The notes under the pieces: generated by a model
What the model saw: the letters and a program-made list of their open reading frames with translations, nothing else
Told to the model about the DNA's origin: nothing
Database searches by the model: none
Assembly: GCA_017960525.1 (NCBI GenBank)
Contig: JAGCZA010000049.1
Coordinates: 8,911 to 72,910 of the forward strand
Length of the DNA: 64,000 bases
Source of the DNA: Prevotella sp.
Lineage (GTDB): Bacteria > Bacteroidota > Bacteroidia > Bacteroidales > Bacteroidaceae
Direction of reading: 5' to 3'
Position numbers and translations under genes: made by a program
Shown: in pieces, positions 1 through 64,000 of the stretch
How positions within the stretch are numbered: the stretch's first letter is position 1
Layout of the letters: every line of letters begins with the position of its first letter

Positions 1-20
1 CGTTCCCCTCAAACCAGAAG

Positions 21-57
21 CAGGAGGCTGTGTCACGATGAGTGACGCAGCCTCCTG
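21..57. terminator. 16-bp hairpin downstream of pulA (terminator or palindromic repeat)
   Basis: CAGGAGGCTGTGTCAC-gatga-GTGACGCAGCCTCCTG, one G-T pair, no clear U-tract. Confidence 0.5.
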
Positions 58-145
58 TCTTCCTGTGACGTGGCGGGGTTGAGCGGTCTGGTTTTACCGG
101 CGTGTCTGCCATAGATTTGCGCGACGGCGGCAGAGAAGTCGTCTT

Positions 146-2098
146 TCAGTCGTGGAGAATAAGGGCTGACTGCTGCTCTGCCGTCACGCTGTTACCTTTC
201 ACTTGTCCGAGACCCTGTTCGTCAATTCTGCCATTGGCACAGACGATGGTGTATTCCCCCTCCGGGATGCTCACCTTGCGCGGCGTGCTGTTGGCATTGA
301 GAATCACGATGATGTTTTTCCATTCGTCGCCGCCGGCATTGTCTTTCAGGCGGAAGGCTACCAGGCAGTCTTCGCCAGACAGAAATTCCAGATGCTGCCT
401 CACAAGGTCAGCCTTTCCCAGACGGAAGGCCGGGTGATGGCGGCGCAGGGCTATCAGCCGCTTGTAGTAGTCGAAAACCTGTGGGAAATGCTCTTTGTTG
501 CCCCAGTCTATCTGGTTGATGCTGTCGGGCGACTCAAAACTGTTGTGTACTCCCTGCTTCGTGCGCAGCAGCTCTTCGCCGCAGAGCATAAACGGCACAC
601 CCTGAGAGGTGAACACCGCCGTCTGGGCCAGCAGGTCCAACTTGATAAGCTGGGAGTAGGAAGTCGAGGGTTGTGCGTTTTCGGTCTTTGGGGCAAGCGC
701 TGGGATGCTGCACTTCAGTCGGTCTGTCAAGCACATGTCGTCGTGACAGCTCACGTATGCAATCATCTGGGTGGGTTCCTTTGCGTAGGGTTCCTGGCTG
801 TAGTTCACCTGCGCATAGTCCACCTGTGGGTGCTCTACCATACCGGCGATGCCTGCCTTCAGGCTCTCCTCCATACCTGGAATACCAGCAAGAAAGGCAC
901 CCTTGGTGTCGTCGCTGAATGGGCCCCGTAGGGCGTCGCGCATATCGTCGCAGAAGGCAGCGATGCCCATCATCTGCCGCATATTGGCTTTCATAGCCAG
1001 CTGTTCGGCGGGCACGGCGCAACTTCCGGCGCTCCATCCCTCTCCGTAGATGAAGATGGAGGGGTCTATATCGTTGACGGCAGCTCGTATGGCTTTCATT
1101 GTCTCAATGTCGTGTATGCCCATCAGGTCGAACCGGAATCCGTCGATGTGGTATTCGTTAATCCAGTACTTCACGCTCTCTATCATAAACTGTCGCATCA
1201 TCGGTTTCTCCGAGGCGGTTTCATTGCCACAGCCCGAACCGTTGGAATACTGGCCGTCGGCGGTCTTGCGGTAGTAGTAGTCGGGGAAGGTCCGCTGGAA
1301 GTTGCTGTGGTCAATGTCGTAGGTGTGATTGTAGACTACATCGAGCACTACGGCGATGCCGGCCTTGTGCAGGGCCTGCACCATTTGCTTGAACTCACGG
1401 ATGCGCAGTTCCGGGGTAAAGGGGTCGGTAGAGTAGCTGCCTTCGGGCACATTGTAGTTTACTGGGTCGTAGCCCCAGTTGTATTGTGGGCAGGAGTCAA
1501 TGCGTGTCTCGTCCACGGAGCCGTAGTCGTAGGAGGGTAGGATATGGACGGCGTTGATGCCCAGCTCCGTCAGGTGGTCGATGGCCCAAGGCTCTGTGAG
1601 GGCCAGGAACTTGCCGGGATATTCAGCTCCGGGCTTTGCCACAGAGAAGTCACGGTGGTGCATTTCATAGACTATCCAGTCCTGATAATTTCGGCCTTCC
1701 AATACCGACTTCCTGAAGGCTGCATCGTCAGCCCAACCTTCGGGGTCGGTGTTGCGCAGGTCAAGTATCACACCCTTTTGCCCGTTCACGGTTACTGCCT
1801 TGGCAAATACGCCGGGCGATGCCTGCCCGTCGACCACAAACTGGTAGGTGCTCCCCTGAAGGTCGCCCTTGACAGTCGCTGTCCAAATGGCTCCTTCCTC
1901 TACGGGAATGTCCGTCTTTTCCATTATCACGCTGTCCTCGCCCACTACCACTATGCAGCGGGCCTCGCTTGGGGCAAACAGCTTGAACACCGTCTCGCTG
2001 GTCGAGTATGTCATTTCGTCGAAGTGGAAGTCTTCCACTTTCTGGCTCTCGCAGGCCATCATTATAGTCGTCATTCCGATAATCAGTAGTCTTTTCAT
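146..2098 (-). CDS. pulA: Type I pullulanase, GH13, lipoprotein
   Basis: YNWGYDP, DVVYNH, GFRFDLM, YGEGW and CHDD motifs; lipobox MMAC. Confidence 0.92.
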   Translation of the reverse strand: MKRLLIIGMTTIMMACESQKVEDFHFDEMTYSTSETVFKLFAPSEARCIVVVGEDSVIMEKTDIPVEEGAIWTATVKGDLQGSTYQFVVDGQASPGVFAKAVTVNGQKGVILDLRNTDPEGWADDAAFRKSVLEGRNYQDWIVYEMHHRDFSVAKPGAEYPGKFLALTEPWAIDHLTELGINAVHILPSYDYGSVDETRIDSCPQYNWGYDPVNYNVPEGSYSTDPFTPELRIREFKQMVQALHKAGIAVVLDVVYNHTYDIDHSNFQRTFPDYYYRKTADGQYSNGSGCGNETASEKPMMRQFMIESVKYWINEYHIDGFRFDLMGIHDIETMKAIRAAVNDIDPSIFIYGEGWSAGSCAVPAEQLAMKANMRQMMGIAAFCDDMRDALRGPFSDDTKGAFLAGIPGMEESLKAGIAGMVEHPQVDYAQVNYSQEPYAKEPTQMIAYVSCHDDMCLTDRLKCSIPALAPKTENAQPSTSYSQLIKLDLLAQTAVFTSQGVPFMLCGEELLRTKQGVHNSFESPDSINQIDWGNKEHFPQVFDYYKRLIALRRHHPAFRLGKADLVRQHLEFLSGEDCLVAFRLKDNAGGDEWKNIIVILNANSTPRKVSIPEGEYTIVCANGRIDEQGLGQVKGNSVTAEQQSALILHD

Positions 2099-2171
2099 AA
2101 TTGTGTCTGTCCTAAAGTCGCTTTCATATTTTATTGATGTATTAAGGAAATAGCAAACCCCACTCCCTTGG

Positions 2172-2209
2172 TCCCTCCCCCTTGAAGGGATGGAACAGGG
2201 GGCGGGGTC
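2172..2209. repeat. G/C-rich palindromic element (REP-like)
   Basis: TCCCTCCCCCTTGAAGGGATGGAACAGGGGGCGGGGTC, similar to 63073-63110 and 49369-49400. Confidence 0.55.
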
Positions 2210-2253
2210 TGAAAACCTGGCTAAGTGGAGCTGTTTTATGCTCTCCTACAGCC

Positions 2254-3756
2254 TTATTTCACGTACTCCGAGAAGTCGGTCAGGTGCATGTCGCCTTTGC
2301 GGACCAGCGTGTCGTGCATGGCGAAGGCGGCGGTGAGGCAGTGGCGCGTATGGCCGCCGGTGCCTAACTTCAGGTATTCGCGCAGCAGCGGACGGTAGTC
2401 GGGGTGTGCGCAGTTCTCAATGATGGCCTCGGCACGCTGCATGGGACTTTTGTGGCGCAGGTCGGCGATGCCTTGCTCGGTGACAACCACGTTCACGTCG
2501 TGCTCCGAAGAGTCTTGGTGGGTGACGAAAGGCACAATCGAGGAGATGCATCCGCCCTTTGCCGTCGACGGGCAAGTGAAGATGCTCAGGTAGGCGTTGC
2601 GCTCGAAGTCGCCGCTGCCGCCAATGCCGTTCATCATCTTGGTGCCGCTGATGTGGGTCGAGTTCACATTGCCGTAGAGGTCCACCTCGATGGCGGTGTT
2701 GATGGCAATGACGCCCAGACGGCGGATGACTGCCGGGTGGTTGGAGATTTCGCTCTGGCGCAGGGTCAGGTGGTCCTTGAAGTAGCCGATGTTGTCGTAG
2801 ACCTGCATCAGGCAGTCGTTGCTGACAGTGAGTGAGCAGGCCGAAGCGTCTTTCACACGACCGTTGAGCATCATGTCGATGACCGAGTTCTGGATGACCT
2901 CAGTATAGATGTTGAAGTCGGGCACGTGCTTGTCCTGGCCCAGAGCGCCGAGGATGGCGTTGGCCGTCGAGCCTACGCCGCTCTGCAGAGGCAGGAACTC
3001 CTTGGGGATGCGTCCGGCGTGCAACTCTGAGACAAGGAATTCGGCTGTGAGATAGCCGATTTTGTCGGTCACGGGGTCGCTGTCCTTGAAGGCGCGGGCC
3101 TCGTCGGGGATGTTGCAATCTACCACACCGGCCACCTTCTCGCGGGGGATGGAGACGTAGGGCTTGCCGATGCGGTCGCCCACATTGAAGATGGGGATGG
3201 GCTTGCGGTAAGGCGGGTCGAGCGGCTCGTAGACATCGTGGATGTACTTGGCGTTAGGGCTGTGGAAGGCGTTCAGCTCCAGGATGACCTTCTTGGCCAG
3301 ACGGGCAGCCGTGGGGCTGATGCCGCCGGCGGCGGTCAGATAGACGCGGAACTCGTCGCCCACCTCCTCAATGTCGCAGACTTCGAGGATGGCCCAGTCC
3401 ACATCGCCGTAGAAACCGTAGCGCAGCTCCTGTGCCATGTGGCTCAGGTGCAGGTCGTTGTAAGGGATTTCTCCCATATTCACGTGCTTGCGGAAGTCGG
3501 GGTTCGTGGTGTAGGGAGCACGGTACTTCAGGGCCTGTGCGTTAGCCAGGTCGCCGTCGGTGCTCTGGCCGGTGCTGGCACCGGTGTAGATTTCTACCTT
3601 GAACTCGCGGCCGGCCTCATGTTCGGCAATGGCAATCTTGGCCAATTCCTTGGTTGTTGCTTTGGCCACGCCAGCAGGCGTGAAGCCACTCATGGCGATA
3701 TGGTCGCCGTTTTTGATTAGTGATGCTGCTTCGGCAGCGGTCAAACGTGTGTACAT
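2254..3756 (-). CDS. Acetyl-CoA hydrolase / succinate CoA-transferase
   Basis: SGFTPAG, LQSGVG, TEVIQ and NGIGGSGDF motifs. Confidence 0.9.
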   Translation of the reverse strand: MYTRLTAAEAASLIKNGDHIAMSGFTPAGVAKATTKELAKIAIAEHEAGREFKVEIYTGASTGQSTDGDLANAQALKYRAPYTTNPDFRKHVNMGEIPYNDLHLSHMAQELRYGFYGDVDWAILEVCDIEEVGDEFRVYLTAAGGISPTAARLAKKVILELNAFHSPNAKYIHDVYEPLDPPYRKPIPIFNVGDRIGKPYVSIPREKVAGVVDCNIPDEARAFKDSDPVTDKIGYLTAEFLVSELHAGRIPKEFLPLQSGVGSTANAILGALGQDKHVPDFNIYTEVIQNSVIDMMLNGRVKDASACSLTVSNDCLMQVYDNIGYFKDHLTLRQSEISNHPAVIRRLGVIAINTAIEVDLYGNVNSTHISGTKMMNGIGGSGDFERNAYLSIFTCPSTAKGGCISSIVPFVTHQDSSEHDVNVVVTEQGIADLRHKSPMQRAEAIIENCAHPDYRPLLREYLKLGTGGHTRHCLTAAFAMHDTLVRKGDMHLTDFSEYVK

Positions 3757-3781
3757 TAAGTATGTTGTTTAGTTAGAATAA

Positions 3782-4681
3782 TTACACGAGATGTGCAATC
3801 AGGTCCTCGCGGTCGCCGGGCAGCATGTCGATGACTGGAATCTCTATCATCGTGTAGCAGCCGGGCTGCTGACGCATGGAGGCGCGTGCCACGTTCACGA
3901 GCACCTGGCCTGTGAGGGCAGGGTTGTTGATGCTCATATTGAACTCCAGACGCTGGTTCTGCGTCTTGCCGCTCACGCCCTTGCGCACAAGGTTCACGCC
4001 GTGGCCCATGTCGCGCACGTCATCGACGCTCTCCACCTGGAACACGTGGGTCTCGTCTGAGGCGAAATAGGGATCGGCCTTGATGGCAGCCGTCACCTCG
4101 TCCAGTTTTGCGCCCTCTTCCAGTTCCACATAGACCATACGGCGATGTATGCCCTCGCCGAGGGGAATGGTCATTGAGAGGGCGTTCTTCACACCAGCCT
4201 TGGAGCGGACGCAAACGCTATGGCCCATCGACATACCTGGGCCGAAGTTGGTGTAACTCAAACCCTTGGGGGCCAGGCTCTGCATCAGCGTGCGCACAAT
4301 GGAATCGCTGCCCGGGTCCCATCCGGCAGCAATGACGCTGACGGTACCCGTCTGCTTGTTCAGTTCCATTAGCGACCGGCGGTAGTCGCGGATGCTGGTG
4401 TGTATGTCAAACGAGTCGACGGTGTTGATGCCCAGCGGCAGTATCTGCCTGGCATACTCCTCACACGAGCGTGTGGGCGTGGCCAATATGGCCACATCAA
4501 CGTCGCGAAGTTCGCGTATGTCCTTTACAACCTCGTAAGAGGCCAGTTCTGCCGGTTTGTCGGCAGCTCCGTTTCGGCGCACCACACCGGCAATCTCAAA
4601 GTCGGGTGCGGCCTCCAGTGCCTCAATGGCGTAGCGTCCAATGTTGCCGTAACCTACTACGGCTGCTCTGATCTTTTTCAT
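3782..4681 (-). CDS. ddh: meso-diaminopimelate dehydrogenase
   Basis: VGYGNIG Rossmann motif, TVDSFDIH, GWDPG, GPGMSMGHS; start moved to MKKIRAA. Confidence 0.92.
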   Translation of the reverse strand: MKKIRAAVVGYGNIGRYAIEALEAAPDFEIAGVVRRNGAADKPAELASYEVVKDIRELRDVDVAILATPTRSCEEYARQILPLGINTVDSFDIHTSIRDYRRSLMELNKQTGTVSVIAAGWDPGSDSIVRTLMQSLAPKGLSYTNFGPGMSMGHSVCVRSKAGVKNALSMTIPLGEGIHRRMVYVELEEGAKLDEVTAAIKADPYFASDETHVFQVESVDDVRDMGHGVNLVRKGVSGKTQNQRLEFNMSINNPALTGQVLVNVARASMRQQPGCYTMIEIPVIDMLPGDREDLIAHLV

Positions 4682-4713
4682 GTCTTTTTGTGTTGTGTTT
4701 GGTAAATCGACTG

Positions 4714-4745
4714 CAAAAGTACACTTTTTATGCGAACCCTCCAAA
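4714..4745 (-). promoter_or_regulatory. Bacteroidota sigma70 promoter (ddh)
   Basis: -7 TACTTTTG and -33 TTTG, 20-nt spacer. Confidence 0.7.
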
Positions 4746-4813
4746 TATGTGAACTTTTTTTAACCTCATATTCATAAACTAATGTGAAAAGGGGCTAAAG
4801 AAATGTTATAAGT

Positions 4814-4845
4814 TTTGGAGGGATGGGAAAAACTTCTTACCTTTG
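4814..4845 (+). promoter_or_regulatory. Bacteroidota sigma70 promoter (ftsY)
   Basis: TTTG-20 nt-TACCTTTG. Confidence 0.7.
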
Positions 4846-4868
4846 CGCCTTGTAATACGTATTCGACC

Positions 4869-5825
4869 ATGGGATTATTTGATTTTTTTAGTAAGAAGAA
4901 AAAGCAGGAAACACTTGACAAAGGCCTTGAGAAGACAAAAACTTCTGTGTTTGACAAGTTGGCCCGTGCCATTGCCGGCAAGTCAAAAGTGGACGACGAT
5001 GTGCTGGACAATTTAGAAGAGGTGCTCATCACCAGCGATGTGGGCGTGGAGACCACGTTGAAGATTATCAAGCGCATTGAAGAGCGTGTGGCACGCGACA
5101 AGTATGTTTCCACCTCTGAACTGAACGTGATACTGAGGGACGAGATTGCTGCCCTGCTGGCAGAGACTGGCAACGGCGATAGTGACGACTGGGATTTGCC
5201 TGTCGACCATCGTCCTTACGTCATCCTTGTGGTTGGCGTTAATGGCGTGGGCAAGACCACTACCATTGGCAAACTGGCTTGGCAGTTCAAGCAGGCCGGC
5301 AAGAAGGTCTATCTGGGCGCTGCCGATACGTTCCGTGCCGCTGCCGTTGAGCAGTTGTGCATTTGGGGCGAAAGGGTGGGGGTACCCGTGGTGAAGCAGC
5401 AGATGGGTAGCGACCCCGCCTCTGTGGCCTTCGACACGTTGCAGAGCGCCAAGGCCAATGGTGCCGACGTGGTGCTGATAGACACGGCTGGCCGCCTACA
5501 CAATAAAGTTGGCCTGATGAACGAGTTGAAGAAAATCAAGGACGTGATGAAGAAAGTGCTGCCGCAGGCCCCCGACGAGGTGTTGTTGGTGCTCGACGGC
5601 TCCACCGGCCAGAACGCTTTCGAGCAGGCCAAGCAGTTCGCCGCCGTCACCCAGATTACCAGCCTGGCCATCACCAAACTCGACGGCACGGCCAAGGGTG
5701 GCGTGGTCATCGGCATCAGCGACCAGTTGCAAGTGCCTGTGAAGTACATAGGACTGGGCGAAGGGATGGAAGACCTCCAACTATTCGACCGAAAAGATTT
5801 CGTCGACAGCCTCTTTAAAAATTAG
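4869..5825 (+). CDS. ftsY: SRP receptor FtsY
   Basis: GVNGVGKTTT, DTFRAAA, DTAGR and TKLDGTAKGG; start moved to MGLFDFF. Confidence 0.96.
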   Translation: MGLFDFFSKKKKQETLDKGLEKTKTSVFDKLARAIAGKSKVDDDVLDNLEEVLITSDVGVETTLKIIKRIEERVARDKYVSTSELNVILRDEIAALLAETGNGDSDDWDLPVDHRPYVILVVGVNGVGKTTTIGKLAWQFKQAGKKVYLGAADTFRAAAVEQLCIWGERVGVPVVKQQMGSDPASVAFDTLQSAKANGADVVLIDTAGRLHNKVGLMNELKKIKDVMKKVLPQAPDEVLLVLDGSTGQNAFEQAKQFAAVTQITSLAITKLDGTAKGGVVIGISDQLQVPVKYIGLGEGMEDLQLFDRKDFVDSLFKN

Positions 5826-5903
5826 GACGAACCAATTGCCCAAAGAGGACGAACTAATTAGGCAAAGAGGACGAACCAATTACCTAAAGAGGACGAACCA
5901 ATT
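5825..5903 (+). repeat. Four-unit tandem array, 22-bp period, core GGACGAACYAATT
   Basis: Cores at 5825, 5847, 5869 and 5891; variable bases between cores. Confidence 0.9.
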
Positions 5904-5945
5904 TTTACAGCCCCCTTGATTAATAGTTGAAATAGGATTTAACAG

Positions 5946-7286
5946 ATGATGACCATTGATTTCATTTCCTTAGGATGCTCGAAGAATCTCGTGGATAGCG
6001 AGATGCTGATGGGGCTGTTCGAGGCTGCGGGCTATCGTGTGACGCACGACAGTCCTGACCCGCAGGGTGAAGTGGTGGTTATCAATACGTGCGGTTTTAT
6101 TGCCGATGCAAAGGAGGAAAGCATCAACACCATCTTGGAACAGGTGCAACGAAAGGCAGAGGGGTCTGTGAAGCGCATCTATGTGATGGGCTGTCTCTCA
6201 GAGCGTTACCTTGCTGATTTGGAGGCAGAGATTCCTGAGGTCGATGGTTGGTTCGGGAAGTTCAACTACAAGGAACTCCTCTCTGTCATTGGCCATTCTC
6301 CATTGACCATTGACCATTCGGAAGTCGCAGCCAAAAATGTTCAATGTTCAATGGTCAATGGTAAATGGCAAAGACATTTGACCACACCTTCCCACTACGC
6401 CTATATCAAAATCAGCGAGGGTTGCGACCGCACGTGTGCCTATTGTGCCATCCCCCTCATAACGGGTCGTCATCAGAGCCGGCCTATGGAGGAGATTCTG
6501 GAGGAAGTGCGCCAATTGGTGAAGCGAGGCGTTGTGGAGTTTCAGTTGATTGCCCAAGAACTGACCTACTATGGTACAGACATTTACGGACGTCAGCGCA
6601 TAGCCGAACTGGTGGAGCAAATGGCCGACATTCAGGGTGTGCGCTGGATTCGCCTGCATTATGCTTACCCCACCCATTTCCCTTGGGAACTGGCCAGGGT
6701 GATGCGCGAAAAGAAAAACGTGTGCCGCTATCTCGACGTGGCCCTTCAGCACATCAGCGACAACGTGCTCGCACGTATGCGCCGCAATGTTAGCAAGCAG
6801 GAAACCATCGAGTTTATCGAAAGGCTGCGCCGCGAAGTGCCAGGTCTGCATCTGCGCACCACGCTGATGGTGGGTTTCCCAGGCGAGACGGAAGCAGATT
6901 TCCAAGAACTCATCGAGTTTACCAAATGGGCCCGTTTCGAGCGGATGGGCGCCTTTGCCTATAGTGAGGAGGAGGGCACCTGGTCGGCTTTGCATTATCA
7001 GGATGATGTACCTGAAGATGTGAAACAAAGGCGACTGGACAAACTGATGCGTGTGCAACAGAACATCAGCGCCGAGTTGGAGGCACAGAAGATTGGCACC
7101 GTCCTACCCGTTGTCGTAGACCGATTGGAAGGGCCTTACTATGTTGGACGCTCAGAATTTTGTTCGCCAGAAGTTGACCCGGAAGTACTGATTGCCGCCG
7201 ACAAGGCCGAAATGACGATTGGTGAGATGTACGACGTGAAAATAACTGGCTCTGAGGAGTTCGATGTCTACGGTGAGGTCGTCTAA
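5946..7286 (+). CDS. rimO: Ribosomal protein S12 methylthiotransferase
   Basis: SLGCSKNLVDSE, NTCGFI, radical SAM CDRTCAYC, C-terminal TRAM domain. Confidence 0.93.
   Translation: MMTIDFISLGCSKNLVDSEMLMGLFEAAGYRVTHDSPDPQGEVVVINTCGFIADAKEESINTILEQVQRKAEGSVKRIYVMGCLSERYLADLEAEIPEVDGWFGKFNYKELLSVIGHSPLTIDHSEVAAKNVQCSMVNGKWQRHLTTPSHYAYIKISEGCDRTCAYCAIPLITGRHQSRPMEEILEEVRQLVKRGVVEFQLIAQELTYYGTDIYGRQRIAELVEQMADIQGVRWIRLHYAYPTHFPWELARVMREKKNVCRYLDVALQHISDNVLARMRRNVSKQETIEFIERLRREVPGLHLRTTLMVGFPGETEADFQELIEFTKWARFERMGAFAYSEEEGTWSALHYQDDVPEDVKQRRLDKLMRVQQNISAELEAQKIGTVLPVVVDRLEGPYYVGRSEFCSPEVDPEVLIAADKAEMTIGEMYDVKITGSEEFDVYGEVV
6287..6370. repeat. Inverted heptamer-repeat element in-frame in rimO
   Basis: (CATTGAC-like)x5, AAGTCGCAGCCAAA, (AATGGTC-like)x5; 84 nt. 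Confidence 0.85.
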
Positions 7287-7547
7287 TACGCATGATTCAA
7301 CCTTCCACTCCTCTACAGTGCCGGTCTGCTGAAGTATGACGAAAAGGCAGGACGACTCACAAGGGCAGAAGGACTGACCAACCTAAGTGCACAATCAGTA
7401 AAGTGTGGGAATTGTTGTCGTTTGCCCGCACCTTTCATTAGGTTTTGCCGGAGAGAAAGTTAAAGTCAGGATGTTCTCCAAGAAACAGACGAACAGCCAG
7501 ACAAAACAAGAGAATAAAAGCTGAGATTGAAAAAAAAACAAAAAAAA

Positions 7548-7579
7548 TTTGGCTATATTCAGGAAAAACATTACCTTTG
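7548..7579 (+). promoter_or_regulatory. Promoter of tRNA pair
   Basis: TTTG-20 nt-TACCTTTG. Confidence 0.75.
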
Positions 7580-7607
7580 CACCCGCAAACAAATAAAACA
7601 CCAAATT

Positions 7608-7681
7608 GTCGGCATAGCTCAGTTGGTTAGAGTATCACCTTGACATGGTGGGGGTCCTTGGTCCGAATCCAAGTGTCGACA
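7608..7681 (+). tRNA. tRNA-Val(GAC)
   Basis: Acceptor GTCGGCA/TGTCGAC, anticodon loop TTGACAT, T-arm CTTGG-TCCGAAT-CCAAG. Confidence 0.9.
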
Positions 7682-7682
7682 C

Positions 7683-7717
7683 AAAAAGAGCGATGCATAC
7701 GGTCATCGCCTTTTTTT
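7683..7717 (+). terminator. Intrinsic terminator-like hairpin between the two tRNAs
   Basis: GCGATG/CATCGC stem followed by CTTTTTTT. Confidence 0.5.
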
Positions 7718-7727
7718 ATTCGCCCAA

Positions 7728-7809
7728 GCGCCTGTGGCGGAATTGGTAGACGCGCCAGACTTAGGATCTGGTTTCTCCCGAAGTGCAGGTTCGAGTCCTG
7801 TCAGGCGCA
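7728..7809 (+). tRNA. tRNA-Leu(TAG)
   Basis: Acceptor GCGCCTG/CAGGCGC, anticodon arm CCAGA-CTTAGGA-TCTGG, long variable arm, GGTTCGAGTCC. Confidence 0.95.
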
Positions 7810-7846
7810 CGCCGAATCGTTTTCTTTCAAATTTTTGGTTCGTCCA

Positions 7847-7878
7847 TTTGGTCATTTCACTTTTTATTTGTACTTTTG
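7847..7878 (+). promoter_or_regulatory. Promoter of 5'-nucleotidase pair
   Basis: TTTG-20 nt-TACTTTTG; abuts a single TTTGGTTCGTCCA repeat core at 7834-7846. Confidence 0.65.
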
Positions 7879-7903
7879 TTGCCGATTATTTGATTATTTG
7901 GCT

Positions 7904-8665
7904 ATGAGGAAAGCATTACTATTGGTAGGAATGGGGGCTGTCTGTCTTGCTGGCTGCAGGCAGCACTACGAACTCGCATCAGTCAGCCGCAGCCGCTTAG
8001 TGGTGGACAGCCGCTACGATGCGCAGGCCGACGCTGGGGCTGCAACATTCCTAGCCCCTTACAAGCAGAAAGTAGACTCGGTGATGGGCCCAGTGCTTGG
8101 CGAGGCGGCTCACGATATGGCCGCTGAACGTCCGGAGAGTGACCTGTCGAACCTGTTGCCCGACATTCTTTTGTATATGTCGAAGGATTACGGCGAGCAG
8201 CCCGACTTCGGCATTTATAATATTGGTGGCATCCGTGCGGCACTTTCCAAGGGTAAGGTGACCTACGGCGACGTGCTTGACGTGGCGCCGTTTGAGAACA
8301 AGATTTGCTTTGTCACCCTCACGGGCGACAAGGTGCTGGAACTGTTCAGTCAGATAGCCAGCCGAGGTGGCGAGGGTGTCAGCCACGGCGTTGAGCTTGT
8401 AGTGAGCCGTGACCACAAGCTGGTTTCTGCCCGCCTGAACGGGCAGCCTATTGACCCGGCCAAGAGCTATCGCATCACTACCATCGACTATCTGGCACAG
8501 GGCAACGACGGGCTGAAGGCGTTCAAGAGCGGCACCAACCTGAACTCACCCCAGGAGGAGCACAACAACTCTCGCTACGTGATAGGCAACTACTTCCGCG
8601 AAATGCAGAAGAAGGGCAAGGCTGTAGCATCGAAAGTGGAGGGAAGGATAAAGATTGAACATTGA
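7904..8665 (+). CDS. 5'-nucleotidase C-terminal domain lipoprotein
   Basis: Lipobox LAGC; NIGGIRA, PFEN and TIDYLAQGNDG; start moved to MRKALL because the longer ORF runs through the tRNAs. Confidence 0.85.
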   Translation: MRKALLLVGMGAVCLAGCRQHYELASVSRSRLVVDSRYDAQADAGAATFLAPYKQKVDSVMGPVLGEAAHDMAAERPESDLSNLLPDILLYMSKDYGEQPDFGIYNIGGIRAALSKGKVTYGDVLDVAPFENKICFVTLTGDKVLELFSQIASRGGEGVSHGVELVVSRDHKLVSARLNGQPIDPAKSYRITTIDYLAQGNDGLKAFKSGTNLNSPQEEHNNSRYVIGNYFREMQKKGKAVASKVEGRIKIEH

Positions 8666-8688
8666 AAATTGACCATTGAACATTGAAG
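8654..8688 (+). repeat. Heptamer array (ATTGAAN)x5 at gene junction
   Basis: ATTGAAC ATTGAAA ATTGACC ATTGAAC ATTGAAG. Confidence 0.8.
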
Positions 8689-8691
8689 ATT

Positions 8692-9537
8692 ATGAAGACT
8701 GGATATCTGTTTGGATTATTGTTTGTTTCTTTTTCGCTTGTCACTCCTGTTGGGGCGCAGAAGACGCTGACCATCCTGCACACCAACGACACCCACTCGT
8801 GCATTCTGCCCCTGAACAAGAATCTTGCCGATACCACCTTGGCCGGACGTGGCGGCTTCCTGAGACGCATAGCCCTGCTCAAAGAGGAGCGGCTGAAAGA
8901 CCCCGACCTGCTCTATTTCGACAGCGGCGATTTCTCGCAGGGCAGCAGCTACTACACCATGTTTCAGGGCGACGTGGAGATTGGGCTTATGAACCGTATG
9001 GGTGTTGATGCATCGACGATAGGGAACCATGAGTTCGACTTCGGGCTTGAGAATATGACTCGGTTGTTCCGCAAGGCCACCTTCCCCATTGTCTGTTCCA
9101 ACTACGACTTTGCTGACACGGAGTTGAAAGAGTTGGTGAAGCCATACATTGTCATCAAGCGCTGTGGCGTGAAGATTGGCGTCTTCGCCCTTTGCCCGCC
9201 ATTGGAGGGTCTGGTGTCAGCCAAGAACTATGGCTCGCTGCGTTTTCTGGATCCAGTAGAGGTGACGCAGCAGATGGTGGAGCTGCTGAAGGTCAGGAAG
9301 AAGTGCGACCTCGTTGTTTGCATCAGCCATCTGGGATGGGGAACTACCGAGTATCCCGACAACCGCATAATAGCTGCTACTAAGGGCGTAGACCTGGTGC
9401 TTGGCGGCCATAGTCACACCTATTTCAAGCAATTGGAGTATGTGGATAACGCCGATGGAAAAGCCGTTCCCGTCGACCAGAACGGAAAGCATGGCGCCTT
9501 TATCGGCAAGTTGCAGCTGACGCTGAAGAAACGGTAA
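8692..9537 (+). CDS. 5'-nucleotidase N-terminal metallophosphoesterase domain protein
   Basis: LHTNDTHS, DSGD, GNHEFD, SHLG and GGHSH motifs. Confidence 0.88.
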   Translation: MKTGYLFGLLFVSFSLVTPVGAQKTLTILHTNDTHSCILPLNKNLADTTLAGRGGFLRRIALLKEERLKDPDLLYFDSGDFSQGSSYYTMFQGDVEIGLMNRMGVDASTIGNHEFDFGLENMTRLFRKATFPIVCSNYDFADTELKELVKPYIVIKRCGVKIGVFALCPPLEGLVSAKNYGSLRFLDPVEVTQQMVELLKVRKKCDLVVCISHLGWGTTEYPDNRIIAATKGVDLVLGGHSHTYFKQLEYVDNADGKAVPVDQNGKHGAFIGKLQLTLKKR

Positions 9538-9549
9538 GAGACACGGGAA

Positions 9550-9577
9550 TAGGGGGTTCCCCAGAGGGCTCCCCCTA
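9550..9577. terminator. Hairpin between convergent genes
   Basis: TAGGGGG-TT-CCC-CAGA-GGG-CT-CCCCCTA. Confidence 0.5.
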
Positions 9578-9580
9578 CGC

Positions 9581-12500
9581 TTAATCTTCTATCAGTTCGT
9601 AGTCATCGTGGTCGCCGCTGGCAGCCCTCGCTTCGTCGCGGTATTTCGATGGGGTCATTCCAGTAATCTGCTGGAAGTGATGGGTGAAGTTGGCGGAGTC
9701 GGGGAATCCTGTGCTGAACGAAATGTCGGCAACGTTGTTGTTTGTCTGTTCCAACATTTCTTTGGCTTTCTCTATCCTGAAGTTTGTCAAAAGGTCTTTG
9801 GGTGTCAGGCCTTTGGCCTTCATCAGTTTTTCCTCCAGTTCTGCCCTTCCCATATTGAGGTGTGCTAGCAGCTGGTCGATTGAAAGTTTTTGCTTGGCAT
9901 AGTTTTGCTCCAGCCATTCGTTTACTTGCTTCATAAACTCGACGTTATCCTGGCTGCTGTCTGCGTTGTTAATACCCTTTGCGGATTTCTTCCCCCTGTT
10001 GCGCAGATAGTACTGCCTTCCGAAGAGGATTCCCACGCCGATGATGGCGGCGAGCAGCAAGTAGATCCAGATGGCACTCTTTGAGAACAGGAAAGCCGAT
10101 GGCACCACTATTGTGATTTCCTTCTGGTCGTACTTCTCAGGAGATTCGAGCAGGAAAGCCTTCACCTTCAGTTTGTAGGTGCCGGCAGGCAGGTCGGCGT
10201 ATGTGGCTGTGCGGTCTTTTGAGGCGTTGTTCCACTCGTCATCGTAGCCTTCGAGCATATACTGGTAGTGCACGCGGTGCTGCAATTGGTAGTTGAGCGA
10301 GACGAAACGCAATGCAAACTGGTCGTCGTGCGACGGCAGTTCGATGCTCTTTGCATCGGGCACGTAGAAGGGGAATACGCTTCCCTTGCGTGGGCTCTGA
10401 AGTTCTCCGTTGAGCCAGAAATCGGTAAACCTGAGCTTGAGCACCGATCCCGACGAGTTTTCCAGCTTCTGGCGGTCGATGCGGTAGTAGCCGTCGGTGG
10501 TTCCGAAGAGTATGATGTCGTTTGGCATGGTGACTGCTGACCCCTCGGAGCAGGTGGTCTCGTCTACGCCTTCCAGACTGGAAAACATAGAGAAGATGTT
10601 CTTCGAGGTGTCGAATGAGCAGATGATGTTGTCGGTGTCGAACCACACATTGCCCCTGTTGTCGAAAGTGATGCTCCTGATTTCCTCAGACGGCAGTCCG
10701 TCTTTGGAGCCAAAGTGTTCAAAGAGCCAGCAGCCCTCGCTGTCCTTGCCAATGGTGTGGGCCAGTCCGCCACCATTGGTGCCAACCCAGATGCCTCCCT
10801 GTTTGTCGTTTCCCAGACAGACCACGTCGTTTGAGAGTAATATCTTTTCTGGTTCTTCTTCTGAGTTCTGTAGCTGTTCAATAGTCACTCTGCCACTTTT
10901 ATACGACATTATTAGTATGCCGTCGGTGGTGCCTGCCCACACTTTTCCTTCCTTGTCGATGGCCAGGTCTCTCACTTTCATGAAATTGTGGTGCGGATAG
11001 CCTCTCATCTTGTTCTTTGGACTGAGGAATGTGTGTGTGTCTTTCACCAGCATATTCACGCCTCCGCCATAGGTGGCCACCCAGATGTTGCCTTCAGCAT
11101 CTTCCACCGCGTTGTAGGCGCGGTTGTCGCTGAGCGATTCCGAGTTGTCTTCTTCGTGCTGGTAGTTTTTCATACTGTATCTGCCACCTTCATAGAGTGT
11201 CATCTTGAAGAGGCCGTAGTCTTTCGACGACAGCCAGTAGTTGCCTTTCGAGTCTTTCATAATGCCGTAGATGCGGCCCAGCGGTTTTCCCTTCTCGTCG
11301 TTCCTGATGATAGTTTTTGAGCCGTTGGCATCGAAGACGAAGAGCATACTGTTCTTGTTGGCCATGAGTAGCAGCTTGCGTTCCTGGTCGTAGTATAGTC
11401 CGCGAATCTCATTGTCAAGCGTGGTGGTGGCATCTGGAACAGGGCGTATGCGCTCGATGGTCTTGTTTATGATTTCGAGCTTCTCCATTCCCCTCCTGAT
11501 GGTCGACTCCCAGACCACACCCTCGTTTAGTTCAAGTTGGGCGTTCATGGTGTTCGACAGGTTCCAAGGGTTTTCCGGGTCGTTGTGGAAATAGTGAATC
11601 TTGTCCTCCTCACGGTTGTAGTAGCCATAGCCGCCCTTGTTCATACGTACCCACACGATACCGTTTGTCTCTGAGAAGAATGCTCCCCAGCTGTCGTAGT
11701 CGGGCACTCTCACATCCTGTGTGAAGAATTTCTCGTCATTCGTTGCGCCGACAATGAGTCTGGAAGCTCCCATCCTGCTGTCGGCAAACCATATCAGTCC
11801 GTGGCTGTCTACAAAAATGGAAATGACGGGCAGCCCGCCCTGTCGGATAATGCTTGGTTCCTGTCCGTATGAAAATGTGACAATTTTTCCTGACTGTGTG
11901 CCGGCGAAGATATTGTAGCCATTGGAGTACAGGCAGGAAATCTTCTCGTCCAAGAAGATGCCTTTCCGCTCGATGGTGAGGTTGCTGGCATCCAGGCGGT
12001 GTATGCCCTCGTTGGTGCCCAGCCAGATGTCGTTCTGGTAGCCCTCGGCCATTGAGGTGACGTTGAGTCCGGCTGTGGTGATGAGCTGTGCGCTGATGTT
12101 GTCCTGTTCAACCCTCATCTTGTAGATGCCCACGTTGTCAACAGTCACGAGCACATCGCCGTTGCTGGTCACGGTGATGGGGGTGCTGACGCGGAACTCG
12201 TCGCTGCCGTTCACGTTTTCAAACGGATTGACGAAGCAGTCGTTGCTCCTTTTCACCACGAAGATGCGCTGGTCGTACATACGCATCCAGACGTTCTGCT
12301 GGTTGTCGATGGCAATGTCCCATATACGGTTGTGCAGATTGGGGATGTGGCTTGCCGGTCCTGTCTGGTAGTTATAGAAGTTGTAGCCATCGAAGCGCGA
12401 CAGTCCGTTCCAGGTGGCAATCCACAAGTAGCCGTAGCCATCTTGTTTTATCTGCGCAATAGAGTTACTTGCCAGCCCGTCCTCTGTTGAGTAGTGCGAC

Positions 12501-12592
12501 AGTTTTGCCTGCAGTTGCTGGGCTGTGGCAGTATTTCCGCCAATGGCGAGTAGTGCTGTTAATGCCAGTAGTTTGGCCTTTCCTAATTTCAT
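9581..12592 (-). CDS. Membrane-spanning AraC regulator with HTCS-type beta-propeller/Y_Y_Y sensor (no kinase or receiver domain)
   Basis: Reg_prop repeats (WIATWNG, WLGTNEG, WVGTNGGG), Y_Y_Y (YQYMLEGYD..TYADLPAGTY), one TM, AraC HTH (IADISFSTGFPDSANFTHHFQQITGMTPSKYR equivalent). Confidence 0.85.
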   Translation of the reverse strand: MKLGKAKLLALTALLAIGGNTATAQQLQAKLSHYSTEDGLASNSIAQIKQDGYGYLWIATWNGLSRFDGYNFYNYQTGPASHIPNLHNRIWDIAIDNQQNVWMRMYDQRIFVVKRSNDCFVNPFENVNGSDEFRVSTPITVTSNGDVLVTVDNVGIYKMRVEQDNISAQLITTAGLNVTSMAEGYQNDIWLGTNEGIHRLDASNLTIERKGIFLDEKISCLYSNGYNIFAGTQSGKIVTFSYGQEPSIIRQGGLPVISIFVDSHGLIWFADSRMGASRLIVGATNDEKFFTQDVRVPDYDSWGAFFSETNGIVWVRMNKGGYGYYNREEDKIHYFHNDPENPWNLSNTMNAQLELNEGVVWESTIRRGMEKLEIINKTIERIRPVPDATTTLDNEIRGLYYDQERKLLLMANKNSMLFVFDANGSKTIIRNDEKGKPLGRIYGIMKDSKGNYWLSSKDYGLFKMTLYEGGRYSMKNYQHEEDNSESLSDNRAYNAVEDAEGNIWVATYGGGVNMLVKDTHTFLSPKNKMRGYPHHNFMKVRDLAIDKEGKVWAGTTDGILIMSYKSGRVTIEQLQNSEEEPEKILLSNDVVCLGNDKQGGIWVGTNGGGLAHTIGKDSEGCWLFEHFGSKDGLPSEEIRSITFDNRGNVWFDTDNIICSFDTSKNIFSMFSSLEGVDETTCSEGSAVTMPNDIILFGTTDGYYRIDRQKLENSSGSVLKLRFTDFWLNGELQSPRKGSVFPFYVPDAKSIELPSHDDQFALRFVSLNYQLQHRVHYQYMLEGYDDEWNNASKDRTATYADLPAGTYKLKVKAFLLESPEKYDQKEITIVVPSAFLFSKSAIWIYLLLAAIIGVGILFGRQYYLRNRGKKSAKGINNADSSQDNVEFMKQVNEWLEQNYAKQKLSIDQLLAHLNMGRAELEEKLMKAKGLTPKDLLTNFRIEKAKEMLEQTNNNVADISFSTGFPDSANFTHHFQQITGMTPSKYRDEARAASGDHDDYELIED

Positions 12593-12657
12593 TTCTTGCT
12601 GTGTTTTTTACTTTTCAGGGCATAAAGGTACGCTTTTTTTCCGATACTGCCTCAGAA

Positions 12658-13797
12658 TTAAACTTTTTTAATATGCTTGGGGGTTGCACTAAGCTCTATT
12701 CTGAAGGTTGTGCCTCTCCCCACTTCAGAGTTCTTCACGTATATTCGGCCCTTGTGATACTCTTCCACGATGCGTTTGGCCAGCGACAGGCCAAGGCCCC
12801 ATCCGCGTTTCTTGGTGGTGAAGCCGGGGCGGAACACATTCTTCACGTTTTTCTTTTTGATACCCTTGCCCGTATCTGCCACCTCGATGGCCACAATGTC
12901 GTCTTCTTCCAGCAGCCACAAGTCTATGCGCCCGCCGCCGCCTTCCATAGCGTCGACGGCGTTTTTGCATAGGTTTTCAACCACCCATTCAAAGAGCGAA
13001 GCGTTCATCCTGACGATGACATCGTGGTCGGGATAGTGGCCGCGAATGGCCACTTTCTGCGAGGTGCGCTTGTCCATGTAGGCAATGACGCGGTCGAGCA
13101 CCTGGTTCATCGACGCCTCGACGGGTTCTGGCAGCGACCCTATTTTCGAGAATCGGTCGGCTATGAGTTCCAGCCGCTTCACGTCTTTTTCCATTTCGGG
13201 TATAAGGTCGTCGTCGGGATAGTTCTCGCGCAGCACTTCCACCCACGCCATCAGCGACGAGATAGGCGTACCCAACTGGTGGGCGGTCTCTTTCGACAGA
13301 CCCACCCACACCTTGTTCTGCTCGGCGCGTTTCGAGGCCAGCAGCGCAACGATGGCCACGACCACGAAGATGAAAGCGATGCCCAGCGCCCAGTAAGGGT
13401 AGAGTCGGAGCCGTCGGAGCATAGTCGACTCGTCGTAGCAGAGCAGCTGGAAGTCACTGATGCGTATGGAGTCGCCGTTGGCCTTCATACGCTGTGCTAC
13501 GTCTGTGGTATCGTCGATGTTGCGGAAGTCCAGCAGTCGGCCGCTGTTGTCGAGCACCACCACGGGGATAGTGTTGTTGCCTTCTATGACCTTCATCACC
13601 AGCGAGAGGTCGGTCTGCTCGTCGGCCTCGGTGAAGACGCGCATGGCTTCTGCCCATACCTCCATACGGCCTTGCTCCTCACGCTGCAGATCGCGCACCA
13701 GATAGTGGGAAACCAGCAGCGAGGCGACGGCAATTACTGCCGCCGCCGCGACCAGCCAGATTTTCACCTGGCGCATCCGGTCTGTCCACTGCTTCAT
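12658..13797 (-). CDS. Orphan sensor histidine kinase (resembles PorY-type Bacteroidota kinases)
   Basis: Two TMs, H-box ETAHQLGTP, N-box ENLCKNA, DTGKG and GWGLGL. Confidence 0.85.
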   Translation of the reverse strand: MKQWTDRMRQVKIWLVAAAAVIAVASLLVSHYLVRDLQREEQGRMEVWAEAMRVFTEADEQTDLSLVMKVIEGNNTIPVVVLDNSGRLLDFRNIDDTTDVAQRMKANGDSIRISDFQLLCYDESTMLRRLRLYPYWALGIAFIFVVVAIVALLASKRAEQNKVWVGLSKETAHQLGTPISSLMAWVEVLRENYPDDDLIPEMEKDVKRLELIADRFSKIGSLPEPVEASMNQVLDRVIAYMDKRTSQKVAIRGHYPDHDVIVRMNASLFEWVVENLCKNAVDAMEGGGGRIDLWLLEEDDIVAIEVADTGKGIKKKNVKNVFRPGFTTKKRGWGLGLSLAKRIVEEYHKGRIYVKNSEVGRGTTFRIELSATPKHIKKV

Positions 13798-13819
13798 TGT
13801 CTGGGCTTGTAGTTTGTTG

Positions 13820-14884
13820 TCAGAATATCATTTCAGACATTATGGTGAGCACGAATGAAATGTCGGCCACGTCTACATTTCCATCGCCATTGACATCTGC
13901 GACCATGTCTGGATTTTCATTTGCCATCTGGGTTAATATGGACGATATGTCGGCCACGTCGGCTGTGCCGTCGCCGTTGACATCGCCCGTCGGCTTGTTC
14001 ATTGTCATAATGACTGTTGCCGGGCGTATGATTTTCTCGTCGGGTGTGACGAGCAGAATGTTGTCCATACTGACGATTTCATTGTCTTTCACGTCGTTGT
14101 CGACCACCAGCTTGATATTGATGATGTCGCCCTCATTGCCGGCGAGCAGCGAGTTGGACGTCGATGCCATTAGTACGCGCAGACGCTTTTCCGAAGCTTT
14201 GGCGTAGAGTGTGTGGTAGCGCCAGCTTGTGCGTCCGGCAATGTCGTAGGCATCTGTGGTGGTCTTTAAAGCAACGCCCTTTGGCAGTATGAGGTCAAAC
14301 TGCACGAGTGTGATGTCATCGTCGGTGTTTGCCAGCCCGATGGTTAGCGTCTGTTCCGATTCGGGTATTGGCAGGAGTTTCGACTTGAAGTAGAGCGTCG
14401 ACTCCACCTGGGGTGTGAGTCCCACGCTGATGGTGTAGTCGCTCTGCCGGATGGCTGTCTCGTCGGAGCTGGAAATGAGTATGTTTTCCAGGCTGATGTT
14501 TCCGTTGACGAATGTGTTGTCGGCCTTCAGTATAACCTTGATGATGGCTCCGCTGTGGTTGTTGATGGCGTAGTTGCCGCTCGACGAGAGCGTGAACCTC
14601 GTGATGCCGTCGGTGGTGATGGCCGTCAGGTTCTGGTAGCGCCAGCTGGTGCGTCCGGCCATATCGTAGCCCGCCTCGCCCTCTTTCATCTTCACGCCGT
14701 CGGGCAGTCGCAAATCGAACTGAACTGTTGTGACCTCGGTATCTGGGTTTGTCAGGTCTATGAGCATCTGTTTTTCTTCGCCAGGCAGGATGTTAAACTC
14801 TTCTATTGACAGGCTGGCTTCTGCTCTGGTGGCCATCGGCAGCATCAATGCCAGCGTAAATGCGAACAAAAATATCTTTTTCAT
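13820..14884 (-). CDS. Secreted protein with two cohesin-like domains and a C-terminal dockerin
   Basis: Signal peptide MKKIFLFAF; two internal repeats sharing VQFDL.LP.GV and YD.AGRTSWRY; duplicated DVNGDG..DVAD at 13820-13987. Confidence 0.7.
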   Translation of the reverse strand: MKKIFLFAFTLALMLPMATRAEASLSIEEFNILPGEEKQMLIDLTNPDTEVTTVQFDLRLPDGVKMKEGEAGYDMAGRTSWRYQNLTAITTDGITRFTLSSSGNYAINNHSGAIIKVILKADNTFVNGNISLENILISSSDETAIRQSDYTISVGLTPQVESTLYFKSKLLPIPESEQTLTIGLANTDDDITLVQFDLILPKGVALKTTTDAYDIAGRTSWRYHTLYAKASEKRLRVLMASTSNSLLAGNEGDIINIKLVVDNDVKDNEIVSMDNILLVTPDEKIIRPATVIMTMNKPTGDVNGDGTADVADISSILTQMANENPDMVADVNGDGNVDVADISFVLTIMSEMIF

Positions 14885-14928
14885 ATTCGGTGTGTTCTGT
14901 TTAATCGGTGTGTTAAATAGATGTGGCA

Positions 14929-16893
14929 TCACTCCAGGGTGATGTTTACCAATTCGTCATAGTCGGCTGTGTCCACCAAACCGTCGCCGTTAATGTCGGC
15001 AGCGTTGTCTTTTGGCCTTTTGCCAATCAGCATATTGGCCAGTGCCACCAGGTCGGCACCGTCCACCAAGTCGTCTCCATTCAGGTCGCCCACTTTATTA
15101 GGAACAATGTTCTCGTCTACCCCCTCATATACAATTTCGTTGGCGTTCCTGGTGGTGATTTTTATTATATTGGTGTTTTGCGAGGGTACGAAGTGGAACC
15201 ACACTTTGGCTTTTTCGCCAGCCCCCACGTAGTAACCGTTTCCTGACACGACGATGCCTTCCTGATGGAGCCACAGTTCGCCGTTGTATTCCGACCCCAT
15301 ATTTTCCAGAGTGACTTCCAGTTCGCACAGCTGGCCGGGTTTGCGGCCTGTGGTGTACGAAAGGTCAGTTACGTTCAGATGGGTGTGCGGGCACTGGGTG
15401 AGCGTCAGAGTGTTGCCTGCAATGTGGGCGGAAATGTAGCGCAAGTCGCTGCCCACGGTGGTTTTCCAGTAGTTGGTGCCAGCCTCTGAGCAGACGAGCA
15501 CAATGCGATAGTCGCCGTCGGCCACGGTTGGGTCAATAGTGATCGTGTTGGTCAGCTTGACGTATTGGAGAGGCTGAAAGTTGTGGGCCTGCTGATAGAC
15601 GAAGAGCACCTTCACGATGTCGTTGCCCTTTACCAGCCCCAGGCCAAAGTCGGCCTCGTAGTTGCTGGTCATGGCGTTGAGCAGTTCCCAATAAATGCTG
15701 ATGCCGGTGAAGCCGTAGGCATTACGCTCAATCTGGTTGTTGCTTTTCAACTGTATGTCGCGTGTGGAGAGGTTCTTTTCCTCTTTGTATGTGGTGCCCG
15801 ATTGGTAGGGCTGCAAGTCGATGAGCATCTCCTGAGAGCGTGAATAGCCGTCGCGCAGTGTGACCCCGTCGGGCTTGCCGTCGGCCACGGCCAGCAGGAA
15901 GTAGCCGTCGCAGTTGGCCCTTGTCCAGCCCCAGTTGATGTGGTAGGTGCCGTCAGTATTGTAGCCGTCCACAACGAAGCTGTGTCCGGCATTGCTCGAC
16001 GTGACGCCCGAATAGAGTAGGGGGCGTCCGGCTTCCATCTCGGTGTAAGCTATTTGGTCCCATTGTGCTGCACCGTACGAGGCACGTATCATGCGGCGGG
16101 CCGTTGGCGCATAGTCAAAGTATTCGGCCAGAACTGCTGGCACTTCGTTGCCTGCGGCTTCGGTCAGGGTGGAGGAGTAGTCGGCCTTGATGGCCGCTCC
16201 GCAATAGGCTATGAGCTTGGCCGCTCCGTCGGTCTCCATATTGCCCCAGGGGAAGGAGGTGACGGGCTTTTCGGGCACGCCAATACCGTATTTCTTGGTG
16301 TTGTAGGCCGGTATAGCCTTCGTGGTGGCAGTCGGGTGGCGATGGTACGACATAATCTGGGCGATGGCCACTGGCACACAGCCGCCCATGCTGTTCTGCC
16401 CGTTGTGGTAGGGGCATTGGCTGTTGTAGGGCGCATGCTGGTTCCAATGGGTAGTCACCATTGGGGCAATGTTGTGGCGGTTGGCGGCTGATGCAGCTGC
16501 AACGGGCGTGCCTCCTTGGCCGAGCAAGGCAATCTCTTCGGCCATCCACTCCATCCATGCCTTCAGAGCAGGAGGCGTGGTCTCGTCGTCGCCGAGCGAA
16601 CCGCTGTCGGCATAGCCCAGTATGGCGGGTGTGCGGTCGTCAGCTGAGACGATGACGAAGCCCTCGCCGGAGCCGATGTTGAAGCCGTAGAGCTGTGGTG
16701 TCTCCACCGCCAGTTGCAGCGGCTGCAGTGCCTGCTGACGGCGGTGATGGTTGCTGTTGGCACTATGGTTCATCAGAGCCAGTTGGGCCAGTGCCTTTTG
16801 GCGGGCCTGCTCTTTGTCAATGGGGGCAGCCGAGAGGGCCAGCGAAAACAAGGCCAGCGCCAGGGTTCCCAAAAATCTTTGTTTCATATTCAT
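14929..16893 (-). CDS. C10 (streptopain-like) cysteine protease with prodomain and C-terminal dockerin
   Basis: GFVIVSADD prodomain, WNQ..PYN, GCVPVAIAQIM (Cys), GHSFVVDGY (His), INWGW; dockerin at 14929-15090. Confidence 0.88.
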   Translation of the reverse strand: MNMKQRFLGTLALALFSLALSAAPIDKEQARQKALAQLALMNHSANSNHHRRQQALQPLQLAVETPQLYGFNIGSGEGFVIVSADDRTPAILGYADSGSLGDDETTPPALKAWMEWMAEEIALLGQGGTPVAAASAANRHNIAPMVTTHWNQHAPYNSQCPYHNGQNSMGGCVPVAIAQIMSYHRHPTATTKAIPAYNTKKYGIGVPEKPVTSFPWGNMETDGAAKLIAYCGAAIKADYSSTLTEAAGNEVPAVLAEYFDYAPTARRMIRASYGAAQWDQIAYTEMEAGRPLLYSGVTSSNAGHSFVVDGYNTDGTYHINWGWTRANCDGYFLLAVADGKPDGVTLRDGYSRSQEMLIDLQPYQSGTTYKEEKNLSTRDIQLKSNNQIERNAYGFTGISIYWELLNAMTSNYEADFGLGLVKGNDIVKVLFVYQQAHNFQPLQYVKLTNTITIDPTVADGDYRIVLVCSEAGTNYWKTTVGSDLRYISAHIAGNTLTLTQCPHTHLNVTDLSYTTGRKPGQLCELEVTLENMGSEYNGELWLHQEGIVVSGNGYYVGAGEKAKVWFHFVPSQNTNIIKITTRNANEIVYEGVDENIVPNKVGDLNGDDLVDGADLVALANMLIGKRPKDNAADINGDGLVDTADYDELVNITLE

Positions 16894-16916
16894 TCTTTAT
16901 AGTTGGTTTCTGACAG

Positions 16917-17333
16917 TTATTGTTGGCATTTGTCACATATTCCTTTCACTATATAGCTGGCCGAGGTCATACTGAACCCTTGGGGCAGTTCTACTGGCGG
17001 CACCGCCATCTGTTCGAAGCAGAACGTGCGTTGGCACTGCTCGCAGAAGAAGTGTACGTGCAGGTCATCGTCGTGCTGCGTGCTGTGGCTGTGGCACAGT
17101 TCGTAGCGCGTGCCTGCCGATCCGTCGTCGATGGTGTGCACCAGGTGGTGGTCGCGGAAGAGCGTCAGGGTGCGGAATACGCCCGACTTGTCAATCGACA
17201 GTATCTGGTATTCCAGCTCCGAGAGGGTGAGTGGCCGCTGGGCCAAGGCCAAGGCCCTCGCCACCACTATCCGGTTGGCTGTGGGTTTGACGCCGTGGCT
17301 TTCCAGCAGAGTGCTACATTCCTCGTGTGTCAT
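16917..17333 (-). CDS. Fur-family metal-responsive regulator
   Basis: GVKPTANR, VFRTLTLF, HVHFFCEQC and GICDKC (two CxxC). Confidence 0.88.
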   Translation of the reverse strand: MTHEECSTLLESHGVKPTANRIVVARALALAQRPLTLSELEYQILSIDKSGVFRTLTLFRDHHLVHTIDDGSAGTRYELCHSHSTQHDDDLHVHFFCEQCQRTFCFEQMAVPPVELPQGFSMTSASYIVKGICDKCQQ

Positions 17334-17353
17334 TCATTTCGTGTTTACGCCTG

Positions 17354-17385
17354 CAAAATTAGTTGTTTTTTTTGAAACCTCCAAA
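17354..17385 (-). promoter_or_regulatory. Promoter (fur-family gene)
   Basis: TTTG-20 nt-TAATTTTG. Confidence 0.7.
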
Positions 17386-17444
17386 AAAAAAAGATACTCT
17401 TTTCCGTCGGCCTCCTGTTCAGCCATTATCGGGCTTCTGAAAAA

Positions 17445-17522
17445 GGACGAACCAGACTCTGAGTTTGGACGAACCAAAGTAGGAGTTTGGACGAACCAAA
17501 CTCCTGGTTTGGACGAACCAAA
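17445..17522 (+). repeat. Four-unit 22-bp array, core TTTGGACGAACCAAA
   Basis: GGACG at 17445, 17467, 17489 and 17511. Confidence 0.92.
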
Positions 17523-17600
17523 CTTTTGGGCTTAAAAGAGGGGGTAGAAAAGCAGGGGGCGGCTTTTTGCTTTTTTTAGCGTGCTTCCGTTGCGAAAACA

Positions 17601-17632
17601 TTTGGCCATATCGTGGGAAATGTGTAATTTTG
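17601..17632 (+). promoter_or_regulatory. Promoter (exbB operon)
   Basis: TTTG-20 nt-TAATTTTG. Confidence 0.7.
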
Positions 17633-17658
17633 CCGCGAGTTTTATTGAAAATTGAATA

Positions 17659-18516
17659 ATGATGAGACGACTTTTTATGGTACTTTCGCTGTCGCTGTGG
17701 CTGGCGCTCCCTTCGTTGGGGCAGGTGGTTGCCGACAGCGGGGCTGTGATTCCTGCCGATACTGAGGCGGTGGCGGCAGCCAGCATCGAGGAACTGATTG
17801 GCGACGAGGAAATGGCCGAGTTGGAGGAAATGGCTGCCAGCGAGGCTTCGCTGCACCAGCAGTTGAAGTCGAAGTTTGTGGAAGGTTCGACGGAGTTTAT
17901 GTCGCTTGTGGCGCTGGCCTTGGTGCTGGGCCTGGCTTTCTGCATTGAGCGCATTATCTATCTGACGCTGGCGGAAGTGAAGACCGGCAAACTGATGGCC
18001 GACATCGACAAGCGGCTGGAGCAGGGCGATGTGGAGGGCGCCAAGACGCTCTGCCGCGACACTCGTGGCCCTGTGGCGTCGGTGTGCTATCAGGGCCTGA
18101 TGCATGCTGACGAGGATATGTCGTCGATTGAGCGCAACATCGTGAACTACGGCAGTCTGCAGGCGGCGCGTCTGGAGCGTGGCTGCTCGTGGATTCGGCT
18201 GTTCATCGCCATTGCCCCTTCGCTTGGGTTCCTGGGAACCGTGGTGGGTATGGTGATGGCTTTCGACCACATTCAGGAGGCAGGTGACATTTCGCCCACC
18301 ATCGTGGCCGAGGGTATGAAGGTGGCGCTCATCACCACCATCTTCGGCATCATTGTGGCCCTCATCCTGCAGGTGTTCTACAATTTCATCATTGCGAAGA
18401 TTGACCACCTGACGGAGCAGATGGAAGAGGCTGCCATTACGCTGATGGATATGATTGGGAAAGGGAAGGCGCGCTTCGCTAGTGAGGGCGCTTCGCTAGT
18501 GAATAGAGAAAAGTGA
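17659..18516 (+). CDS. exbB: MotA/TolQ/ExbB proton channel protein
   Basis: IAPSLGFLGTVVGM and ALITTIFG. Confidence 0.88.
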   Translation: MMRRLFMVLSLSLWLALPSLGQVVADSGAVIPADTEAVAAASIEELIGDEEMAELEEMAASEASLHQQLKSKFVEGSTEFMSLVALALVLGLAFCIERIIYLTLAEVKTGKLMADIDKRLEQGDVEGAKTLCRDTRGPVASVCYQGLMHADEDMSSIERNIVNYGSLQAARLERGCSWIRLFIAIAPSLGFLGTVVGMVMAFDHIQEAGDISPTIVAEGMKVALITTIFGIIVALILQVFYNFIIAKIDHLTEQMEEAAITLMDMIGKGKARFASEGASLVNREK

Positions 18517-18544
18517 AGAGTGAAGAGTGAAAAGTGAGTGAAAG
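18471..18544 (+). repeat. GCGCTTCGCT head x2 plus (AGTGAAG) heptamer array
   Basis: GCGCTTCGCTAGTGA at 18471 and 18488, heptamers from 18512. Confidence 0.8.
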
Positions 18545-18646
18545 ATGATTGACGCACTACTATATTTAATATATGTGTTGCTGGCACTTTCGGTAGTGCT
18601 GGTGGCGTGGTCGCTGATTCACCAATGGATGACAAGCGACAAGTAA
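18545..18646 (+). CDS. 33-aa single-pass membrane protein (below ORF-track cutoff)
   Basis: MIDALLYLIYVLLALSVVLVAWSLIHQWMTSDK*, fills the exbB-exbD gap. Confidence 0.55.
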   Translation: MIDALLYLIYVLLALSVVLVAWSLIHQWMTSDK

Positions 18647-18678
18647 GATCGAAAATCGTAAATCGAAAATAATAATCG

Positions 18679-19278
18679 ATGTTTAAGAGCCGGAAAAAGC
18701 GGAGCCTGCCCGAACTGAACACCACATCGACAGCCGACATCTCGTTTATGCTGTTGATTTTCTTCCTTGTCACCTCGTCGATGGACACTGACAAGGGACT
18801 GGCCCGCCAATTGCCCGCTCCAGAGAATCCTGTCGAAGAGCAGGAACTCATCGTGAAGAAGCGTAATGTGCTGCTGCTCACGCTTGACGGTGACGACCGC
18901 CTGACGTGCAATGGTGACAGCATCAATACCTCTCAGTTGACAGAGCGCGTGACTGATTTCGTGGCCAATGCCGCTGGCGACCCTGCGCTGCCTGAACTGA
19001 GTGAGCGCGACGTCCATCTACTGGGCCGCTGCAAGGTGAGCGACCGCCACGTCATCTTCTTGCGTGTGAGCCGTGAGACCAGTTACAATGCCTATTTCGA
19101 GATGCAGAACGCCATTGTGGCTGGTTACAACCAGTTGCGCGACGCGCTGGCCCAAAGCCGCTTCGGTCACGCCTACGCGCAATGCAATGCCGAGGAGCGT
19201 GATGCTGTGGCAATGGTTTATCCGCAGCGCATCAGCGAGGAGATTGAGAGCGCTTCGCTAGTGAACAGTGAAGAGTGA
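18679..19278 (+). CDS. exbD: ExbD/TolR family protein
   Basis: LPELNTTSTADISFMLLIFFLVT. Confidence 0.85.
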   Translation: MFKSRKKRSLPELNTTSTADISFMLLIFFLVTSSMDTDKGLARQLPAPENPVEEQELIVKKRNVLLLTLDGDDRLTCNGDSINTSQLTERVTDFVANAAGDPALPELSERDVHLLGRCKVSDRHVIFLRVSRETSYNAYFEMQNAIVAGYNQLRDALAQSRFGHAYAQCNAEERDAVAMVYPQRISEEIESASLVNSEE

Positions 19279-19301
19279 ATAGTGAAGAGTGAAAGGTGAG
19301 G
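19250..19301 (+). repeat. GCGCTTCGCT head plus (AGTGAAN)x5-6 array
   Basis: Same 16-nt head as 18488; supplies the exbD stop codon. Confidence 0.8.
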
Positions 19302-19309
19302 ATTGAGAT

Positions 19310-19765
19310 ATGAGAAGAGGGGTATTCAAAAGACGGGAGCATCAGATGCCAGGGCTGAACACAGCGGCTCTGCCCGACCTCATTTTCACCGTACTCTTCT
19401 TCTTTATGATTGTCACTCACATGCGCGACGTGGACCCGCTGGTGCGCTACAACGTGCCACAGGGCACGGAACTTCAGAAGTTGGCGCACAAGTCGTCGGT
19501 GGTCTATATCTACGTGGGGCGCACGGCTAAGGGGAGTGACCAGTTTGCCATCCAGTTGAACAACCGTCTTGCCACCGTCGACGATATCCGTGCCTACATT
19601 GAGGAAGAGCGCAGCCGTATGGCCACCGACGACCAGGCGCGCCTGACTGTGAGCATCAAGGCCGACCGCGATGTGCCGATGAGCCTTATTGCCGACGTAA
19701 AGGAAGCCCTGCGTCAGAGTTATGCCTTGAAGATAAACTATTCTGCAACGAACAAACCGCAATAA
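19310..19765 (+). CDS. exbD: ExbD/TolR family protein
   Basis: LNTAALPDLIFTVLFFFM and IKADRDVP. Confidence 0.85.
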   Translation: MRRGVFKRREHQMPGLNTAALPDLIFTVLFFFMIVTHMRDVDPLVRYNVPQGTELQKLAHKSSVVYIYVGRTAKGSDQFAIQLNNRLATVDDIRAYIEEERSRMATDDQARLTVSIKADRDVPMSLIADVKEALRQSYALKINYSATNKPQ

Positions 19766-19770
19766 ACGAT

Positions 19771-21909
19771 ATGAAACTACACCTGACGAGAAACGCTATA
19801 GCCGTCTGTGCCTTTCTGATGGCCAGTACCACCGCTGGGGCGCAGGGCGGAGTGACTAATACCTCGAAATGCGAAAACGCCCGTATGACCAGCGTGCCCC
19901 TGACTGCCGTGCAATGGACGGGTGGCTTCTGGGGCGAGCGCTTCGACGTGTTGAGCAAGACGAGCGTGCAAAGTATGTGGGAGACGTGGCAGAGTGCACA
20001 GGGCAAAGGCTTCAACAACTTCCTCGTGGCCGCTGGCGAGAAGCAGGGCGAGCACCACGGCCCTCCCTTTCACGACGGCGATATGTACAAATGGCTAGAG
20101 GCCGTCGCCTCGGTCTATGCCATCACCCGCGACCCCCAGTTGGAGCAGATTATGGACCGCTTCATTGGACTGGTGCAGAAGGCGCAACGCGCTGACGGAT
20201 ATATCCATACGCCTGTGATTATCAAGGAACGGTTAAGAGTTGAGAGTTCAGAGTTGAGAGACAATAGTTCCTCGTCAGAGAACAACGACAATAATACTAA
20301 AGTCTCTCAACCCGTCGGCACCGCCGTTGGCACCAAAAACGATGCTGCCTTTGAGAACCGCCTGAACTTCGAGACCTACAACTTGGGGCATCTGATGATG
20401 GCGGGCATTATTCACAAACGGGCAACGGGGAAGACCACGCTCTTCGATTGTGGCGTGAAGGCCGCTGACTTCCTCTACGACTTCTGCCAGCGGGCGCCGG
20501 AAGAACTGGCCGGAAACGCCATCTGCCCCTCGCACTATATGGGCGTGGCCGAACTTTACCGTGAGACGGGCAACAAGAAATACCTCGACCTCCTGCGGCA
20601 GTTTATCGACATCCGTGGGATGGTGAAAGACGGCACCGACGACAACCAAGACCGTATACCCTTCCGCCAGCAGTACCAGGCAATGGGCCACGCTGTCCGC
20701 GCCAACTATCTCTATGCAGGCGTGGCCGACCTCTACTTGGAGAGCGGCGAGGAGCAGTTGATGAAGAACCTCACCAGCATCTGGCAGGACATCACCCAGC
20801 GGAAGATGTATATCAACGGCGCTTGCGGTGCCCTCTACGACGGCACATCGCCTGATGGCACCAACTACAAGCCCGACAGCATCCAGAAAGTGCACCAGAG
20901 TTACGGGCGCCCCTACCAGTTGCCACAAAGCACGGCTCACAACGAGACCTGCGCCAACATCGGCAATATGCTGTTCAACTGGCGGATGCTCCTTGCTACA
21001 GCCGATGCAAAGTATATGGACTTGGTAGAGAACTGCCTGTACAACAGCATCTTGCCCGGCATTTCGCTCAACGGCGAGAGTTACTTCTACACCAATCCCT
21101 TGCGACTGAGCGATGAGTTGCCCTACACCCTGCGCTGGCCGAAGGAGCGCAAGAAGTACATCTCGTGCTTCTGCTGTCCGCCAAACACACTGCGCACCCT
21201 CTGCGAGGCCCAGGACTACGCCTATACGCTCACCCGTCCGAACAGTACTGGCACCATCTACGTGAACCTCTTTGGCACCAGCCAGTTAAAAGGGAAATTG
21301 GATGATGTGGGCGACATTGTGCTCACCCAGCAGACTGACTATCCCTGGAGCGGTCACGTCACCCTGACCATCGAGAAACTGAAGGCTCCACGCCACCACA
21401 AGTTTGCCATCGGCCTGCGCTGTCCTGAGTGGGCAGCCGGTGCTTCCTATACCGTCAACGGCCAACCGCAGTCCATCAATAAGGAGAAGGGCTACTTGGT
21501 GGTAAACCGCAAATGGAAGCAGGGCGACGTCATCAGTTTCGACATCCCGATGGAAACGCGCATTGTGGAGGCTAATCCGCTCGTTGAAGAGAGTAGGGGA
21601 CAAGTGGCTGTGATGCGAGGCCCCATCCTCTATTGTCTGGAAAGCAATGACCTCAACGGCACCGACATCGACAACGTCACGATTCCCGTCACAGCACAGT
21701 TCCGGCCAGTCGAGGTGAACATCGGTGGCAGCCGGATGATGGCCCTCGAAACCGAAGCATACGTGCGGGGTGAGGATGACTGGAAGGGCACGCTCTACCG
21801 CAATGTCGCCACGAAGAAGGCAAAGAAGACCGTGCGCCTCGTTCCCTATTATGCCTGGGGAAACCGAGGCAAGAGCGAGATGACCGTGTGGATGCCTGCC
21901 TCTTACTGA
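19771..21909 (+). CDS. GH127 beta-L-arabinofuranosidase-like glycoside hydrolase
   Basis: DMYKWLEA, GHAVRA, HNETCANIG and CFCCPPN; signal peptide. Confidence 0.85.
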   Translation: MKLHLTRNAIAVCAFLMASTTAGAQGGVTNTSKCENARMTSVPLTAVQWTGGFWGERFDVLSKTSVQSMWETWQSAQGKGFNNFLVAAGEKQGEHHGPPFHDGDMYKWLEAVASVYAITRDPQLEQIMDRFIGLVQKAQRADGYIHTPVIIKERLRVESSELRDNSSSSENNDNNTKVSQPVGTAVGTKNDAAFENRLNFETYNLGHLMMAGIIHKRATGKTTLFDCGVKAADFLYDFCQRAPEELAGNAICPSHYMGVAELYRETGNKKYLDLLRQFIDIRGMVKDGTDDNQDRIPFRQQYQAMGHAVRANYLYAGVADLYLESGEEQLMKNLTSIWQDITQRKMYINGACGALYDGTSPDGTNYKPDSIQKVHQSYGRPYQLPQSTAHNETCANIGNMLFNWRMLLATADAKYMDLVENCLYNSILPGISLNGESYFYTNPLRLSDELPYTLRWPKERKKYISCFCCPPNTLRTLCEAQDYAYTLTRPNSTGTIYVNLFGTSQLKGKLDDVGDIVLTQQTDYPWSGHVTLTIEKLKAPRHHKFAIGLRCPEWAAGASYTVNGQPQSINKEKGYLVVNRKWKQGDVISFDIPMETRIVEANPLVEESRGQVAVMRGPILYCLESNDLNGTDIDNVTIPVTAQFRPVEVNIGGSRMMALETEAYVRGEDDWKGTLYRNVATKKAKKTVRLVPYYAWGNRGKSEMTVWMPASY
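20237..20313. repeat. Heptamer element with inverted ends, in-frame in GH127
   Basis: GAGTTGA GAGTTCA GAGTTGA GAGAC ... ACTAAAGTCTCTCAACCC. Confidence 0.75.
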
Positions 21910-21954
21910 AAAAACGTTCCCAAGAAAAAACTTTTGCACATTTTCGGGAAAATA

Positions 21955-21986
21955 CTTGCACGTTTCGATTTTTTTGCTTATCTTTG
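21955..21986 (+). promoter_or_regulatory. Promoter
   Basis: CTTG-20 nt-TATCTTTG. Confidence 0.6.
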
Positions 21987-22014
21987 GCGGGAAAACTAAT
22001 AAACCTCACCAATT

Positions 22015-22284
22015 ATGGCAAATAAAAGATCATTGAAACGTACCATTAAACTCATCTGCGGCGAACTGTTCACTGAGGCTGTCGCCGCTTCCCTCTACGG
22101 CAATGAGGCCCACCACGACAATGCGGAGGCTGTGCTCTATGCCGTGGTGAAGATGCAGTCAAACTTTGTCAGCCGTGTGTCGCATCCGGAGCCTGGTATG
22201 AGTGCCAAGAAGTATTTCCGCGACCTTCGTGAGAAACTGGCCTCTCAGGTTGGTGAGTTGGCCGACCAAATCAACAACCTTTAA
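22015..22284 (+). CDS. Small hypothetical protein
   Basis: 89 aa, ATG after AT-rich leader and promoter, helical composition. Confidence 0.7.
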   Translation: MANKRSLKRTIKLICGELFTEAVAASLYGNEAHHDNAEAVLYAVVKMQSNFVSRVSHPEPGMSAKKYFRDLREKLASQVGELADQINNL

Positions 22285-22304
22285 GAAAAGCGGGGTAGGT
22301 GACG

Positions 22305-22865
22305 ATGCTGAAAAAGTTCTTCAATTGGTTGTTGTACAAACAAATGGGATGGTCCACCGAAGTGACGGAGGAACATCCCGACAAGTACATTATCTGCCTG
22401 GCACCCCACACCAGCAACTGGGACTTCCTTCTGGGGCAGTTTTACAACTCGGCTGAAGGGCTGGGGTGTAACTTTTTGATGAAGCGCGAATGGTTCTTCT
22501 GGCCCCTCGGCCCTATCTTCAGACATTTGGGCGGCATACCCGTAATCAGGCAGAAGCACAACAGCCTGACCGACACACTGGCCGAGACTGCCCGCCAGTC
22601 GGCTAGTTTCAAGTTGTGTGTCACTCCCGAAGGCACCCGTTCCCGTCGGGAGGAGTGGAAGCGCGGCTTCTACTATATTGCCCAGAAGGCGCAGATACCC
22701 ATCCTGCTATACGGCCTCGACTATGGCAGCAAGCGCATCGTCTGCACTAAGGCCATCATCCCATCGGGAAATGCCGATGACGATATGCGCCAAATCAAAC
22801 TCTATTTCAAGGACTTCAAGGGGAAGCACCCCGAAAACTTTACGATTGGCAATGTGGAAGGTTAG
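22305..22865 (+). CDS. PlsC-family acyltransferase
   Basis: PHTSNWD and PEGTRS motifs. Confidence 0.85.
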   Translation: MLKKFFNWLLYKQMGWSTEVTEEHPDKYIICLAPHTSNWDFLLGQFYNSAEGLGCNFLMKREWFFWPLGPIFRHLGGIPVIRQKHNSLTDTLAETARQSASFKLCVTPEGTRSRREEWKRGFYYIAQKAQIPILLYGLDYGSKRIVCTKAIIPSGNADDDMRQIKLYFKDFKGKHPENFTIGNVEG

Positions 22866-25449
22866 ACTGTTAGCGCTCGTCGCTTTTCACTTGTCACTCC
22901 TCACCATTGAGGCACAGACCACTTGGGGCGACATAGACTATAAGGGGAAGCCTTGGGTGAAATGCACGTCCAGGGCTTTCGATATTGACCACGGCCTTGA
23001 CGGACGCCACATCACCCTTTGGGCCAGTCACGGCCGCTATTTCGACCTCACAGAGAACCATTGGCGCTGGCAGCGTCCGGCCCTTTTCGGCACCACCGAG
23101 GACCTGTTCACCCAGACCATCGTCGTGCCGTACCTCATTCCTATGCTCGAAAATGCCGGAGCGGTGGTTTTCACTCCCCGTGAGCGTGACTGGCAGCGCA
23201 ACGAGGTGATAGTCGACAACGACGACCGCAGTTCATTGCTTTTCTATCAGGAGCAGTCTGTCCGCCACACTTGGGTAAACACTCCGTCGCCAGGTTTTGC
23301 CCAGCACAGCGGCACCTACCGCGACGGCGAGAACCCCTTCACGGCCGGTACTGCCCGTATGATAGAGGCAGCCCGCAGCAAGTCGAAGGCTAGCAGCGTC
23401 GTCTATCAGCCCTTGTTGCCACAGGCAGGCCGCTATGCCGTCTATGTCAGTTACCAGACGGTAGAGGGAAGTGTCGACGATGCCCATTATACCGTCTGGC
23501 ACCAAGGCCAGCCTACCGAGTTTAGTGTGAACCAGCAGATGGGAGGCTCCACCTGGGTCTACTTGGGAACCTTCGATTTCGACGAGGGCTGTACGGCGGG
23601 AAACCGTGTGGTGCTCACCAACCAGAGCGACGCCAAGGGCTTCGTCACCACCGATGCCGTGCGCTTCGGTGGCGGTATGGGCAACATTGAACGGGGCGGC
23701 CAGACGAGCCAGATGCCCCGTTGTTTGGAGGGAGCCCGCTATTGGGCGCAATGGGCAGGAATGCCCTACGAGGTCTACAGTTCGAAAGGCGGCACCAACG
23801 ACTATGCCGACGACATTAACGTCCGCTCCCTGATGTCCAACCTGCTTTGCGGTGGCTCTGTCTTTGCCCCAGACTCTGCTGGTCGTGGCGTTCCCATAGA
23901 GTTGTCGCTGGCCATTCATAGCGACGCAGGCCATACTCCTACAGGCGAAGGCGTTTACGGTTCGCTCACCATCTGCACTACGGCTCATGGCGACAGCACC
24001 TTGGCAGCCGGTACCAGCCGAGAGATGTCGAGAGAACTGGCTACCGACCTTTTCAACAACACCAAGGCAGACCTGAGTGCCCGCTTCGGAGAGTGGGAGA
24101 GCCGTAAAATCTACGACCGCAACTACTCTGAGACCCGTGTGCCCATCGTGCCCAGCGCCATTCTGGAGACTATGTCGCACCAGAACTTCGGCGATATGCG
24201 CTATGGCCAAGACCCCACATTCCGTTTCTTCATGGCCCGTTCTGTCTACAAGACGCTCCTCCACTATATGACTGAACGCCACGGAGAAAAGAGCGTGGTG
24301 CAGCCGCTCCCTCCCGACAATTTCCACATCGAGTTCACCCATAAGGCCGACGAGGTGTGCCTCAGTTGGCAGGGGGTCATCGAAGCCCATACATCGGATG
24401 CTGACAATAGTGCCCCGACGGGCTACGTGCTCTATATGGCCCTCGACGGCGGAGGCTACGACAACGGCACCCCGTTGAGGGGCACCTCTTGCAATATCCG
24501 CCTGAAGCCCTACGTCCTCTACCGCTTCCGGGTGACGGCCACCAACGATGGCGGCCAGAGTTTCCCAACCGAGGAACTGGTGGCAATGTACAATCCAAGC
24601 TCGCGCCATAAGGCATTAATTGTCAATGGCTTCCATCGTCTGTCTTCACCTTCTGTTTCTGCCATAGGGCAGGGCTTCGACTTAGCCGACGACATTGGTG
24701 TAAGCTATGGCCGCACCCCTGGTTGGTTGGGCTTGCAACGGGTTTTTGATGTGAAACGTATTGGGGTTGAAGACTCTACGGGTCTCGGTTTCACTACCAA
24801 CGAGCTGGAGGGCCGTTTCATTGCAGGCAACGATTTCAACTATCCTCGTACCCATGCCGAGGCCATTGCCGCCTCAGGACAGTTCAGTATTGTTAGTGCC
24901 TCGGTGCAAGCTGTCGAGACGGGGCAGCTTAACCTGGCCGACTACCTGGTGGTCGACCTGCTCTTAGGGTTGGAACGCAACGATGGCCGCAGCCTAATGG
25001 ACTGCAAGACCTTTCGCTCTGCCCTGCAAAAACGGCTCAAAGTCTATACTACCGGCGGCGGAAGGTTGTTGGTAAGCGGAGCCTACGTGGGTTCCGACAT
25101 GCTGATGGCCGACGAGCAAGCCTTCCTGGCCAATGTGCTGAAAGTGCGCTTCGACGGCCAGAACCGTCAGCCTGACGGCAATGTCAGTGGCTTGGGGCTG
25201 AAGTTCGACTTCTACCGCCAACTCAACGAGAGCCACTATGCCGCCACCTCAACCGACATCCTCATGCCTTCCGCCGATGGCCAGGGCTTCCCGGCGATGG
25301 TCTATGCCAATGGGAGTAGTGCTGCCGTGGCCTATCAGGGCAGCGACTACCGCACCTTCACGATGGGCTTCCCCTTCGAGTGTATTACTGATGGAAATCT
25401 ACGGAGAAAGATAATGAAAGGAATACTTAACTTTTTAATCTATAAATAA
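22852..25449 (+). CDS. Secreted amidase-like / xanthan-lyase-like (golvesin-type) FN3 protein
   Basis: Signal peptide MWKVRLL; SHGRY, IHSDA and ILETMSH amidase-like motifs; AGRYAVYVSY..TDAVRFGGG module; FN3 region. Confidence 0.65.
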   Translation: MWKVRLLALVAFHLSLLTIEAQTTWGDIDYKGKPWVKCTSRAFDIDHGLDGRHITLWASHGRYFDLTENHWRWQRPALFGTTEDLFTQTIVVPYLIPMLENAGAVVFTPRERDWQRNEVIVDNDDRSSLLFYQEQSVRHTWVNTPSPGFAQHSGTYRDGENPFTAGTARMIEAARSKSKASSVVYQPLLPQAGRYAVYVSYQTVEGSVDDAHYTVWHQGQPTEFSVNQQMGGSTWVYLGTFDFDEGCTAGNRVVLTNQSDAKGFVTTDAVRFGGGMGNIERGGQTSQMPRCLEGARYWAQWAGMPYEVYSSKGGTNDYADDINVRSLMSNLLCGGSVFAPDSAGRGVPIELSLAIHSDAGHTPTGEGVYGSLTICTTAHGDSTLAAGTSREMSRELATDLFNNTKADLSARFGEWESRKIYDRNYSETRVPIVPSAILETMSHQNFGDMRYGQDPTFRFFMARSVYKTLLHYMTERHGEKSVVQPLPPDNFHIEFTHKADEVCLSWQGVIEAHTSDADNSAPTGYVLYMALDGGGYDNGTPLRGTSCNIRLKPYVLYRFRVTATNDGGQSFPTEELVAMYNPSSRHKALIVNGFHRLSSPSVSAIGQGFDLADDIGVSYGRTPGWLGLQRVFDVKRIGVEDSTGLGFTTNELEGRFIAGNDFNYPRTHAEAIAASGQFSIVSASVQAVETGQLNLADYLVVDLLLGLERNDGRSLMDCKTFRSALQKRLKVYTTGGGRLLVSGAYVGSDMLMADEQAFLANVLKVRFDGQNRQPDGNVSGLGLKFDFYRQLNESHYAATSTDILMPSADGQGFPAMVYANGSSAAVAYQGSDYRTFTMGFPFECITDGNLRRKIMKGILNFLIYK

Positions 25450-25451
25450 TT

Positions 25452-25799
25452 ATGAAAAAAATTATTACTAATGCTTCAGGGTCAAGAACCATCGAAGTGA
25501 CTGAAGAACACCTCCAAACCATTGAGCAGTACCAGCTGTTGCGTGACCTTATCGACTCCAATGGCTACGTCGACGAGCAAGTGCTCGACAAGTTGAAACT
25601 CAATGTCCGCTCACTACTCGAGTCGGAAGCCGGCTGCGACAAGCACTTACTTGATCTTTGCCTTGACGTGCTTTACCATCCCAATATGAAAGCTCTCGGC
25701 CTTCAGAATCTCTATCTGCTCTTTGTGGAATGGAAGAACCAGTCCCACGCCAACCTTGGCACCACCGTTCGTTCGTTCCAGGGGACTCCGTTCAATTGA
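25452..25799 (+). CDS. Hypothetical protein
   Basis: 115 aa, 2 nt after the upstream stop. Confidence 0.7.
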   Translation: MKKIITNASGSRTIEVTEEHLQTIEQYQLLRDLIDSNGYVDEQVLDKLKLNVRSLLESEAGCDKHLLDLCLDVLYHPNMKALGLQNLYLLFVEWKNQSHANLGTTVRSFQGTPFN

Positions 25800-25822
25800 G
25801 ATTGATAATAGATTATTGAAGA

Positions 25823-27694
25823 TTGAGGCCAGAAGATTATAAGTTAACCGACTTTCTCCCCACCACCAAGAAAGAGGTGGAGCTGCGTGGGTGGGACTAT
25901 GTTGATGTCATCCTCTTTTCAGGCGATGCCTACGTAGACCATCCATCGTTTGGCGTGGCCGTCATCGGACGAGTTTTAGAGGCAGCAGGCTATCGTGTGG
26001 CTATCGTGCCGCAGCCCGACTGGCACGGCGACTTCCGCGACTTCAAGAAACTGGGGCGCCCGCGCCTCTTCTTCGGCATTTCCCCTGGCTGTATGGACTC
26101 TATGGTGAACAAGTACACTGCTGCCCGCCGCCTGCGCTCCGAAGATGCCTATTCGCCCGACGGCCGCCACGACATGCGGCCCGAATACCCCACCATTGTC
26201 TACTCCAAGATTCTGCGCCAACTCTTCCCCGACGTGCCCATTGTGCTGGGCGGCATCGAGGCTTCTCTGCGCCGCCTCACCCACTACGACTACTGGCAGG
26301 ACTGCCTGCGCCCCTGCATCCTCTGCGACGCCCCTGCCGACATCATCAGTTACGGTATGGGCGAGAAGACTATTGTGGCTTTGGCCGACCGCCTGGCCCA
26401 GGGCGAGGCCATTGCCGACATCACCGACCTGCCACAAACCGTATTCCTGTGCTCTGCCGACCAGATACCGGGCGACATAAGCCCTTCTGACATCGTGCTC
26501 CACAGCCACGAGGAATGTCTGCGCAGCAAACGTGCCGAGGCCGAAAACTATCGCCATATTGAGGAGCAGTCGAATATGATGCACGCCCAGCGGCTTATTC
26601 AAGAGGTGGGTGTAGAAATCGTAAATCGTAAATCCTATGTGGTTGTCAATCCCCCTTATCCCCCGATGACTACGGCGGAAATCGACGCTTCCTTCGACCT
26701 TCCCTACACCCGTCTGCCGCACCCCAAGTACCGGGGCAAGCGCATCCCTGCCTACGAGATGATTAAGCACTCGGTGAACATCCATCGAGGCTGTTTCGGC
26801 GGTTGTGCCTTCTGCACCATCTCCGCCCACCAGGGCAAGTTCATTGCTTGCCGCTCGAAGGAGAGCATCCTCCGCGAGGTGCGACAGATCACCCAGATGG
26901 CCGACTTCAAGGGCTATCTCTCCGATCTTGGCGGCCCCTCGGCCAATATGTATGATATGAAGGGGCGCAACCCGAAAGCCTGTGAGCGATGCCGCCGCCC
27001 AAGCTGCATCCACCCTCAGGTGTGTCCCAATCTCGACACTTCCCACCAGCAACTGCTCGACCTCTACCGTGCTGTCGATGCCCTGCCTGGTGTGAAACGG
27101 AGTTTCATAGGCAGCGGCGTGCGCTACGATCTCTTACTGCACAAAAGCAACGACGAGGCAGCCAATCGCTCCGCACAGGAGTACACCCGTGAACTCATCT
27201 GCCGCCACGTGAGCGGACGCCTGAAGGTGGCTCCTGAACACACCAGCGACTATGTGCTCCAACTTATGCGCAAACCCTCGTTCAGGCTTTTTCGCGACTT
27301 CAAGCGCCTATTCGACCGCATCAACCGCGAGGAGGGCCTGCGCCAACAAATCATCCCATACTTCATCAGCAGCCACCCGGGATGCCGCGAGCAGGATATG
27401 GCAGAGCTGGCCGTTGAGACCCGGCAGATGGACTTCCAACTGGAGCAGGTGCAGGATTTCACTCCCACGCCGATGACCATTGCCACTGAGACGTGGTACA
27501 CGGGCTTCGACCCCTACACGCTACAGCCCGTATTCTCTGCCCGCAGCCCCCGCGAGAAGCTGGCCCAACGACAGTATTTTTTCTGGTATAAGCCTGAAGA
27601 GCGCCGCAACATTGAGCAGAGTCTTCGCCGCATTGGCCGTGCCGACCTCATCCCTAAGTTGCTGGGAGGGCCGACTGGCAGGCCACGCCGGTGA
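25823..27694 (+). CDS. YgiQ-family radical SAM protein
   Basis: GDAYVDHPSFG, RGCFGGCAFC and DLGGPSANMY; TTG start uncertain. Confidence 0.88.
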   Translation: MRPEDYKLTDFLPTTKKEVELRGWDYVDVILFSGDAYVDHPSFGVAVIGRVLEAAGYRVAIVPQPDWHGDFRDFKKLGRPRLFFGISPGCMDSMVNKYTAARRLRSEDAYSPDGRHDMRPEYPTIVYSKILRQLFPDVPIVLGGIEASLRRLTHYDYWQDCLRPCILCDAPADIISYGMGEKTIVALADRLAQGEAIADITDLPQTVFLCSADQIPGDISPSDIVLHSHEECLRSKRAEAENYRHIEEQSNMMHAQRLIQEVGVEIVNRKSYVVVNPPYPPMTTAEIDASFDLPYTRLPHPKYRGKRIPAYEMIKHSVNIHRGCFGGCAFCTISAHQGKFIACRSKESILREVRQITQMADFKGYLSDLGGPSANMYDMKGRNPKACERCRRPSCIHPQVCPNLDTSHQQLLDLYRAVDALPGVKRSFIGSGVRYDLLLHKSNDEAANRSAQEYTRELICRHVSGRLKVAPEHTSDYVLQLMRKPSFRLFRDFKRLFDRINREEGLRQQIIPYFISSHPGCREQDMAELAVETRQMDFQLEQVQDFTPTPMTIATETWYTGFDPYTLQPVFSARSPREKLAQRQYFFWYKPEERRNIEQSLRRIGRADLIPKLLGGPTGRPRR

Positions 27695-27716
27695 AAGGGG
27701 CGAGGCTGTGCCAAAG

Positions 27717-28982
27717 TCACGGTGTTTCGTTTTTCTTTCCGTGACCACCACGCCTGCCGTGGCCTCCACGTCGGTAACCTCTACCCTTGCCTTTTAGGCC
27801 TCTTCCCCTGTCTGAGCCGCCGGAGGTCTTGTATTCGGGAGTCTCACCCAATTCTTCCGGCAGCGGCAGTTTCTCCACTTCTTTCTTCAAGAAAGCCTCA
27901 ATTTGCTTGAAGCGGCGTATGTCCTGGTCGCCGCTGACCAGGGTGATGGCCTGGCCGTCGCGGTCGCAACGGGCTGTGCGGCCTATGCGGTGCACGTAGT
28001 CCTCTGCATCGTGGGGTACGTCGAAATTGATGACGATGGCGATGTCGTCGATGTCGATGCCACGGGCCACAATGTCTGTAGCCACGAGCACATCCACCTG
28101 TCCGCTCTTGAAGCGGTACATCACGTCGTCGCGCTCGGCCTGGGTCAGGTCTGAGTGCATCGGGGCGCAGTTGATTTTCAGTTTCTGCAGGGCGCGGTTG
28201 ATGTCTTTCACGCGGTCTTTCTTGCCGCAGAAGATGATGACGCGCTTCAGGTCGCCGTTCTTGAACAGATGGTTGATGATGCCCAGTTTCTGAGGCTCAT
28301 AGCAGACGTAGGCCATTTGCCGGATTTTGTCGGCAGGACGGCTCACTTTCAATTTTACCTCTACGGGATTTCTCAGCAGCGAGACGGCCAGTTCGCGGAT
28401 TTTCGACGGCATCGTGGCCGAGAACATCACCTTCTGGCAGTCCTTGGGCAGCAGGGCGTTGATTTGCATAATGTCCTCCGAGAAACCCATGTCGAGCATA
28501 CGGTCAGCCTCGTCGAGCACGAAGAAACTTGTACGGGAGAGGTCGAGGTTTCCCACCTTCAGATGGCTCAACAGTCGGCCTGGCGTGGCAATCACCACAG
28601 GTGCGCCGCCGCGCAGTCCGCGTGTCTCCTGGTCGAAGCGCGAGCCGTCGTTGCCGCCGTAGACGGCTATCGAGCTCACGCCGTCGAGATAGTAGGCGAA
28701 GCCCTGCATGGCCTGGTCAATCTGCTGTGCCAGTTCTCGCGTTGGCGCCATCACCACGCAGTTGATGGCATCTTCAGGAAATCCGCCGTCGTCAAGCATC
28801 GACAGGATGGGCAGCAGATAGGCCGCCGTTTTGCCGGTGCCCGTCTGTGCCACGCCCAAAACGTCGTGTCCGTCAAGTATTTCTGGAATACATTTCTCCT
28901 GAATGGGTGTCATCTCCTCGAAGTGCATGTCGTAGAGCGCATCGAGGATGTTGTCGTTCAAATAAGTCTCTTCAAATGTCAT
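27717..28982 (-). CDS. DEAD-box RNA helicase
   Basis: AQTGTGKT, PTRELA, DEAD, SAT and HRIGRTAR; start moved to MTFEE. Confidence 0.93.
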   Translation of the reverse strand: MTFEETYLNDNILDALYDMHFEEMTPIQEKCIPEILDGHDVLGVAQTGTGKTAAYLLPILSMLDDGGFPEDAINCVVMAPTRELAQQIDQAMQGFAYYLDGVSSIAVYGGNDGSRFDQETRGLRGGAPVVIATPGRLLSHLKVGNLDLSRTSFFVLDEADRMLDMGFSEDIMQINALLPKDCQKVMFSATMPSKIRELAVSLLRNPVEVKLKVSRPADKIRQMAYVCYEPQKLGIINHLFKNGDLKRVIIFCGKKDRVKDINRALQKLKINCAPMHSDLTQAERDDVMYRFKSGQVDVLVATDIVARGIDIDDIAIVINFDVPHDAEDYVHRIGRTARCDRDGQAITLVSGDQDIRRFKQIEAFLKKEVEKLPLPEELGETPEYKTSGGSDRGRGLKGKGRGYRRGGHGRRGGHGKKNETP

Positions 28983-29031
28983 AACAATAGTCCCCCAAGC
29001 CAGGGACTTCATACTTTTTTGTTTTCGGCTA

Positions 29032-29062
29032 CAAAATTACACAAAAATGGGCAAATCTCAAA
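29032..29062 (-). promoter_or_regulatory. Promoter (helicase)
   Basis: TTTG-19 nt-TAATTTTG. Confidence 0.65.
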
Positions 29063-29313
29063 ATCTTTTCCGGGAAACATATTAAAGAGAGTGCAGAAAC
29101 TGAAGTATTTCTTTTGATATATCCATCACTAAAACTTTAAATTGGTGCAAATTTAGTGATTATTTTCCAATTATCGGCTCATCGTGGGCTTAAAAATGCA
29201 TAAATTACACGAATTTTGAGCCGATTCGGTCTGAAAATTCGCAAACACGCTCGCGTGTCGGGGCCATCACCTCGCAGTTGATGGCACCTTCAGTTGATCC
29301 ACCCGTAATGCTT

Positions 29314-29453
29314 CATCCGTCCAAAGCAAAAGGAGGCTTATTTCGGACTTAAAGTTTGCTCCGTCCAAACCCGCAAATTCTCGAGAGAATTTATGCGTTT
29401 GGACGAACCTTTCTACCCGTAAGGTTAGTCCTTTGTTTTGGTTTGGACGGATG
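29314..29453. repeat. Nested palindromic element built on the TTTGGACG core
   Basis: Outer CATCCGTCCAAA/TTTGGACGGATG; inner CGTCCAAAC/GTTTGGACG enclosing AAATTCTC/GAGAATTT. Confidence 0.7.
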
Positions 29454-29520
29454 GGAGTGGAAAGCGTGTCAAATCCAAAGACTTCCAAGAGTGGACTCAT
29501 GCACATTTTCTTGTAATTTG

Positions 29521-29551
29521 TTTGCCAATTCCATACTTTTTCGTACTTTTG
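29521..29551 (+). promoter_or_regulatory. Promoter preceding a ~290-nt leader
   Basis: TTTG-19 nt-TACTTTTG. Confidence 0.7.
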
Positions 29552-29557
29552 CACCGT

Positions 29558-29850
29558 GCTAACACTCTTCTGGGGTGGAACGCACAGATTTCATTTGCTC
29601 AACCGCGACTCGAACTGGACCCTCGAAAGAGCGTAACGGGCAAAAAGTAGGAAGGTTATAATACCAGTTATTCCTATATCTATACTCCAAGAGGCTTGCG
29701 CATAGCGTAGGTTTCCCATAGGAGTATAGAGGTTGGTCCAGACCTGAGTCGCGTATGGTGAAGACCTACGCTTTTCTTGTTTCCAAGGTTAGTGTGGGTT
29801 TCCCAGAGACGAGAGTAAATTTAGTACTAACCAATAAAAACAAAGAGCAA
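29558..29850 (+). ncRNA. Candidate structured leader RNA, unclassified
   Basis: At least six complementary segment pairs of 6-17 bp (see findings). Confidence 0.5.
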
Positions 29851-30759
29851 ATGAAAATAACTCGTTTATTACTCCCCATCATCACATTGTTGCTGATGAC
29901 AACTTCCATTCATCGTGTCACGGCGCAAACCCTTCAGGTGCGCTATTCGAGTAGTAACACAGACCATTTATTCGGCGACGTGAACGGCGACGATAATGTT
30001 GATGTGGCAGACATCGCTGCAGTCATCAGCGTTATGGCTGGGAAATTCGATGTCTCGCCCGAAGAGGCTGACGTGAACGACGACAGCAAAGTCGACGTGG
30101 CCGACATCGCAGCCATCATCACGGCTATGGCTGAAGTTAAAGATGATGAAACCTCCTATACATCCTGTCCCGACGAGAACCACCCACATGCAATTGACCT
30201 CGGCCTACCCTCTGGCACAAAGTGGGCGTGCTGCAACGTGGGGGCGAGCACGCCGGAAGGATACGGGAATTATTATGCGTGGGGAGAGACGCAGCCGAAA
30301 AGCGAGTATTACTGGAGTACGTATGCATATTATCATAATTATAATGGTAATAGCAATGTCGATAAAGATGAAATTGTGGACATTGGCTCCGACATTGCCG
30401 GCACAGAATATGACGCAGCTACGGCCAACTGGGGCGCACCTTGGCACATGCCAACTCATGCGCAGGTTGATGAATTGATGAATAACACGATGTCCACTTG
30501 GACTATCCAGAACGGTGTGGAAGGACGTATGTTTTATGGCTCTAATGGGGGTAACATTTTCCTGCCCGCTGCGGGCTACAATTTGGGGTCTGGCATCGTT
30601 GGCAAGGGTTCAGGCGGCGAATACTGGGTGTCGACGATTGTCGAGGGACTGGGTAGCTTTAGCGATGCGAATTATTTCGGTTTCAATGACGACGATAAGT
30701 ATATTAGGTTTGGTTGGGTCAGCCGCTGCGCAGGGATGACGGTGCGCCCTGCGCGTTAA
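29851..30759 (+). CDS. Secreted dockerin plus DLGLPSG (Fibrobacter major-paralog / lectin-like) domain protein
   Basis: Signal peptide; dockerin at 29974-30135; IDLGLPSGTKWACCNVGA..YGNYYAWGET; C-terminal YW.ST...R..G.TVRP. Confidence 0.75.
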   Translation: MKITRLLLPIITLLLMTTSIHRVTAQTLQVRYSSSNTDHLFGDVNGDDNVDVADIAAVISVMAGKFDVSPEEADVNDDSKVDVADIAAIITAMAEVKDDETSYTSCPDENHPHAIDLGLPSGTKWACCNVGASTPEGYGNYYAWGETQPKSEYYWSTYAYYHNYNGNSNVDKDEIVDIGSDIAGTEYDAATANWGAPWHMPTHAQVDELMNNTMSTWTIQNGVEGRMFYGSNGGNIFLPAAGYNLGSGIVGKGSGGEYWVSTIVEGLGSFSDANYFGFNDDDKYIRFGWVSRCAGMTVRPAR

Positions 30760-30850
30760 AATGGGTAAGTTGACAATTCTGATGCATATTGCCTAAATCA
30801 TGCGCAACTATTCCTCTCCCTTCAACTACTCTTATACACATCTTTGAGGG

Positions 30851-31027
30851 TTAGCCCCAAAGGGGCGTTGAGACCACAGGCAGGGGTGGAACCCCTGTAA
30901 ATAGGCAGGGCGTAGCTAAACCCCAAAGGGGTGGCAGAACATTCTGTCGCCCCTTTGGGGCTAATGTTACCGTCCGCTTTTAACAGGGGTTTCACCCCTT
31001 CCTGTAATCTTTTTAGCCCTTCGGGCT
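30851..31027. repeat. REP/BIME-like cluster of palindromes between convergent genes
   Basis: AGCCCCAAAGGGGCG, ACAGGCAGGGGTGGAACCCCTGT and their inverted copies; central CCCCAAAGGGGTGGCAGAA/TTCTGTCGCCCCTTTGGGG. Confidence 0.8.
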
Positions 31028-31102
31028 TCCATTGCAAAGTAGTACAAGGGAGGGGAGAGACTGCGTCGTGATGTACCGAAGAAAACGACTGACCCCCTAA
31101 AA

Positions 31103-32188
31103 TCAGTTAGGCGCCTGCCTGTAGCAGAAATAGGCGATGAAGGCGTAGATGATGTTTGGCATCCAGGCGGCAAGCATGGGAGGCCAACCGGCGTTGATGG
31201 CAAAGGTGGCAGAGACGGTCTGCAAAAGGATGTAGGAGAACGACAGGGCGAGGCCTATGCCTAAGTAGAGGCCCATTCCACCTTTCCGCTTGCGGGCGGA
31301 GAGGCTGGCGCCGATGATGGTCAGGATGAACGAGGCAAACGAGGTGGCTATGCGCTTGTGGTACTCCACCTCATACTGCACCACATTCACCGAGCCGCGC
31401 TCTTGCTGCTTGGAGATGTAGCGTTTCAGTTCTGGCGAGGTGAACGTCTCCTGCTGGCCTTTGTTGAACACCAGGTCCATCGGCTCCATCATAATCATCG
31501 TGTCCAGTTCGGCGCCGGTGGTGATTTGCTCGCGCAGGCCCTTTAGGGTGCGTATCTTGTAGTTGATGACTTTCCAGTGGTTGCGTGTGTCGCTGATGGT
31601 GTCATACTGGATGACGTTGGCCGTGAGATGGCTCACCAGCTTCTTGTTCTCAAACTGGTCGAGCGAGAAGCCGTAGCCGCGCTTGGCGTTGTTGTCGTAT
31701 TGCTGGATGTAGGCGATGATGCCAGGCCCTACTTGCAGTTGCACGTTCTGTGCCGAGGTGTGGCGTTTCTTGTTCTTGTAAAGCGTCTCAAAGTTTTGCA
31801 GCACGATGTTGCCTTGCGGGATGATGTATGCGCCCAGCCCGAAGTTCACCAGGGCAATGAAGGCTGCCGACAGCATATAGGGCCGCATCAGCCTTCGGAA
31901 ACTGGTTCCCGCTGCCAGCATGGCGATAATCTCGCTGTTGCCCGCCAGTTTCGAGGTGAAGAAGATGACGGCAATGAAGACGAACAGAGGCGAGAAGAGG
32001 TTGGCGAAGTAGGGAATGAAGTTGGCGTAATAGTCGAAGATGATGGCCCGCCACGGCGCGTGGGTGCTGGCAAACTTGGCCATGTGCTCGTTGTAGTCGA
32101 ACACAATGCTAATGGAGATGATCAGCACGATGGAGTAGATATACGTGCCGATGAACTTCTTGATGATGTACCAGTCGAGCCTCTTCAT
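31103..32188 (-). CDS. LptF/LptG family LPS export permease
   Basis: LDWYIIKKF, SEIIAMLAAGTSFRRL, six TMs, AWMPN. Confidence 0.85.
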   Translation of the reverse strand: MKRLDWYIIKKFIGTYIYSIVLIISISIVFDYNEHMAKFASTHAPWRAIIFDYYANFIPYFANLFSPLFVFIAVIFFTSKLAGNSEIIAMLAAGTSFRRLMRPYMLSAAFIALVNFGLGAYIIPQGNIVLQNFETLYKNKKRHTSAQNVQLQVGPGIIAYIQQYDNNAKRGYGFSLDQFENKKLVSHLTANVIQYDTISDTRNHWKVINYKIRTLKGLREQITTGAELDTMIMMEPMDLVFNKGQQETFTSPELKRYISKQQERGSVNVVQYEVEYHKRIATSFASFILTIIGASLSARKRKGGMGLYLGIGLALSFSYILLQTVSATFAINAGWPPMLAAWMPNIIYAFIAYFCYRQAPN

Positions 32189-32214
32189 TTACGATTTGTG
32201 TTTTTTCGGATTTG

Positions 32215-33337
32215 TCACACTCGGCGGCCCAGGTCTTCGATGACCGAGCGTTTCCATTGTGTGAAGTCGCCTTCGATGATGTGCTGCCGTGCGTCGCCCA
32301 CCAGCCTCAGATAGAAGGCCAGGTTGTGGATGGAGGCCAGTTGCAGGGCCAGCAGTTCCTGCGACTTGAAGAGATGGTGCAGATAGGCCTTGCTGTGCAG
32401 GCGGTCTATGTAGCAGCCGTCGGGGTCGATGGGGCTGAAGTCCTGCTCCCATTTCTTGTTGCGCATGTTCATCGTGCCCTGATAGGTGAAGAGCATGGCG
32501 TTGCGACCGTTGCGTGTGGGCATCACGCAGTCGAACATATCGACGCCACGCTCTATGGCTTCCAGTATGTTCTGGGGCGTGCCCACGCCCATCAGGTAGC
32601 GGGGGCGGTCTTTGGGCAGGATGGCGTTCACCACCTCAATCATTTCGTACATCACCTCCGTTGGTTCGCCCACGGCCAGACCGCCGATGCTCAGACCGCC
32701 TTGGCCGTCGCCGATGGTGGGCAGGAGGTCGCACACGTGCTTGGCGGCATCCTCGCGCAAGTCCTTGTACTTGCAGCCCTGAACGATGGGGAACAGTGTC
32801 TGCTGGTGGCCGTAGAGCGGTTCGGTCTCGTTGAAGCGCTTGATGCAGCGCTCCAGCCAGCGCTGGGTCAGTCCCAGCGACTTCTTGGCATACTGGTAGT
32901 CGCTCTCCCCTGGCGGACATTCGTCGAGGGCCATTATGATGTCGGCGCCGATGATGCGCTGGGTGTCCATCACGTTCTCCGGCGTGAAGATGTGTTTCGA
33001 GCCGTCGATATGGCTGCGGAACTCGCAACCCTCCTCCCTCAGTTTGCGGATGCTGGTGAGCGAGAATACCTGAAAACCGCCGCTGTCGGTCAGTATCGGC
33101 CTGTCCCAGGTGTTGAACTTATGCAGTCCGCCGGCTTTCCTGAGAATGTCCAGCCCTGGCCGCAGATACAGATGGTAGGTGTTGCCCAGTATGATTTGGG
33201 CTTTCACCTGTTCGCGCAGTTCCGAGAAGTGCACGCCCTTCACCGAGCCGCAGGTGCCCACGGGCATGAAGATAGGCGTCTGTATCTGCCCGTGGTCGGT
33301 GGTGATGAGTCCGGCGCGGGCGTTGCTGCAAGGGTCG

Positions 33338-33360
<23 letters not shown>
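32215..33360 (-). CDS. tgt: Queuine tRNA-ribosyltransferase
   Basis: FMPVGT, TDSGGFQVFSL, GLAVGE and FDCVMPTRNGR; start moved to MTFELQ. Confidence 0.95.
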
Positions 33361-35848
<2,488 letters not shown>

Positions 35849-35895
35849 CTGTTTCTATTTATTATATTTTTCTCGTTTTACCACAAATTAGCGTG

Positions 35896-35954
35896 CAAAG
35901 GTAATATTTTTTTGCCGATTATGCATTAATATTTAGGAATTATTAGTAACTTTG
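35896..35954. promoter_or_regulatory. Divergent -7 boxes (lon on minus, trmN6 on plus)
   Basis: TACCTTTG on minus at 35896-35903; TAACTTTG on plus at 35947-35954. Confidence 0.55.
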
Positions 35955-35976
35955 CATCGAAGAATTGAGGCAAGTT

Positions 35977-36738
35977 ATGGCAAACGACTATTTCCGCTTC
36001 CAGCGATTCACCATCCGACAGGGTCAATGTGCCATGAAAGTGGGCACCGACGGCACCCTGCTGGGCGCGTGGGCATTGCTGCCTGCCGCCGCTGAGACGG
36101 AGGCTCCGCTCGTGCTCGACATAGGCACGGGCACGGGGCTGATAGCCCTGATGATGGCGCAGCGCTATCCGCAGGTGAGGGTAGTGGGCATCGACATTGA
36201 CGATGCCGCCGTCAGTCAGGCGCGGGCCAATGTGGCCGAATCGCCCTTTGCCAGTCGGGTGAACATCGTCGAGGGCGATGTGGTGCAGCCCGATATTCTG
36301 GCTGGCCAGTCTTTCGACGCCATCGTTTGCAATCCGCCCTTCTTCGAGGACGCACTCGTATGTCCTGACGACAGGCGCACCCTGGCCCGTCACGCTGTGA
36401 CCCTCAGTTTTGCTCAACTTATGGGCAGGGCACGCCAGTTACTGACCGACGGAGGCGAACTCTCCGTTGTGGTGCCGGCGGATGGGAAGGCCCGTCTGGA
36501 AAGTGAGGCCGCTCTGGCTGGCTTGTTCAAGGTACGCCAGTGCAGCGTATTCACCTCGTCGCTCAAGCCGCCCCGCCGATTCCTGATGGCTTTCCGCCGT
36601 CACCCCGCCGAGTTGGAACTTTCAGAGTTGGCCATCGGCTCCGACCAATATCGCACTCTGATGGACGGCTTTACCCCCTCTCAGAGTTTGGACGAACCAA
36701 ATGTTTTAGAAGAATATCACACATTACTAACGACTTAA
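35977..36738 (+). CDS. trmN6: tRNA1(Val) A37 N6-methyltransferase family
   Basis: FRFQRF, MKVGTDGTLLGAW, DIGTGTG and NPPFF; start moved to MANDY. Confidence 0.85.
   Translation: MANDYFRFQRFTIRQGQCAMKVGTDGTLLGAWALLPAAAETEAPLVLDIGTGTGLIALMMAQRYPQVRVVGIDIDDAAVSQARANVAESPFASRVNIVEGDVVQPDILAGQSFDAIVCNPPFFEDALVCPDDRRTLARHAVTLSFAQLMGRARQLLTDGGELSVVVPADGKARLESEAALAGLFKVRQCSVFTSSLKPPRRFLMAFRRHPAELELSELAIGSDQYRTLMDGFTPSQSLDEPNVLEEYHTLLTT
36687..36701 (+). repeat. Single TTTGGACGAACCAAA core inside the 3' end of trmN6
   Basis: Exact core with flanks matching the other arrays. Confidence 0.8.
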
Positions 36739-36750
36739 ATGATTTGAAAA

Positions 36751-38118
36751 ATGAAAGAGAAGAAATCTGACATGAGCAGGCGCCAGTTCCTGCAAAGGCT
36801 GGGAATGGGAGCCGGGTCGGCACTGGCTATGATGGCTATGGAGCCGCTGAACGTATTGGCAGGAAATGCAGGTAAGCCGCAGAATAATGCCATCGGTGAG
36901 GACAAGAACCAGATGACCTACAGGGTGCAGCACGGGTCGGGCGAGAAGATTTCGCTGTTAGGATTCGGCATGATGCGTCTGCCGGACAACCAGGAGGAGG
37001 TGGACCGCCTCGTCGACTATGCCATCGCCCACGGCGTCAACTATTTCGACACCGCTCCGATGTATATGGGCGGACGCTCGGAAGTGCTTACTGGAAATAC
37101 CCTTTCGCGTTTTCCGCGAGACAAATTCTTCGTGGCAACGAAAATGTCGAACCAGAACCGCAGGCTTTGGAGCTTCGATGACTCGAAGAAAATGTACGAA
37201 CAGTCGCTGGAGCGGCTGAAAGTGGATTATATCGACTACTATCTGCTCCACAGCATAGGCGGCGGAATGGACTCGCTGAAAGGCCGTTTCCTCGACAACG
37301 GCATCTTGGAGTTCCTGCTGAAAGAGCGTGAGGCCGGGCGCATCAAGCACTTGGGCTTCTCGTACCACGGCGACGTGCGTGATTTCGACTGGCTGCTCGA
37401 CCACAACGATGAATACCACTGGGATTTCGTGCAGATCCAGATGAATTTCCTGGACTGGAGACACGCCTCCCTGCGCCAAGGCCGGCGCCACGATGCCGAT
37501 GCCGAATACCTGTACGGCAAACTGGATAAACTGGGCATACAATGTGTCATCATGGAACCCTTGCGTGGAGGTGCTTTTGGGCGCATGGCACCCGAACTGA
37601 CCAGTCAGTTAGAGGCGGTACGTCCTGGCGACAGCACCGCCCGATGGGCCTTCCGCTGGGTGGGTTCCTATCCAAATGTGCTGACCACCCTGAGCGGTAT
37701 GAACCGCATGGAGCATCTGGTGGACAACGTGCAGACATTCTCGCCTTTGGAGAACTGTACCGAGGCGGAGAACAAGCTGCTGGCCGACATTGCCGACCAG
37801 ATGTCGGGCTATCCCACCATTCCCTGCACCACATGCGCCTATTGTATGCCCTGCCCCTACGGCGTGGACATCCCCGGCAACTTCGCCTACTACAACGAGA
37901 CCGTCAACAGCCACTTGCTGCCCCTGCCCGAAAAGGGCGCTGACGATTACATGACACGCAAACAGCAGTTTGCCGACGGACTCAAAAAGGCCTTGCCCGA
38001 AACCTCCAAGTGGGCCACGCAATGTACCGATTGCGAGGCCTGCCTCTCAAAGTGCCCGCAGCAGATACGCATCCCCAACCAGATGGCCCGCATCGTAGAG
38101 ACTCTGAGAAGAAGGTGA
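36751..38118 (+). CDS. Tat-signal aldo/keto reductase with C-terminal Fe-S domain
   Basis: SRRQFL, LGFGMMRLP, YFDTAPMY, CTTCAYCMPCP and CTDCEACLSKCP. Confidence 0.85.
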   Translation: MKEKKSDMSRRQFLQRLGMGAGSALAMMAMEPLNVLAGNAGKPQNNAIGEDKNQMTYRVQHGSGEKISLLGFGMMRLPDNQEEVDRLVDYAIAHGVNYFDTAPMYMGGRSEVLTGNTLSRFPRDKFFVATKMSNQNRRLWSFDDSKKMYEQSLERLKVDYIDYYLLHSIGGGMDSLKGRFLDNGILEFLLKEREAGRIKHLGFSYHGDVRDFDWLLDHNDEYHWDFVQIQMNFLDWRHASLRQGRRHDADAEYLYGKLDKLGIQCVIMEPLRGGAFGRMAPELTSQLEAVRPGDSTARWAFRWVGSYPNVLTTLSGMNRMEHLVDNVQTFSPLENCTEAENKLLADIADQMSGYPTIPCTTCAYCMPCPYGVDIPGNFAYYNETVNSHLLPLPEKGADDYMTRKQQFADGLKKALPETSKWATQCTDCEACLSKCPQQIRIPNQMARIVETLRRR

Positions 38119-38152
38119 CTTTGCCCAAGTATTAAAAACTAAATCAATTTCT

Positions 38153-38671
38153 ATGAAAAAGAAGTTCTTGCCTTTGATATTAACCCTGTTGGGGTGTGGA
38201 GGCAGAAGTAATGCTCCGACAGACGCTCCTGCCCTTACTGCGGCAGACTGGGAAAAGACAACCAAAATCGAGTACCGCTACGGAGATTCTTCCGTTGCTC
38301 CAGATTATCATCGAAGTTATCTCATCACCATCACGGATAGTATGAAGACAATGGTGATAGACAGCTATGGCGATGTTCTGTTGTCGAAGCAATATTCAAA
38401 TACGCCAACGGACTTTCAAATCTTTAAGGAGGAATTGTCGAAGAAAGGCATCAAGAAGCATGATGAAACGGATAGCGGCGGATGTTGTGGTGGCACTACT
38501 GAAACCCTGCGCCTGTATAGTGCCGATGCCATTGTCTTTGATGCTTACGTCTATCATTGCTCTGGCAAATATGGAACGCTCTTCCTGCCAGACGGAACGG
38601 CTGACTTTATCCGCTCTCAGATTCCAGAGAGTGTGGACTCTCTCATAAACAGCACTTTTCAAAACGACTGA
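38153..38671 (+). CDS. Hypothetical lipoprotein
   Basis: Lipobox LLGC; 172 aa. Confidence 0.7.
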   Translation: MKKKFLPLILTLLGCGGRSNAPTDAPALTAADWEKTTKIEYRYGDSSVAPDYHRSYLITITDSMKTMVIDSYGDVLLSKQYSNTPTDFQIFKEELSKKGIKKHDETDSGGCCGGTTETLRLYSADAIVFDAYVYHCSGKYGTLFLPDGTADFIRSQIPESVDSLINSTFQND

Positions 38672-38695
38672 CTTACAGACACCGAGTACAAAAAG

Positions 38696-38731
38696 AGCAG
38701 ACCCAAGCAATCTTTTTTGCTTGGGTCTGCT
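38696..38731. terminator. Bidirectional terminator
   Basis: 15-bp perfect stem AGCAGACCCAAGCAA/TTGCTTGGGTCTGCT between convergent units. Confidence 0.8.
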
Positions 38732-38785
38732 TGATTGGTGTCTGTTGCGGAAATCTGCATTTGTTCAGATTCCTAACATCCTAAT

Positions 38786-40315
38786 TTAGGGAGCTGCGGC
38801 AACAGGTGACTTTGCCCAGATAGCGGCGAAGCTGTAAGAGGTGTCGTTGCTGGTGCAGGCATTGACCATCATGGGGATGAGGGTCTCGCTGTCGTTCAGC
38901 CATGCGCCCGTCTCATGGTCTATGTAGCCGTTGGCCTCGTTGCCGGCATTCTTGGCGTTATTATCCCATACGAACATGGGGATGCCAGCCAAGTTGGCAG
39001 CACGGCAGAAAAATTCAAGGTAGTAGGCACGGAAGGCGTTCTCATAATCTGAGTTCTTCCATACGCAGCCATACTCGCCCAGATAGCAGGGGATGCCTTT
39101 CTCAATGTAGGCCTGGCGCACCTTGTAGAGCTGGTTGATGGCATAAAGTTCCTCTGCGCCGGTAGCGTCCTTTGTATGTCCCCACTCAGGTGTGGCCAGT
39201 GCAGCCCCGTCTTCGCCGTAAGGCTGTAGGCAGAAGTTGTAGGGGTCGTAGCAGTGTACGCCGACCATGATGCGGTTTGCGGGGTCTGTGGGCAATACGA
39301 GTTGGGCAACGGTGAGGTCGATGTTGGCAGCATAGCCAGCCACGCCAATCCATCGGGTTGCGTTATTGCCGCCAGCAGCGCGAATGGCATCGACAGCATA
39401 CTGGTTCCACTTGTTGAGCAGGGCATACTCCTCGTCTTTGCCTCCGCCCCAATTGTCGCCGGCGTGAACCTCGTTGAAGGTCTCGAAGATGAGCTGGTCG
39501 TTGTAGCCGGCAAACTTGGTGGCCACCTGTTCCCACAGTTTGGCGATGATGGTGGAGTCTTTCTGTGCAACCTCGGCATCGGCTGCTGCATTGCCCAGAT
39601 CGGTCTCGAAGGAGTCGTGGTGAGTGTTGAGGATGACGTTGAGACCAGCTGCAAGAGCCAGGTCTACCACGCCTTTCACTTCGTCAAGGTAGGCAGCGTC
39701 GATGGTGTAGCTGTCGTCCATGTGGTTAGTCCATGTGGCAGGGATTCGCACAGTCTTGGCACCTGCGCCAGCCAGACGGCTGAAGAGGGCAGCTGAGGGC
39801 GTGGCACCATCCCAGTAGCCCCATTGCGTGTTGTCGGTATCGAAGTGGTTACCAAGATTCCATCCCCATCCGAGCTTCTGCGTCATTGCTGTAGCTTCGT
39901 TGCTGGGCATTTCCTTTATTTTGAAAGTGACGTCGATGGCCTGGTCGTAGGTTTTCTTCTGTGGTCCAAGGACGAGTCCTGCGGGAATGTGCAGGGTGAT
40001 TTCGTTGCAGAAGTCGAGCGTTTTGGTGACGGTGAGCTCTTTTGAGGCGCCAGCCACGAGGGCCTTGTCTACAGCCGCACCATTGATGGTAATCTGGCTG
40101 GTGTTCTTGGTAGCGAAGGCAACGTTCTTGTCGAAGGCCACCTTGATTGTTGTCTCGCCAAAGAAAACGGGCTTCTCCTCGGTGAGGTAGGCTGAGACAT
40201 ACTGAGGAGCGTCGACTTGAGCGATGTCAATCTGAGCGTCGGTGTCCTGGCAGGCTGTGGCAACGAGTGCCACAGCTGCAAGAGACATTGGGAATAATAT
40301 ATTTTTCAGTTTCAT
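38786..40315 (-). CDS. GH5 endo-beta-glycanase lipoprotein with N-terminal Ig-like domain
   Basis: Lipobox ATAC; GWNLGN, NTHHD, FETFNE (acid/base) and YLGEYG (nucleophile). Confidence 0.88.
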   Translation of the reverse strand: MKLKNILFPMSLAAVALVATACQDTDAQIDIAQVDAPQYVSAYLTEEKPVFFGETTIKVAFDKNVAFATKNTSQITINGAAVDKALVAGASKELTVTKTLDFCNEITLHIPAGLVLGPQKKTYDQAIDVTFKIKEMPSNEATAMTQKLGWGWNLGNHFDTDNTQWGYWDGATPSAALFSRLAGAGAKTVRIPATWTNHMDDSYTIDAAYLDEVKGVVDLALAAGLNVILNTHHDSFETDLGNAAADAEVAQKDSTIIAKLWEQVATKFAGYNDQLIFETFNEVHAGDNWGGGKDEEYALLNKWNQYAVDAIRAAGGNNATRWIGVAGYAANIDLTVAQLVLPTDPANRIMVGVHCYDPYNFCLQPYGEDGAALATPEWGHTKDATGAEELYAINQLYKVRQAYIEKGIPCYLGEYGCVWKNSDYENAFRAYYLEFFCRAANLAGIPMFVWDNNAKNAGNEANGYIDHETGAWLNDSETLIPMMVNACTSNDTSYSFAAIWAKSPVAAAP

Positions 40316-40333
40316 AATTCGTAAAGTGTTTTG

Positions 40334-42787
40334 TTATTCTATTGTTATCTTTGTACACTTGACATTATCTCCGTTGAGCACGAAGACACCTCCCCACCAC
40401 TGCTGGGTGTATGCTGCGTTGAGCATTTCCTGTGTGAGCGTGAGACCGAACTTGCCGCCATTGCCAGCGAGGTCGTATTCGGTGAACTTGCCTCCTTCCG
40501 TGTCGTTGCCAAAGCTGCAGATGCTGGCGTAGGTGGGTCCCCAGTGGCCTTCAACGATCTGGAGCTTCCAGTCGGAAGCCAGCGGAGTGAGGTAGAAGTA
40601 AATGGTCTGACCGGCCTTTGCCTCTACTGCGGCCAGCTCTGCGCCTGCGTCGGAGAGGACGTAGGGCTGGTTGCCCCAGTCGTCGGCAATGGCTTCGCCT
40701 TCCCACAGCGTTTCCTCGACCGACTCATAGTGGGTGGTGGTGACGCGGTCGACGACCACGTTGTCGCCATTGAGCACGAACACACCGCCCCACCACTGCT
40801 GGGTGAACGCAGCGTCGAGCATTTCCTGAGTCACTTCAATGCTGTAGTAGCCCTTGTTGGCCTCGAGGTCGTACTCAGTGAACTTGCCACCTTCTGTGTC
40901 GTTGCCAAAGCTGCAGATGCTGGCGTAGGTGGGTCCCCAGTGGCCTTCCACGATTTGGAGTTTCCAGGCAGCATCCAGCGGCGTGATGTGGAAGCTGATG
41001 ATGTCGCCAGCGACGACGCCTGCATCCTTCAGTTCCTGTCCGGCATCGGAGAGGACGTATGGCTGGTTGCCCCAGTCGTCGGCCACAGCCTGACCCGTCC
41101 ACAGCACGGTCGTCACCTCAGTATTGGGGATGAAGTCCATCGTGTAGGTAATCTCACCGTTAGAAGAGATGAGGCGAACCTTCGAACCCTTCTTGGCTTT
41201 GGCGGGAATGCCTATGATCAGCTGGCCAGCATTGGTCAGCACATACTGGCAGGCCTCGCCGTTGATTTCGACACCCGTCAGCTTGTCGCCATTGGCAACT
41301 GGCAGTGCGAATGAGTCACCAGCCTTCAGTTCGGCATCCTCGGCAGGCATTTCCTTGAAGTAGCAGAACACAGCCTCTTTAACAGTGACGGCAGGAACGT
41401 TGGCAACGGTCGTACCATTGGCCAGCGTCAGTACCGGACTGCCTGAAGTGGCGTTCATTGGAACAGTGAGCGTAATGGCAGAAGCAGAGCCTTCAACCTT
41501 GACGACATCTGACTCGCCAAACTGCACTTTCTTCACCAAGTCGAGATTGGTACCCTTGATGGTGAGTGTGCCACCAGCACTTACAGTTGTGTTGTCGTAA
41601 CCATTTACGGTAGGCTTCACCAGCGTGAAGGCCACTTCGACGGTTTCTCCGTTGGCCATCACCAGTGCCAGATTGCCCTCAACAGCCGTCTCAGGCATGG
41701 CCTTTACGACCACCTTGTCGGCACTTGCCTCAATCTCGCCACCGTCGACAGTAGCATTGCCAGTGGGGAAGTTGACAGCGGTCACCAAGTCCATGTCGGC
41801 ACCGCTGATGGTGAGTGCCTGGCCAGCCTTGACAGGCTTCGGAGCAGCCACGCCGTTGGTGGGCTTCACCGTGTTCAGCGTTCCCACGGGAACCTCAACA
41901 CCCGACTTGCAGACGAGCACGATGTCGCCACTCAGAGCCACAGCGGGCAGAGTGAGCGTCAGACTGGTGCGGTCTTCCGACACCGTGATGTCTTCGGCAC
42001 TGACGCCGCCGATGGTCACGTCGGCGACCACGTTGAAGTAGGTGCCTGTGAACGTGAGCTTCTCGCCAGCCTTGGCGGTAATCGCGCCCTGGGCATCAGC
42101 CTCGTTGCGGCCTTTCAGCTTGCTCACCTCGGGCAGGCCAATCTCGATGGCTTCCTCGGTCTGCATAATCTGATACTCCACCTTGCTCTTGTCGATGACC
42201 GTCAGGTCGGCTGTGTAGAGTTCCATCTTGCCAGTCTTGGCCTCTTCAGGTACTGCGACCTCGATGGCGTAGCGTGTGTGTGAGGCAAAGTCCTGCTCGC
42301 TGACAACCACATTGTCGGCAAATGCCAGCGAATGGATGAGGTTCAGATAGTCACCCTCAATCTTGATGACATCGCCAGGCATAGCCTTAGCTGGAACCTT
42401 CGTGATTTCGATGCCCTCAATATATTTGAGGTCGGTCTTTGTGACAATCGTCTGGTTGGTCTTCGTCACCAGTTTCACCAGTCCTTCCACGGGGCCGTCT
42501 TTGGGAACAGTCACTTGGATTTCACTGGGAACGCCGGCCTGCACCACCTTGATGTCGGTGATGGTGATGCCTTCGGGAAGGATGACCTGGCTCACTTGGT
42601 CGAGGTTGCTTCCTAAGAAGCGAAGCTGACCACCGCGCATTACAGGCGACGGGCCGTACACATTGAGCGAGACACCGCTCTGATACTGGTTGGTATCCAG
42701 GTCGTCGCTGCTGCACCCTGCCAGCGACAGCCCCAGGAGGGCTATCACTGCCAGTGCGAATATATTCTTAAAGTTTTTCATAATCAT
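40334..42787 (-). CDS. Surface glycan-binding lipoprotein: IPT/TIG repeats plus two duplicated Trp-rich modules
   Basis: Lipobox LAGC; repeated G.NLD.V..V motifs; 132-aa C-terminal duplication. Confidence 0.75.
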   Translation of the reverse strand: MIMKNFKNIFALAVIALLGLSLAGCSSDDLDTNQYQSGVSLNVYGPSPVMRGGQLRFLGSNLDQVSQVILPEGITITDIKVVQAGVPSEIQVTVPKDGPVEGLVKLVTKTNQTIVTKTDLKYIEGIEITKVPAKAMPGDVIKIEGDYLNLIHSLAFADNVVVSEQDFASHTRYAIEVAVPEEAKTGKMELYTADLTVIDKSKVEYQIMQTEEAIEIGLPEVSKLKGRNEADAQGAITAKAGEKLTFTGTYFNVVADVTIGGVSAEDITVSEDRTSLTLTLPAVALSGDIVLVCKSGVEVPVGTLNTVKPTNGVAAPKPVKAGQALTISGADMDLVTAVNFPTGNATVDGGEIEASADKVVVKAMPETAVEGNLALVMANGETVEVAFTLVKPTVNGYDNTTVSAGGTLTIKGTNLDLVKKVQFGESDVVKVEGSASAITLTVPMNATSGSPVLTLANGTTVANVPAVTVKEAVFCYFKEMPAEDAELKAGDSFALPVANGDKLTGVEINGEACQYVLTNAGQLIIGIPAKAKKGSKVRLISSNGEITYTMDFIPNTEVTTVLWTGQAVADDWGNQPYVLSDAGQELKDAGVVAGDIISFHITPLDAAWKLQIVEGHWGPTYASICSFGNDTEGGKFTEYDLEANKGYYSIEVTQEMLDAAFTQQWWGGVFVLNGDNVVVDRVTTTHYESVEETLWEGEAIADDWGNQPYVLSDAGAELAAVEAKAGQTIYFYLTPLASDWKLQIVEGHWGPTYASICSFGNDTEGGKFTEYDLAGNGGKFGLTLTQEMLNAAYTQQWWGGVFVLNGDNVKCTKITIE

Positions 42788-42802
42788 GTTAGGGGCTTAA
42801 TG

Positions 42803-44158
42803 TTACTTGTTAGGTACTGCACGCACATTGTCAATCTTGATGATGGGGGTACACTCGGTTCCCTTGATGCCACCACCGACAACAAAGATGAGGAGACTGG
42901 TGAAGTCGCTTGACGAGAGACTGCCGGTAGCAGCTCCGCCGCTCATACCATACTTGAACTCACTGATGGGCAGCGTGACGGTGATCCACTCGTCGGCTGT
43001 GTCGTAGCTGCCGGTAGCTTCCCAAGGACGATAGATGCCGCGTGGCAGCTCGTCGTTGTTGAAGTAGGTATTGTTACAACCAGCGAGCAAATTGCCATAG
43101 ATGTCCTTTACCTTCGGGTCGTTGCTACCCATAGAAATCTTGGTAACGCCACCCACGATGAACTGCATGGCACCAGACATCCAAGGATTGGCCTTGGGGA
43201 TGCACATCTCAAACTTGTACGACATGTTCATGTAGTCGCTGAAGTCAGCAAGGTCGGTCAGGCGCACGCCGTCGCCCTGATAGTCTTCGGGGTCCTGCCA
43301 GTTGCCTGGCCAGTACTCGAAGGCGAAGTTTCCGTCGTCCCAAGAGCCATCCTCGTCAAGTGTCGCATTGCCCAGGATGAGGTACTTGCCGGAGATGGGA
43401 TTCTCAGCGTCGGTGATGGTCAGGCCGTTGTGCCATCCGTGGCATCCCAGGACGGCCCCCGTCACGGCGTTGCCGTTGTCGAAGTCGAACAGCATACCGC
43501 GTGAGTCTAAGAAGCGGAACGATGACTTGCCGGAGCCATATATTGACTTCACGGTAATCTGTCCTTCAGTTGTGCACTCAGGCACAACAAATGAAACGGT
43601 ACTGCGCGAAGCATTGATACTCTTGATCTCCGCCGTCTTTCCGTCAGGGAATGTGATGGTGAGTGGCACGTTGGGGTCGTCGATGAAGTAGCTGCCATAG
43701 ATAGTGGCCACAGAGCCGGGAGTAGCATATTCGCACGACATCTGAGACACGACAGGAGCCGGAATGACGATGTGGAAGTCATACGTCAGCGTGTCGTGAC
43801 CTTCAGTAATCAGATAGATTTTGTCGGTCACCAGGTCGGGAATGTCGCTGGGAACCTGGACAATCAGCGTGTTTTCAGTAATGAAGCTTGTGTTCAGGAT
43901 GGCCTTCTTGTCGTTGAAGTACATCTGCTGGATGCTGGTCAGATTAGAACCGACAAGGCAAATAGTTGCCTGGGGATAGGCCTCCACAAGCAGCGAGTCG
44001 CTTGCGCTGGCACTGGCCGGGCGGATGTAATTGATGGTGGGAGTTCCATCTGTCAGTTCAAACTCATCGGGCTGGTCTTTGCAGGAGTTGAGCGTTGCGC
44101 ATGTAGCGCAGCCTACGAGCCAGACCGCAAGTAAGTCGTTGAAATATTTGGTTTTCAT
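42803..44158 (-). CDS. Surface glycan-binding protein (SGBP-B-like) lipoprotein
   Basis: Lipobox LNSC; IPT/TIG domains; Trp-rich C-terminal domain; directly downstream of susD. Confidence 0.75.
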   Translation of the reverse strand: MKTKYFNDLLAVWLVGCATCATLNSCKDQPDEFELTDGTPTINYIRPASASASDSLLVEAYPQATICLVGSNLTSIQQMYFNDKKAILNTSFITENTLIVQVPSDIPDLVTDKIYLITEGHDTLTYDFHIVIPAPVVSQMSCEYATPGSVATIYGSYFIDDPNVPLTITFPDGKTAEIKSINASRSTVSFVVPECTTEGQITVKSIYGSGKSSFRFLDSRGMLFDFDNGNAVTGAVLGCHGWHNGLTITDAENPISGKYLILGNATLDEDGSWDDGNFAFEYWPGNWQDPEDYQGDGVRLTDLADFSDYMNMSYKFEMCIPKANPWMSGAMQFIVGGVTKISMGSNDPKVKDIYGNLLAGCNNTYFNNDELPRGIYRPWEATGSYDTADEWITVTLPISEFKYGMSGGAATGSLSSSDFTSLLIFVVGGGIKGTECTPIIKIDNVRAVPNK

Positions 44159-44190
44159 AATTTTCAATTTTCAATTTTCGATTTTCAATC
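44159..44190 (-). repeat. Heptamer array at susD/SGBP junction
   Basis: (AATTTTC)x3 GATTTTC AATC on plus. Confidence 0.8.
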
Positions 44191-45964
44191 AAAAGGATAT
44201 TCCGCTCAGGTCATAGTCTTCCGGAGCCTCCATTAGCAGTGGGTTGTAGTCGATGTCGGCTGAAGGAAGGGGAATGGTGAAGCTGCGGTCGGTCACGTTG
44301 GGTGCGGTGGCCTGCGTGTCGTAGTTGTGCTTCGAGGGGTCTACGTTGAAGGCACCACTCTCGTAGTAGGTCTTGTAGAGGTCGTTCAGGCCGTTGTAGC
44401 CATTGCGGCGTTGTGCCTTGATTTCGTTGATGGCCCCCTGCGGGTCGTAGTAGTAGCGGCGCACGAAGTCATACCAGCGGTCGCCCTCGCAGGCCAGCTC
44501 CAGGCGGCGCTCCTTCCAGATGTCCTCCCAGGTGATGCTGGTGGGATACTGATAGCCCTTCACCGAGCGGTGGCGCACCTGATAGAATGCATCGAGCACC
44601 TTTGGGTCGCTTGACGAACTGCTGTTGCCCATAGCGGCCTCTGCATAGATGAGATAGACATCAGCCAGGCGCAGGATGTGGGTGTAGAGTGCGTATGCCA
44701 TACGTCCGGCTGGGCTGCCGTAGAAGCGTGCGTGGTCGGCATTGTTGCCGTAGAGGTGCTTCACCTCGCCGGCTCCTGTGGGGCTTTCCCACTGTCCGGG
44801 TCCGGGGTGTCCGTCGGCTTCATAGCCGCCATAGCAATATTTCACCAGTTCGAAGCCGCCACAGTCGGCATAGAAGTAGTCGTATACATCGCCGGCCATC
44901 ATCAGCGTAGCCTTGCGGCGTTCGTCAACATTTTGTCGGTTCAGGCTCAGGGCATTCTCGTTGAAGGCATCCTGCAAGTCAACAGAAGGTCCTCCCCAGC
45001 CTCCCCAGTCATCACCGTTCTCATCGAAGCCCTCGATGACGAGGTCGCTCTGGAAGGTGTTCTGGCAGGTCCAGTGTGCTCCCATAGTCCAGGCCCATGA
45101 GAAGAGAGCCTCGTCGCATACGTTGTTCTCGCCACGGAAGATGTCTGAATAGTTTTCCATGAGCACGCGGCCGCTGTTCTCGATGACATCAAGAGCCAGG
45201 TCGGCTGCCTTCTTCAGGTCATCGGCATTGCGCTGGTGGGCCGTACAGGTGATGTAGCTGTAGGTGCCGGGATTGTAGGTGGTGTTGCTCTCGCTGAAGC
45301 CGGACTTTGTCAGATAGACCTTGGCCAGCAAAGCCTTGGCGCAGTACTTGTCTATGCGGCCATTGTTCGTGGGGTCTTTTTCAGGCAGCAGCTCGATGGC
45401 TTTCTCCAAAATCTTGATGATGTAGTCATACACATTGCTGATCTTGGCCTTGTGAAGAGAGGTCGACTGCTGGCTGTTGATGGTGGCAGCCGGGTCGTGG
45501 ACGATGGGCACGGCACCAAACGAGCGCACCAGGTAGAAATAGGCCATAGCCTTCCATGCCAGGCACTCGCCCATTGTGGCGTTCTTCACAGCCTCAGAAG
45601 CGCCGGTGGCGTTCTTGATGTTGTTGTAGACTGTGGTGGCGTGGGTGTTCACGGCCCAGAGCGAGGCACTCATGTTGGCCAGGTCCTGGTCGGAGCCGTC
45701 GAGGGTGAAGGTGAGATAGGGTGAGCTGCCCATGTAGTAGTTGCCCGACATCACCTCGCCAGTCTTGAAGAAGCCGCGCTGGAAGTCGTACCAGGGCGAG
45801 TTGTACAGATAGTTCACGCCCGCACGGCATTGTGCATCTGTGCTATAATAGTTGGAAGTATCATAGCCGTCTTCCGTTGGTCTGTCGAGATAGTCATCAC
45901 ACGATGATACTGCCAGACCCATCAAAGCAATGCATGCTAAAGATTTGATATTATATAGTTTCAT
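44189..45964 (-). CDS. susD: SusD/RagB nutrient-binding lipoprotein
   Basis: Lipobox VSSC; ILRLADVYLIYAEA and ERRLELACEGDRWYD. Confidence 0.93.
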   Translation of the reverse strand: MKLYNIKSLACIALMGLAVSSCDDYLDRPTEDGYDTSNYYSTDAQCRAGVNYLYNSPWYDFQRGFFKTGEVMSGNYYMGSSPYLTFTLDGSDQDLANMSASLWAVNTHATTVYNNIKNATGASEAVKNATMGECLAWKAMAYFYLVRSFGAVPIVHDPAATINSQQSTSLHKAKISNVYDYIIKILEKAIELLPEKDPTNNGRIDKYCAKALLAKVYLTKSGFSESNTTYNPGTYSYITCTAHQRNADDLKKAADLALDVIENSGRVLMENYSDIFRGENNVCDEALFSWAWTMGAHWTCQNTFQSDLVIEGFDENGDDWGGWGGPSVDLQDAFNENALSLNRQNVDERRKATLMMAGDVYDYFYADCGGFELVKYCYGGYEADGHPGPGQWESPTGAGEVKHLYGNNADHARFYGSPAGRMAYALYTHILRLADVYLIYAEAAMGNSSSSSDPKVLDAFYQVRHRSVKGYQYPTSITWEDIWKERRLELACEGDRWYDFVRRYYYDPQGAINEIKAQRRNGYNGLNDLYKTYYESGAFNVDPSKHNYDTQATAPNVTDRSFTIPLPSADIDYNPLLMEAPEDYDLSGISF

Positions 45965-45977
45965 AATTGTATCTTAT

Positions 45978-46019
45978 AATTTTCAATTTTCAATCTTCAA
46001 TGTCCAATGGTCAATCGTC
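45978..46019 (-). repeat. Heptamer array at susC/susD junction
   Basis: AATTTTC AATTTTC AATCTTC AATGTCC AATGGTC AATCGTC. Confidence 0.8.
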
Positions 46020-49000
46020 AGAATGACAAGTTAAGACCAAATGAATAGACTGTCGGTGACGGATAGCGTCCGTTGTCGAGTCCATACACATAACCGTTGG
46101 AATCTGCCGTAGAGGCACCCACTTCAGGGTCGTAGCCGTCATAACCGGTGATGGTGAAGAGGTTCTGGATGTTGCAATATACACGGACGTTGTCCACTCC
46201 CACGTGCTTGAGCCATTTCTTGGGAACGGTGTAGCCCAGCGTGATATTCTTCATACGCAGGTAGCTGCCGTTTTCCACATAGCGGTCGCTGATGCGGCGG
46301 TTGTTGTTCGGGTCGTTCAGACGCACAGCAGGCAGTGAGTTCGGCTGTGCCACCTGCACATTGTCGATGTCGTCATACCAGTTCCACACCGTGCCGGAGT
46401 TGTTGCCCACGTAGCCGTTGCTGTAGTCCTTGTTGGGATCGATGGCCGTGATGACGGAGCGGTCTCTGATGGTGGCTGCCTGGTTCTGCCATACGCTGTT
46501 CATGCCGTCGAGCTTCATGCGCAGGTAGTTGAACACCTTGTTGCCGTAGGAGCCGTTGATGAAGATGCTCAGGTCGAAGTCCTTATAGCGGAAGGTGTTG
46601 GTCCAGCCAAAGGTGTACTTTGGCATGGGGTTGCCCAAGTACGTGCGGTCGTTCTCGTCGATGACACCGTCGCTGTTCAGGTCCTTGTACTTGATGTCGC
46701 CCACCCACACAGTATTGTAGCGGTTGAAGCCGTTGTTGCCGTAAGCCACAGGCTTTGCAGAGGTTTCGATGTCCTCCAAACTGGTGTAGACACCATCGGT
46801 GACATAGCCGTACCACTGGAACAGAGGCTGCCCGACGTCGCTCTTCGACACGATGTCGGTCCACATGCCATAGCCGTAGATGGAGGCGCTGGCCGTTCCT
46901 GCCAATTCCTTCAGCTTGTTCTTGTTCCAAGAGATTTCAAACTCCGAGTCCCAGGAGAAGTCCTTGGTCGAAATGGGATGGGTGTTCACAGTCAGCTCAA
47001 AACCGGTGTTTTCAATCTTGCCATAGTTACCCCAGGGGGCTGCAAGGGCGGAAGAGCCGTTGCCGCTGGTGCCCATGTATGAAGGCAGCTGCATAGGCAT
47101 GAGCATGTCGTTGGAAACCTTTTTGTACCAGTCGACAGTGATGTTAAACTTGTTGTTCAAGAAGCCCAAGTCCAGACCAATGTTGGTCTGCTCCTGCTTC
47201 TCCCAGTGGATTTCACGGTTGGCGATACGGGCGGGACGCTGCGAAGTGCCGAGGCCCGACTCCATCACGCTCAGGTCTGAAGCCCACTTGCCACCGCCGA
47301 TGTTCGAGTTACCTGTCTGGCCCCAGCCGATGCGGAGCTTGCCGTTGGAAAGCCACTTCTCGGCAAAATTCTTGATGAATGCCTCGTTTGAGAAGCGCCA
47401 GGCAGCAGCAAAAGAGTGGAACGAACCCCAGCGCATGTCAGGACCGAAGTTCGAGCTACCGTCGCGACGGAAGGTATAAGTCAGCAGGTAGCGGTCGTCA
47501 TAATTATAGGTTTCGCGCGTGAAGAACGACGACATAGCTGCCGAGCCGAAACCTGAACCAATCTGAGGCTCACCAGTACCGAGTGCCGGATTCTGGATGC
47601 TGTTTGAAGGCAGGTCGGTGTTGAACAGGCTTGCATAGTCCCACTTGCTTTCCCAGCACTCCTGGCCAACCATAGCCGAGAAGCCGTGCTTGCCAATCTG
47701 GCCGTTATAAGTCAGGTAGTTCTTAATCTGTATGAACTGACCTGTGGTCTTCTGCAGGCGAGCCTGGTTCTGAGCCTTCGTCCAGTTGCCAAGGTTCACA
47801 GAGGGTTCAAAGGTGGAGGCACGGTCCCAGTTGAAGTTGTAGCCTATTTCAGTATGCCACACCAGCCCCTTCATAAACGTCACCTCCCCAAAGAGGTTTC
47901 CGTTCAGCAGGTTGCGCTTGTAGCGGTAGTCGTTCATCAGGGCCAGGGCCACCGGGTTGGGGTTGCTCATGCCTTCACGCGAAACCGAAGTGTAGCCACC
48001 CTCAATGTTGTAGATGGGCTGATAGGGTGGGGTGGTCAGCGCGTAGGTGATGACACCCTCGTCCTGGTCGGCCTTCAGCAGCTTCTCCGATGTGTGCGAG
48101 TAGGTGGCGTTCAGGCCCAGCTTCAGCCAAGGCTTCAGTTGCGCGTCCAAGTTCACGCGGGCTCCATTACGCATAAAGTTCGAGCCGATGATGGTACCGT
48201 CCTGGTCCATATAGTTGGCACTGACATAATATTTCACCGCATCCGTACCACCCTGGGCACTCACCTGGTGCTGGTGCTGCAGAGCTGTACGGAAAATGGC
48301 ATCCTGCCAGTTCGTGCCCTTGCCCAGCAGACTGGGGTCGCTCAGGCTTTCGTCCTCAGTGGCAGCCCCTTGGGCCACCATATCATTATAGAACTCGGCA
48401 AACTCGCGCAGGTTCAGCATGTCAATGCGCTTTCCCTGATACTGCCAGGCCACCATGCCCTCATAGCTGAACTTGGCCTCACCCGTCTTACCATGCTTTG
48501 TCGTAATCAGAACCACACCATTGGCACCCTGGGCACCATAAATTGCAGTGGCAGAGGCATCCTTCAATATCTCCATACTCACAATGTCGTTGGGGTTGAT
48601 GGTCGACAGGGGCGACACCGATGAAACGGAACCGTTACCTAAACGGTCTCCCAGACCGACCGACGCTCCCGACGAATTGCCGTTGTTCCAGATCACACCG
48701 TCAATCACATAGAGAGGCTCAGCACCTGCATTGATCGTGGCCTGGCCACGCACGCGAATACTCGACGAAGAACCGGGGGCACCAGAGGTCTGGACTGCTG
48801 TCACACCAGCGACACGGCCTGCAAAAGCCTGGTCCAGGTTGGTGATAATCGAACCCTTCATCTTCTTCTCGTCCATACTTCCCGTGGCACCAGCCACGTC
48901 GCTCTTCTTCATCGTACCATAACCCACTACCACCACCTCGTTCAGCATTTGGCGGTCTTCGACAATCGTAATGGCATAGTCGCTCTGAGAAGTAATCTTC

Positions 49001-49305
49001 ACCTCCTTCGGAAGGTAGCCAACGTAGGTGATGACCAGCGTCTGGCCCGGCGAAGCCTGTAGCGAGAATTTACCGTCAAAGTCGGTCACAACACCAGTGT
49101 TCGTGCCCTTCACTTTGATGCTGGCACCAATCACCGGCCCCATCGCATCGCTCACCGTACCAGTGATCTTCTTCGTCTGTTGCACTTCATTGGGAAGAGG
49201 CAAGGCGCTTCCCCCCGGAGCAGCAGACAGCCGTGGCGAATAGCCAAGCACAGAAGCCAGGCAAAAAGTCGCCACCATACAATTTTTACTGCAATTTAAA
49301 TTCAT
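46018..49305 (-). CDS. susC: SusC/RagA TonB-dependent transporter
   Basis: EVVVVGYG, PLYVIDG, ILKDASATAIYGAQGANGVVLITTK and C-terminal GLNLSF. Confidence 0.96.
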   Translation of the reverse strand: MNLNCSKNCMVATFCLASVLGYSPRLSAAPGGSALPLPNEVQQTKKITGTVSDAMGPVIGASIKVKGTNTGVVTDFDGKFSLQASPGQTLVITYVGYLPKEVKITSQSDYAITIVEDRQMLNEVVVVGYGTMKKSDVAGATGSMDEKKMKGSIITNLDQAFAGRVAGVTAVQTSGAPGSSSSIRVRGQATINAGAEPLYVIDGVIWNNGNSSGASVGLGDRLGNGSVSSVSPLSTINPNDIVSMEILKDASATAIYGAQGANGVVLITTKHGKTGEAKFSYEGMVAWQYQGKRIDMLNLREFAEFYNDMVAQGAATEDESLSDPSLLGKGTNWQDAIFRTALQHQHQVSAQGGTDAVKYYVSANYMDQDGTIIGSNFMRNGARVNLDAQLKPWLKLGLNATYSHTSEKLLKADQDEGVITYALTTPPYQPIYNIEGGYTSVSREGMSNPNPVALALMNDYRYKRNLLNGNLFGEVTFMKGLVWHTEIGYNFNWDRASTFEPSVNLGNWTKAQNQARLQKTTGQFIQIKNYLTYNGQIGKHGFSAMVGQECWESKWDYASLFNTDLPSNSIQNPALGTGEPQIGSGFGSAAMSSFFTRETYNYDDRYLLTYTFRRDGSSNFGPDMRWGSFHSFAAAWRFSNEAFIKNFAEKWLSNGKLRIGWGQTGNSNIGGGKWASDLSVMESGLGTSQRPARIANREIHWEKQEQTNIGLDLGFLNNKFNITVDWYKKVSNDMLMPMQLPSYMGTSGNGSSALAAPWGNYGKIENTGFELTVNTHPISTKDFSWDSEFEISWNKNKLKELAGTASASIYGYGMWTDIVSKSDVGQPLFQWYGYVTDGVYTSLEDIETSAKPVAYGNNGFNRYNTVWVGDIKYKDLNSDGVIDENDRTYLGNPMPKYTFGWTNTFRYKDFDLSIFINGSYGNKVFNYLRMKLDGMNSVWQNQAATIRDRSVITAIDPNKDYSNGYVGNNSGTVWNWYDDIDNVQVAQPNSLPAVRLNDPNNNRRISDRYVENGSYLRMKNITLGYTVPKKWLKHVGVDNVRVYCNIQNLFTITGYDGYDPEVGASTADSNGYVYGLDNGRYPSPTVYSFGLNLSF

Positions 49306-49347
49306 ACGGTTTTTTTTGTTAGTTGGTTTTTAATTAATATTATTGTA

Positions 49348-49414
49348 AATTTTCAATCTTCAATCTTTCCCCCCCCTAAACAGGGGGGCAAGGGGGGTCT
49401 AATCTTCAATTCTC
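49348..49414. repeat. Heptamer array interrupted by a G/C palindromic element (49369-49400)
   Basis: AATTTTC AATCTTC AATCTTT [C8 TAAACA G6 CAAGGGGGGTCT] AATCTTC AATTCTC. Confidence 0.7.
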
Positions 49415-49425
49415 ACTTTCGAGTG

Positions 49426-49433
49426 CAAAAGTA
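49426..49433 (-). promoter_or_regulatory. -7 box upstream of susC
   Basis: TACTTTTG on minus. Confidence 0.55.
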
Positions 49434-49546
49434 AGCATTTTTCTTTATACCACATAACTTTAATTTGCTTTTTATTGACACTTTTATTAAAAATTTGTGA
49501 TAATCCTACCCAACAGACCAATATCTCACCAAAAACTTCCTAAAAA

Positions 49547-49627
49547 TTTGGTTCGTCCAAACTCCCACTTTGGTTCGTCCAAACTCCTGTTTTGGTTCGT
49601 CCAAACTCCTACTTTGGTTCGTCCAAA
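49547..49627 (-). repeat. Four-unit 22-bp array, inverted relative to 17445
   Basis: TTTGGTTCGTCCAAA at 49547, 49569, 49591 and 49613. Confidence 0.93.
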
Positions 49628-49727
49628 CTTATAAAGCGCTACGGCCCTTTTCAGCAACCGCCCCGTCAATTTTACAAAAGTGCAAAAACTTGCAAAGAAA
49701 GTATAAGCATATTTCCCAAAAAACAAC

Positions 49728-49735
49728 TAACTTTG
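49728..49735 (+). promoter_or_regulatory. -7 box upstream of the CE7 operon
   Basis: TAACTTTG. Confidence 0.55.
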
Positions 49736-49766
49736 CAACGTCGAATATAAATATAGAACAGGACAC

Positions 49767-51053
49767 ATGAAAAAACTGGTTTTATCGCTTTTAGCCATCC
49801 TGGCCCTGCTCCCCGCAGAGGCTCAAATCAGGGGCAACAGCATCGTAGTGACCGTGGAGCCCGACCACCTGGACTGGAACTATCGGGTGGGGGAGACGGC
49901 CCATTTCACCATTGAGGTGCGCCGCTCCGGCACACTCGTCAATAATGTCAGCATCGACTATGCCGCAGGACCAGAGATGTATCAGGACGTGAAGAAGACA
50001 GCAACGCTTAAAGACGGCACGCTGAAGTTGAACGGCAAGATGGGCACGCCAGGCTTCTACCGTGTCGATGTCACCGCCCACGTTGATGGCAAAGACTATC
50101 GCGGAGCCTGCGCCGCCGCTTTCTCACCAGAGAAACTGCAGCCCACGACGGTGATGCCGAAAGACTTCAAGGAGTTCTGGGAAAATGCCGTCAAGGAGGC
50201 AAGGTACACCTCGCTGGAACCCACAAAACGACTGCTGCCTGAACGCTGCACGAAGGACGTGAACGTCTACGAAGTGTCGTTCCAAAACGTGCGCTGGAAC
50301 TCACGCACCTACGGCATACTTTGTGAGCCGGTGAAGGAAGGAAAGTACCCCGCACTCTTGCGCGTGCCAGGCGCAGGCGTAAGACCCTACGGAGGCGATG
50401 TCTGGACTGCCGCACAGGGCATCATCACGCTGGAGATAGGCATTCACGGAATACCCGTCACAATGGAGCAGAAAGTCTACGACGACCTGGCCAACGGAGC
50501 ACTCAACTGCTACTGGGAGTTCGGTGCCGACAACCGTGACAAGAGCTACTACAGGCGGGTGGTGCTGGGATGCATCCGCGCCATCGACTACATAGAGCAG
50601 TTCACCTCGTGGAATGGCCGCCAGCTGGGCGTCACCGGCAGCAGCCAGGGTGGATTCCTCTCGTTGGCAACGGCTGGACTCGACAGGCGCGTCACCTGCT
50701 ACGCCCCCGTACATGCCGCAATGTGCGACTATACAGCTGCATTTCAAGGCGTAGCCTGCGGTTGGCCGCACTATTTCTATGGTAGTGGAAAGAAAGAAGT
50801 GAACAGCGACAAGGCAGAGGCCACGCGCTACTACGACGGCGTGAACTTCGCACGACTCATCACAGAACAGCAGTACGGGTGGTTCTCGTTTGGCTATTGC
50901 GACGATGTGGTGCCTCCAACCACCGCCTACGCTACCTATAACACCGTGAAAGGTCCCAAGCTGCTTTCACCCTATCAGGCCACATGGCACTTCTGGTTCC
51001 AGGAGCAGTGGGACGAGTGGGAAAACTGGCTCATTGAAAAGTTGAAAGGATGA
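49767..51053 (+). CDS. CE7 acetyl esterase (acetylxylan/acetylmannan esterase)
   Basis: VPGAG, GSSQGG nucleophile, DDVVPP and WH. Confidence 0.85.
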   Translation: MKKLVLSLLAILALLPAEAQIRGNSIVVTVEPDHLDWNYRVGETAHFTIEVRRSGTLVNNVSIDYAAGPEMYQDVKKTATLKDGTLKLNGKMGTPGFYRVDVTAHVDGKDYRGACAAAFSPEKLQPTTVMPKDFKEFWENAVKEARYTSLEPTKRLLPERCTKDVNVYEVSFQNVRWNSRTYGILCEPVKEGKYPALLRVPGAGVRPYGGDVWTAAQGIITLEIGIHGIPVTMEQKVYDDLANGALNCYWEFGADNRDKSYYRRVVLGCIRAIDYIEQFTSWNGRQLGVTGSSQGGFLSLATAGLDRRVTCYAPVHAAMCDYTAAFQGVACGWPHYFYGSGKKEVNSDKAEATRYYDGVNFARLITEQQYGWFSFGYCDDVVPPTTAYATYNTVKGPKLLSPYQATWHFWFQEQWDEWENWLIEKLKG

Positions 51054-51079
51054 TTATGATTATAAAGACAAAAACTTGT

Positions 51080-52189
51080 ATGAAACAGTATATATATATA
51101 ATAGGTGTAGCCCTGATGATGGGCGCATGCGGCCAAAAGGCTGTAGTCGGGGACAGCAATTCCCCTGTAACAGAGAGTGAGCAACTGGCTGGACGACTGA
51201 AGGCGTTGCAGCAAAAGGGCAATATGATGGGCCATCAGGACGACCCGTTCTATGGCGTGACGTGGCCCGGAACCTACGCCGGCGATAGTGCCGAACTGGG
51301 CCGTAGCGACGTGCTGGCCACCGTCGGCGACTATCCTGCCGTGATGGGATTCGACCTGGGAGGAATTGAAATGGGCGATGCCAAGAACCTTGACAGCGTG
51401 CCATTCACTCGCATCCACGACGAGCTGATTGCCCACCACGAGCGCGGAGGCATCGTCACACTGAGCTGGCACCCCCGCAATCCCCTGACGGGAGGCACAG
51501 CATGGGATGTCACCGACTCGACTGTGGTGAAAAGCGTGCTGGAGGGCGGCTCGCAATATGAGAAATTCCAGACGTGGATGCAGCGGGTGGGCGATTTCGT
51601 CGCCACGCTGAAGACCAACGACGGCCAGCCCGTTCCCATCGTCTTCCGCCCCTGGCACGAAAACAACGGCTCGTGGTTCTGGTGGGGACAGAAACTCTGC
51701 TCCGACGACGAGTTCCGTGGCCTGTGGAACATGCTGCAAGACTATCTGACCGAGGTGCGGGGATTCAGCAACTTGCTCTGGAGCTATTCGCCCAACCTCG
51801 ACGGAGGATGGACTGAAGAGCGATTCGCACAGCGCTATCCCGGCAACGACCGGGTGACGCTGATAGGCGAGGACGCCTACCAATGGGGAACTGAGGAAGA
51901 CTTCAAGAACGCCCTGACTGCCGACCTCACCTTCCTGGGCAACTTTGCCAAGAAAAACCAGAAGCTGATTGCTATGACTGAGTGCGGACTTAAGAACATG
52001 CCCGACTCGACCTGGTGGACACGTGTGCTGAAGCCTGTTATGGACCAGTACCCCATCAGCTACTTCCTGCTGTGGCGCAACTATCGGGAGGAGTATTTCG
52101 GTCCCTCGCCTGAACTGCCCTGTGCTGCTGATTTCAAAAAACTCTATGAGAGTAACAATGTGCTGTTCCTGAAAGATATTTTAGAATAA
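51080..52189 (+). CDS. GH26 beta-mannanase/mannobiohydrolase lipoprotein
   Basis: Lipobox MGAC; GHQDD, SWH, FRPWHE and AMTECG. Confidence 0.9.
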   Translation: MKQYIYIIGVALMMGACGQKAVVGDSNSPVTESEQLAGRLKALQQKGNMMGHQDDPFYGVTWPGTYAGDSAELGRSDVLATVGDYPAVMGFDLGGIEMGDAKNLDSVPFTRIHDELIAHHERGGIVTLSWHPRNPLTGGTAWDVTDSTVVKSVLEGGSQYEKFQTWMQRVGDFVATLKTNDGQPVPIVFRPWHENNGSWFWWGQKLCSDDEFRGLWNMLQDYLTEVRGFSNLLWSYSPNLDGGWTEERFAQRYPGNDRVTLIGEDAYQWGTEEDFKNALTADLTFLGNFAKKNQKLIAMTECGLKNMPDSTWWTRVLKPVMDQYPISYFLLWRNYREEYFGPSPELPCAADFKKLYESNNVLFLKDILE

Positions 52190-52190
52190 T

Positions 52191-53363
52191 ATGAGCAATT
52201 TTCAAGAGAAAGTTAAGGCCCTGCGTGCTCACCACGAAGAGCTGCTGGGCAGAAAGAATGAACCCTTGGCCTGGGGCAACGGCATCTACGACAAGTACAA
52301 GTTCCCCATCCTTACTGCCGGGCACGTGCCATTGGAGTGGAAGTACGACTTCAACGAGCAGGACAACCCCTACCTGATGCAACGCATTCTATGCAATGCC
52401 ACACTAAATTCCGGCGCCCTGAAGTGGCAGGGTAAATATATGCTGGTGGTACGTGTAGAGGGGGCTGACCGAAAGTCGTTCTTCGCTGTGGCCGAGAGCC
52501 CCAACGGCATCGACAACTTCCGCTTTTGGCCAGAACCTATCACCATGCCCGACGATGTGGTTCCTGCCACCAACATCTACGACATGCGCATCACTCAACA
52601 TGAAGACGGCTGGATCTATGGTGTGTTCTGCGCAGAGCGTCACGACGGCTCGCAGCCAGGCAACCTGTCGGCAGCGACTGCCACAGCTGCCATTGCCCGC
52701 ACCAAAGACCTCGTGAACTGGGAGCGTCTGCCCGACCTGAAAACAAAGAGCCAGCAGCGCAATGTGGTGCTGCACCCAGAGTTTGTCGAAGGTAAATATG
52801 CCTTCTACACCCGCCCGCAGGATGGTTTCATCGACACAGGCAGCGGTGGCGGCATCGGCTGGGCGCTGGTCGACGACATCACCCATGCCGAAATCAAGGA
52901 GGAGAAAATCATCTACGAGCGCAAGTACCACACCATCACAGAGGTGAAGAATGGCGAGGGGCCGCACCCCATCAAAACACCCAAGGGATGGCTGCACCTG
53001 GCCCACGGCGTGCGTGCTACAGCCGACGGGTTGCGATACGTGCTGTATATGTATATGACCTCGCTTGAAGACCCCACTCGTGTCATTGCCAGGCCGGGCG
53101 GCTACTTCCTCGTTCCAGAAGGCGACGAATATTTGGGCGACGTGATGAACGTAGCATTTGCCAACGGCTGGATTGCCGATGATGACGGACGGGTATTCAT
53201 CTATTACGCTTCTGCTGACACCCGTATGCACGTGGCAGTTTCAACCGTCGACAAACTCATCGACTACTGTATGAATACACCCGAGGACGGGCTGACCACA
53301 GCTGCCTCGGTAGAAACCATCAAAAAACTTATTAGGAAAAACTTAAAATATGGCAACAATTAA
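52191..53363 (+). CDS. mgp: GH130 4-O-beta-D-mannosyl-D-glucose phosphorylase
   Basis: NATLNSGA, RVEGADRKSFF, YDMR and KNGEGP. Confidence 0.88.
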   Translation: MSNFQEKVKALRAHHEELLGRKNEPLAWGNGIYDKYKFPILTAGHVPLEWKYDFNEQDNPYLMQRILCNATLNSGALKWQGKYMLVVRVEGADRKSFFAVAESPNGIDNFRFWPEPITMPDDVVPATNIYDMRITQHEDGWIYGVFCAERHDGSQPGNLSAATATAAIARTKDLVNWERLPDLKTKSQQRNVVLHPEFVEGKYAFYTRPQDGFIDTGSGGGIGWALVDDITHAEIKEEKIIYERKYHTITEVKNGEGPHPIKTPKGWLHLAHGVRATADGLRYVLYMYMTSLEDPTRVIARPGGYFLVPEGDEYLGDVMNVAFANGWIADDDGRVFIYYASADTRMHVAVSTVDKLIDYCMNTPEDGLTTAASVETIKKLIRKNLKYGNN

Positions 53364-54693
53364 AGAAAAAATCGGCTACGCCCTGGGCGACGCCGCAGCA
53401 GGAGGTATCACCTGGAAGGTGATGTCGATAGCCTTTCCTGTGTTTTTCACCAGTATTTTCGGACTTACAGTAGCCGACACGGCTGCATTAATGCTGATTG
53501 CCCGCATGTTCGACGTGGTGACCGACCCGCTTATGGGATCACTGGCCGACCGCACGCAGTCGCGCTGGGGAACCTATCGCCCTTGGCTCATCTACGGTGC
53601 CATCCCCTTCGGGCTGATTTTCGCCCTGCTGCTGTACACGCCTGACTTTGGGCTTATGGGCAAACGCATCTGGGCCTACACCTTCTATCTGCTGATGATG
53701 GCCTGCTATACCGCCGTCAATGTGCCCTACGGCTCATTGCTTGGCGTGATGACCGACGATGACAATGAGAAGAACCAATTCTCGTCGTATCGTATGGTGG
53801 GCGCATACGCCATGGGCTTTATCACGCTTTTCTCCTTCCCCTATCTGCAGAAGATGGTGGGAGGTAGCGAGCAGCACCAATATGCGGTGCTGGGCATCTT
53901 TTTCGGTGTGTTGGCCGCTGTGGGAACACTAGCCTGCGGACTGATGACCAAGGAAAGGCTGAAACCAGTCAGGGCCGAGAAGTTCTCGTTCAAGCCATTT
54001 GCCGACCTGTTCAAGAACAAGCCGTGGATATACCTGACACTCATCGGCATCTGTACCAATTTCTTCAATGGTTTCCGCTATGCCGTGGCAGCATATATGT
54101 TCGACTATATCCTCGGAAAAGAAATCACAATGGGCGGACTCATCATCAATTACACCGTGTTTATGATGTTCGGCGAAGCCACGTGTATGGTTTTCGGCGG
54201 TGTGTCGCCCAAGTTCACGCAGTGGATTGGCTCGAAGCGCAAGGCGTTTATGGCTGCCGCCGCCATCTGCGTTCTTTTCTCTGTGCTTTATTTCTTTGTG
54301 CCCAGAGACCCGGCCTATATATGGCTGCTCATTGCCATCGTCATACTCACCTCGATAGGCATTGGCCTCTATTCGCCCTTATTGTGGTCGATGTATGCCG
54401 ACGTGGCCGACTATGCTACCGAGAAGAACGGTACCAGCTCGACAGGCCTTATCTTCTCTTCGGGAACTATGGCACAGAAGTTTGGCACAGCCATTAGTGG
54501 CTCTCTGGTTGCCCTGTTGCTTGGAATGGCTGGATTTGTGTCGGGTACCGATGAAGTGACGGGCGAAACTGTCATCACCATCACCGATATGGAATCGGTG
54601 AAAAGTATGATATGGTGCCTCTTCTCCATCTTCCCTGCCATCATTGCTGCCCTCATTATTGTGCTGACACTAAGATATCCGATTAAAAAGTAA
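53350..54693 (+). CDS. MFS/GPH sugar:cation symporter
   Basis: EKIGYALGD, DRTQSRWGTYRPW and NVPYGSL. Confidence 0.9.
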   Translation: MATIKEKIGYALGDAAAGGITWKVMSIAFPVFFTSIFGLTVADTAALMLIARMFDVVTDPLMGSLADRTQSRWGTYRPWLIYGAIPFGLIFALLLYTPDFGLMGKRIWAYTFYLLMMACYTAVNVPYGSLLGVMTDDDNEKNQFSSYRMVGAYAMGFITLFSFPYLQKMVGGSEQHQYAVLGIFFGVLAAVGTLACGLMTKERLKPVRAEKFSFKPFADLFKNKPWIYLTLIGICTNFFNGFRYAVAAYMFDYILGKEITMGGLIINYTVFMMFGEATCMVFGGVSPKFTQWIGSKRKAFMAAAAICVLFSVLYFFVPRDPAYIWLLIAIVILTSIGIGLYSPLLWSMYADVADYATEKNGTSSTGLIFSSGTMAQKFGTAISGSLVALLLGMAGFVSGTDEVTGETVITITDMESVKSMIWCLFSIFPAIIAALIIVLTLRYPIKK

Positions 54694-54699
54694 CAGCAG

Positions 54700-55983
54700 A
54701 TGCTTGACAGAGTTTTGACAATGAAACAGGAGATGCAGGATGTGCTGGAAAACAACATCCTGCGCTTCTGGCTCGACAAGATGCAGGACACAGAGCACGG
54801 TGGCTTCTATGGCCGTATGGACGGTCACCATCAGCTGCATCCTGAGGCCGAGAAGGGGGCCATCCTCAATGCCCGCATCCTCTGGTCGTTCTCCGCAGCC
54901 TATCGGGTTCTTGGTAAGACGGAATACTTGAAAGCAGCCACACGAGCCAAAGACTATATGATTGAGCACTTCATCGACCACAAGTATGGAGGTGTCTATT
55001 GGAGTGTAGATTTCGAGGGCAACCCTATTGACACGAAGAAGCAGTTTTATGCCATCGGTTTTGCCATCTATGGCCTGTCGGAATATGCCCGTGCCACCGA
55101 TGACAGGGAGGCTCTGGACTATGCTTTGCAGCTGTACGACTGCATAGAAGAACATGCCTTTGACCGTGAGCATAATGGCTATATTGAGGCATGCACCAGA
55201 GAATGGGGCGAGATTGCCGACATGCGGCTGTCGGAGCTGGATGCCAACTACCCCAAGTCGCAAAACACCCATTTGCACATTATCGAACCCTACACAAACC
55301 TTTTCCGCTGTCTCAAGGAGTTCCATGAGGCCGAATTGCCAAACTGCAACTATGTGCCAGTTATAGGTGCGGTGCTGCCTTTGGGTGTTTCCGTGGCTCA
55401 GGAAACTGTCTACAAGATTGAGGCATCTCTGCGAAATCTCATTGACATCTTCACGGAAAAGATTCTCAACCCCACCACCCACCACCTCGACCTCTTCTTC
55501 GAAATGGACTGGAAGCGTGGAGCCGGACGGTTAGAAAGCTATGGGCACGACATAGAGTGTTCGTGGCTGATGCACGAGGCGGCACTGGTATTAGGCGACA
55601 AGAAGGTGCTGGAAAGGGTGGAACCGATTGTGCAGATGGTGGCAAAGGCATCAGCAAAAGGCCTGCGTCCTGATGGTTCTATGATACATGAGGCCAATCT
55701 TGACACTAACCACGTGGACGATGACTTGCATTGGTGGGTACAGGCCGAGACCGTCGTGGGCTGGCTGAACCTCTATCAGTATTTCGGCAATGAGGAAGCA
55801 TTGCAGAGAGCTGAAGCCTGCTGGCAATACATCAAGCAGAACCTCATCGACTATGAGTATGGCGAATGGTTCTGGAGTCGTCGAAAGGACGGCACGCTGA
55901 ACCTCGACGATGATCATGCCGGCTTCTGGAAGTGTCCCTATCATAACAGTCGTATGTGTTTGGAAACAATTGAACGTTTTTAA
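54700..55983 (+). CDS. AGE-family cellobiose/mannobiose 2-epimerase
   Basis: NARILWSFS, SQNTHLH, SYGHDIE, WWVQAE and WKCPYH. Confidence 0.9.
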   Translation: MLDRVLTMKQEMQDVLENNILRFWLDKMQDTEHGGFYGRMDGHHQLHPEAEKGAILNARILWSFSAAYRVLGKTEYLKAATRAKDYMIEHFIDHKYGGVYWSVDFEGNPIDTKKQFYAIGFAIYGLSEYARATDDREALDYALQLYDCIEEHAFDREHNGYIEACTREWGEIADMRLSELDANYPKSQNTHLHIIEPYTNLFRCLKEFHEAELPNCNYVPVIGAVLPLGVSVAQETVYKIEASLRNLIDIFTEKILNPTTHHLDLFFEMDWKRGAGRLESYGHDIECSWLMHEAALVLGDKKVLERVEPIVQMVAKASAKGLRPDGSMIHEANLDTNHVDDDLHWWVQAETVVGWLNLYQYFGNEEALQRAEACWQYIKQNLIDYEYGEWFWSRRKDGTLNLDDDHAGFWKCPYHNSRMCLETIERF

Positions 55984-55991
55984 TTCTGACT

Positions 55992-58502
55992 GTGAAGAAG
56001 CTGTCTGCATTATTGTTTTGTCTGCTGACTGCCATTTCGGTTGGCGCCCAAGGTGAACTGACCATTGACCTTGCCGGCCAATGGCACTTTGCCCTTCTTG
56101 AGGAGGGGAGGCTGCCCGACTATAGTGGTTTGGTGACGCTACCAGGCACTACCGATACCAACCAGAAGGGGAATGCCCTGAACCGTTTCGACGAGACGAC
56201 ACACCTGTCCCGCCACTACAGCTACAAGGGTAGAGCGTGGTACAGTCGCGAGTTTGACATTCCTGAGGAATGGGATGGCAGGCCGGTTAGGCTGTTTCTG
56301 GAGCGGACCAAGTATACAGAAGTCTTTGTCGATGGCTTGCCATGCGGCTCTTGCAGCGACATCTCCACGCCGCAAGTCTATGACCTGACAAAATGGCTTA
56401 CTCCCGGCCATCATTTGATGGTAATCATTGTTGATAATGGCAGCGGTGTGCCCAACCAACTCTATGCCAGCAGCCATGCCTACACCGAGGACACACAGAC
56501 CAATTGGAACGGCATCATCGGAAAGATACTTTTAAGTGCAGATAGTACAATCCTCAGCCCACACGCTGCAATAAGCCCACCTTCATTGACATACGACTCT
56601 TCCCACTTCTATCAGGATGGAAAGAAGTTGTTTCTCCGTGGTAAGCACGATGCCTGCGTCTGGCCGCTCACAGGCTATATGCCTATGGATGTACCCTCAT
56701 GGCTCAACTACCTGCGCACCTGCGCCGACTACGGCATCAACCATGTGCGCTTCCATAGTTGGTGCCCGCCCGAAGCAGCCTTTGTAGCTGCCGACTCGCT
56801 GAACATCATCTTGCAGCCCGAATTACCCTTCTGGGGCGACTTCAACGACAAAGACACCACCCTTATGAACTTTCTCCACATGGAGGGAGAGAACATTCTG
56901 CGCTGGTATGGCCATCATCGCTCCTTCCGCATGTTTGCCCTTGGAAATGAGCTGTGGGGTAGCATCGATAAGATGCGGGAGTTCGTCGATGATTTCCGCC
57001 GCATAGCTCCTGACAAACTCTATACCTTTGGCTCCAACTACTACTTGGGCTATCAAGGTGTGAAACCTGATATGGACTACTTTACAACCTGCCGTGTAGG
57101 TGGCGAGGCATGGGGCAGCTACAATACCCATACACGAGGTTCGTTCTCGTTTGCCGATGCTTTTGAAGGCGGTATGATCAACCACTTCCGTCCCAATGCA
57201 AAGATGAATTTCGAGGAAGGCTGTGCACGGAGCAGCGTTCCCGTCATCAGCCACGAGACCGCACAGTTCCAGACCTATCCCGACTACAGCGAAATCAAGA
57301 AATATACTGGTGTGCTGCGCCCCTGCAATATGGAGGTGTTCCGTCAGAGGCTCACCGATGCTGGCATGGCCGACCAGGCAGAAGCCTTCCACCGTGCCAG
57401 TGGCCGATGGTCGTACCTGCTCTATAAGCAAGATATCGAGATGGATCTCCGCACCCCCAATATGGCAGGCTTCCAGTTGCTCGACCTTCAGGACTATCCT
57501 GGCCAAGGGTCGGCCTACGTGGGCATCCTCGATGCGTTTATGGAGTCGAAGGGCATTTGTACCCGCGAGGAGTGGCGGCAGTTCTGCTCACCCGTTGTAC
57601 CCCTGCTCGTCAGCGATTCCTACTGCTTCACCTTTTGCGAGGGCATTCACGGGAAGATACAAGTGGCCAACTACAGCGGCGGCTCCCTGAGTGGCCAAAA
57701 GATTGGCTGGGAATGTGCTGGTCAGCAGGGCGAACTGGCCATCCCCGACGGCGAAGGCCTCCTCGACATAGGTGCCATCGACATCGACCTCTCCCACCTC
57801 AAAAAAGCCACCCGCTTAAAACTGATTTTGCGAATGGTCAATGCTCAAAACACCTACGACCTTTACGCCTACCCCGACGAAGTGAAGTTGAATAAGAAAG
57901 GCATCATTATCGCCAAAGACTTGACCGACGACATCACCCTCGAGCTGCAGAAGGGCGCCAAGGTGCTGATGATGCCAGACTCGACGGAACTTTGCGTGGG
58001 CGGCCTGTTCCAGACCGACTATTGGAACTACCGTATGTTTAAGACCATCTGCGAGAACAACAAGAAGCCAGTATCCCCTGGCACGCTCGGCCTGCTCTGC
58101 TACCCCAAGCACCCGCTACTGAAAGATTTCCCCACCGAAGAGCATACCTCCTGGCAGTGGTGGCCGGTGGTGAAGTGGAGTCACCCCTTCATCCTCGACA
58201 ACACAAACAAAAGCTACCGTCCTTTGGTTCAGGTCATTGACAACATAGAACGCAACCACAAGCTGGGTCTCGTATTCGAGTTTCAAGTTGGCAAGGGCCG
58301 ACTGCTTGTCGTCATGAGCGACCTTGACAAAGCAAGTCAATATCCAGAAGGGCGACAGTTCTATGCCAGCGTGCTGAACTATATGCACTCCAAGGGCTTC
58401 GCCCCTGCCACTCATATCACCGCAGACCAGCTTCGCCTGCTGTTCTCATCCATGGTGAACGAGGCACAACTACAAGAACTTAACAACATTTCACCATACT
58501 AA
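55992..58502 (+). CDS. GH2-like glycoside hydrolase
   Basis: Sugar-binding domain, FLRGKHD, INHVRFHSWCPP, GNELW and ISHET; GTG start. Confidence 0.75.
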   Translation: MKKLSALLFCLLTAISVGAQGELTIDLAGQWHFALLEEGRLPDYSGLVTLPGTTDTNQKGNALNRFDETTHLSRHYSYKGRAWYSREFDIPEEWDGRPVRLFLERTKYTEVFVDGLPCGSCSDISTPQVYDLTKWLTPGHHLMVIIVDNGSGVPNQLYASSHAYTEDTQTNWNGIIGKILLSADSTILSPHAAISPPSLTYDSSHFYQDGKKLFLRGKHDACVWPLTGYMPMDVPSWLNYLRTCADYGINHVRFHSWCPPEAAFVAADSLNIILQPELPFWGDFNDKDTTLMNFLHMEGENILRWYGHHRSFRMFALGNELWGSIDKMREFVDDFRRIAPDKLYTFGSNYYLGYQGVKPDMDYFTTCRVGGEAWGSYNTHTRGSFSFADAFEGGMINHFRPNAKMNFEEGCARSSVPVISHETAQFQTYPDYSEIKKYTGVLRPCNMEVFRQRLTDAGMADQAEAFHRASGRWSYLLYKQDIEMDLRTPNMAGFQLLDLQDYPGQGSAYVGILDAFMESKGICTREEWRQFCSPVVPLLVSDSYCFTFCEGIHGKIQVANYSGGSLSGQKIGWECAGQQGELAIPDGEGLLDIGAIDIDLSHLKKATRLKLILRMVNAQNTYDLYAYPDEVKLNKKGIIIAKDLTDDITLELQKGAKVLMMPDSTELCVGGLFQTDYWNYRMFKTICENNKKPVSPGTLGLLCYPKHPLLKDFPTEEHTSWQWWPVVKWSHPFILDNTNKSYRPLVQVIDNIERNHKLGLVFEFQVGKGRLLVVMSDLDKASQYPEGRQFYASVLNYMHSKGFAPATHITADQLRLLFSSMVNEAQLQELNNISPY

Positions 58503-58506
58503 GATT

Positions 58507-60753
58507 ATGAAAGCAAATAAACTATCTTCTCTCAACTCTCCGCTCGGCTCCGCCGCTTTGCACAGCAAAGAACTCTCAACTCTCAACTCAACACTCTTTT
58601 ACCTGTTCACTCTTTTACCATTGACCGCCTTTGCCTGGCAAGGCGAAGTGGCCGTTGAGACCCCTAACACACAACTGTTGCTCACCGCTTGGGAGGGCGG
58701 AGACCTGCGACAGTCGTACTATGGCGACAAAAGCGCAACTCTCCAAGAGCTGCGCGACGCCGGCTGCGACCTCAGTTTCCACGCCTTGCCCGCTTTCGGC
58801 ACCGTTGATGCTGTTCAGGCACCCGCCTTGCAGGTGCAACACTTCGACGGTGACCTGAACCTGGAACTGAAAGTCACCAACTATGAAGTACTTGACGGTT
58901 CTGCCGCCAAGACCCACGTCTTTACGATGACCGACAAACTGATGCCCTTCACCGTGAAAATCTTCTACAAGGCATACAAGAATGTAGACATCATCGAAAC
59001 CTGGACAGAAATCTCGCACCAAGAGAAGAGAGCCATCACGCTGAAACGCTTCGACAGCGGACACCTGACCCTGCGACAGGGCGATATGTGGATCACTCAT
59101 CTGCATGGCAACTGGGCCGCAGAGGCCGGACCAACTATGGAGCCGGTGACACAGGGAATGAAGACCATACGCAATACCGACGGTGCACGCAATTCCCACC
59201 TCGACGCACCAGAACTGATGCTCTCCCTCGATGGCCGCCCGCAAGAGCAGACGGGCCGCACCATCGGACTCGCCCTTTGCTGGAGCGGCAACTTCGAACT
59301 GCGCGTGAACACGATTTCGCATAAGGAACACCACGTCTATGCCGGTATCGACCCGCTGTCGAGCGAGTATGTGTTGGAACCCAAGGAAATCTTCGAGACG
59401 CCCCATCTGGCTATGACCTATTCATCTGAGGGTATGGGAGGCGTCAGCCGAAACTTCCACAACTGGGCACGCAAGGAGGGTATGTTCCATCGCGGTATGA
59501 GGACGGGCGACATCCTTTTGAACTCTTGGGAGGGCATATACCTCGACATCACGGAGGAGAAAATCATCAAGATGATGGACGACATTGCGGCTTTTGGCGG
59601 CGAGCTGTTCGTCATGGACGACGGATGGTTTGGCGACAAGTACCCACGCAAAAAGGATGATTCGTCGCTTGGCGACTGGGTGGTGGACAAAAGCAAACTG
59701 CCCAATGGCATCAAGGCACTCACCGATGCCGCCCGTCAGCGTAAGATAAAGTTTGGCATCTGGATAGAGCCGGAGATGAGCAACACCGTCAGCGAACTAT
59801 ACGAGCAACACCCCGACTGGGTGCTCCAGACTAAAGGACGCGAACTGAAGCTGGGACGTGGCGGCACACAGGTGGTACTCGACATGACCAACCCAAAAGT
59901 GCAGGAATTCGTGTTCAGCGTCGTCGACAACCTGATGACACAGTACCCGGAAATCAGCTACATCAAGTGGGATGCTAACGCCTCCATTCAGAACTACGGC
60001 TCTCTCTATCTGCCAAAGTCGAAACAAAACAACATCTACATCGACTACCACCGTGGCCTCGTCAAGACACTCCAGCGCATACGCGAAAAATATCCCGACC
60101 TCGTCATCCAGGACTGTGCCTCAGGTGGCGGACGCGCCAACTACGGCCTGCTGCCCTATTTCGACGAGTTCTGGGTCTCCGACAATACCGACGCCCTGCA
60201 GCGCGTCTATATGCAGTATGGCACCAGCCTCTTCTTCCCCGCAAACGCTATGGCATGCCACATCAACCACTGCCCCTACTGGAACACCGGCAAACGTGTC
60301 ATTCCCGTCAAGTTCCGCTGCGACGTGGCTATGAGCGGACGGCTCGGTATAGAACTGCAGCCCAAGGATATGACCGACGAGGAGCGACAGCAGTGCACCG
60401 CCTGCTTTGCCGACTACAAGCAGCTGCGCCCCATCGTACAGACTGGAGACCTCTACCGTCTCATCTCGCCCTACGACCGCAAGGGGGTGGCAGCACTAAT
60501 GTACTGTCTGAACGGAGCCGCTGTCCTGTTCGTTTACAAAACCGAAAACTTCTACGACCAGCCCCTGCCACGTCTCCGCTTGGCCGGTCTGAATCCCGAC
60601 AAAGCCTATACGCTGACCGAGCGTAACGTCCGAGTTGGGGAAAAGCCTTGCAAGCTAAGTGGCAAGCGGTTCACAGGCCGCTTCCTTATGGATGTTGGCA
60701 TTGAGGTCCCTCTGTGGGAAGACTATGCTTCACGTGTGTTTGAACTTAAATAG
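58507..60753 (+). CDS. GH36 alpha-galactosidase
   Basis: LNSWE, FVMDDGWFG, FGIWIEPE, YIKWD and WVSDNTD. Confidence 0.92.
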   Translation: MKANKLSSLNSPLGSAALHSKELSTLNSTLFYLFTLLPLTAFAWQGEVAVETPNTQLLLTAWEGGDLRQSYYGDKSATLQELRDAGCDLSFHALPAFGTVDAVQAPALQVQHFDGDLNLELKVTNYEVLDGSAAKTHVFTMTDKLMPFTVKIFYKAYKNVDIIETWTEISHQEKRAITLKRFDSGHLTLRQGDMWITHLHGNWAAEAGPTMEPVTQGMKTIRNTDGARNSHLDAPELMLSLDGRPQEQTGRTIGLALCWSGNFELRVNTISHKEHHVYAGIDPLSSEYVLEPKEIFETPHLAMTYSSEGMGGVSRNFHNWARKEGMFHRGMRTGDILLNSWEGIYLDITEEKIIKMMDDIAAFGGELFVMDDGWFGDKYPRKKDDSSLGDWVVDKSKLPNGIKALTDAARQRKIKFGIWIEPEMSNTVSELYEQHPDWVLQTKGRELKLGRGGTQVVLDMTNPKVQEFVFSVVDNLMTQYPEISYIKWDANASIQNYGSLYLPKSKQNNIYIDYHRGLVKTLQRIREKYPDLVIQDCASGGGRANYGLLPYFDEFWVSDNTDALQRVYMQYGTSLFFPANAMACHINHCPYWNTGKRVIPVKFRCDVAMSGRLGIELQPKDMTDEERQQCTACFADYKQLRPIVQTGDLYRLISPYDRKGVAALMYCLNGAAVLFVYKTENFYDQPLPRLRLAGLNPDKAYTLTERNVRVGEKPCKLSGKRFTGRFLMDVGIEVPLWEDYASRVFELK
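58529..58597 (+). repeat. Heptamer element in-frame in the GH36 signal region
   Basis: CTCTCAA repeats flanking CGCTCGGCTCCGCCGCTTTGCACAGCAAAG; 69 nt. Confidence 0.7.
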
Positions 60754-60763
60754 CTGAACGCCA

Positions 60764-61738
60764 ATGAAACCATATAAGTTTGAACCGTATCTCAAAACCA
60801 CCATCTGGGGAGGCTACCAGATTGCACCGTTCAAGGGAATCTTTACGGCCCAGCCCAATATCGGAGAGAGTTGGGAGGTGAGTGGTGTACCTGGTCACGA
60901 GAGTGTGGCAGTAGAACGCGGACTCGTAGACGATGTGGATGTTGGAATGAACCTCACACAGCTCATCGACAAATATAAAGGACTGCTCGTGGGCCAGAAA
61001 GTCTACAAACGTTTTGGAAACAAGTTCCCGTTGCTGGTCAAGTTTATCGACTCCAGGCAAGATCTCTCCGTGCAGGTACATCCCGACGACAAACTGGCGA
61101 TGGAGCGCCACGGCTGTCAGGGCAAGACGGAAATGTGGTATGTCATTAAGAGCGACGTGGGCTCAAAAATCTACGCAGGGCTGGCCAAGAGCATCACACC
61201 TGAAGACTATGAGCAGTTAGCCACAGCAGAACCCGTTAACGGACAGTCGCCCATGCAGGATGTCATTGCCACCCATGAGGCGCACGAGGGAGACCTCTAT
61301 TTCTTGCCCGCTGGACGGCTCCACGCCATAGGGGCGGGCAACTTCCTCGCTGAGATACAGGAAACCAGCGACATCACATACCGAGTCTACGACTTTGGAC
61401 GAAAAGATGCACACGGAAATCCACGCGAGCTGCACATCGAACTGGCGAAAGAAGCTATCGACTATCAGGTGTGGCCGGAATACCGCACTTCCTATGACTC
61501 CACAAAGCCAACAAGCCAGCTCATCAATTGCCCGCACTTCGTGGTGCATCGAGTGGTGGTACAGGTGGCACAGCAGATTGACTTCCATTGCGACTCATTC
61601 GTCGTCGTTATGTGCCTCTGGGGCGAGGCCAACATCAATGGCATCCACATCCGTCAGGGTGAAACCATATTGGTGCCTGCCTGCGAAAATGTTCTCTATA
61701 TCTTTGGTAATGCCACTTTCCTTACAGCAACGCTCTAA
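60764..61738 (+). CDS. Class I mannose-6-phosphate isomerase
   Basis: IWGG, GESWE, FPLLVKFID, LSVQVHP, GKTEMWY, LHAIG and EIQETSD. Confidence 0.92.
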   Translation: MKPYKFEPYLKTTIWGGYQIAPFKGIFTAQPNIGESWEVSGVPGHESVAVERGLVDDVDVGMNLTQLIDKYKGLLVGQKVYKRFGNKFPLLVKFIDSRQDLSVQVHPDDKLAMERHGCQGKTEMWYVIKSDVGSKIYAGLAKSITPEDYEQLATAEPVNGQSPMQDVIATHEAHEGDLYFLPAGRLHAIGAGNFLAEIQETSDITYRVYDFGRKDAHGNPRELHIELAKEAIDYQVWPEYRTSYDSTKPTSQLINCPHFVVHRVVVQVAQQIDFHCDSFVVVMCLWGEANINGIHIRQGETILVPACENVLYIFGNATFLTATL

Positions 61739-61739
61739 A

Positions 61740-61774
61740 CCCTCAACTCTCAACCCTCAACACTCAATTCTCAA
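61740..61774 (+). repeat. Heptamer array (CYCTCAA)x5 at PMI/GH3 junction
   Basis: CCCTCAA CTCTCAA CCCTCAA CACTCAA TTCTCAA; first 22 nt match the lon insert on its sense strand. Confidence 0.8.
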
Positions 61775-61785
61775 CACACAAAATT

Positions 61786-64000
61786 ATGAAAAAACTATTC
61801 CTATTAGGCTTATTGACACTTTTGACAGCTTCTTGCAACAAACAGGAGCCCACTCAAGGTCAGGATCCGGAGATTGAGGCCCAAGTGGCCAAGACTCTGG
61901 ACAAACTGACACTCGAAGAGAAAATCGGGCAGATGATGCAGCTCGTCACCGACCTCTTTGGCACTAACGATGCCGACGGCGTGTTCCACATCGATCCTGC
62001 CAAGGCCGACACGCTATTCTCCAAGTACAAAATCGGGTCCATCCTCAATGCACCGAACACCTGTGCCCCGACGGCAGAGCAGTGGGAGGAAATCATAGCC
62101 GACATTCAGCAACTCTCGCTCAAGCACATCGGTGTTCCCTGCCTCTTCGGTCTCGACCAGAATCACGGGTCCACCTACACACAGGGAGGCACGCTCTTCC
62201 CGCAGAACATCAATGTGGCGGCAACCTTCAACCGCGACATCGCACGCAAGTGTGCAGAGGCCACGGCCTACGAGACACGCGCCGTAAGCGTTCCCTGGAC
62301 TTTCAGTCCCACCATCGACCTGGCACGCGATGCACGTTGGCCACGCTTCTACGAGAACTTCGGCGAAGACTGCTACGTCAATGCGGAGATGGGCGTCGCT
62401 CAGACGCTCGGGTTCCAGGGTGAAGACCCCAACCACGTGGACCAGCAACACGTCGCTGTCTCACTCAAGCACTATATGGGCTACAGCGTGCCCTGGTCGG
62501 GCAAAGACCGCACGCCCGCATACATCGCACCATCACAGCTGCGCGAGAAGTTTTTTGCACCGTTCCTCGCCTGCGTCAAGGCCGGGGCACATTCCATTAT
62601 GGTCAATTCGGCCTCAGTCAATGGTATGCCAGTCCATGCCAATCGAGAGCTGCTCACCGGCTGGCTGAAAGAGCAGACTGGGTGGGACGGAGTACTCATC
62701 ACTGACTGGGCCGACGTGAACAACCTCTTCACCCGTGAAATGGTTGCCAAAGACAAGAAGGATGCACTACGCATTGCCATCAATGCAGGCATTGACATGA
62801 TTATGGAGCCATACAACGTCGATGCCTGCATACTGCTGAAAGAGTTGGTGGACGAAGGCAAGGTCTCAATGACCCGCATAGACGACGCCGTAAGCCGGGT
62901 TTTGCGCATGAAGTACCGCCTCGGCCTTTTCAGCCATCCCACACAACGACTCGCCGACTATCCCAAGTTCGGCGGCGAAGAGTTCGCACAGCTCGCCTTC
63001 GAGGGAGCAGTCGAAAGCATAGTGCTCCTGAAAAACGAAGGTAACATCCTACCTCTCTGCAACCAACAAGAACTCCCCTCCCATCAAGGGGAGGGGGCAG
63101 GGGTGGGGTCACACCAACGCATCCTGCTGACAGGACCAAATGCCAACCAAATGCGATGCCTCAACGGAGGCTGGAGCTACACCTGGCAAGGACATCGCAC
63201 CGACGAGTTCGCAAGCCAGTACAACACCATCTACGAAGCCTTCTGCAATGAGTTCGGAGAGGGCAACGTCCGACTCGAACAGGGCGTGACCTACAATGAG
63301 AAAGGCAAGTACTGGGAGGAAAACCAGCCAGACATCAACGCAGCAGTTCGTGCCGCTCAGGGAGTGGACGTCATCGTCGCCTGCATCGGCGAGAACTCTT
63401 ACACCGAGACACCAGGCAACCTTACCGACCTCACACTTTCCGAAAACCAGCGGAACCTCGTCAAGGCACTCGCCAAAACAGGCAAGCCCATCATACTCGT
63501 ACTCAACGAAGGCCGGCCGCGCATCATCAGCGACATCGTCCCACTTGCACAGGCCGTCGTCCACATCATGCTGCCAGGCAACTATGGAGGCGACGCACTT
63601 GCAGCACTCTGCTCCGGACGGTGCAACTTCTCAGGACGACTGCCATTCACCTATCCCAGCGAAATCAACTCACTCGCCAACTATGACTTCAAAAAAAGCG
63701 AAGAGAGCGGTACAATGGAGGGAGCCTACGACTACAACGCACGCATCACACAGCAGTGGGGATTCGGAACAGGCTTCAGCTACACCACTTTCGAATACAC
63801 CAACCTGAAGGTCGACAAAGAGCAATTCACCAAAGACGATGTGCTCAACATCAGCGTCGACATCACCAACACCGGACAGCGTTCAGGCAAAGAGAGCGTC
63901 CTGCTCTACAGCAGCGACCTCATCGCCTCAATGGTGCCCGACGGACGCCGCCTACGCCAGTTCCAGAAAATAGAGCTCCAGCCTGGCGAGAAGCAAACCG
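61786..64000 (+). CDS. GH3 beta-glucosidase lipoprotein (partial, no stop in window, absent from ORF track)
   Basis: MKKLFLLGLLTLLTASC; TLEEKIGQM, KHYMGY (62467), TDWAD (62701) and IVLLKNE; frame checked at 62461, 62701, 63001 and 63121. Confidence 0.92.
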   Translation, partial: MKKLFLLGLLTLLTASCNKQEPTQGQDPEIEAQVAKTLDKLTLEEKIGQMMQLVTDLFGTNDADGVFHIDPAKADTLFSKYKIGSILNAPNTCAPTAEQWEEIIADIQQLSLKHIGVPCLFGLDQNHGSTYTQGGTLFPQNINVAATFNRDIARKCAEATAYETRAVSVPWTFSPTIDLARDARWPRFYENFGEDCYVNAEMGVAQTLGFQGEDPNHVDQQHVAVSLKHYMGYSVPWSGKDRTPAYIAPSQLREKFFAPFLACVKAGAHSIMVNSASVNGMPVHANRELLTGWLKEQTGWDGVLITDWADVNNLFTREMVAKDKKDALRIAINAGIDMIMEPYNVDACILLKELVDEGKVSMTRIDDAVSRVLRMKYRLGLFSHPTQRLADYPKFGGEEFAQLAFEGAVESIVLLKNEGNILPLCNQQELPSHQGEGAGVGSHQRILLTGPNANQMRCLNGGWSYTWQGHRTDEFASQYNTIYEAFCNEFGEGNVRLEQGVTYNEKGKYWEENQPDINAAVRAAQGVDVIVACIGENSYTETPGNLTDLTLSENQRNLVKALAKTGKPIILVLNEGRPRIISDIVPLAQAVVHIMLPGNYGGDALAALCSGRCNFSGRLPFTYPSEINSLANYDFKKSEESGTMEGAYDYNARITQQWGFGTGFSYTTFEYTNLKVDKEQFTKDDVLNISVDITNTGQRSGKESVLLYSSDLIASMVPDGRRLRQFQKIELQPGEKQT
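63073..63110. repeat. G/C palindromic element in-frame in GH3
   Basis: CTCCCCTCCC-ATCAA-GGGGAGGGGG-CAGGGGTGGGGTC. Confidence 0.75.

Follow-up and report, generated by a model that had tools for sequence, protein, structure and literature searches.

Dispersed tandem arrays of a 22-bp near-palindromic unit in an uncultured Prevotella: a putative REP/BIME- or MITE-like interspersed minisatellite

The three tandem arrays found between genes in the 64,000-nucleotide window (the whole stretch of DNA analysed here) belong to a repeat, termed family A, which has inserted at approximately 155 intergenic sites of the genome, in either orientation. On balance we judge the arrays to be copies of a non-coding, non-autonomous interspersed repeat, minisatellite-like in its build of two to five head-to-tail 22-bp near-palindromic units, and family A is best read as a selfish interspersed minisatellite of REP/BIME- or MITE-like character and not as a regulon. 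The origin of the family lies in a narrow lineage within Prevotella. Its arrays persist only where genes are left unbroken and start codons uncrowded, and after insertion they turn over fast: whole units are duplicated, the loops flanked by inverted arms are flipped, and units are swapped with other arrays, among them those of a second family, family B.

Structure of the unit and arrays in the window

A search of the window for GGACGAACCAA with at most one mismatch gave 15 matches where 1.27 were expected, a number attained by none of 100 shuffles. The 22-bp-spaced arrays that a preliminary description had placed at three sites are borne out, all cores lying exactly 22 bp apart and TRF returning a period of 22 for all three. 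Array 1 (5820..5906, plus strand; four 22-bp units with cores at 5825, 5847, 5869 and 5891) lies between the ftsY stop and the rimO start, its neighbours being identified by Pfam as FtsY and RimO, and the TAG stop codon of ftsY comes from its first unit. This array is a divergent form which keeps the family core in another frame, AAAGAGG-ACGAAC-CAATTnCCn, without the arm palindrome, and this frame matches the units of family D. Array 2 (17440..17526, plus strand; cores at 17445, 17467, 17489 and 17511) and array 3 (49544..49630, minus strand; cores at 49548, 49570, 49592 and 49614) each present four canonical units (AGTTTGG ACGAA CCAAACT NNN) and have in common a 39-mer, found identical, as had been claimed, at 17462 (plus) and 49591 (minus). 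Their location between divergent genes also holds, with Pfam confirming Fur and ExbB beside array 2 and a SusC-like receptor and an AXE1 (CE7) esterase beside array 3. Array 2 is the same in five independent metagenome assemblies and is therefore not an assembly artefact, and two Logan contigs end within it, an indication that the arrays break short-read assemblies. Single cores were recovered at 7835 (minus) and 36690 (plus), close to where the same description had reported them; the first belongs to a solo unit (7830..7850, minus strand) approximately 20 nt downstream of a tRNA gene (7728-7809), and the second to a solo unit (36685..36704, plus strand) within the last 50 nt or so of a methyltransferase ORF (35977-36738).

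Genome-wide, 518 cores were identified at approximately 217 loci, 155 of which are arrays, and these account for 0.28% of the genome. A count of exactly four units is correct for the three arrays of the window but proves to be local, since arrays of three units are the commonest (80 of 155), with 54 of four units, 17 of two and four of five. The 300 spacings between neighbouring cores are, without exception, 22 bp (268) or 44 bp (32). The unit AGTTTGG-ACGAA-CCAAACT-NNN (7+5+7+3; consensus AGTTTGGACGAACCAAACT) has inverted arms of 7 nt on either side of the conserved loop ACGAA (5 nt), followed by a second loop of 3 nt that varies; the core is an inverted repeat as first proposed, although the arms are of 7 nt and not a 5-bp stem, and loops of 5 and 3 nt take the place of the supposed 7-nt spacers. 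The repeat body is a 19-nt near-palindrome (7+5+7), extragenic and present in high copy. Conservation covers 19 of the 22 unit positions, and the central 3 nt are devoid of information. Many arrays terminate in a T-run, and the end units give AAAnTTTGG...CCAAAnTTT through their own symmetry.

Lineage range, genomic placement and turnover

Family A was detected in none of 40 relatives and in none of 28 genomes from 19 other genera, and a search of approximately 400 other Prevotella species found it only in G257, the closest relative of the studied species; one JGI metagenome contig, from a relative approximately 80% identical, also carries it. Most of the 51 units in G257 are GGACGGAGCAAA or GGACGAAGCAAA, both of them minor variants in G000, and different core subfamilies have been amplified in the studied species and in G257. 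Only two empty intergenic sites were examined in G257, namely the ftsY-rimO junction, which measures 5 bp and has no array there as against 120 bp in the studied genome, and the counterpart of C98:18366, where a 90-bp insertion is opposed to an empty site 75 bp long. With no array of any sort in these 5 and 75 bp, it follows that arrays arrive at previously empty sites. An in-frame 66-nt array, translated within a cobB-like gene, is present in both species and bears on the age of the family. Polymorphism of presence/absence or of unit number was not found among the available strains, which are nearly clonal; if unit number varies, the arrays would be good strain-typing markers.

Although 87% of the genome is coding, 148 of the 155 arrays lie outside genes. 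The divergent (46), tandem (77) and convergent (14) gene contexts are distributed much as the available intergenic space, with no promoter preference, a correction to the earlier characterization of these regions as mostly promoter-bearing. In tandem contexts an array lies at a median of 33-40 nt from the stop codon before it and 60-133 nt from the start codon after it. Strand bias of the arrays is absent relative to genes (42 co-oriented, 35 opposed), to GC skew (63 versus 56) and to the local gene strand (67 versus 52), and the neighbours comprise housekeeping, iron-uptake and polysaccharide-utilisation genes of unrelated function. The preliminary description had offered either a mobile miniature element or a regulon or chromosome-organisation signal. 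The first of these agrees with the narrow lineage, the empty orthologous sites, the differential amplification of subfamilies and the exclusion from genes with otherwise random placement and orientation, while the second gains no support, given the lack of conservation across relatives, the absence of orientation bias to genes or GC skew and the unrelated neighbours. Operators of a transcription-factor regulon were rejected, being incompatible with absence from approximately 400 congeners, with the empty G257 sites and with unconstrained orientation and distances. The arrays can provide stop codons or in-frame peptide inserts, and such effects on neighbouring genes, for example at ftsY, would be incidental.

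Comparison of array interiors reveals extensive rearrangement. There are 129 spacer haplotypes in 137 arrays, drawn from approximately ten spacer types each of which also occurs as its reverse complement, and 13.6% of neighbouring spacer pairs are identical where 3.2% would be expected. Core orientation is uniformly direct in 137 arrays and mixed in 17, in which the flipped cores stay in register. Hybrid arrays join units of families B and A in perfect register, these two families having AACT-NNN-AGTT junctions and spacer triplets in common, and the family A core is also kept in variant frames beyond that of the 5825 array. Near-identical copies of a few masters, as from a recent transposon burst, are not the pattern observed; the build is an unusual one, in which a near-palindromic unit is repeated in bare tandem runs and cores, frames and loops are exchanged as modules. 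We suggest that the conserved 19 of 22 positions could be the recognition target of a putative trans-acting propagation machinery, probably a protein reading the TTTGG-N5-CCAAA dyad, which would leave the 3-nt loop free to vary. Units may be gained or lost through replication slippage or unequal exchange, and the loops may flip via template switching at the inverted arms.

Comparison with mobile elements and described repeats

No mobilising enzyme for family A was found, and this counts against the favoured reading, as do the lack of target-site duplications and of a leader or tail set out below and the absence, noted above, of near-identical master copies and of polymorphism among strains. 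The one match to PF01797 (Y1, IS200/RAYT-type), at C28:1268-1489, has a degenerate HUH motif (DRVH), and its contig carries no units, so that there is no unit-flanked RAYT. Two rve genes are part of an IS3-like element unrelated to family A, and no inverted core pairs surround a transposase gene in this 146-contig MAG, where IS copies are usually lost. Target-site duplications are absent, direct repeats between an array's own flanks being no longer (2.72) than those between shuffled partners (2.69 ± 0.15), and flank complementarity is not above that of shuffled controls. The flanks are unique in 233 of 308 cases and most arrays have no leader or tail, while one MITE-like subfamily of approximately five copies presents distinct 17-bp outer inverted repeats.

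The view that no named family fits is upheld, since Rfam gave no match and the elements described in the literature differ. Interspersed repeats of the Bacteroidales are barely described, with BrickBuilt of P. gingivalis as the main example, to which can now be added a 155-locus family in an uncultured rumen/gut-type Prevotella. BrickBuilt, a minisatellite/MITE with the 23-nt unit AGAYCATARTATCCTCTCRTRTG at 19 loci of 1 to 22.8 units (Klein et al., 2015; PMC4596501), is the closest described analogue: it is also from the Bacteroidales, species-limited, strictly intergenic and dispersed, and like family A it is built of 22-23-nt units in tandem, without spacers and with no transposase encoded inside. 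However, the BrickBuilt unit is non-palindromic and unrelated in sequence to the 22-nt unit of family A, its loci are fewer and range to far longer arrays than the approximately 155 loci of two to five units found here, and it possesses a leader and a tail whose inverted repeats match ISPg elements (PMC4596501), segments that most family A arrays lack. The Rickettsia palindromic elements (RPE), single elements of approximately 100-150 bp (cited in PMC3733652), resemble family A as palindromic repeats tolerated in frame in protein-coding genes, here the array in the cobB-like enzyme, but they occur in another phylum and are not arrays of 22-bp units.

The REP, BIME and REPIN elements with their RAYT transposases (Bertels and Rainey, 2011, PMC3116915; Di Nocera et al., 2013, PMC3733652; Quentin et al., 2018, PMC6006769) are, like family A, short extragenic near-palindromes in hundreds of copies, lineage-specific and vertically inherited, and they too are sometimes found in arrays and occasionally translated within genes. 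Family A differs in having direct tandem units at a fixed 22-bp period and not head-to-head dimers, and its stems, A/T-rich and 7 bp long, fall short of typical REP stems in length and strength. By definition a REP hairpin has at its foot a conserved, unpaired tetranucleotide, GTAG or CGTC (PMC3733652), whereas neither tag is present at either stem foot of AGTTTGGACGAACCAAACT, the only CGTC in the unit lying within the loop/stem junction on the reverse strand. A REP/REPIN-RAYT system was rejected: the palindrome is indeed of high copy, but the foot tag, a cognate RAYT (the sole Y1-family gene being degenerate and not flanked by units) and inverted dimers are all missing. REPIN-style head-to-head dimers as the replicating unit are likewise incompatible with 137 uniformly direct arrays and only 17 mixed ones.

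Plasmid iterons, of which the R6K gamma ori has seven of 22 bp, are located at one origin beside a rep gene. They share with family A a composition of three to seven direct repeats of approximately 22 bp in helical phase, but the family A arrays are dispersed over the chromosome at approximately 155 loci, none of them in a rep, par or ori context, and do not form one cluster beside a rep gene or origin, and replication-origin iterons were rejected on this ground.

The 22-bp period and alternative explanations

The 22-bp period extends beyond family A. G000 contains 200 period-22 loci (196 intergenic; 140 of family A and 60 others) compared with five at period 20 and five at period 23, and a period-22 peak is also present in G257, G288, G012 and three other genera; it is absent in G025. 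These loci share an exact 22-bp period, two to eight units and an intergenic location, with a unit sequence that varies by family and species, and dozens of unrelated 22-bp unit sequences occur per genome. No description of a 22-bp-period intergenic minisatellite class was found in the literature searched. That so sharp a period is common to unrelated units across a bacterial family, in at least four genera, indicates a common ruler and points to a shared cause, mechanistic or structural (helical-phase), which is so far unnamed.

It is conceivable, though we consider it doubtful, that the arrays are docking platforms recruited by the host, in which a dimeric or oligomerising DNA-binding protein would read alternating half-sites (TTTGG-N5-CCAAA and CCAAACT-N3-AGTTTGG) every two helical turns, with a role in nucleoid organisation, insulation or regulation and with spread as a secondary matter. 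The 22-bp register of all 300 spacings and the invariant 19 positions beside a free 3-nt loop are consistent with such a protein, as is the recurrence of the 22-bp geometry, with approximately three mostly dyad-symmetric units, in unrelated families and genera, yet the dozens of unrelated units per genome would demand as many specific proteins, and no candidate was found. Uniform core orientation in most arrays despite freely flipping spacers, and retention of the core in the divergent frame of the 5825 array and in other frame variants, could also reflect binding, but family A is absent from approximately 400 congeneric species, the orthologous sites of the nearest relative are empty, position and orientation follow no rule with respect to promoters or replication proxies, and the functions of the neighbouring genes are unrelated.

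With similar reserve, the arrays may be regarded as one visible output of an undescribed molecular ruler common to the bacterial family (Prevotella and related genera), either an enzyme building or copying DNA in 22-bp steps or a protein scaffold holding a two-turn register, that would make and maintain short intergenic arrays of any sequence. Family A would then represent a single unit, spread to its approximately 155 sites, that serves for docking. Building in place, whereby a family-wide process makes 22-bp arrays in intergenic DNA and biased gene conversion or recombination later carries the family A sequence from one existing array to another, appears unlikely. It would accommodate the B/A hybrids in perfect register, the family A core within the family D frame at 5825, the combinatorial assortment of spacers, the junctions and spacer triplets common to families A and B and the frequency of unrelated 22-bp arrays across the bacterial family; however, the 5-bp and 75-bp sites in G257 contain no array of any kind, and 22-bp units are very short substrates for homologous exchange.

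A role at the RNA level, with the tandem hairpins terminating or attenuating transcription, stabilising mRNA 3' ends or acting as small RNAs, is highly improbable: although each unit could form a 7-bp hairpin, the single strands of array 2 fold well (z = -6.1, as one long nested hairpin, and -4.7), many arrays end in a T-run and they often lie 33-40 nt past stop codons, there is no orientation bias to flanking genes (42 same, 35 opposite), 46 arrays lie between divergent genes, no compensation is seen for mismatches in the arms, where G.T has no advantage over A.C, array 1 lacks a hairpin and shows a poor plus-strand fold (z = -1.4), a scan of arrays 2 and 3 gave one terminator-like site, not above shuffles, and Rfam gave no match.

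Separate from the arrays is the nested variant that had been noted at 29314. The sequence GACGAACC was indeed found, at 29402, inside a palindromic element of approximately 140 nt (29314..29453, without assigned strand), with inverted TTTGGACG(G/A)A half-units in its arms; this element is not an array and represents a distinct low-copy relative with approximately five partial copies.

Family A in the window and in the source genome

The consensus unit of family A, the 22-bp near-palindromic repeat studied here, is AGTTTGG-ACGAA-CCAAACT-NNN and consists of 7+5+7+3 nt, with a nearly invariant core, GGACGAACCAAA, a less conserved left arm and a central triplet that carries no information. Searching the window with GGACGAACCAA at up to one mismatch gave 15 matches against 1.27 expected, a count reached by none of 100 shuffles. 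Three arrays of four cores at exact 22-bp spacing, at 5825 (+), 17445 (+) and 49548 (-) (arrays 1, 2 and 3), bear out the preliminary description, as do solo cores at 7835 (-) and 36690 (+) and a 39-mer that is exactly identical between arrays 2 and 3; TRF assigns period 22 to each array. By Pfam the flanking genes are Fur/ExbB for array 2 and a SusC-like receptor and AXE1 esterase for array 3, as proposed at that stage, and FtsY/RimO for array 1; a palindromic element related to family A occupies 29314-29453. Array 1 keeps the core but sets it in another frame (AAAGAGG-core-CAATTnCCn) in which the arm palindrome is absent. A tRNA gene is followed some 20 nt downstream by a solo unit (7728-7850); the similarity of the reverse core, GGTTCGTCC, to the T-arm consensus of tRNAs, GGTTCGAATCC, is probably a coincidence. 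The product of the gene adjoining fur (14929-16893) combines a C10 cysteine peptidase and an I69 inhibitor domain; its version in a relative (L152:508-2466) has a weak dockerin match, unusual for Bacteroidota.

The source genome, in which the window is C126:8911-72910, is a fragmented 3.97-Mb MAG of 146 contigs and 53% GC, and holds 518 family A cores at up to one mismatch. The 300 spacings between neighbouring cores measure 22 bp in 268 cases and 44 bp in the other 32, and rescue of degenerate units yields 155 arrays, together 0.28% of the genome, that span three (80), four (54), two (17) or five (4) units, so that the exact four noted at first is an accident of the window. Solo cores number 62, of which the 28 lying inside genes are probably chance matches. 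Eleven arrays fall within 400 bp of a contig end where 4.6 would be expected, and two short-read Logan contigs (L150 and L151) terminate inside array 2 (17445-17524), which indicates that the true copy number is probably higher: the repeats fragment short-read assemblies and are undercounted in consequence.

With genes called by a crude method based on codon usage, which gave 2825 genes and 87% coding sequence, 148 of the 155 arrays avoid genes. Their contexts are distributed approximately as the intergenic space on offer: 46 arrays have divergent and 14 convergent neighbours, and those between co-directional genes, oriented by their core, run in the same sense in 42 cases and in the opposite sense in 35. 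In tandem contexts the median distance is 33-40 nt to the upstream stop as against 60-133 nt to the downstream start, a stop-proximal placement consistent with selection against interference with promoters and leaders. No orientation bias was seen against local gene strand (67:52), nor was any replichore bias apparent from GC skew (63:56), a weak proxy on a fragmented MAG.

Taxonomic range and age

Family A is confined to a narrow lineage. A two-core pattern was found in none of 24 congeners and 16 other families, and among 400 species of the genus, searched at up to two mismatches, only the sister species G257 has true arrays; none of 28 genomes from 19 further genera in the bacterial family contains family A. 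A metagenome scan returned one contig, and a pattern scan across a collection of genome contigs gave chance 11-bp microsatellites only. This metagenome contig, from JGI, has as its source a relative of about 80% identity and bears a two-unit array; at its end (L156:1-135) eight tandem 17-bp units (GGATTTCTGTTGGGCTG) adjoin the array. G257 is also the closest relative, with ftsY 83% identical compared with about 70% for others. Its 51 units have the same arms and period and are mostly GGACGGAGCAAA or GGACGAAGCAAA, cores which are minor variants in the source genome.

Orthologous sites can be compared between the two species at three loci only, two of them empty intergenic sites and one a shared genic array. 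The ftsY-rimO junction measures 5 bp in G257, which has no array there, against 120 bp in the source genome, and at C98:18366 the latter carries a clean extra segment of 90 bp for which the orthologous G257 site is empty. The shared array is a 66-nt, three-unit insert in a cobB/cbiA-like amidase, translated in frame as about 22 residues between the two domains of the enzyme (C29:~7480-7560 in the source genome, C50:~16790-16850 in G257); in the source genome it consists of diverged units, one of them flipped. This common array, together with the different dominant cores, shows that family A is older than the split of the two species and that its later expansion differed in each lineage. Array 2 is identical in five assemblies, which are nearly clonal, and in relatives whose Fur is 91% and 86% identical the contigs stop short of its site. 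No empty-site paralogue with a sharp junction was found inside the source genome.

A probable mobile interspersed repeat and its comparison with known systems

The reading towards which we lean is that family A is a non-autonomous mobile or interspersed minisatellite, whose movement would depend on a putative factor acting in trans and whose arrays would be reshaped by slippage, by template switching and by exchange. It is favoured by a combination of five features: restriction to one lineage, orthologous sites that are empty, differing amplification of subfamilies, exclusion from genes and random orientation. This combination is typical of selfish interspersed repeats such as REP/BIME, MITEs and BrickBuilt, and not of a regulon or a chromosome-organisation signal. 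We class family A as a bacterial interspersed repeat, or minisatellite-MITE. Outer inverted repeats of 17 bp, CCCAAATnGGCCATTAG...CTAATGGCCnATTTGGG, give a subfamily of about five copies the classical MITE shape.

The interior of the arrays points to continual remodelling. The 7-mer spacers comprise about ten common types, each found also as its reverse complement (CTCATAG/CTATGAG, CTACCAG/CTGGTAG, CTCCCAG/CTGGGAG and CTCCCAC/GTGGGAG), and 137 arrays present 129 different spacer haplotypes, so that the arrays are combinatorial and not copied from a few masters. Identical adjacent spacers occur at 13.6% where 3.2% is expected, an excess that marks local duplication of units. Units with a flipped core in perfect register are present in 17 arrays of the source genome and likewise in G257; the loop flips may have arisen by template switching at the inverted arms, a known mutational process. 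Against mobility stand this combinatorial, non-master-like make-up and a search of the source genome that found no mobilising enzyme, target-site duplication or sharp junction. Flanks are unique in 233 of 308 cases, and target-site duplications, complementarity between the two flanks of an array and GC-hairpin partners did not exceed controls at the arrays. The termini, AAA(T/G)TTTGG...CCAAA(C/T)TTT, follow from the symmetry of the unit.

Candidate systems were rejected in turn. For RAYT/IS200, the single Y1 gene appears degenerate and is unlinked to the units: the sole PF01797 gene (C28:1100-1700, outside the window) has DRVH replacing the HUH motif and an unclear Y motif. This gene adjoins a G+C-rich palindrome (CCAGGGCATCGCCCTGG) of another repeat family. 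The ends of rve/Tn7/Mu-like elements carry 22-bp transposase sites, but the only two rve genes of the source genome form an IS3-like element. The Bacteroidetes promoter motif is TAnnTTTG / TTTG, with which the unit spacing, judged by eye, does not fit. REP/REPIN elements differ in three respects (GTAG/CGTC tag, RAYT linkage and dimer orientation), and iterons and operator arrays in locus number and conservation. The nearest analogue is BrickBuilt (PMC4596501), whose unit is 23 nt long, unrelated in sequence and non-palindromic, whereas that of family A is 22 nt and near-palindromic, and which differs further in its copy statistics and in possessing a leader and a tail that bear IS-type ends. 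No Rfam family covers the arrays, whether the gathering threshold or a permissive one is applied, and a literature search, largely outside subscription journals, found no description of a 22-bp Prevotella or Bacteroides repeat. The repeat thus matches no named family, as had been surmised.

The 22-bp period and alternative readings

Family A is not alone in its 22-bp period. TRF run on the whole source genome reports 200 period-22 loci, all but four intergenic (196), of which 140 are family A and 60 belong to other families, compared with 5 loci each for periods 20 and 23 and 20 loci, mostly genic, for period 24. In 400 kb of G288, another Prevotella species, period 22 accounts for 28 rows, period 21 for 4 and period 23 for 3; G012 has 6 period-22 rows, with periods 20, 23 and 24 unrepresented. 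G257 too has a sharp period-22 peak with unrelated units, and genomes of three other genera of the bacterial family have 6 of 31 (G418), 14 of 65 (G422) and 6 of 27 (G425) rows at this period. The peak is missing in 277 kb of G025, a single genome from another family of the order and the sole outgroup control. Some 32 unit families were distinguished in total, mostly with a dyad-symmetric core. In the source genome, family C has the unit TTTGCAGCG-NN-CGCTGCAAA-YR (9+2+9+2); that of family D, AAAGAcATTACGGCAATTnnnn, is non-palindromic, and at 5825 the family A core is set in the frame of family D. Long intergenic stretches of G288 (L113:11460-11881, L102:11918-12098 and L105:2099-2275) are packed with different 22-23-bp arrays back to back, and one pair of array types is repeated there at two loci.

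An invariant core and a geometry common across the bacterial family would suit a protein-docking platform equally well, and we regard such a role as improbable but worth weighing. Of the two earlier proposals, the mobile element finds partial support, and the regulon or chromosome-organisation signal is disfavoured by lineage restriction, empty sites and random orientation. That arrays formed in place and the family A sequence then spread among them by gene conversion is less probable still, and retains what credit it has through hybrid arrays at C43:3358, C63:4998 and C79:32263 of the source genome, outside the window, where family B units (AGTTAGAAGGTATATAACT) run into family A units in perfect 22-bp register. 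Family B (AGTTAGA-AGGTA-TATAACT-NNN) has the same 7+5+7+3 frame and spacer triplets, and both families share the junction AACT-NNN-AGTT.

Arm orientation alternates such that every arm can pair with its neighbour on either side, and a whole array, as a single strand, folds up as a single long nested hairpin. This pairing does not look selected: TTAGG variants bring A.A mismatches into 98 of about 470 units, C.C and G.G are frequent and uncompensated, and neither strand shows a preference for G.T over A.C. An action of the units at the RNA level is therefore very unlikely, with no Rfam match and with sigma-70 promoter and terminator scans that gave nothing above shuffles.

Shorter tandem units are also plentiful in the source genome, with about 186 heptamer loci at period 7 and a further 84, of periods between 14 and 35, that are composed of heptamers. 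Individual heptamers recur (AATGGTC at 30 loci, AACTCTC at 26 and AAATCGT at 22), about half of the arrays are genic, and the same kinds occur in G257 and G015. Those in the window lie at 6287-6368, 18498-18537, 19260-19299, 44159-44189, 45978-46008 and 61733-61781.

Follow-up and report, generated by a model that had tools for sequence, protein, structure and literature searches.

A heptamer hairpin within the rimO gene

The window, i.e., the whole 64,000-nt stretch of Prevotella sp. DNA that was analyzed, includes a rimO gene with an 84-nt element at positions 6287-6370. The element consists of two inverted arrays of CATTGAC/AATGGTC heptamers around a 17-nt spacer (Table 1), and both arrays were detected by TRF. 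The best ungapped pairing of the arms, the inverted repeat 6280-6318 / 6336-6374, covers 39 nt on each side with 79% complementarity; the arms also pair over 19 nt at 95%. The predicted minimum free energy of the RNA hairpin is -39.2 kcal/mol (z -6.7), and none of 200 shuffled sequences was equally stable. The 84 nt amount to 28 codons of the open reading frame 5946-7286, with the translation ...VIGHSPLTIDHSEVAAKNVQCSMVNGKW..., and SPLTIDHSEVAAK is an example of the junction peptides expected from the translated element. An in-frame 84-nt inverted heptamer hairpin in RimO had been reported in a preliminary description of this DNA, and its coordinates, pairing, RNA fold and 28-codon length were confirmed. 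The spacer includes a heptamer one base away from GCGCAGC, a sequence referred to below as the head. In the orthologous allele L043 the spacer, CAGAACGCGCAGCCAAT, has the same length. Reading the fifth left-arm unit (CATTCGG) as CATT followed by loop was abandoned; CATTCAG stands at that place in orthologous alleles.

Table 1. Features of the rimO locus and of three gene-bearing cassettes. Positions without a prefix are those of the window.
Feature	Position	Strand	Description
rimO ORF	5946..7286	+	Intact host gene, 446 aa; Pfam domains, 4jc0 match, invariant cluster cysteines
Outer palindrome extension	6280-6286	+	TCTCTGT, paired with 6371-6374
Left arm	6287-6318	+	CATTGGC CATTCTC CATTGAC CATTGAC CATT; 4.5 CATTGAC-type units, TGA-bearing strand, read as IGHSPLTIDH
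Spacer (loop)	6319-6335	+	17 nt, CGGAAGTCGCAGCCAAA; TCGCAGC at 6325-6331
Right arm	6336-6370	+	AATGTTC AATGTTC AATGGTC AATGGTA AATGGCA; five AATGGTC-type units, stop-free strand, read as NVQCSMVNGKW
Codon TCT where consensus is TGA	6297..6299	+	In frame; TCA in relatives and paralogues (unit CATTCAC)
Codon TCG where consensus is TGA	6318..6320	+	In frame; TCA in orthologous alleles L043 and L045 (unit CATTCAG)
PF05635 cassette	C26:9716-10030		CATTGAC/AATGGTC arms
PF05635 cassette	C77:7903		AAATGAG arms and inner stem of gene-less hairpins
PF05635 cassette	C60:10421		GTTGAGA arms and GACTTTA

The host protein has the Pfam domains UPF0004 (residues 5-104), Radical_SAM (154-325) and TRAM_2 (383-446), matches the T. 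maritima RimO 4jc0 with an E value of 1.7e-87, and its cluster cysteines are invariant across 52 homologues. The insert corresponds to residues 115-142 and is located between the UPF0004 and Radical_SAM domains, so the Pfam matches agree with the position first assigned to it. In an AlphaFold2 model built with 52 homologues, residues 119-146 have pLDDT values below 50 and lack secondary structure, and this stretch is flanked by a helix (108-117) and a strand (151-157). According to this model, the 28-residue insert peptide is probably disordered and placed in a tolerant inter-domain linker. Conservation of the frame suggests that the element is translated as a passenger peptide. The neighborhood of rimO holds a repeat of another kind: a 22-nt unit with the core GGACGAACCAA is tandemly repeated about 3.6 times at 5824-5903, 17445-17524 and 49547-49629, one of these arrays lying directly between ftsY and rimO, and the genome has 217 period-22 TRF rows.

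With consensus units throughout the left arm, TGA codons would be in frame at 6297 and 6318, as had been calculated before, while the out-of-frame TGA triplets at 6304-6306 and 6311-6313 are intact. The accompanying claim that only the stop-generating units were mutated stood in part. Both in-frame units are indeed changed, but the out-of-frame unit 1 (CATTGGC) lost its TGA as well (now TGG), and the right arm deviates from AATGGTC in four of its five units. Moreover, any open ORF must show such a stop pattern, which in a single copy is therefore statistically uninformative; the genome-wide contrasts described below provide the weight. Alleles L043 and L045 have TCA in both in-frame units (CATTCAC and CATTCAG), and TCA is also found at the first in-frame position in the paralogous hairpins C137 and C32. 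Since TCA is common to orthologous and paralogous copies, the TGA-to-TCA changes predate this rimO copy; judging from the aligned copies, the TCT and TCG of the window are synonymous drift from inherited TCA.

The RimO linker in related proteins

RimO from 29 genome orthologues and 120 close database homologues was compared at the site of the element. The preliminary description had proposed an insertion, and the corresponding empty site was found: most of the 29 orthologues have, in place of the insert peptide, a repeat-free linker of 12 residues resembling DLGKADVPACDG. The finding that the preliminary description had named as a refutation, the same peptide in orthologues whose lineages lack the repeat, was not made. 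In the window the linker has 28 residues, 48 nt more in net terms, and the insert stands in place of the native 12 residues rather than being added to them. RimO proteins 75-87% identical to that of the window carry the same element at the same site. As far as these homologues tell, the insert is specific to a Prevotella sub-lineage but old. It was also present in independent assemblies (ENA and Logan).

Four rimO alleles with an element of the same family were compared at the DNA level, and in all of them the site and frame are identical to those of the window. One of them, L043, is organized as a perfect 21-nt (three-unit) super-repeat, (CATTGAC CATTCAC CATTGAC) x3, L046 has a right arm of 13 units, and L044, which encodes the closest protein (87%), has a decayed copy that is 45 nt shorter. 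The length of the compared stretch, from FGKFNY to HYAY, ranges from 108 to 195 nt, and every allele is in frame and stop-free. Between the window and L045, 13 of 30 codons in the element region differ, 10 of them non-synonymously; the insert peptide evolves almost freely, nearly neutrally.

The linker is extremely variable among the 120 database homologues. Several of them have the same heptamer family at the site, e.g., DIDHSPLTIDHSPLTIDHSPLTIDHSERAANNAQCSMFNGQW, others have different heptamer families (ELEMRNEKYDY...NHIYHLSPFISH; IENGRLKIED...SSIFNLQ; ...SSLFTLHSSL), and short linkers without a recognizable repeat are also present. On a tree of 116 RimO proteins, built without the linker, at least 26 changes of linker state were counted. 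The sister allele of the window, 92% identical outside the linker, has an AAATGAG-family hairpin at the same site. In another pair of sisters, P0004 and P0005, the flanks are identical and both arms have changed complementarily, from CCATTGA/TCAATGG to AGATTGA/TCAATCT. By eye, filled and empty alleles showed no direct repeat indicative of a target-site duplication at the borders of the rimO or the C32 element. A G/C-rich palindrome, read as TPSPSLSREGG...PTGRGWE, occupies the linker in 44 of 116 homologues (P0007 and others), and similar hairpins, CCCCACCCCC...GGGGGTGGGG, are found in the genome of the window at C33:27146 and C71:7973.

Heptamer arrays and hairpins across the genome

The assembly comprises 3.97 Mb with 53% G+C. 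After merging overlaps and requiring at least 2.8 copies, 526 period-7 TRF rows yielded 405 heptamer arrays. Gene calls for the genome-wide counts were our own ORF-based calls (90% coding); they place 198 arrays within ORFs and 95 at the edges of ORFs, and the other 112 are intergenic. The CATTGAC-type heptamer occurs at many unrelated loci (66 pattern matches, 34 TRF arrays), which share the CATTCAC variant and an (A/T)AATGG junction and in some cases the GCGCAGC head. The sequence GCGNAGC, a stable DNA mini-hairpin motif (PMC13037366), is located within 30 nt of the ends of 56 of the 405 arrays, against an expectation of 17 +/- 4. Inverted heads enclose the AATAGTG array at G000 C6:18849-18876 (GCGCAGC...array...GCTGCGC). 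Among the 151 genomes of the genus, CATTGAC arrays have a patchy distribution, being present in 25, and AAATGAG arrays are present in 34; 19 of the 25 have both.

About 40 heptamer hairpins were located in the genome by a seed-and-extend scan, and 21 of them are spanned by open frames of 277-1448 aa. Pfam confirmed the identity of six hosts: RimO, BipA, RelA/SpoT, IspG, an FGGY kinase and a PIF1-like helicase. Each hairpin family is read in one frame and yields one conserved peptide, LEMRNEKYD...NHISHFSSFIS in the AAATGAG family and LRVQSSELRDFS...KSLNSQLSTLN in the GTTGAGA family. All three hairpins of the CCATTGA family read IDHSPLTIDH...NGQW, with the same frame in C137, C32 and the orthologous rimO alleles. 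None of the insert peptides matched a Pfam or NCBIfam family at E values up to 10. Two further ORFs deserve mention. In the window, a 712-aa ORF includes an in-frame GTTGAGA array (20232-20260; G000 C126:29142-29170), one unit of which is GTTCAGA. At G000 C77 38084-42052, repeats have contributed three parts of a 1322-aa ORF that by appearance resembles PurL. A hairpin of the GTTGAGA type lies close to its N-terminus, residues 605-633 correspond to an AAATGAG hairpin, and the C-terminal tail NGQWSMDNGQL comes from a CCATTGA-type array.

The in-frame stops were then considered over all coding copies. Among ORF-internal arrays, the sense strand is the stop-free strand in 133 and the stop-bearing strand in 38. 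A count of 47 lost in-frame stops out of 47 was discarded as circular, since arrays were counted as inside only if the ORF was open. The stop-bearing arrays in ORFs retain 112 of 129 out-of-frame consensus stops, whereas the in-frame ones are replaced, chiefly by TCA (16) or TTA (11); TGG and CGA, which transitions would produce, do not occur among the replacements. The replacement codons are family-specific, which points to descent rather than repeated mutation. The arms of the AAATGAG family, aligned on the inner stem AAATATGAT, provide an internal control. Unit -3 has kept its TGA in each of the 20 antisense and five non-coding arms, whereas none of the 10 sense arms has it (nine TTA, one GGA), a contrast with an exact probability of about 5e-9 by our own arithmetic. 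The stop-removing change is uncompensated in the partner arm and thus indicates selection on the reading frame, not on the stem. Stop avoidance over coding copies, for which the preliminary description had suggested a statistical test, is therefore borne out by the retained out-of-frame stops and by the 10/10 versus 0/25 contrast. Its wider proposal, that a repeat-to-protein insertion process is filtered by selection, gains support from the 21 in-frame hairpins, the single frame per family and the confinement of stop loss to sense arms.

One member of the rimO hairpin family departs from the pattern. In the hairpin at C32:3054-3154, within a gene for a FAD-dependent protein, the loop is native sequence (VVGVKA versus VVGVEA in orthologues, with alignable DNA), and the arms replace the two turns that flank it. 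Because the loop is native, a simple model in which a hairpin drops in fails at this locus. An attempt to derive the rimO loop from the C32 loop by removal of 11 nt was dropped for the same reason, the C32 loop being sequence of the gene itself. The G001 orthologue reads IDHDH at the arm site with its length unchanged. Other C32 orthologues (L051-L077) have, depending on the species, other repeats in the same two turns, among them a CTCTCAA array in G024, a G/C-rich palindrome in G005 and other inserts in G020 and G013.

Gene-bearing cassettes with the same arms

Profile searches of this genome identified 11 PF05635 matches and three strong PF13366 matches. Nine of the PF05635 genes, which encode small four-helix-bundle proteins, lie between inverted tandem arrays, every gene having a unit of its own (three are listed in Table 1). 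The proteins behind different arms are 15-64% identical. The CATTGAC-armed cassette is found at one orthologous intergenic site in three genomes (this one, G013 and G123), with proteins 77-87% identical; given this single site, the pairing of CATTGAC arms with PF05635 is probably vertically inherited and the three occurrences are not independent evidence. Its gene has a TTG start inside the last unit and ends in ...GTCGCGGAGAAATAATGGTCAATGG. The loop and junction of the rimO element, GAAGTCGCAGCCAAAAATGTTCAATG, resemble the start and end of this gene joined together, although the likeness covers about 20 nt at about 70% and could be due to chance. In the surrounding region, C26:9676-10100, the TGA stop of the upstream gene is supplied by the first heptamer and the next gene begins just past the last unit. 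Around two PF13366 (GxxExxY/PDDEXK_3) genes, C46:30442-30768 and C21:14281-14601, the inverted arrays have 9-nt units (ACGGATTAA; GCAGCGGAC), which together with 497 period-9 TRF rows suggests a parallel 9-mer class.

Origin of the rimO insert

The 84 nt in rimO probably represent a dispersed foldback repeat in a version that lacks a gene, translated as a disordered passenger peptide in the linker. In this account, CCATTGA/TCAATGG arrays around a short spacer with a GCGCAGC-like head would form the dispersed repeat, and the rimO family would descend from a cassette with the same arms around a PF05635 gene, such as that at C26:9716-10030. The copies would spread by a DNA-level mechanism. Selection would only filter for integrity of the reading frame and for tolerant positions, and the peptide would not be selected for any function. 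The arms grow and shrink between alleles with the frame kept, and only arrangements free of in-frame stops persist. Mobility is deduced from dispersal only, as neither a transposase nor a target-site duplication nor a presence/absence polymorphism came to light. A Y1_Tnp protein was considered as the driver; this genome has one weak, degenerate PF01797 match (32 bits) with no arrays beside it. Within the genus, PF01797 is present in 72 of 151 genomes, and its long class (265-300 aa) co-occurs with CATTGAC arrays in nine of 14 genomes, compared with 16 of 137 others, a comparison uncorrected for shared phylogeny.

A local origin is unlikely. According to this explanation, replication slippage and quasi-palindrome template switching would have built the hairpin in place from seeds that arose in the linker by chance, and nothing would have moved from one locus to another. 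The differences in arm length between alleles, the joint change of units in both arms of P0004/P0005, the native loop of C32, the G001 orthologue with its IDHDH at unchanged length and the lack of a visible target-site duplication are all compatible with such a process, which would, nevertheless, have to produce the same heptamer at many unrelated loci, together with the CATTCAC variant, the (A/T)AATGG junction and sometimes the head. Nor would it account for the same arms around a gene at C26, or for the patchy occurrence of arrays of one family in the genus.

It is also rather improbable that the hairpin or the peptide was selected as a functional element, for instance as an RNase III site, as a ribosome pause tuning rimO expression or domain-wise folding, or as a useful flexible linker. 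The stem is strong, its arms co-vary in P0004 versus P0005, the linker site is occupied in many lineages, and in 23S rRNA RNase III cleaves the IVS stems of the PF05635 cassettes related to it (PMC4990558). Against a function stand the near neutrality of the peptide and the stop-removing changes left uncompensated in the other arm. Furthermore, the closest allele dispenses with 45 nt and many orthologues are insert-free, unrelated families substitute for one another at the RimO linker, and the same elements are found in many unrelated enzymes. That the element escapes translation, through RNA processing and rejoining, ribosome hopping, or because rimO is a pseudogene or the hairpin an assembly artifact, is hardly credible, since nothing beyond the strength of the hairpin speaks for it and every allele is in frame and stop-free over its whole range of lengths, stop loss is restricted to sense arms, independent assemblies carry the element and the catalytic cysteines are conserved.

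Building on the gene-less foldback copy as the preferred reading, a broader proposal can be made tentatively, and we consider it possible but somewhat doubtful. Prevotella may harbor a selfish system with autonomous and non-autonomous members, in which PF05635 proteins would recognize their own 7-nt arrays, and perhaps PF13366 proteins their own 9-nt arrays, while gene-less foldbacks would spread in trans, colonizing tolerant loops and swapping places in them. The rimO insert would then be a derivative of the CATTGAC-armed cassette. If this were true, the linker peptides of housekeeping proteins would be continually rewritten. More generally, the elements make the role of PF05635 "four helix bundle" genes, which are very common, accessible to experiment.

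Comparison with known systems

The title of a 2002 paper, as cited in PMC10969869, calls protein-coding palindromes "unique but recurrent", and so far they have been treated as a peculiarity of Rickettsia. Here, the genome of a free-living member of the Bacteroidota, of gut or rumen type, shows the same outcome on a similar scale, and the design of its repeats is different and more dynamic. In a full-text search of the literature, no paper on such elements in Prevotella or Bacteroidales came up, and the heptamer-hairpin class of repeats, which is large and has in-frame copies in dozens of genes with housekeeping roles, is apparently undescribed. For annotation and alignment, the elements explain much of the length variation of the RimO linker in close Prevotella homologues as well as two loops of the C32 FAD protein. 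With regard to protein evolution, they represent natural maps of insertion tolerance and a steady supply of new loop sequence.

The nearest parallel is the Rickettsia palindromic elements (RPE), for which NCBIfam holds models. RPE are short palindromic repeats found in frame in many unrelated housekeeping genes (Ogata et al. 2000, 2002, as summarized in PMC10969869). The Prevotella elements resemble them as in-frame palindromes in unrelated housekeeping genes, with one frame and one conserved peptide per family, and as copies that reside in tolerant regions and decay over time, the rimO insert being in a low-pLDDT inter-domain linker. They differ in being unrelated in sequence, in their host phylum, Bacteroidota, and in their shorter length (about 70-130 nt). 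In addition, their arms are tandem heptamer arrays that slip between alleles with the frame always kept, and they comprise many unit families with gene-bearing counterparts (PF05635 between the same arms).

The IVSs of 23S rRNA in Coxiella and Leptospira have inverted terminal repeats that form a long stem around an S23p (PF05635) ORF (PMC4990558). Stem-forming inverted arms are a common feature, and one of the nine gene-plus-arms cassettes has the rimO heptamer. However, the rimO copy has a 17-nt loop instead of the PF05635 ORF, is located within a protein-coding gene and, as its frame suggests, would be read through rather than excised. No report of heptamer-array arms in classical IVSs was found in the literature searched.

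Dispersed 7-nt tandem repeats are known as heptanucleotide long SSRs and, in cyanobacteria, as STRR (Mrazek 2007, as cited in PMC4679880). The Prevotella arrays are likewise dispersed 7-nt tandem repeats, many of them stop-bearing on one strand, and the stops govern the choice of strand within ORFs. Unlike these repeats, they are paired as hairpins, often with a GCGNAGC head, are frequent inside genes and are tied to small flanked genes. STRR occurs inside the cyanobacterial RNase P RNA.

Finally, with MITE and REP/REPIN-RAYT the hairpins share the nature of non-autonomous foldback derivatives of a gene-bearing element, present in many copies per genome, and the rimO hairpin, like a MITE, has terminal inverted repeats and carries no gene. 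In contrast to MITE, it shows no target-site duplication by eye, and where a transposase would be expected, its gene-bearing counterparts encode a PF05635 or PF13366 protein; in contrast to REP/REPIN-RAYT, the sole Y1_Tnp match of this genome is degenerate and not flanked by arrays. Overall, the rimO element is best regarded as a heptamer foldback of RPE-like type that has no gene, is translated, and is tolerated because its site is a disordered linker.

Follow-up and report, generated by a model that had tools for sequence, protein, structure and literature searches.

Heptamer arrays at the gene junctions of the window

The window, a stretch of 64,000 nucleotides of DNA from a rumen Prevotella, carries tandem arrays of 7-nt units between a 5'-nucleotidase-C gene and a metallophosphoesterase gene, in the exbB/exbD1/exbD2 operon, around susC, susD and the gene for a surface glycan-binding protein, and between the genes for mannose-6-phosphate isomerase and GH3, as well as within the RimO, GH127, Lon and GH36 genes (Table 1). 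The junction arrays were located by Tandem Repeats Finder (TRF) and by direct reading of the letters. The ORF flanked on both sides by arrays (18546-18647) encodes a membrane protein of 33 aa that is a conserved member of the exb operon. An earlier sequence-only reading had named five junction arrays as carriers of TGA-bearing heptamers on the sense strand of the flanking genes, and this held for all five; by coordinates, the stop codons of nucleotidase-C, exbB, exbD1, susC and susD indeed lie in or touch these arrays. The same reading had placed stops in all three frames, which was the case for the arrays at 8654, 18498, 19260 and 45978; at 44159 only two frames are closed, because one unit is ATCGAAA. 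Two arrays end right before an ATG, as had been noted (8654 and 44159). The array that had been singled out as an exception (at 61740) does have the opposite orientation, and it is one of only nine antisense arrays found at tight junctions in the whole genome.

Table 1. Heptamer arrays of the window, with the stop and start codons adjoining them
Feature	Position	Strand	Location	Upstream stop	Next ATG	Frames with stops
Inverted pair of heptamer arms, CCATTGA-type then TCAATGG-type, in frame	6287-6370	+	RimO gene			
ATTGAAN array, 5.4 units	8654-8691	+	Between 5'-nucleotidase-C and metallophosphoesterase genes	TGA 8663-8665, inside array	8692 (metallophosphoesterase side), 0 nt gap	3 of 3
Doubled head GCGCTTCGCT (18471-18480, 18488-18497), then AGTGAAN array, 5.7 units (18498-18537), tail reaching 18545 (TRF and direct reading)	18471-18545	+	exbB to small ORF	exbB TGA 18514-18516, within array	18546, directly after tail	3 of 3
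ATCGAAA/ATCGTAA array	18648-18678	+	Small ORF to exbD1	Small-ORF TAA 18645-18647	18679 (exbD1)	2
Head GCGCTTCGCT (19250-19259), then AGTGAAN array, 4.9 units (19260-19293), degenerate units to 19308	19250-19309	+	exbD1 to exbD2	exbD1 TGA 19276-19278, within array	19310 (exbD2), 1 nt after last degenerate unit	3 of 3
GTTGAGA arm, sense; lone in-frame TGA replaced by TCA	20232-20260	+	GH127 gene			
GTTGAGR array and hairpin tail (GAGAGACTTTAGTC...GACTGACGTC), read antisense	33990-34045	+	Lon gene			
ATTGAAA/ATCGAAA array; ATTGAAN stretch 44159-44189, read on minus strand	44159-44191	-	Between susD and surface glycan-binding protein gene	susD TGA 44191-44189, first unit of array	44158 (surface glycan-binding protein gene), 0 nt gap	2 of 3
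ATTGANN array; clear units 45978-46008 (ATTGAAN on minus strand), degenerate to 46017	45965-46020	-	Between susC and susD	susC TGA 46020-46018, immediately before degenerate units	45964 (susD), 13 nt past end of array	3 of 3
Short ATTGAAG/ATTGAAA array, sense	49348-49367	-	~40 nt upstream of susC ATG		49305 (susC)	
CTCAACT array, antisense	58571-58589	-	Within first 30 codons of GH36 ORF		58507 (GH36), 4 nt after upstream stop	
CTCAACN array, antisense, stop-free on gene strand	61733-61775	-	Mannose-6-phosphate isomerase gene / GH3 gene	Isomerase TAA 61736-61738	61786 (GH3)	

Abundance and orientation of the arrays across the genome

Period-7 arrays are far above chance expectation in this genome: TRF returned 526 period-7 rows in 3.97 Mb (about 500 arrays), 297 of them with a score of at least 40, against 72 rows, none of them at that score, in a genome simulated with a fifth-order Markov model. 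The units fall into 160 classes, mostly of the form NTGANNN, with the top ten accounting for about 45% of the arrays, and the same units turn up at unrelated sites. Median array length is 30 nt and the copies are imperfect. Arrays occupy about 10% of all co-directional junctions, those of housekeeping and other genes alike, and are not concentrated at surface-antigen genes.

The orientation seen in the window is a genome-wide bias, and it depends on spacer length: tight co-directional (operon) junctions hold 70 sense and 9 antisense arrays and mid-length spacers 21 and 8, and in long spacers (31 and 43) there is no orientation bias. Tests that do not rely on a gene caller gave the same picture, with a sense to antisense ratio of 87:29 (p 6e-8) for arrays followed within 15 nt by an ATG opening at least 100 codons, and of 68:7 (p about 1e-13) when a long ORF also ends in or at the array. 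Of the 123 sense junction arrays, 68 contain or adjoin the stop of the upstream gene, and about 70 have the next ATG between −2 and +13 nt from their end. At about ten loci, ATTGAAN arrays finish in a common register ('...ATT ATG') that places A at −3 and T at −1, which is the start context preferred in this genome. The exb operons of about 100 related loci showed 73 sense vs 16 antisense arrays; in loci of the relatives outside the exb operon, a small sample, the bias at tight junctions was weak (9:7 with the gene caller, 5:3 caller-free).

Arrays inside open reading frames

About one third of the arrays in the whole genome (166 of 513) lie inside ORFs, where only stop-free versions would survive: arms in antisense orientation, or arms in sense orientation whose in-frame TGA has changed. 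In the GH127 gene, the sense arm is followed by a loop plus a short inverted arm (ACTAAAGTCTCTCAACC), and this region forms a variable loop that exceeds the one in PDB 5MQO by 11 residues. The Lon array encodes a 16-residue insertion that is missing from all 26 aligned orthologues.

Turnover of the arrays among relatives and strains

Arrays are present at only 29 of 96, 35 of 103 and 21 of 101 orthologous exb junctions (21-34%), with units that differ between species; array-less species have an ATGA stop/start overlap at exb junctions, including exbD1/exbD2. Turnover is also evident among close strains. In 52 locus pairs with 90-99.9% identity, arrays make up 3.1% of the columns but hold 87 of the 194 indels (45%); 27 of these 87 are multiples of 7, and gains or losses of 7, 14, 21, 28 and 35 nt were seen. 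Arrays have been gained or lost between strains 92-99% identical, and metagenome strains form at one junction a graded series (empty, 27 nt, 56 nt). Some arrays differ between close strains by the presence or absence of an entire block, 32-65 nt long and not a multiple of 7, and one site directly 5' of an ATG occurs in three states, namely empty, with a 32-nt AGTGAAA array, or with a 65-nt AATTAGA-hairpin element.

At least two arrays of the window can be traced to a proto-repeat in a native gene end or spacer of relatives. In one relative, where the spacer at the nucleotidase junction measures only 7 nt, the native gene end reads ATTAAACAATGAAAA, and the first two units of the 8654 array (ATTGAACATTGAAAA) are homologous to it; the susC/susD junction of a relative consists of an 18-nt spacer with a single ATTGAAA unit. 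The junction between susD and the surface glycan-binding protein gene is in a relative a 20-nt spacer without array.

Leader composition and predicted folding

The leaders of 1930 array-less genes contain 40-55% A and 10-16% G, and show no Shine-Dalgarno peak. The sense strand of the arrays has 42% A, 6.6% C and 26% G, the latter about double the value of normal leaders. Predicted folding energy from −40 to +20 averaged −3.7 kcal/mol after sense arrays vs −5.6 at array-less tight junctions (p 3e-4). Leaders with antisense arrays are predicted to be equally low in structure; therefore, low structure cannot explain the orientation bias.

Origin and maintenance of the junction arrays

Altogether, the junction arrays are probably heptanucleotide microsatellites grown from A-rich, stop-bearing gene ends and kept in sense orientation by selection near start codons. 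The ATTGAAN and AGTGAAN arrays would arise, at least partly, in place: a gene end and its A-rich leader would often already resemble one or two xxTGAAx units, and replication slippage (the presumed engine of growth) or local duplication would expand this seed to 3-8 units, in a number that keeps changing. Since the seed carries a stop codon, the array would be born sense-oriented and the upstream protein would end within the first units; since 7 is not a multiple of 3, stops would follow in two or three frames. We infer that the initiation context then acts as a selective filter: with a start codon within about 25 nt, sense arrays would survive, keeping the leader A-rich, C-poor and unstructured, which is the context in which Bacteroidota select start codons without a Shine-Dalgarno sequence, and antisense arrays, being T/C-rich, would be rare there. 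Some observations fit less well with this origin. Pure local seeding does not predict a limited unit repertoire recurring at unrelated sites; the shared head GCGCTTCGCT or hairpin tail or core, together with block gains other than multiples of 7, looks like insertion rather than slippage; and the three states at a single position before an ATG, as well as the weak bias in the small sample from outside the exb operon, also count against it.

A selected intercistronic linker, in which an any-frame stop would be joined to an unstructured, A-rich landing or re-initiation pad without Shine-Dalgarno pairing, appears unlikely. The strong sense bias of precisely those arrays that closely precede a start, the '...ATT ATG' register with its preferred start context and the low predicted structure are all consistent with it, and the exb arrays of many species, with different units in the same place and orientation, suggest that position rather than sequence could be selected. 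However, about two thirds or more of the orthologous junctions do without an array, using ATGA overlaps or short spacers, the arrays are polymorphic between strains of 92-99% identity, the same units occur in ORFs and, unbiased, in long spacers, and the G content of the arrays is about double that of normal leaders. Of the linker proposed in the sequence-only reading, the sense bias, the stop/start geometry and the lower predicted structure were borne out genome-wide, whereas the evidence, with its in-ORF arrays, unbiased long spacers, patchy occurrence at exb junctions, strain turnover and native proto-repeats, falls short of a dedicated portable linker.

Rather doubtful is the idea of tiny MITE- or REP-like elements, one-armed copies made of a hairpin plus a heptamer tail, which a putative enzyme would insert at gene boundaries and within ORFs and whose orientation would be selected afterwards. 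Heads, tails and cores common to families (GCGCTTCGCT with AGTGAA; GTTGAGAG with ACTTTAGT..ACTAACGTCTC; AATGAGAAAT with ATGATTAC..GTAATCAT) point in this direction, and so do the clean Lon insertion, the presence or absence of whole blocks in close strains, nested head-plus-units insertions and the occurrence of two different elements at one site. An inverted partner lies within 100 nt of 24-26% of internal and antisense arrays, but of only 10% of sense junction arrays, and only 31 of 384 arrays have a GC mini-hairpin head in front of them (background 5.8%). Moreover, no target-site duplications or fixed ends were seen, the genome matches a Y1 (HUH-type) transposase only once, in an uncalled remnant that no array adjoins, and the 8654 and 45978 arrays trace to native proto-units of relatives.

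It is improbable that the arrays serve as an expression dial, in which gain or loss of units would alter spacing or leader length and so tune or switch the downstream gene, in the manner of the 7-bp repeats before the hmw adhesin genes of Haemophilus influenzae. Unit changes do occur between close strains, arrays stand in leaders (including those of susC, susD and the surface glycan-binding protein gene), and heptamer repeats in a 5' UTR have a published precedent (PMC12721329, PMC8262952). Nevertheless, short imperfect arrays imply lower slippage rates, the arrays are spread over co-directional junctions rather than gathered at surface-antigen genes, and frequent slippage would kill in essential genes such as those of Lon and RimO. 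It is very improbable that the arrays are bound by a regulator or RNA-binding protein such as ribosomal protein S1 or cold-shock proteins: this role has been proposed for the analogous TAACTGA repeats (PMC4679880) and would suit repeated, single-stranded A/G-rich motifs directly 5' of start codons, but a partner that recognises one particular sequence fits poorly with dozens of units that change by species at a given junction, and the same units lie within ORFs on either strand. The other suggestion of the sequence-only reading, that the arrays are scars of excised small gene cassettes, for which the 33-aa ORF between two arrays could speak, is close to refuted, as this conserved ORF is found also in relatives without its flanking arrays, and no extra gene occupies an array site in about 100 exb loci or at the relatives' nucleotidase and PUL junctions, the empty sites being plain stop-to-ATG spacers or ATGA overlaps.

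Relation to known heptamer repeats

The Prevotella arrays belong to a class of repeats known from other bacteria, of which they represent a local version. The short tandemly repeated repetitive (STRR) heptamer families of heterocystous cyanobacteria, reportedly described by Mazel and co-workers in 1990, are likewise genome-wide and intergenic with several unit types per genome, although with other units and in another phylum; they are not known to have a stop-and-start geometry. For the arrays within ORFs, a likeness exists to the Rickettsia palindromic elements, which Ogata and co-workers in 2000 are said to have described as selfish palindromic DNA in frame in protein genes. Borg-element tandem repeats create disordered protein regions and have in-gene units divisible by 3, unlike the 7-nt unit of Prevotella (PMC9879509). 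All three are in-frame repeat DNA placed in loops or linkers that does not destroy conserved proteins; there is no sequence relation, and the Prevotella arms are heptamer tandems.

Heptanucleotide units are also the dominant class among the long simple-sequence repeats of prokaryotes (Mrazek et al. 2007, via PMC4679880; Rehm et al. 2015, PMC4692102), which have a patchy phylogeny, a mostly non-coding location and presumed slippage. No stop/start link or orientation rule is reported in these surveys, and Prevotella is not among the genomes highlighted, as far as the literature searched shows. In Haemophilus influenzae, 7-bp repeats upstream of the adhesin genes hmw1A and hmw2A are leader tandems whose copy number shifts by slippage; they are long and perfect, stand at a few contingency genes and have been proven to affect expression (PMC12721329, PMC8262952). 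The Prevotella arrays, in contrast, are short, imperfect and spread over hundreds of junctions.

TAACTGA direct repeats, reported from marine Beggiatoaceae, some cyanobacteria and five Bacteroidetes, are the closest published parallel (MacGregor 2015, PMC4679880). These are tandem 7-nt units in 2-6 copies, mostly intergenic, 'forward' toward the start codon, and the largest class reaches to 1 nt before it; forward repeats close every frame with a stop and overlap that of the preceding ORF, ORFs tolerate repeats in reverse orientation, and neither a Shine-Dalgarno sequence nor predicted RNA structure accompanies them (PMC4679880), features that the Prevotella arrays share. The Prevotella genome has no tandem TAACTGA copies, and differs in its many NTGANNN-type classes, in having about three times the number of arrays within a smaller genome, in the third that lie in ORFs, some of them sense arms whose in-frame stop has been edited, and in the hairpin heads or cores of some families.

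Heptanucleotide repeats of this kind abound in rumen Prevotella and have a scattered occurrence in the order as a whole. With respect to the work on TAACTGA repeats, what the Prevotella arrays add is the dependence of the orientation bias on the distance to the start codon.

Heptamer arrays at the gene junctions of the window

All the arrays named in the sequence-only reading of the window were located by Tandem Repeats Finder (TRF) and direct reading, and the gene names were confirmed by Pfam (table). Arrays of tandem 7-nt units are called sense when their TGA-bearing strand is that of the flanking genes, and antisense when they are stop-free on the gene strand. As had been claimed, stop codons lie in or at the arrays: those of the nucleotidase, exbB and exbD1 genes are internal, that of susD forms the first unit, and that of susC stands directly before degenerate units; likewise, 0 nt separate array and ATG at 8692 and at 44158. 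Stops in every frame, attributed at first to these arrays generally, were found in four of the five, and the array at 44159 has them in two frames only because one unit reads ATCGAAA. None of the five has a heptamer partner in inverted orientation. The array at 61733-61775, set apart from the start as an exception, was seen in the opposite, stop-free orientation. In an Rfam search of the whole window at gathering threshold the arrays were unmatched, two tRNAs being the sole matches.

Heptamer arrays and flanking genes (window positions)
Feature	Position	Strand	Source
ATTGAAN array, 5.4 copies	8654-8691	+	TRF and direct reading
AGTGAAN array, 5.7 copies	18498-18537	+	TRF and direct reading
AGTGAAN array, 4.9 copies, degenerate units to 19308	19260-19293	+	TRF and direct reading
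ATTGAAN array	44159-44189	minus	TRF and direct reading
ATTGAAN array	45978-46008	minus	TRF and direct reading
5'-nucleotidase C-terminal domain gene	end 8665	+	Pfam
Metallophosphoesterase gene, next after nucleotidase	ATG 8692	+	Pfam
exbB	17659-18516	+	Pfam
33-aa membrane ORF	18546-18647	+	
exbD (exbD1)	18679-19278	+	Pfam
Second exbD (exbD2)	19310-19765	+	Pfam
GH127	19771-21909	+	Pfam
susC	46018-49305	minus	Pfam
susD	44189-45964	minus	Pfam
Surface glycan-binding protein gene	42803-44158	minus	Pfam

The two tRNA genes (7608-7681 and 7728-7809) fall within the long ORF 7640-8665, towards its 5' end, so that the true start of the 5'-nucleotidase-C gene must lie downstream of 7809. Intergenic four-unit arrays with a 22-bp period were observed at 5824-5903, 17445-17524 and 49547-49629; their units join a constant GGACGAACCAA(A) core to about 10 variable bases, and TRF returned 217 period-22 rows genome-wide vs 0 in a simulated genome. 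Just past a heptamer array upstream of susC, the segment 49368-49400 holds a C8 tract and two G6 tracts (CCCCCCCCTAAACAGGGGGGCAAGGGGGG), which could pair as a hairpin; runs of that length are slippage-prone.

Abundance and unit repertoire in the genome

In the source genome, a 3.97-Mb draft with 53% G+C, TRF detected period 7 far more often than any other short period, with 526 rows that merge to 513 arrays of median length 30 nt. At scores of at least 40 there are 297 period-7 arrays vs 0 in a fifth-order Markov simulation; at scores of at least 30 the simulation gave 72 rows vs 526, part of the rows scoring 30-39 (up to 72 of the 526) being chance matches. With head-to-tail 7-nt copies beyond the expectation from base composition, the arrays belong to the heptanucleotide simple-sequence repeats (LSSR class). 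About 160 unit classes were distinguished, including ATTGAAN, AGTGAAN, AATGAGA, GTTGAGA and ATTGACC, and the majority read NTGANNN on one strand (TTGA 539 occurrences, GTGA 417, ATGA 271 and CTGA 46). The stop-bearing strand is composed of 42% A, 26.5% G, 24.6% T and 6.6% C. An array is present at about 10% of co-directional junctions, rising to 23% where the spacing is 31-80 nt.

Across the order, the distribution of the arrays is wide but patchy: three tandem AGTGAAN units were found in 44 of 301 sampled genomes and in 36 of 209 genera, a search for which the reversed pattern is no valid control, since reversing the unit yields a rotation of related arrays.

Arrays mostly face closely following start codons

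Genes were called with a home-made, simple codon-usage caller, and each array was oriented by its stop-bearing strand. Arrays between co-directional genes were sense in 123 cases and antisense in 61, and a further 166 lie inside ORFs, 86 of them antisense. The sense bias proposed from the window was confirmed genome-wide at tight junctions, and depends on the length of non-array spacer left between stop and ATG: sense and antisense arrays stand at 70:9 where this spacer is up to 25 nt, at 21:8 for 26-80 nt and at 31:43 beyond 80 nt. A caller-free test, requiring within 15 nt past the array the ATG of a reading frame of 100 codons or more, gave 87 sense vs 29 antisense arrays (p 6e-8), and 68:7 (p 1e-13) when a long ORF had in addition to end in or just before the array.

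Of the 123 sense junction arrays, 68 contain or adjoin the upstream stop, and in about 70 the next ATG falls at -2 to +13 nt of the array end; stops occupy three frames in 82 and two frames in 41. That this geometry reflects a truly selected linker role, in the spirit of the portable intercistronic linker first suggested, we regard as unlikely. The relatives of this genome are metagenome-assembled genomes of rumen Prevotella and Prevotellaceae; in a small sample of their non-exb loci the bias was weak (9:7 with our caller, 5:3 caller-free).

Two candidate causes were rejected. Replication strand does not appear to set the orientation, local GC skew being unlinked to it for sense junction arrays (57:53), a weak test since skew in the draft genome follows gene strand and not replication direction. 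Seeding from the start of the downstream gene, suggested by the resemblance of TTGAAAA-like units to ATGAAAA, was likewise set aside, as similarity between a unit and the start 7-mer of its own downstream gene was not in excess by permutation (2.21 vs 2.24 of 5 positions, p 0.65; relatives, p 0.44). The overall non-uniformity of start-codon register relative to unit phase was not significant (p 0.051).

Leaders downstream of the arrays

Translation in Bacteroidota starts without Shine-Dalgarno pairing, and to our knowledge the initiation of internal operon genes in this phylum is poorly understood. The leaders of 1930 array-less ATG-start genes contain 40-55% A and 10-16% G from -3 to -20 and have no Shine-Dalgarno peak; the preferred start context of these genes is A at -3, T at -1 and A at +4. 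Sense arrays share the A-rich, C-poor pattern of normal leaders, but with about twice the G, whereas antisense arrays are T/C-rich. A-richness might explain the orientation bias.

The early suggestion that leaders after arrays are unstructured was borne out by predicted folding energies from -40 to +20, with a mean of -3.7 kcal/mol after sense arrays, compared with -5.6 where a tight junction lacks an array (p 3e-4) and -4.9 at other starts; the six junction leaders of the window all fold weakly (0 to -5.7 kcal/mol). Leaders after antisense arrays are as unstructured as those after sense arrays (mean -4.2, n=14), so that lack of structure cannot account for the orientation and was excluded as its reason. 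For a possible role of the arrays as translation-initiation enhancer or re-initiation spacer, the A-rich, C-poor composition, the low predicted structure and the sense bias near starts are indirect evidence.

Orthologous junctions in relatives

About 100 operons of the type exbB / small ORF / exbD1 / exbD2, from the genomes of relatives and rumen metagenomes, were compared. Arrays are present in 29 of 96 exbB-to-exbD1 regions, at 35 of 103 exbD1/exbD2 junctions and at 21 of 101 sites after exbD2, with 73 in sense and 16 in antisense orientation, although some of the loci are related among themselves and they are not all independent. At a single exb junction the units vary across loci (AGTGAAG, GAGAAGT, TAATTGA, GAAATGA, CTCAACN and others), and in array-less species the exbD1 tail and the exbD2 start overlap as ATGA. 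At one exbD1/exbD2 junction (locus L038), about eight copies of a 10-nt unit of the GACTAGTNCN/GACTAGTATG type stand in place of heptamers, so other periods can fill the same niche. An exact-protein look-up of ExbD2 returned no same-strain or same-species copy on record.

In the window, two arrays flank the 33-aa ORF, which is a conserved member of the exb operon and not a cassette. The ORF between exbB and exbD1 (18546-18647 in the window; loci L036-L047) is conserved but highly variable in length, with 33 aa in the window and two relatives and about 100-130 aa in the others read; a similar hydrophobic segment opens it in every case.

At the nucleotidase/phosphoesterase junction, the five ATTGAAN units found here are replaced by eight AGTGAAT units in one congener and by GATAATN units with hairpins in another, and three congeners have plain short spacers. 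The nucleotidase gene of an array-less congener ends as ATT AAA CAA TGA AAA CGCC ATG, and the aligned place in the window genome reads ATT GAA CAT TGA AAA TTGACC...; from these matching gene ends, the first two 'units' of the 8654 array are native gene end, and the remainder is extra. The orthologous susC/susD spacer of a congener measures 18 nt with one ATTGAAA, and its spacer from susD to the next gene is 20 nt and array-less. The proposal that the arrays are scars of an excised small gene cassette is close to refuted: a comparison of about 100 exb loci, ten nucleotidase junctions and one PUL orthologue turned up no additional gene at the orthologous junctions.

Turnover between close strains

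In 52 aligned locus pairs with 90-99.9% identity, arrays make up 3.1% of alignment columns yet contain 87 of the 194 indels. Of these, 27 are multiples of 7 (e.g. AGTGAAT and AGTGAATAGTGAAC), and the whole-unit lengths observed among close strains were 7, 14, 21, 28, 35, 42, 49 and 56 nt, the length polymorphism by gain and loss of whole units that marks the LSSR class. Other array indels, 32-65 nt long, take in a head or a hairpin core as one block. One junction offers a graded series, from empty through 27 nt (head and about 1.5 units) to 56 nt (head and about 6 units), and at one position immediately before an ATG three close strains show three states: empty, a 32-nt AGTGAAA array and a 65-nt AATTAGA-hairpin element. 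At a homologous site after exbD2 (loci L092, L093 and L094), four AATGAGA units in one strain correspond to four AATTAGA/G units in another; such a uniform change of all units suggests homogenisation or replacement and not independent point mutations.

Arrays inside ORFs and hairpin-bearing relatives

Antisense arms inside ORFs are stop-free, and in sense arms inside ORFs exactly the unit with the in-frame TGA is changed to TCA or TTA. The families differ in location: 33 of 50 GTTGAGR arrays are internal and 2 are sense junction arrays (counted from the listing), with a hairpin tail GAGAGACTTTAGT...ACTAACGTCTC, whereas AGTGAAN is junction-dominated (17 of 49 sense junction, 7 internal). In Lon, array and hairpin form a clean 16-residue insertion absent from 26 orthologues; the RimO gene has an inverted pair of arms inside; and the GH127 element occupies a loop that exceeds its counterpart in PDB 5MQO by 11 residues, that structure being taken as reference since relatives offer only 40% paralogues and no clean-insertion comparison. 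Five large proteins (contig positions C10:6270, C10:18311, C14:24612, C24:33532 and C13:21515) contain the same sense ATTGACC arm 80-90 nt before the stop, encoding TIDHS(S/P)L(T/S)IDN-like peptides between conserved flanking codons (…DEATGIS … VYNLNGQRV). These C-termini resemble a type IX secretion C-terminal sorting domain with a built-in heptamer array.

An inverted partner within 100 nt accompanies 24-26% of internal and antisense arrays vs 10% of sense junction arrays, and in some families heads, tails or cores are shared. No target-site duplications were seen. A mobile-element origin of the arrays seems to us quite unlikely. A hairpin head common to all arrays was considered and set aside, as GC mini-hairpin heads such as GCGCTTCGCT precede 31 of 384 arrays vs a background of 5.8%, a trait of a sub-family only. 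As to a Y1/RAYT-type transposase partner, the sole Y1_Tnp match in the genome (IS200/IS605-type, contig C28:1268-1489) has no adjoining arrays, and is probably a remnant, given that our caller finds no gene there.

Origin and significance of the arrays

Repeats of the unit TAACTGA are directed forward toward start codons, the largest class ending 1 nt upstream; they place stops in three frames, overlap upstream stops, have reverse copies inside ORFs, lack Shine-Dalgarno sequences and predicted structure, and are present in five Bacteroidetes (PMC4679880). Among the long simple-sequence repeats of prokaryotes, heptanucleotides had earlier been found to be the most abundant class, as the same paper summarises. 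Like the TAACTGA repeats (MacGregor 2015), the arrays of the window genome face a start a few nucleotides downstream and have multi-frame stops, overlap with upstream ORF ends and reverse copies in ORFs. They differ in using other units, tandem TAACTGA being absent from the window genome. With shared geometry and other units, we file them under that known kind; our literature search found no description of such arrays in Prevotella.

We favour, with some reserve, an origin in which arrays grow from gene ends, slippage alters their length and a selective filter keeps the sense orientation near starts. A-rich, stop-bearing gene ends would be the source of growth, slippage would cause the changes in length, and sense copies would be retained where a start codon closely follows. 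Quite unlikely, in our judgement, is that one undescribed, lineage-specific process gave rise to the arrays, to their hairpin-headed or palindromic relatives, and to the elements inserted in frame in Lon, RimO, GH127 and the C-terminal domains of several large proteins. Such a process would create or move tiny elements, placing them at gene boundaries and within ORFs; sense junction copies would then have been co-opted as spacers that stop any frame and restart, replacing ATGA translational coupling without Shine-Dalgarno pairing. This reading is kept in play by the three states at one position before an ATG and by the uniform AATGAGA/AATTAGA difference between strains.

About 70 natural junctions of this genome have an A-rich heptamer array in place of the usual short spacer or ATGA overlap, and the array is missing at the matching junction in close relatives, which provides a ready comparative and experimental set to establish whether downstream translation gains from such arrays, suffers from them or is unaffected. 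For annotation, arrays in stop-free orientation wrongly lengthen the 5' ends of ORFs, sense arrays rewrite protein C-termini, and conserved enzymes gain loops from arrays read in frame. If the arrays prove to be no more than slippage products sieved by selection, they would neatly illustrate how a microsatellite landscape is moulded by selection on reading frames and leaders, with no new mechanism.

Follow-up and report, generated by a model that had tools for sequence, protein, structure and literature searches.

The neighbouring genes P1 and P2 in the analysed stretch of Prevotella DNA (64,000 nucleotides in full, hereafter the window) probably, on balance, form a single unit of a system by which a rumen Prevotella displays proteins through cohesin-dockerin contacts. 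P1 encodes a secreted cysteine protease ending in a dockerin, P2 a secreted protein with two cohesins and a dockerin, and the same genome holds dozens of further dockerins together with a set of cohesins that bear a short T9SS sorting tail. In the proposed assembly the private dockerin subtype of P1 would plug into the two cohesins of P2, and one adaptor would thus carry up to two protease molecules. The dockerin of P2, a member of the majority class, would in turn plug into a T9SS-exported cohesin protein linked to surface lipopolysaccharide. The protease would thereby be held at the cell surface beside adhesins, nucleases and pectin lyases with the same majority-class dockerin. The features of the window are as follows:

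12658..13797, (-) strand: sensor histidine kinase, adjoining P2 downstream (HATPase_c, 4.8e-22; kept in the orthologous locus L015)
13820..14884, (-) strand: P2, 354 aa, a signal peptide followed by two cohesins and a dockerin (Pfam, repeat comparison, AF2, Foldseek)
13823..13996, (-) strand: P2 dockerin, majority class 'DVADI', two near-symmetric segments (PF00404, 26.3 bits)
13997..14389, (-) strand: second predicted cohesin of P2 (module 2), residues 166-296 (40% identity with module 1)
14411..14815, (-) strand: predicted P2 cohesin module 1, residues 24-158 (AF2 pLDDT 96.3, pTM 0.89; Foldseek)
14929..16893, (-) strand: P1, 654 aa, zymogen of a secreted cysteine protease of family C10 (streptopain/interpain-like) that ends in a dockerin (Pfam I69, C10 and dockerin; catalytic motifs)
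14932..15093, (-) strand: P1 dockerin, two F-hand segments (Dockerin_1 at residues 602-649; match to the subtype consensus)
15094..15897, (-) strand: P1 middle region, about 265 aa, without family match (BLAST to paralogous C10 proteases)
15898..16446, (-) strand: P1 C10 catalytic domain, residues 150-332 (PF01640 Peptidase_C10, 2.4e-47, 162 bits)
16531..16830, (-) strand: P1 Spi/I69-type inhibitory prodomain, residues 22-121 (PF13734 Inhibitor_I69, 3.5e-20, 72.7 bits)
16917..17333, (-) strand: Fur-family regulator, adjoining P1 upstream (PF01475, 3.7e-8; kept in L015)
29851..30759, (+) strand: P3, signal peptide, majority-class dockerin (29974-30123) and C-terminal domain (PF00404, 28.8 bits)

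In P1 a signal peptide precedes the I69 prodomain, and the catalytic residues were read from the sequence in the motifs GGC173VPVAIAQIM (cysteine) and AGH306SFVVDG...HINWGW (histidine). The closest solved structure in a PDB sequence search was interpain A (2e-31), and streptopain matched at 4e-28. With a Cys-His dyad domain behind an inhibitory prodomain, P1 is by sequence a member of peptidase family C10. It shares the I69-type prodomain, the C10 domain and the Cys/His motifs with interpain A of Prevotella intermedia and streptopain SpeB (MEROPS C10) but, unlike these, ends in a dockerin. The two segments of this dockerin, DLNGDDLVDGAD and DINGDGLVDTAD, have asymmetric helices. Measured against the PF00404 cut-off of 22.9 bits, which was used as the dockerin threshold, the module scored slightly below in a Pfam scan of the whole protein (22.1 bits) and above in the six-frame genome scan (27.2 bits; C126:23854-24000, contig and position in the genome), and it matched the PDB dockerin 6KG9 at 5e-5. 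The middle region is homologous to the same region of C36:32627-35896 (BLAST, E 8e-8), with a second match in C10:29476-33681 (both in genome coordinates). These paralogous C10 proteases carry a short T9SS tail where P1 has its dockerin, and tail and dockerin are thus alternatives at the C-terminal position among C10 paralogues of the same genome, which argues for a surface destination of P1.

The P2 ORF spans 13820-14932 on the (-) strand, with the ATG at 14884 as its likely true start, and encodes a type-I signal peptide and two internal repeats of 40% identity (E 7e-28). Searched alone against Pfam, NCBIfam and PDB sequences, P2 returned its dockerin only, and the repeats had no match to PF00963. 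The first-pass annotation had called them cohesins by motif resemblance; this call is now backed by structure prediction and fold search. The full-length AF2 model (pLDDT 89.9) gave module 2 the same strand pattern as module 1, and the whole-chain Foldseek search was ambiguous: cohesin dyads, among them that of ScaA from Acetivibrio cellulolyticus (3L8Q), came out on a level with integrin legs and MSCRAMM adhesins (TM ~0.3). For this reason one repeat was folded alone, which settled the cohesin identity: repeat 1 was predicted at pLDDT 96.3, and cohesins took every one of the first 33 ranks in the PDB search (TM 0.63-0.76), covering cohesins of all three types and including those of Clostridium perfringens among the best. 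The modelled repeat fits the nine-stranded beta-sandwich (jelly-roll) fold of about 140 residues that is characteristic of cohesins, and a CBM or other Ig fold, which had been named beforehand as the result that would speak against the call, did not emerge in silico. At the sequence level the repeats can be tied to PF00963 only transitively. Three of 23 homologues reach the Pfam Cohesin model (best 2e-7), the same-genome paralogue C13:23298-23660 scores 31.2 bits against it and is also picked up by the P2-family HMM (4e-18), and the P2-family profile meets the Ruminococcus flavefaciens ScaB cohesin 5N5P at E 0.0099.

The dockerin segments of P2, DVNGDGTADVAD and DVNGDGNVDVAD, find their best sequence match in the 2JNK/2OZN dockerin. 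Both P1 and P2 dockerins are tandem F-hand pairs, in which each calcium-binding loop D-x-N-x-D-G-x-x-D-x-x-D is followed by a helix. Pfam and the repeat comparison thus bore out what had first been noticed, a dockerin-tailed C10 protease beside a two-repeat secreted protein with its own dockerin, and the third dockerin protein noticed at 29851 is real as well. The ORF of this protein, P3, runs from 29755 to 30759 on the (+) strand with its likely start at 29851, and the dockerin lies directly behind the signal peptide. Its C-terminal domain, for which PDB and NCBIfam gave no match, is lectin-like by motif only, and about eight paralogues of P3 occur in the genome.

In adaptor scaffoldins the cohesins bind cargo dockerins of one specificity, and the protein's own dockerin binds a different, anchoring cohesin. 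P2 has the architecture of such a protein: it is secreted and non-enzymatic, with cohesins, a dockerin and no other Pfam domain. ScaA of A. cellulolyticus and ScaC of R. flavefaciens are likewise secreted and non-catalytic with tandem cohesins and a dockerin, and by analogy P2 would link enzymes that bear a dockerin to a cohesin that anchors them. Unlike these Firmicutes proteins, P2 belongs to a Gram-negative host, and its cohesins have diverged too far for Pfam Cohesin to recognise them; a short T9SS tail would serve for anchoring instead of SLH domains or sortase, and the cargo would be a protease instead of a glycoside hydrolase.

The adaptor reading of the first-pass annotation is also in line with the genome census it had called for. 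The genome is a draft in 146 contigs, and the counts and gene adjacencies are therefore lower bounds: 66 dockerin ORFs above the Pfam cut-off in the six-frame scan (91 with an iterated HMM) and 14 cohesin-like ORFs, seven or eight of which bear a short T9SS sorting tail and thus provide candidate anchors. Among the 91 dockerin ORFs the cargo comprises 18 BspA-LRR proteins, six C10 (by Pfam) and two M6 peptidases, two endonucleases I, five RGL11 lyases, pectate lyases and single GH30 and GH98 members. The tallies of these ORFs include no cellulase family, and no CBM3 scaffoldin was seen; a cellulosome, with cargo dominated by cellulases and hemicellulases and a cellulose-binding scaffoldin, is thus not what these dockerin proteins appear to form. 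The earlier description of the assembly as non-cellulolytic was largely right, since its cargo is made up of LRR proteins of BspA type, peptidases of families C10 and M6, pectin lyases and nucleases.

A pairing of P1 with P2 is suggested by subtype uniqueness, synteny, gene pairs and fusions in relatives. The P1 dockerin is the sole 'NG(T/A)D-LV' subtype dockerin of the genome (60% identity and 80 bits to the subtype consensus, 47 bits for the next best genome ORF), and no cohesins of the P2 subtype occur elsewhere in the genome. Both genes lie on the same strand 44 nt apart, no terminator-like site was found on that strand between them, and their synteny is kept in locus L015 (65% identity). 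Of the 14 cohesin ORFs, six directly follow a dockerin ORF of the same strand (binomial p ~1e-6); besides P1-P2 there are five such dockerin-to-cohesin gene pairs, each with its own dockerin variant. In relatives a P1-type dockerin stands directly upstream of P2-type cohesins in 15 of 15 fused proteins and is never C-terminal to them, and a Big_2 protein with a P1-type dockerin precedes another adaptor. The fused-protein relatives include L011 and L012, and one natural fusion is the Doc-Coh-Coh-tail protein P0044 of 378 aa; a search for relatives of P0001 among the genome contigs found none.

P2 might instead be a self-assembling or general adaptor, whose cohesins accept the majority-class dockerins, its own among them, so that P2 builds chains or lattices loaded with many cargoes, and the P1 dockerin would then bind some other cohesin. 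We give this a minor but real chance. The near-symmetric dockerin of P2 belongs to a class common to about 60 other dockerins of the genome, and adaptors of P2 architecture adjoin varied neighbours in other loci. Moreover, in classical scaffoldins a dockerin sharing a chain with cohesins is usually not the ligand of those cohesins, and by this rule the fused Doc-Coh-Coh-tail proteins may speak against the pairing of P1 with P2. Against self-assembly stand the two unique subtypes encoded side by side, here as in the orthologous locus, and the individual dockerin variant of each of the five other gene pairs; furthermore, among the remaining cohesins of the genome none is an obvious partner for P1. 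Self-polymerisation of the adaptor, as envisaged in the first-pass annotation, is thus not the best-supported option, because the genomic association favours the dedicated protease dockerin as ligand of the P2 cohesins. The same association of dockerin subtypes, gene pairs and fusions suggests for P2 the role of an adaptor with two specificities.

For the second of these specificities the best anchor candidate would be C31:18957-19631, a protein of 225 aa that consists of cohesin and tail and matches the cohesin HMM weakly (E 2e-5). The P2 dockerin is 80% identical to that of C31:16026-18842, the cargo gene paired with it. Further tail-bearing cohesin proteins of the genome are C13:23160-24395, C119:10480-11679, C8:79-759 and those on C81 and C68. 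The tails of the cohesin proteins show a cleavage site T/GI, motif B (Y..G.R), motif D (GxYI) and motif E (K..K). They were recognised from published motifs of P. intermedia (PMC11969387), and the short tail has no match in NCBIfam and Pfam, even at E 10. Short CTDs had been held to be exclusive to the species P. intermedia, in which T/GI and then B, D and E likewise follow within about 45 residues (PMC11969387); beyond these, about 45 ORFs of the present rumen Prevotella carry them and escape PF18962 and TIGR04183.

P1, P2 and P3 themselves have no match to PF18962 and TIGR04183, are not among the ORFs with the short-tail motif and end in dockerin helices or the lectin-like domain, in agreement with the initial impression that none of them has a T9SS C-terminal domain; a positive-control tail was detected. 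The three proteins would accordingly not qualify as T9SS cargo with a type A CTD, long or short. The idea of the dockerin as a cryptic T9SS tail was rejected, the module being helical and having none of the motifs B, D and E. P1 and P2 carry a Sec signal only, with no known signal for export across the outer membrane, and their surface location is hence an assumption. The complex could also be periplasmic or the cargo of outer-membrane vesicles, with the contact of P1 and P2 used for packaging or zymogen storage and not for surface display. Like almost all dockerin proteins of the genome, P1 and P2 do carry a type-I signal peptide and neither a lipobox nor a T9SS tail, long or short; this reading is nevertheless judged unlikely with regard to the enzyme paralogues with a T9SS tail at the dockerin position, the T9SS tails on half of the cohesin proteins and a cargo (BspA adhesins, pectin lyases, nucleases) that makes sense outside the cell. 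For surface display, an improbable but attractive route would be that the dockerin replaces the T9SS tail: dockerin proteins would fold in the periplasm, bind a tailed cohesin, ride as passengers through the wide SprA translocon and end surface-anchored via the lipopolysaccharide link of their partner. SprA is present in the genome, and if such hitch-hiking were true, one export-and-anchor signal would serve dozens of cargoes through the cohesin-dockerin hierarchy.

It is unlikely that no complex forms at all, in which case the repeats would be Ig-like domains serving as spacers or binding some ligand, and the dockerin-like modules would be tails stabilised by calcium for a different purpose. 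In favour of this reading, cohesin- and dockerin-like modules outside cellulosomes, for which no partners have been shown, are found across bacteria and archaea (cited in PMC6487960), and P2 itself lacks a Pfam Cohesin match. Against it, the fold matches cohesins specifically and not generic Ig domains, dockerin-to-cohesin gene pairs recur, the subtypes of dockerins and cohesins travel together, and across genomes dockerins are strongly associated with cohesin-like modules (113 of the 120 family genomes with cohesin-like modules also hold dockerins; odds ratio 37, phylogeny ignored).

Dockerins of Prevotella, including one on a C10 peptidase, have been known since 2017, when cohesin partners were not reported. 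In a bovine rumen metagenome Bensoussan et al. (2017; PMC6487960) listed Prevotella-assigned dockerin proteins, among them a 'streptopain precursor/peptidase C10-DOC' ORF that equals P1 in architecture, habitat and genus; functions of protein catabolism were found to carry dockerins, and Bacteroidetes contributed 1.7% of the cohesins, with no Prevotella cohesin partner given. Adaptors, tail-bearing cohesins and gene pairing are absent from that study. In a later paper the role of Bacteroidetes dockerins was still called undefined (PMC7480376). A functional analogue of the proposed assembly may be seen in the toxin/glycosidase complexes of C. perfringens (2JH2, 2VO8, 2W1N, 2OZN), in which non-cellulolytic secreted enzymes are likewise assembled by cohesins and dockerins; unlike in P1-P2, the modules are there part of large glycosidases, and there is neither a dedicated adaptor nor anchoring by the T9SS.

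The dockerins of rumen Bacteroidota were noted about a decade ago, and neither partner nor role has been assigned to them since (PMC6487960, PMC7480376); the plug-and-socket kit described here, genome-wide and so far unannotated, may explain the binding partners of these long-puzzling modules. The locus offers a small, defined and testable case with one protease, one two-cohesin adaptor and few tail-bearing cohesins. If the pairings hold, assembly by cohesins and dockerins would extend beyond the fibre degraders among Gram-positive bacteria to abundant Gram-negative members of the gut community, which would equip their surface in this way with proteases, adhesins, nucleases and pectinases, and the export of proteins across the outer membrane without a known signal would become a concrete question. 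The annotation of a dominant rumen genus would then also improve, as standard family models currently miss about 45 short T9SS tails and 14 cohesin modules per genome.

The first-pass annotation had described a dockerin-tailed C10 protease (P1), a two-repeat dockerin protein (P2) and a third dockerin protein (P3), all of which were confirmed; the first two lie among four closely packed minus-strand genes.

16917-17333, minus strand: Fur-family regulator, directly upstream of P1
14929-16893, minus strand: P1, 654 aa, C10 protease with C-terminal dockerin
13820-14884 (counted from ATG), minus strand: P2, 354 aa, signal peptide, two repeats and dockerin
12658-13797, minus strand: sensor histidine kinase, directly downstream of P2
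29851 (likely start) to 30759: P3, dockerin directly behind the signal peptide (28.8 bits)

P1 and P2 are separated by 44 nt, no terminator-like sites were found on their own strand between the Fur, P1, P2 and kinase genes, and the order Fur, C10 protease, adaptor, kinase is kept in an orthologous metagenome contig (L015, 65% identity). Divergent from P1-P2 lies an ExbB-ExbD-ExbD cluster (17659-19765). A 1003-aa protein (9581-12592) displays propeller, Y_Y_Y and AraC HTH domains as in a hybrid two-component sensor, kinase and receiver domains are absent from it, and the neighbouring gene encodes a stand-alone histidine kinase; 9581-13797 may represent a split hybrid two-component system.

P1 possesses a type-I signal peptide, an I69 (Spi-type) prodomain (Pfam, 3.5e-20) and a C10 peptidase domain (Pfam, 2.4e-47) with both catalytic motifs, GGC173VPVA and AGH306SFVVDG, intact; among solved proteins, interpain A of Prevotella intermedia (2e-31) and streptopain come closest. 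Interpain A releases haem from haemoglobin, and an iron or haem link of P1-P2 is conceivable. In the Pfam search of the full chain, the C-terminal dockerin narrowly misses the 22.9-bit cut-off (22.1 bits); it clears that threshold with 27.2 bits when the genome is scanned in six frames, and it matches a solved Clostridium acetobutylicum dockerin (5e-5).

P2 carries a signal peptide, a dockerin passing the Pfam cut-off (26.3 bits) and two repeats 40% identical to one another (E 7e-28), which had been called cohesins from motif resemblance. Although the Pfam Cohesin model does not match P2 itself, the call holds by HMM and predicted structure: the repeats are to be regarded as cohesins because the Pfam model reaches three of 23 full-length homologues (best 2e-7) and has a precomputed match on a 65%-identical orthologue, because an HMM derived from the repeats picks up 14 ORFs in the same genome, including all four Pfam Cohesin places, and because of the predicted fold of repeat 1. 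Modelled by itself, with an alignment as input (pLDDT 96.3, pTM 0.89), this repeat retrieved exclusively cohesins at ranks 1-33 of a Foldseek search against the PDB (TM 0.63-0.76), spanning types I, II and III as well as non-cellulosomal kinds, with YcnI as the first non-cohesin at rank 34, which speaks against a CBM or other Ig fold. The whole-chain search with the full-length model (pLDDT 89.9) was less clear, as cohesin dyads ranked alongside integrin and adhesin Ig tandems.

The assembly (3.97 Mb, 146 contigs) belongs to a rumen Prevotella whose Lon protease, encoded in the window, shares 88% identity with the Lon of uncultured Prevotella sampled from red deer and sheep and 79% with the Xylanibacter (Prevotella) brevis enzyme. 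It contains 66 dockerin ORFs above the Pfam cut-off and 91 with an HMM iterated on this genome, nearly all of which start with a type-I signal peptide; in most, the dockerin lies at the very C-terminal end. Partner domains are BspA-type LRR (18 ORFs), C10 peptidase with I69 (six by Pfam), rhamnogalacturonan lyase RGL11 (five), M6 peptidase (two), endonuclease I (two), and pectate lyases, GH30, GH98 and others. The proposal of a non-cellulolytic assembly is thus largely borne out by the cargo: rather than a cellulosome, the set is a kit for displaying adhesins, proteases, nucleases and pectinases.

Three dockerin groups were distinguished: a majority class with two 'DVADI' helices (~41 ORFs), a single-segment 'half' group (~20) and a divergent group (~28). 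The half dockerin, consisting of one Ca loop and one helix, DVNGDGKVDVADIATILSEMA, ends ~20 proteins, mostly BspA-type LRR (e.g., C136:66580-68199, C139:53905-55725, C37:148-2394, C98:4620-6335, C26:18024-20426; contig number and coordinates in the draft genome), and a conserved module (...TVYATKDGY.DSDVATATI.WRDG...) sits ahead of it. P3 belongs to a family whose dockerin is N-terminal, straight after the signal peptide (paralogues C119:50914-52044, C119:52048-53046, C73:8480-9718, C86:32775-33647, C96:40337-43072, and the C-terminus of C10:29476-33681). Its C-terminal domain, ending ...FLPAAGYR...YW(S/T)S...SVRPV(R/K)K, matched nothing in Pfam, NCBIfam or PDB, and by motif appears to resemble DUF1566 or Fibrobacter-paralogous lectin-like domains.

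The genome encodes the T9SS translocon SprA, and the standard tail model gives just 6-12 matches. A conserved C-terminal tail of 40-45 residues, ...TGIS...VYDLQGRRV...KGLYIVNGKKVIIK, which is not recognised by Pfam (PF18962) or NCBIfam (TIGR04183), was found on ~45 ORFs (e.g., C13:53914-56109, C101:29452-34410, C126:1227-3077). [quoted passage not shown] Short CTDs are clearly common here as well. The tail closes seven or eight of the 14 cohesin-like ORFs; candidates for the anchoring scaffold sought in the genome census therefore exist, as putative T9SS cargo. Three consecutive genes (C68:2-10065) code for large proteins that contain cohesin-like modules. In two of these the order is dockerin, cohesin, short tail, and the dockerin is of an unusual kind, GDP(N/T)(E/G)DGE(V/I)T.SDA...; this cassette also ends BspA-LRR and GLUG-repeat proteins of relatives (loci L011, 3974-6340; L012, 3645-7163).

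In line with the first reading, which saw no recognisable T9SS C-terminal domain, P1, P2 and P3 bear neither the long nor the short tail, and P1, P2 and most dockerin proteins possess a Sec signal only. Since the paralogous C10 protease C36:32627-35896 shares the middle region of P1 yet ends in a short T9SS tail, the comparison suggests that the dockerin occupies the place of an export-and-anchor tail and that such proteins act outside the cell. Dockerin proteins might leave via vesicles or by an unrecognised route; that they hitch-hike through the T9SS on tail-bearing cohesin partners seems unlikely.

Six of the 14 cohesin ORFs, P2 included, directly follow a dockerin ORF on the same strand, where ~0.4 would be expected by chance (binomial p ~1e-6). 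The P1 dockerin, of the divergent group, is unique in the genome, and the P2 cohesins are the sole members of their subtype (165 and 144 bits versus <=84 for the rest). Among 120 P2 homologues, dockerins N-terminal to P2-type cohesins were of one subtype in 15 of 15 cases, (V/L)NG(T/A)D(L/I)V...N(I/M)(I/L)LG(K/R) (see also L011 and L012), which occurred in none of the C-terminal ones. Searched against the genome, its consensus found the P1 dockerin best (60% identity, 80 bits; next 47), and the gene of a Big_2 protein ending in the P1 subtype immediately precedes that of another adaptor. Because of these fused relatives and the subtype match, a Rosetta-stone argument, P1 dockerin and P2 cohesins are plausible partners. 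The fusions can be read the opposite way, as in classical scaffoldins the resident dockerin does not usually bind the resident cohesins. A protease serving as its own adaptor is encoded at C83:170-1924 (L178), with I69 prodomain, C10 protease, cohesin-like module and dockerin on one chain.

Under the partner reading, P1 would dock on P2, which would offer two sockets, and P2 on a T9SS-anchored cohesin, itself tied to surface LPS. The P2 dockerin, of the majority class, is 80% identical to that of C31:16026-18842, a cargo gene paired with a 225-aa cohesin-plus-tail gene (C31:18957-19631), whose product is therefore a plausible first candidate anchor, with a weak cohesin call (E 2e-5).

Within the same GTDB family, a cohesin-like module occurs in 120 of the 301 genomes sampled (17 of 35 genera) and Pfam dockerins in 168, among them 113 of those 120 (odds ratio 37, uncorrected for phylogeny). 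Dockerin-rich genomes (50-170 first-look candidates) are scattered over several genera. The present genome is an outlier within its genus (145 first-look candidates versus <=27 in others): of the 17 sampled, no other is dockerin-rich, which suggests an expansion or acquisition specific to its lineage. Rumen dockerins, including a C10-dockerin ORF, have been assigned to Prevotella, with a Bacteroidetes share of cohesins of 1.7% (Bensoussan et al., 2017, PMC6487960), and the role of Bacteroidetes dockerins was still termed undefined in 2020 (PMC7480376). Named homologues in public sources are all 'hypothetical protein', and no literature was found tying dockerins to the T9SS or on Prevotella cohesin partners.

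Domain identity and architecture support the adaptor reading. Cohesin-dockerin assembly, a known type of system, would here be set in a Gram-negative cell, anchored via the T9SS and loaded with non-cellulolytic cargo; the specific P1-P2 and P2-anchor pairings are plausible from sequence. To this the locus contributes the adaptor architecture, a private dockerin-cohesin subtype pair and a putative link from the adaptor dockerin to a specific tail-bearing cohesin.
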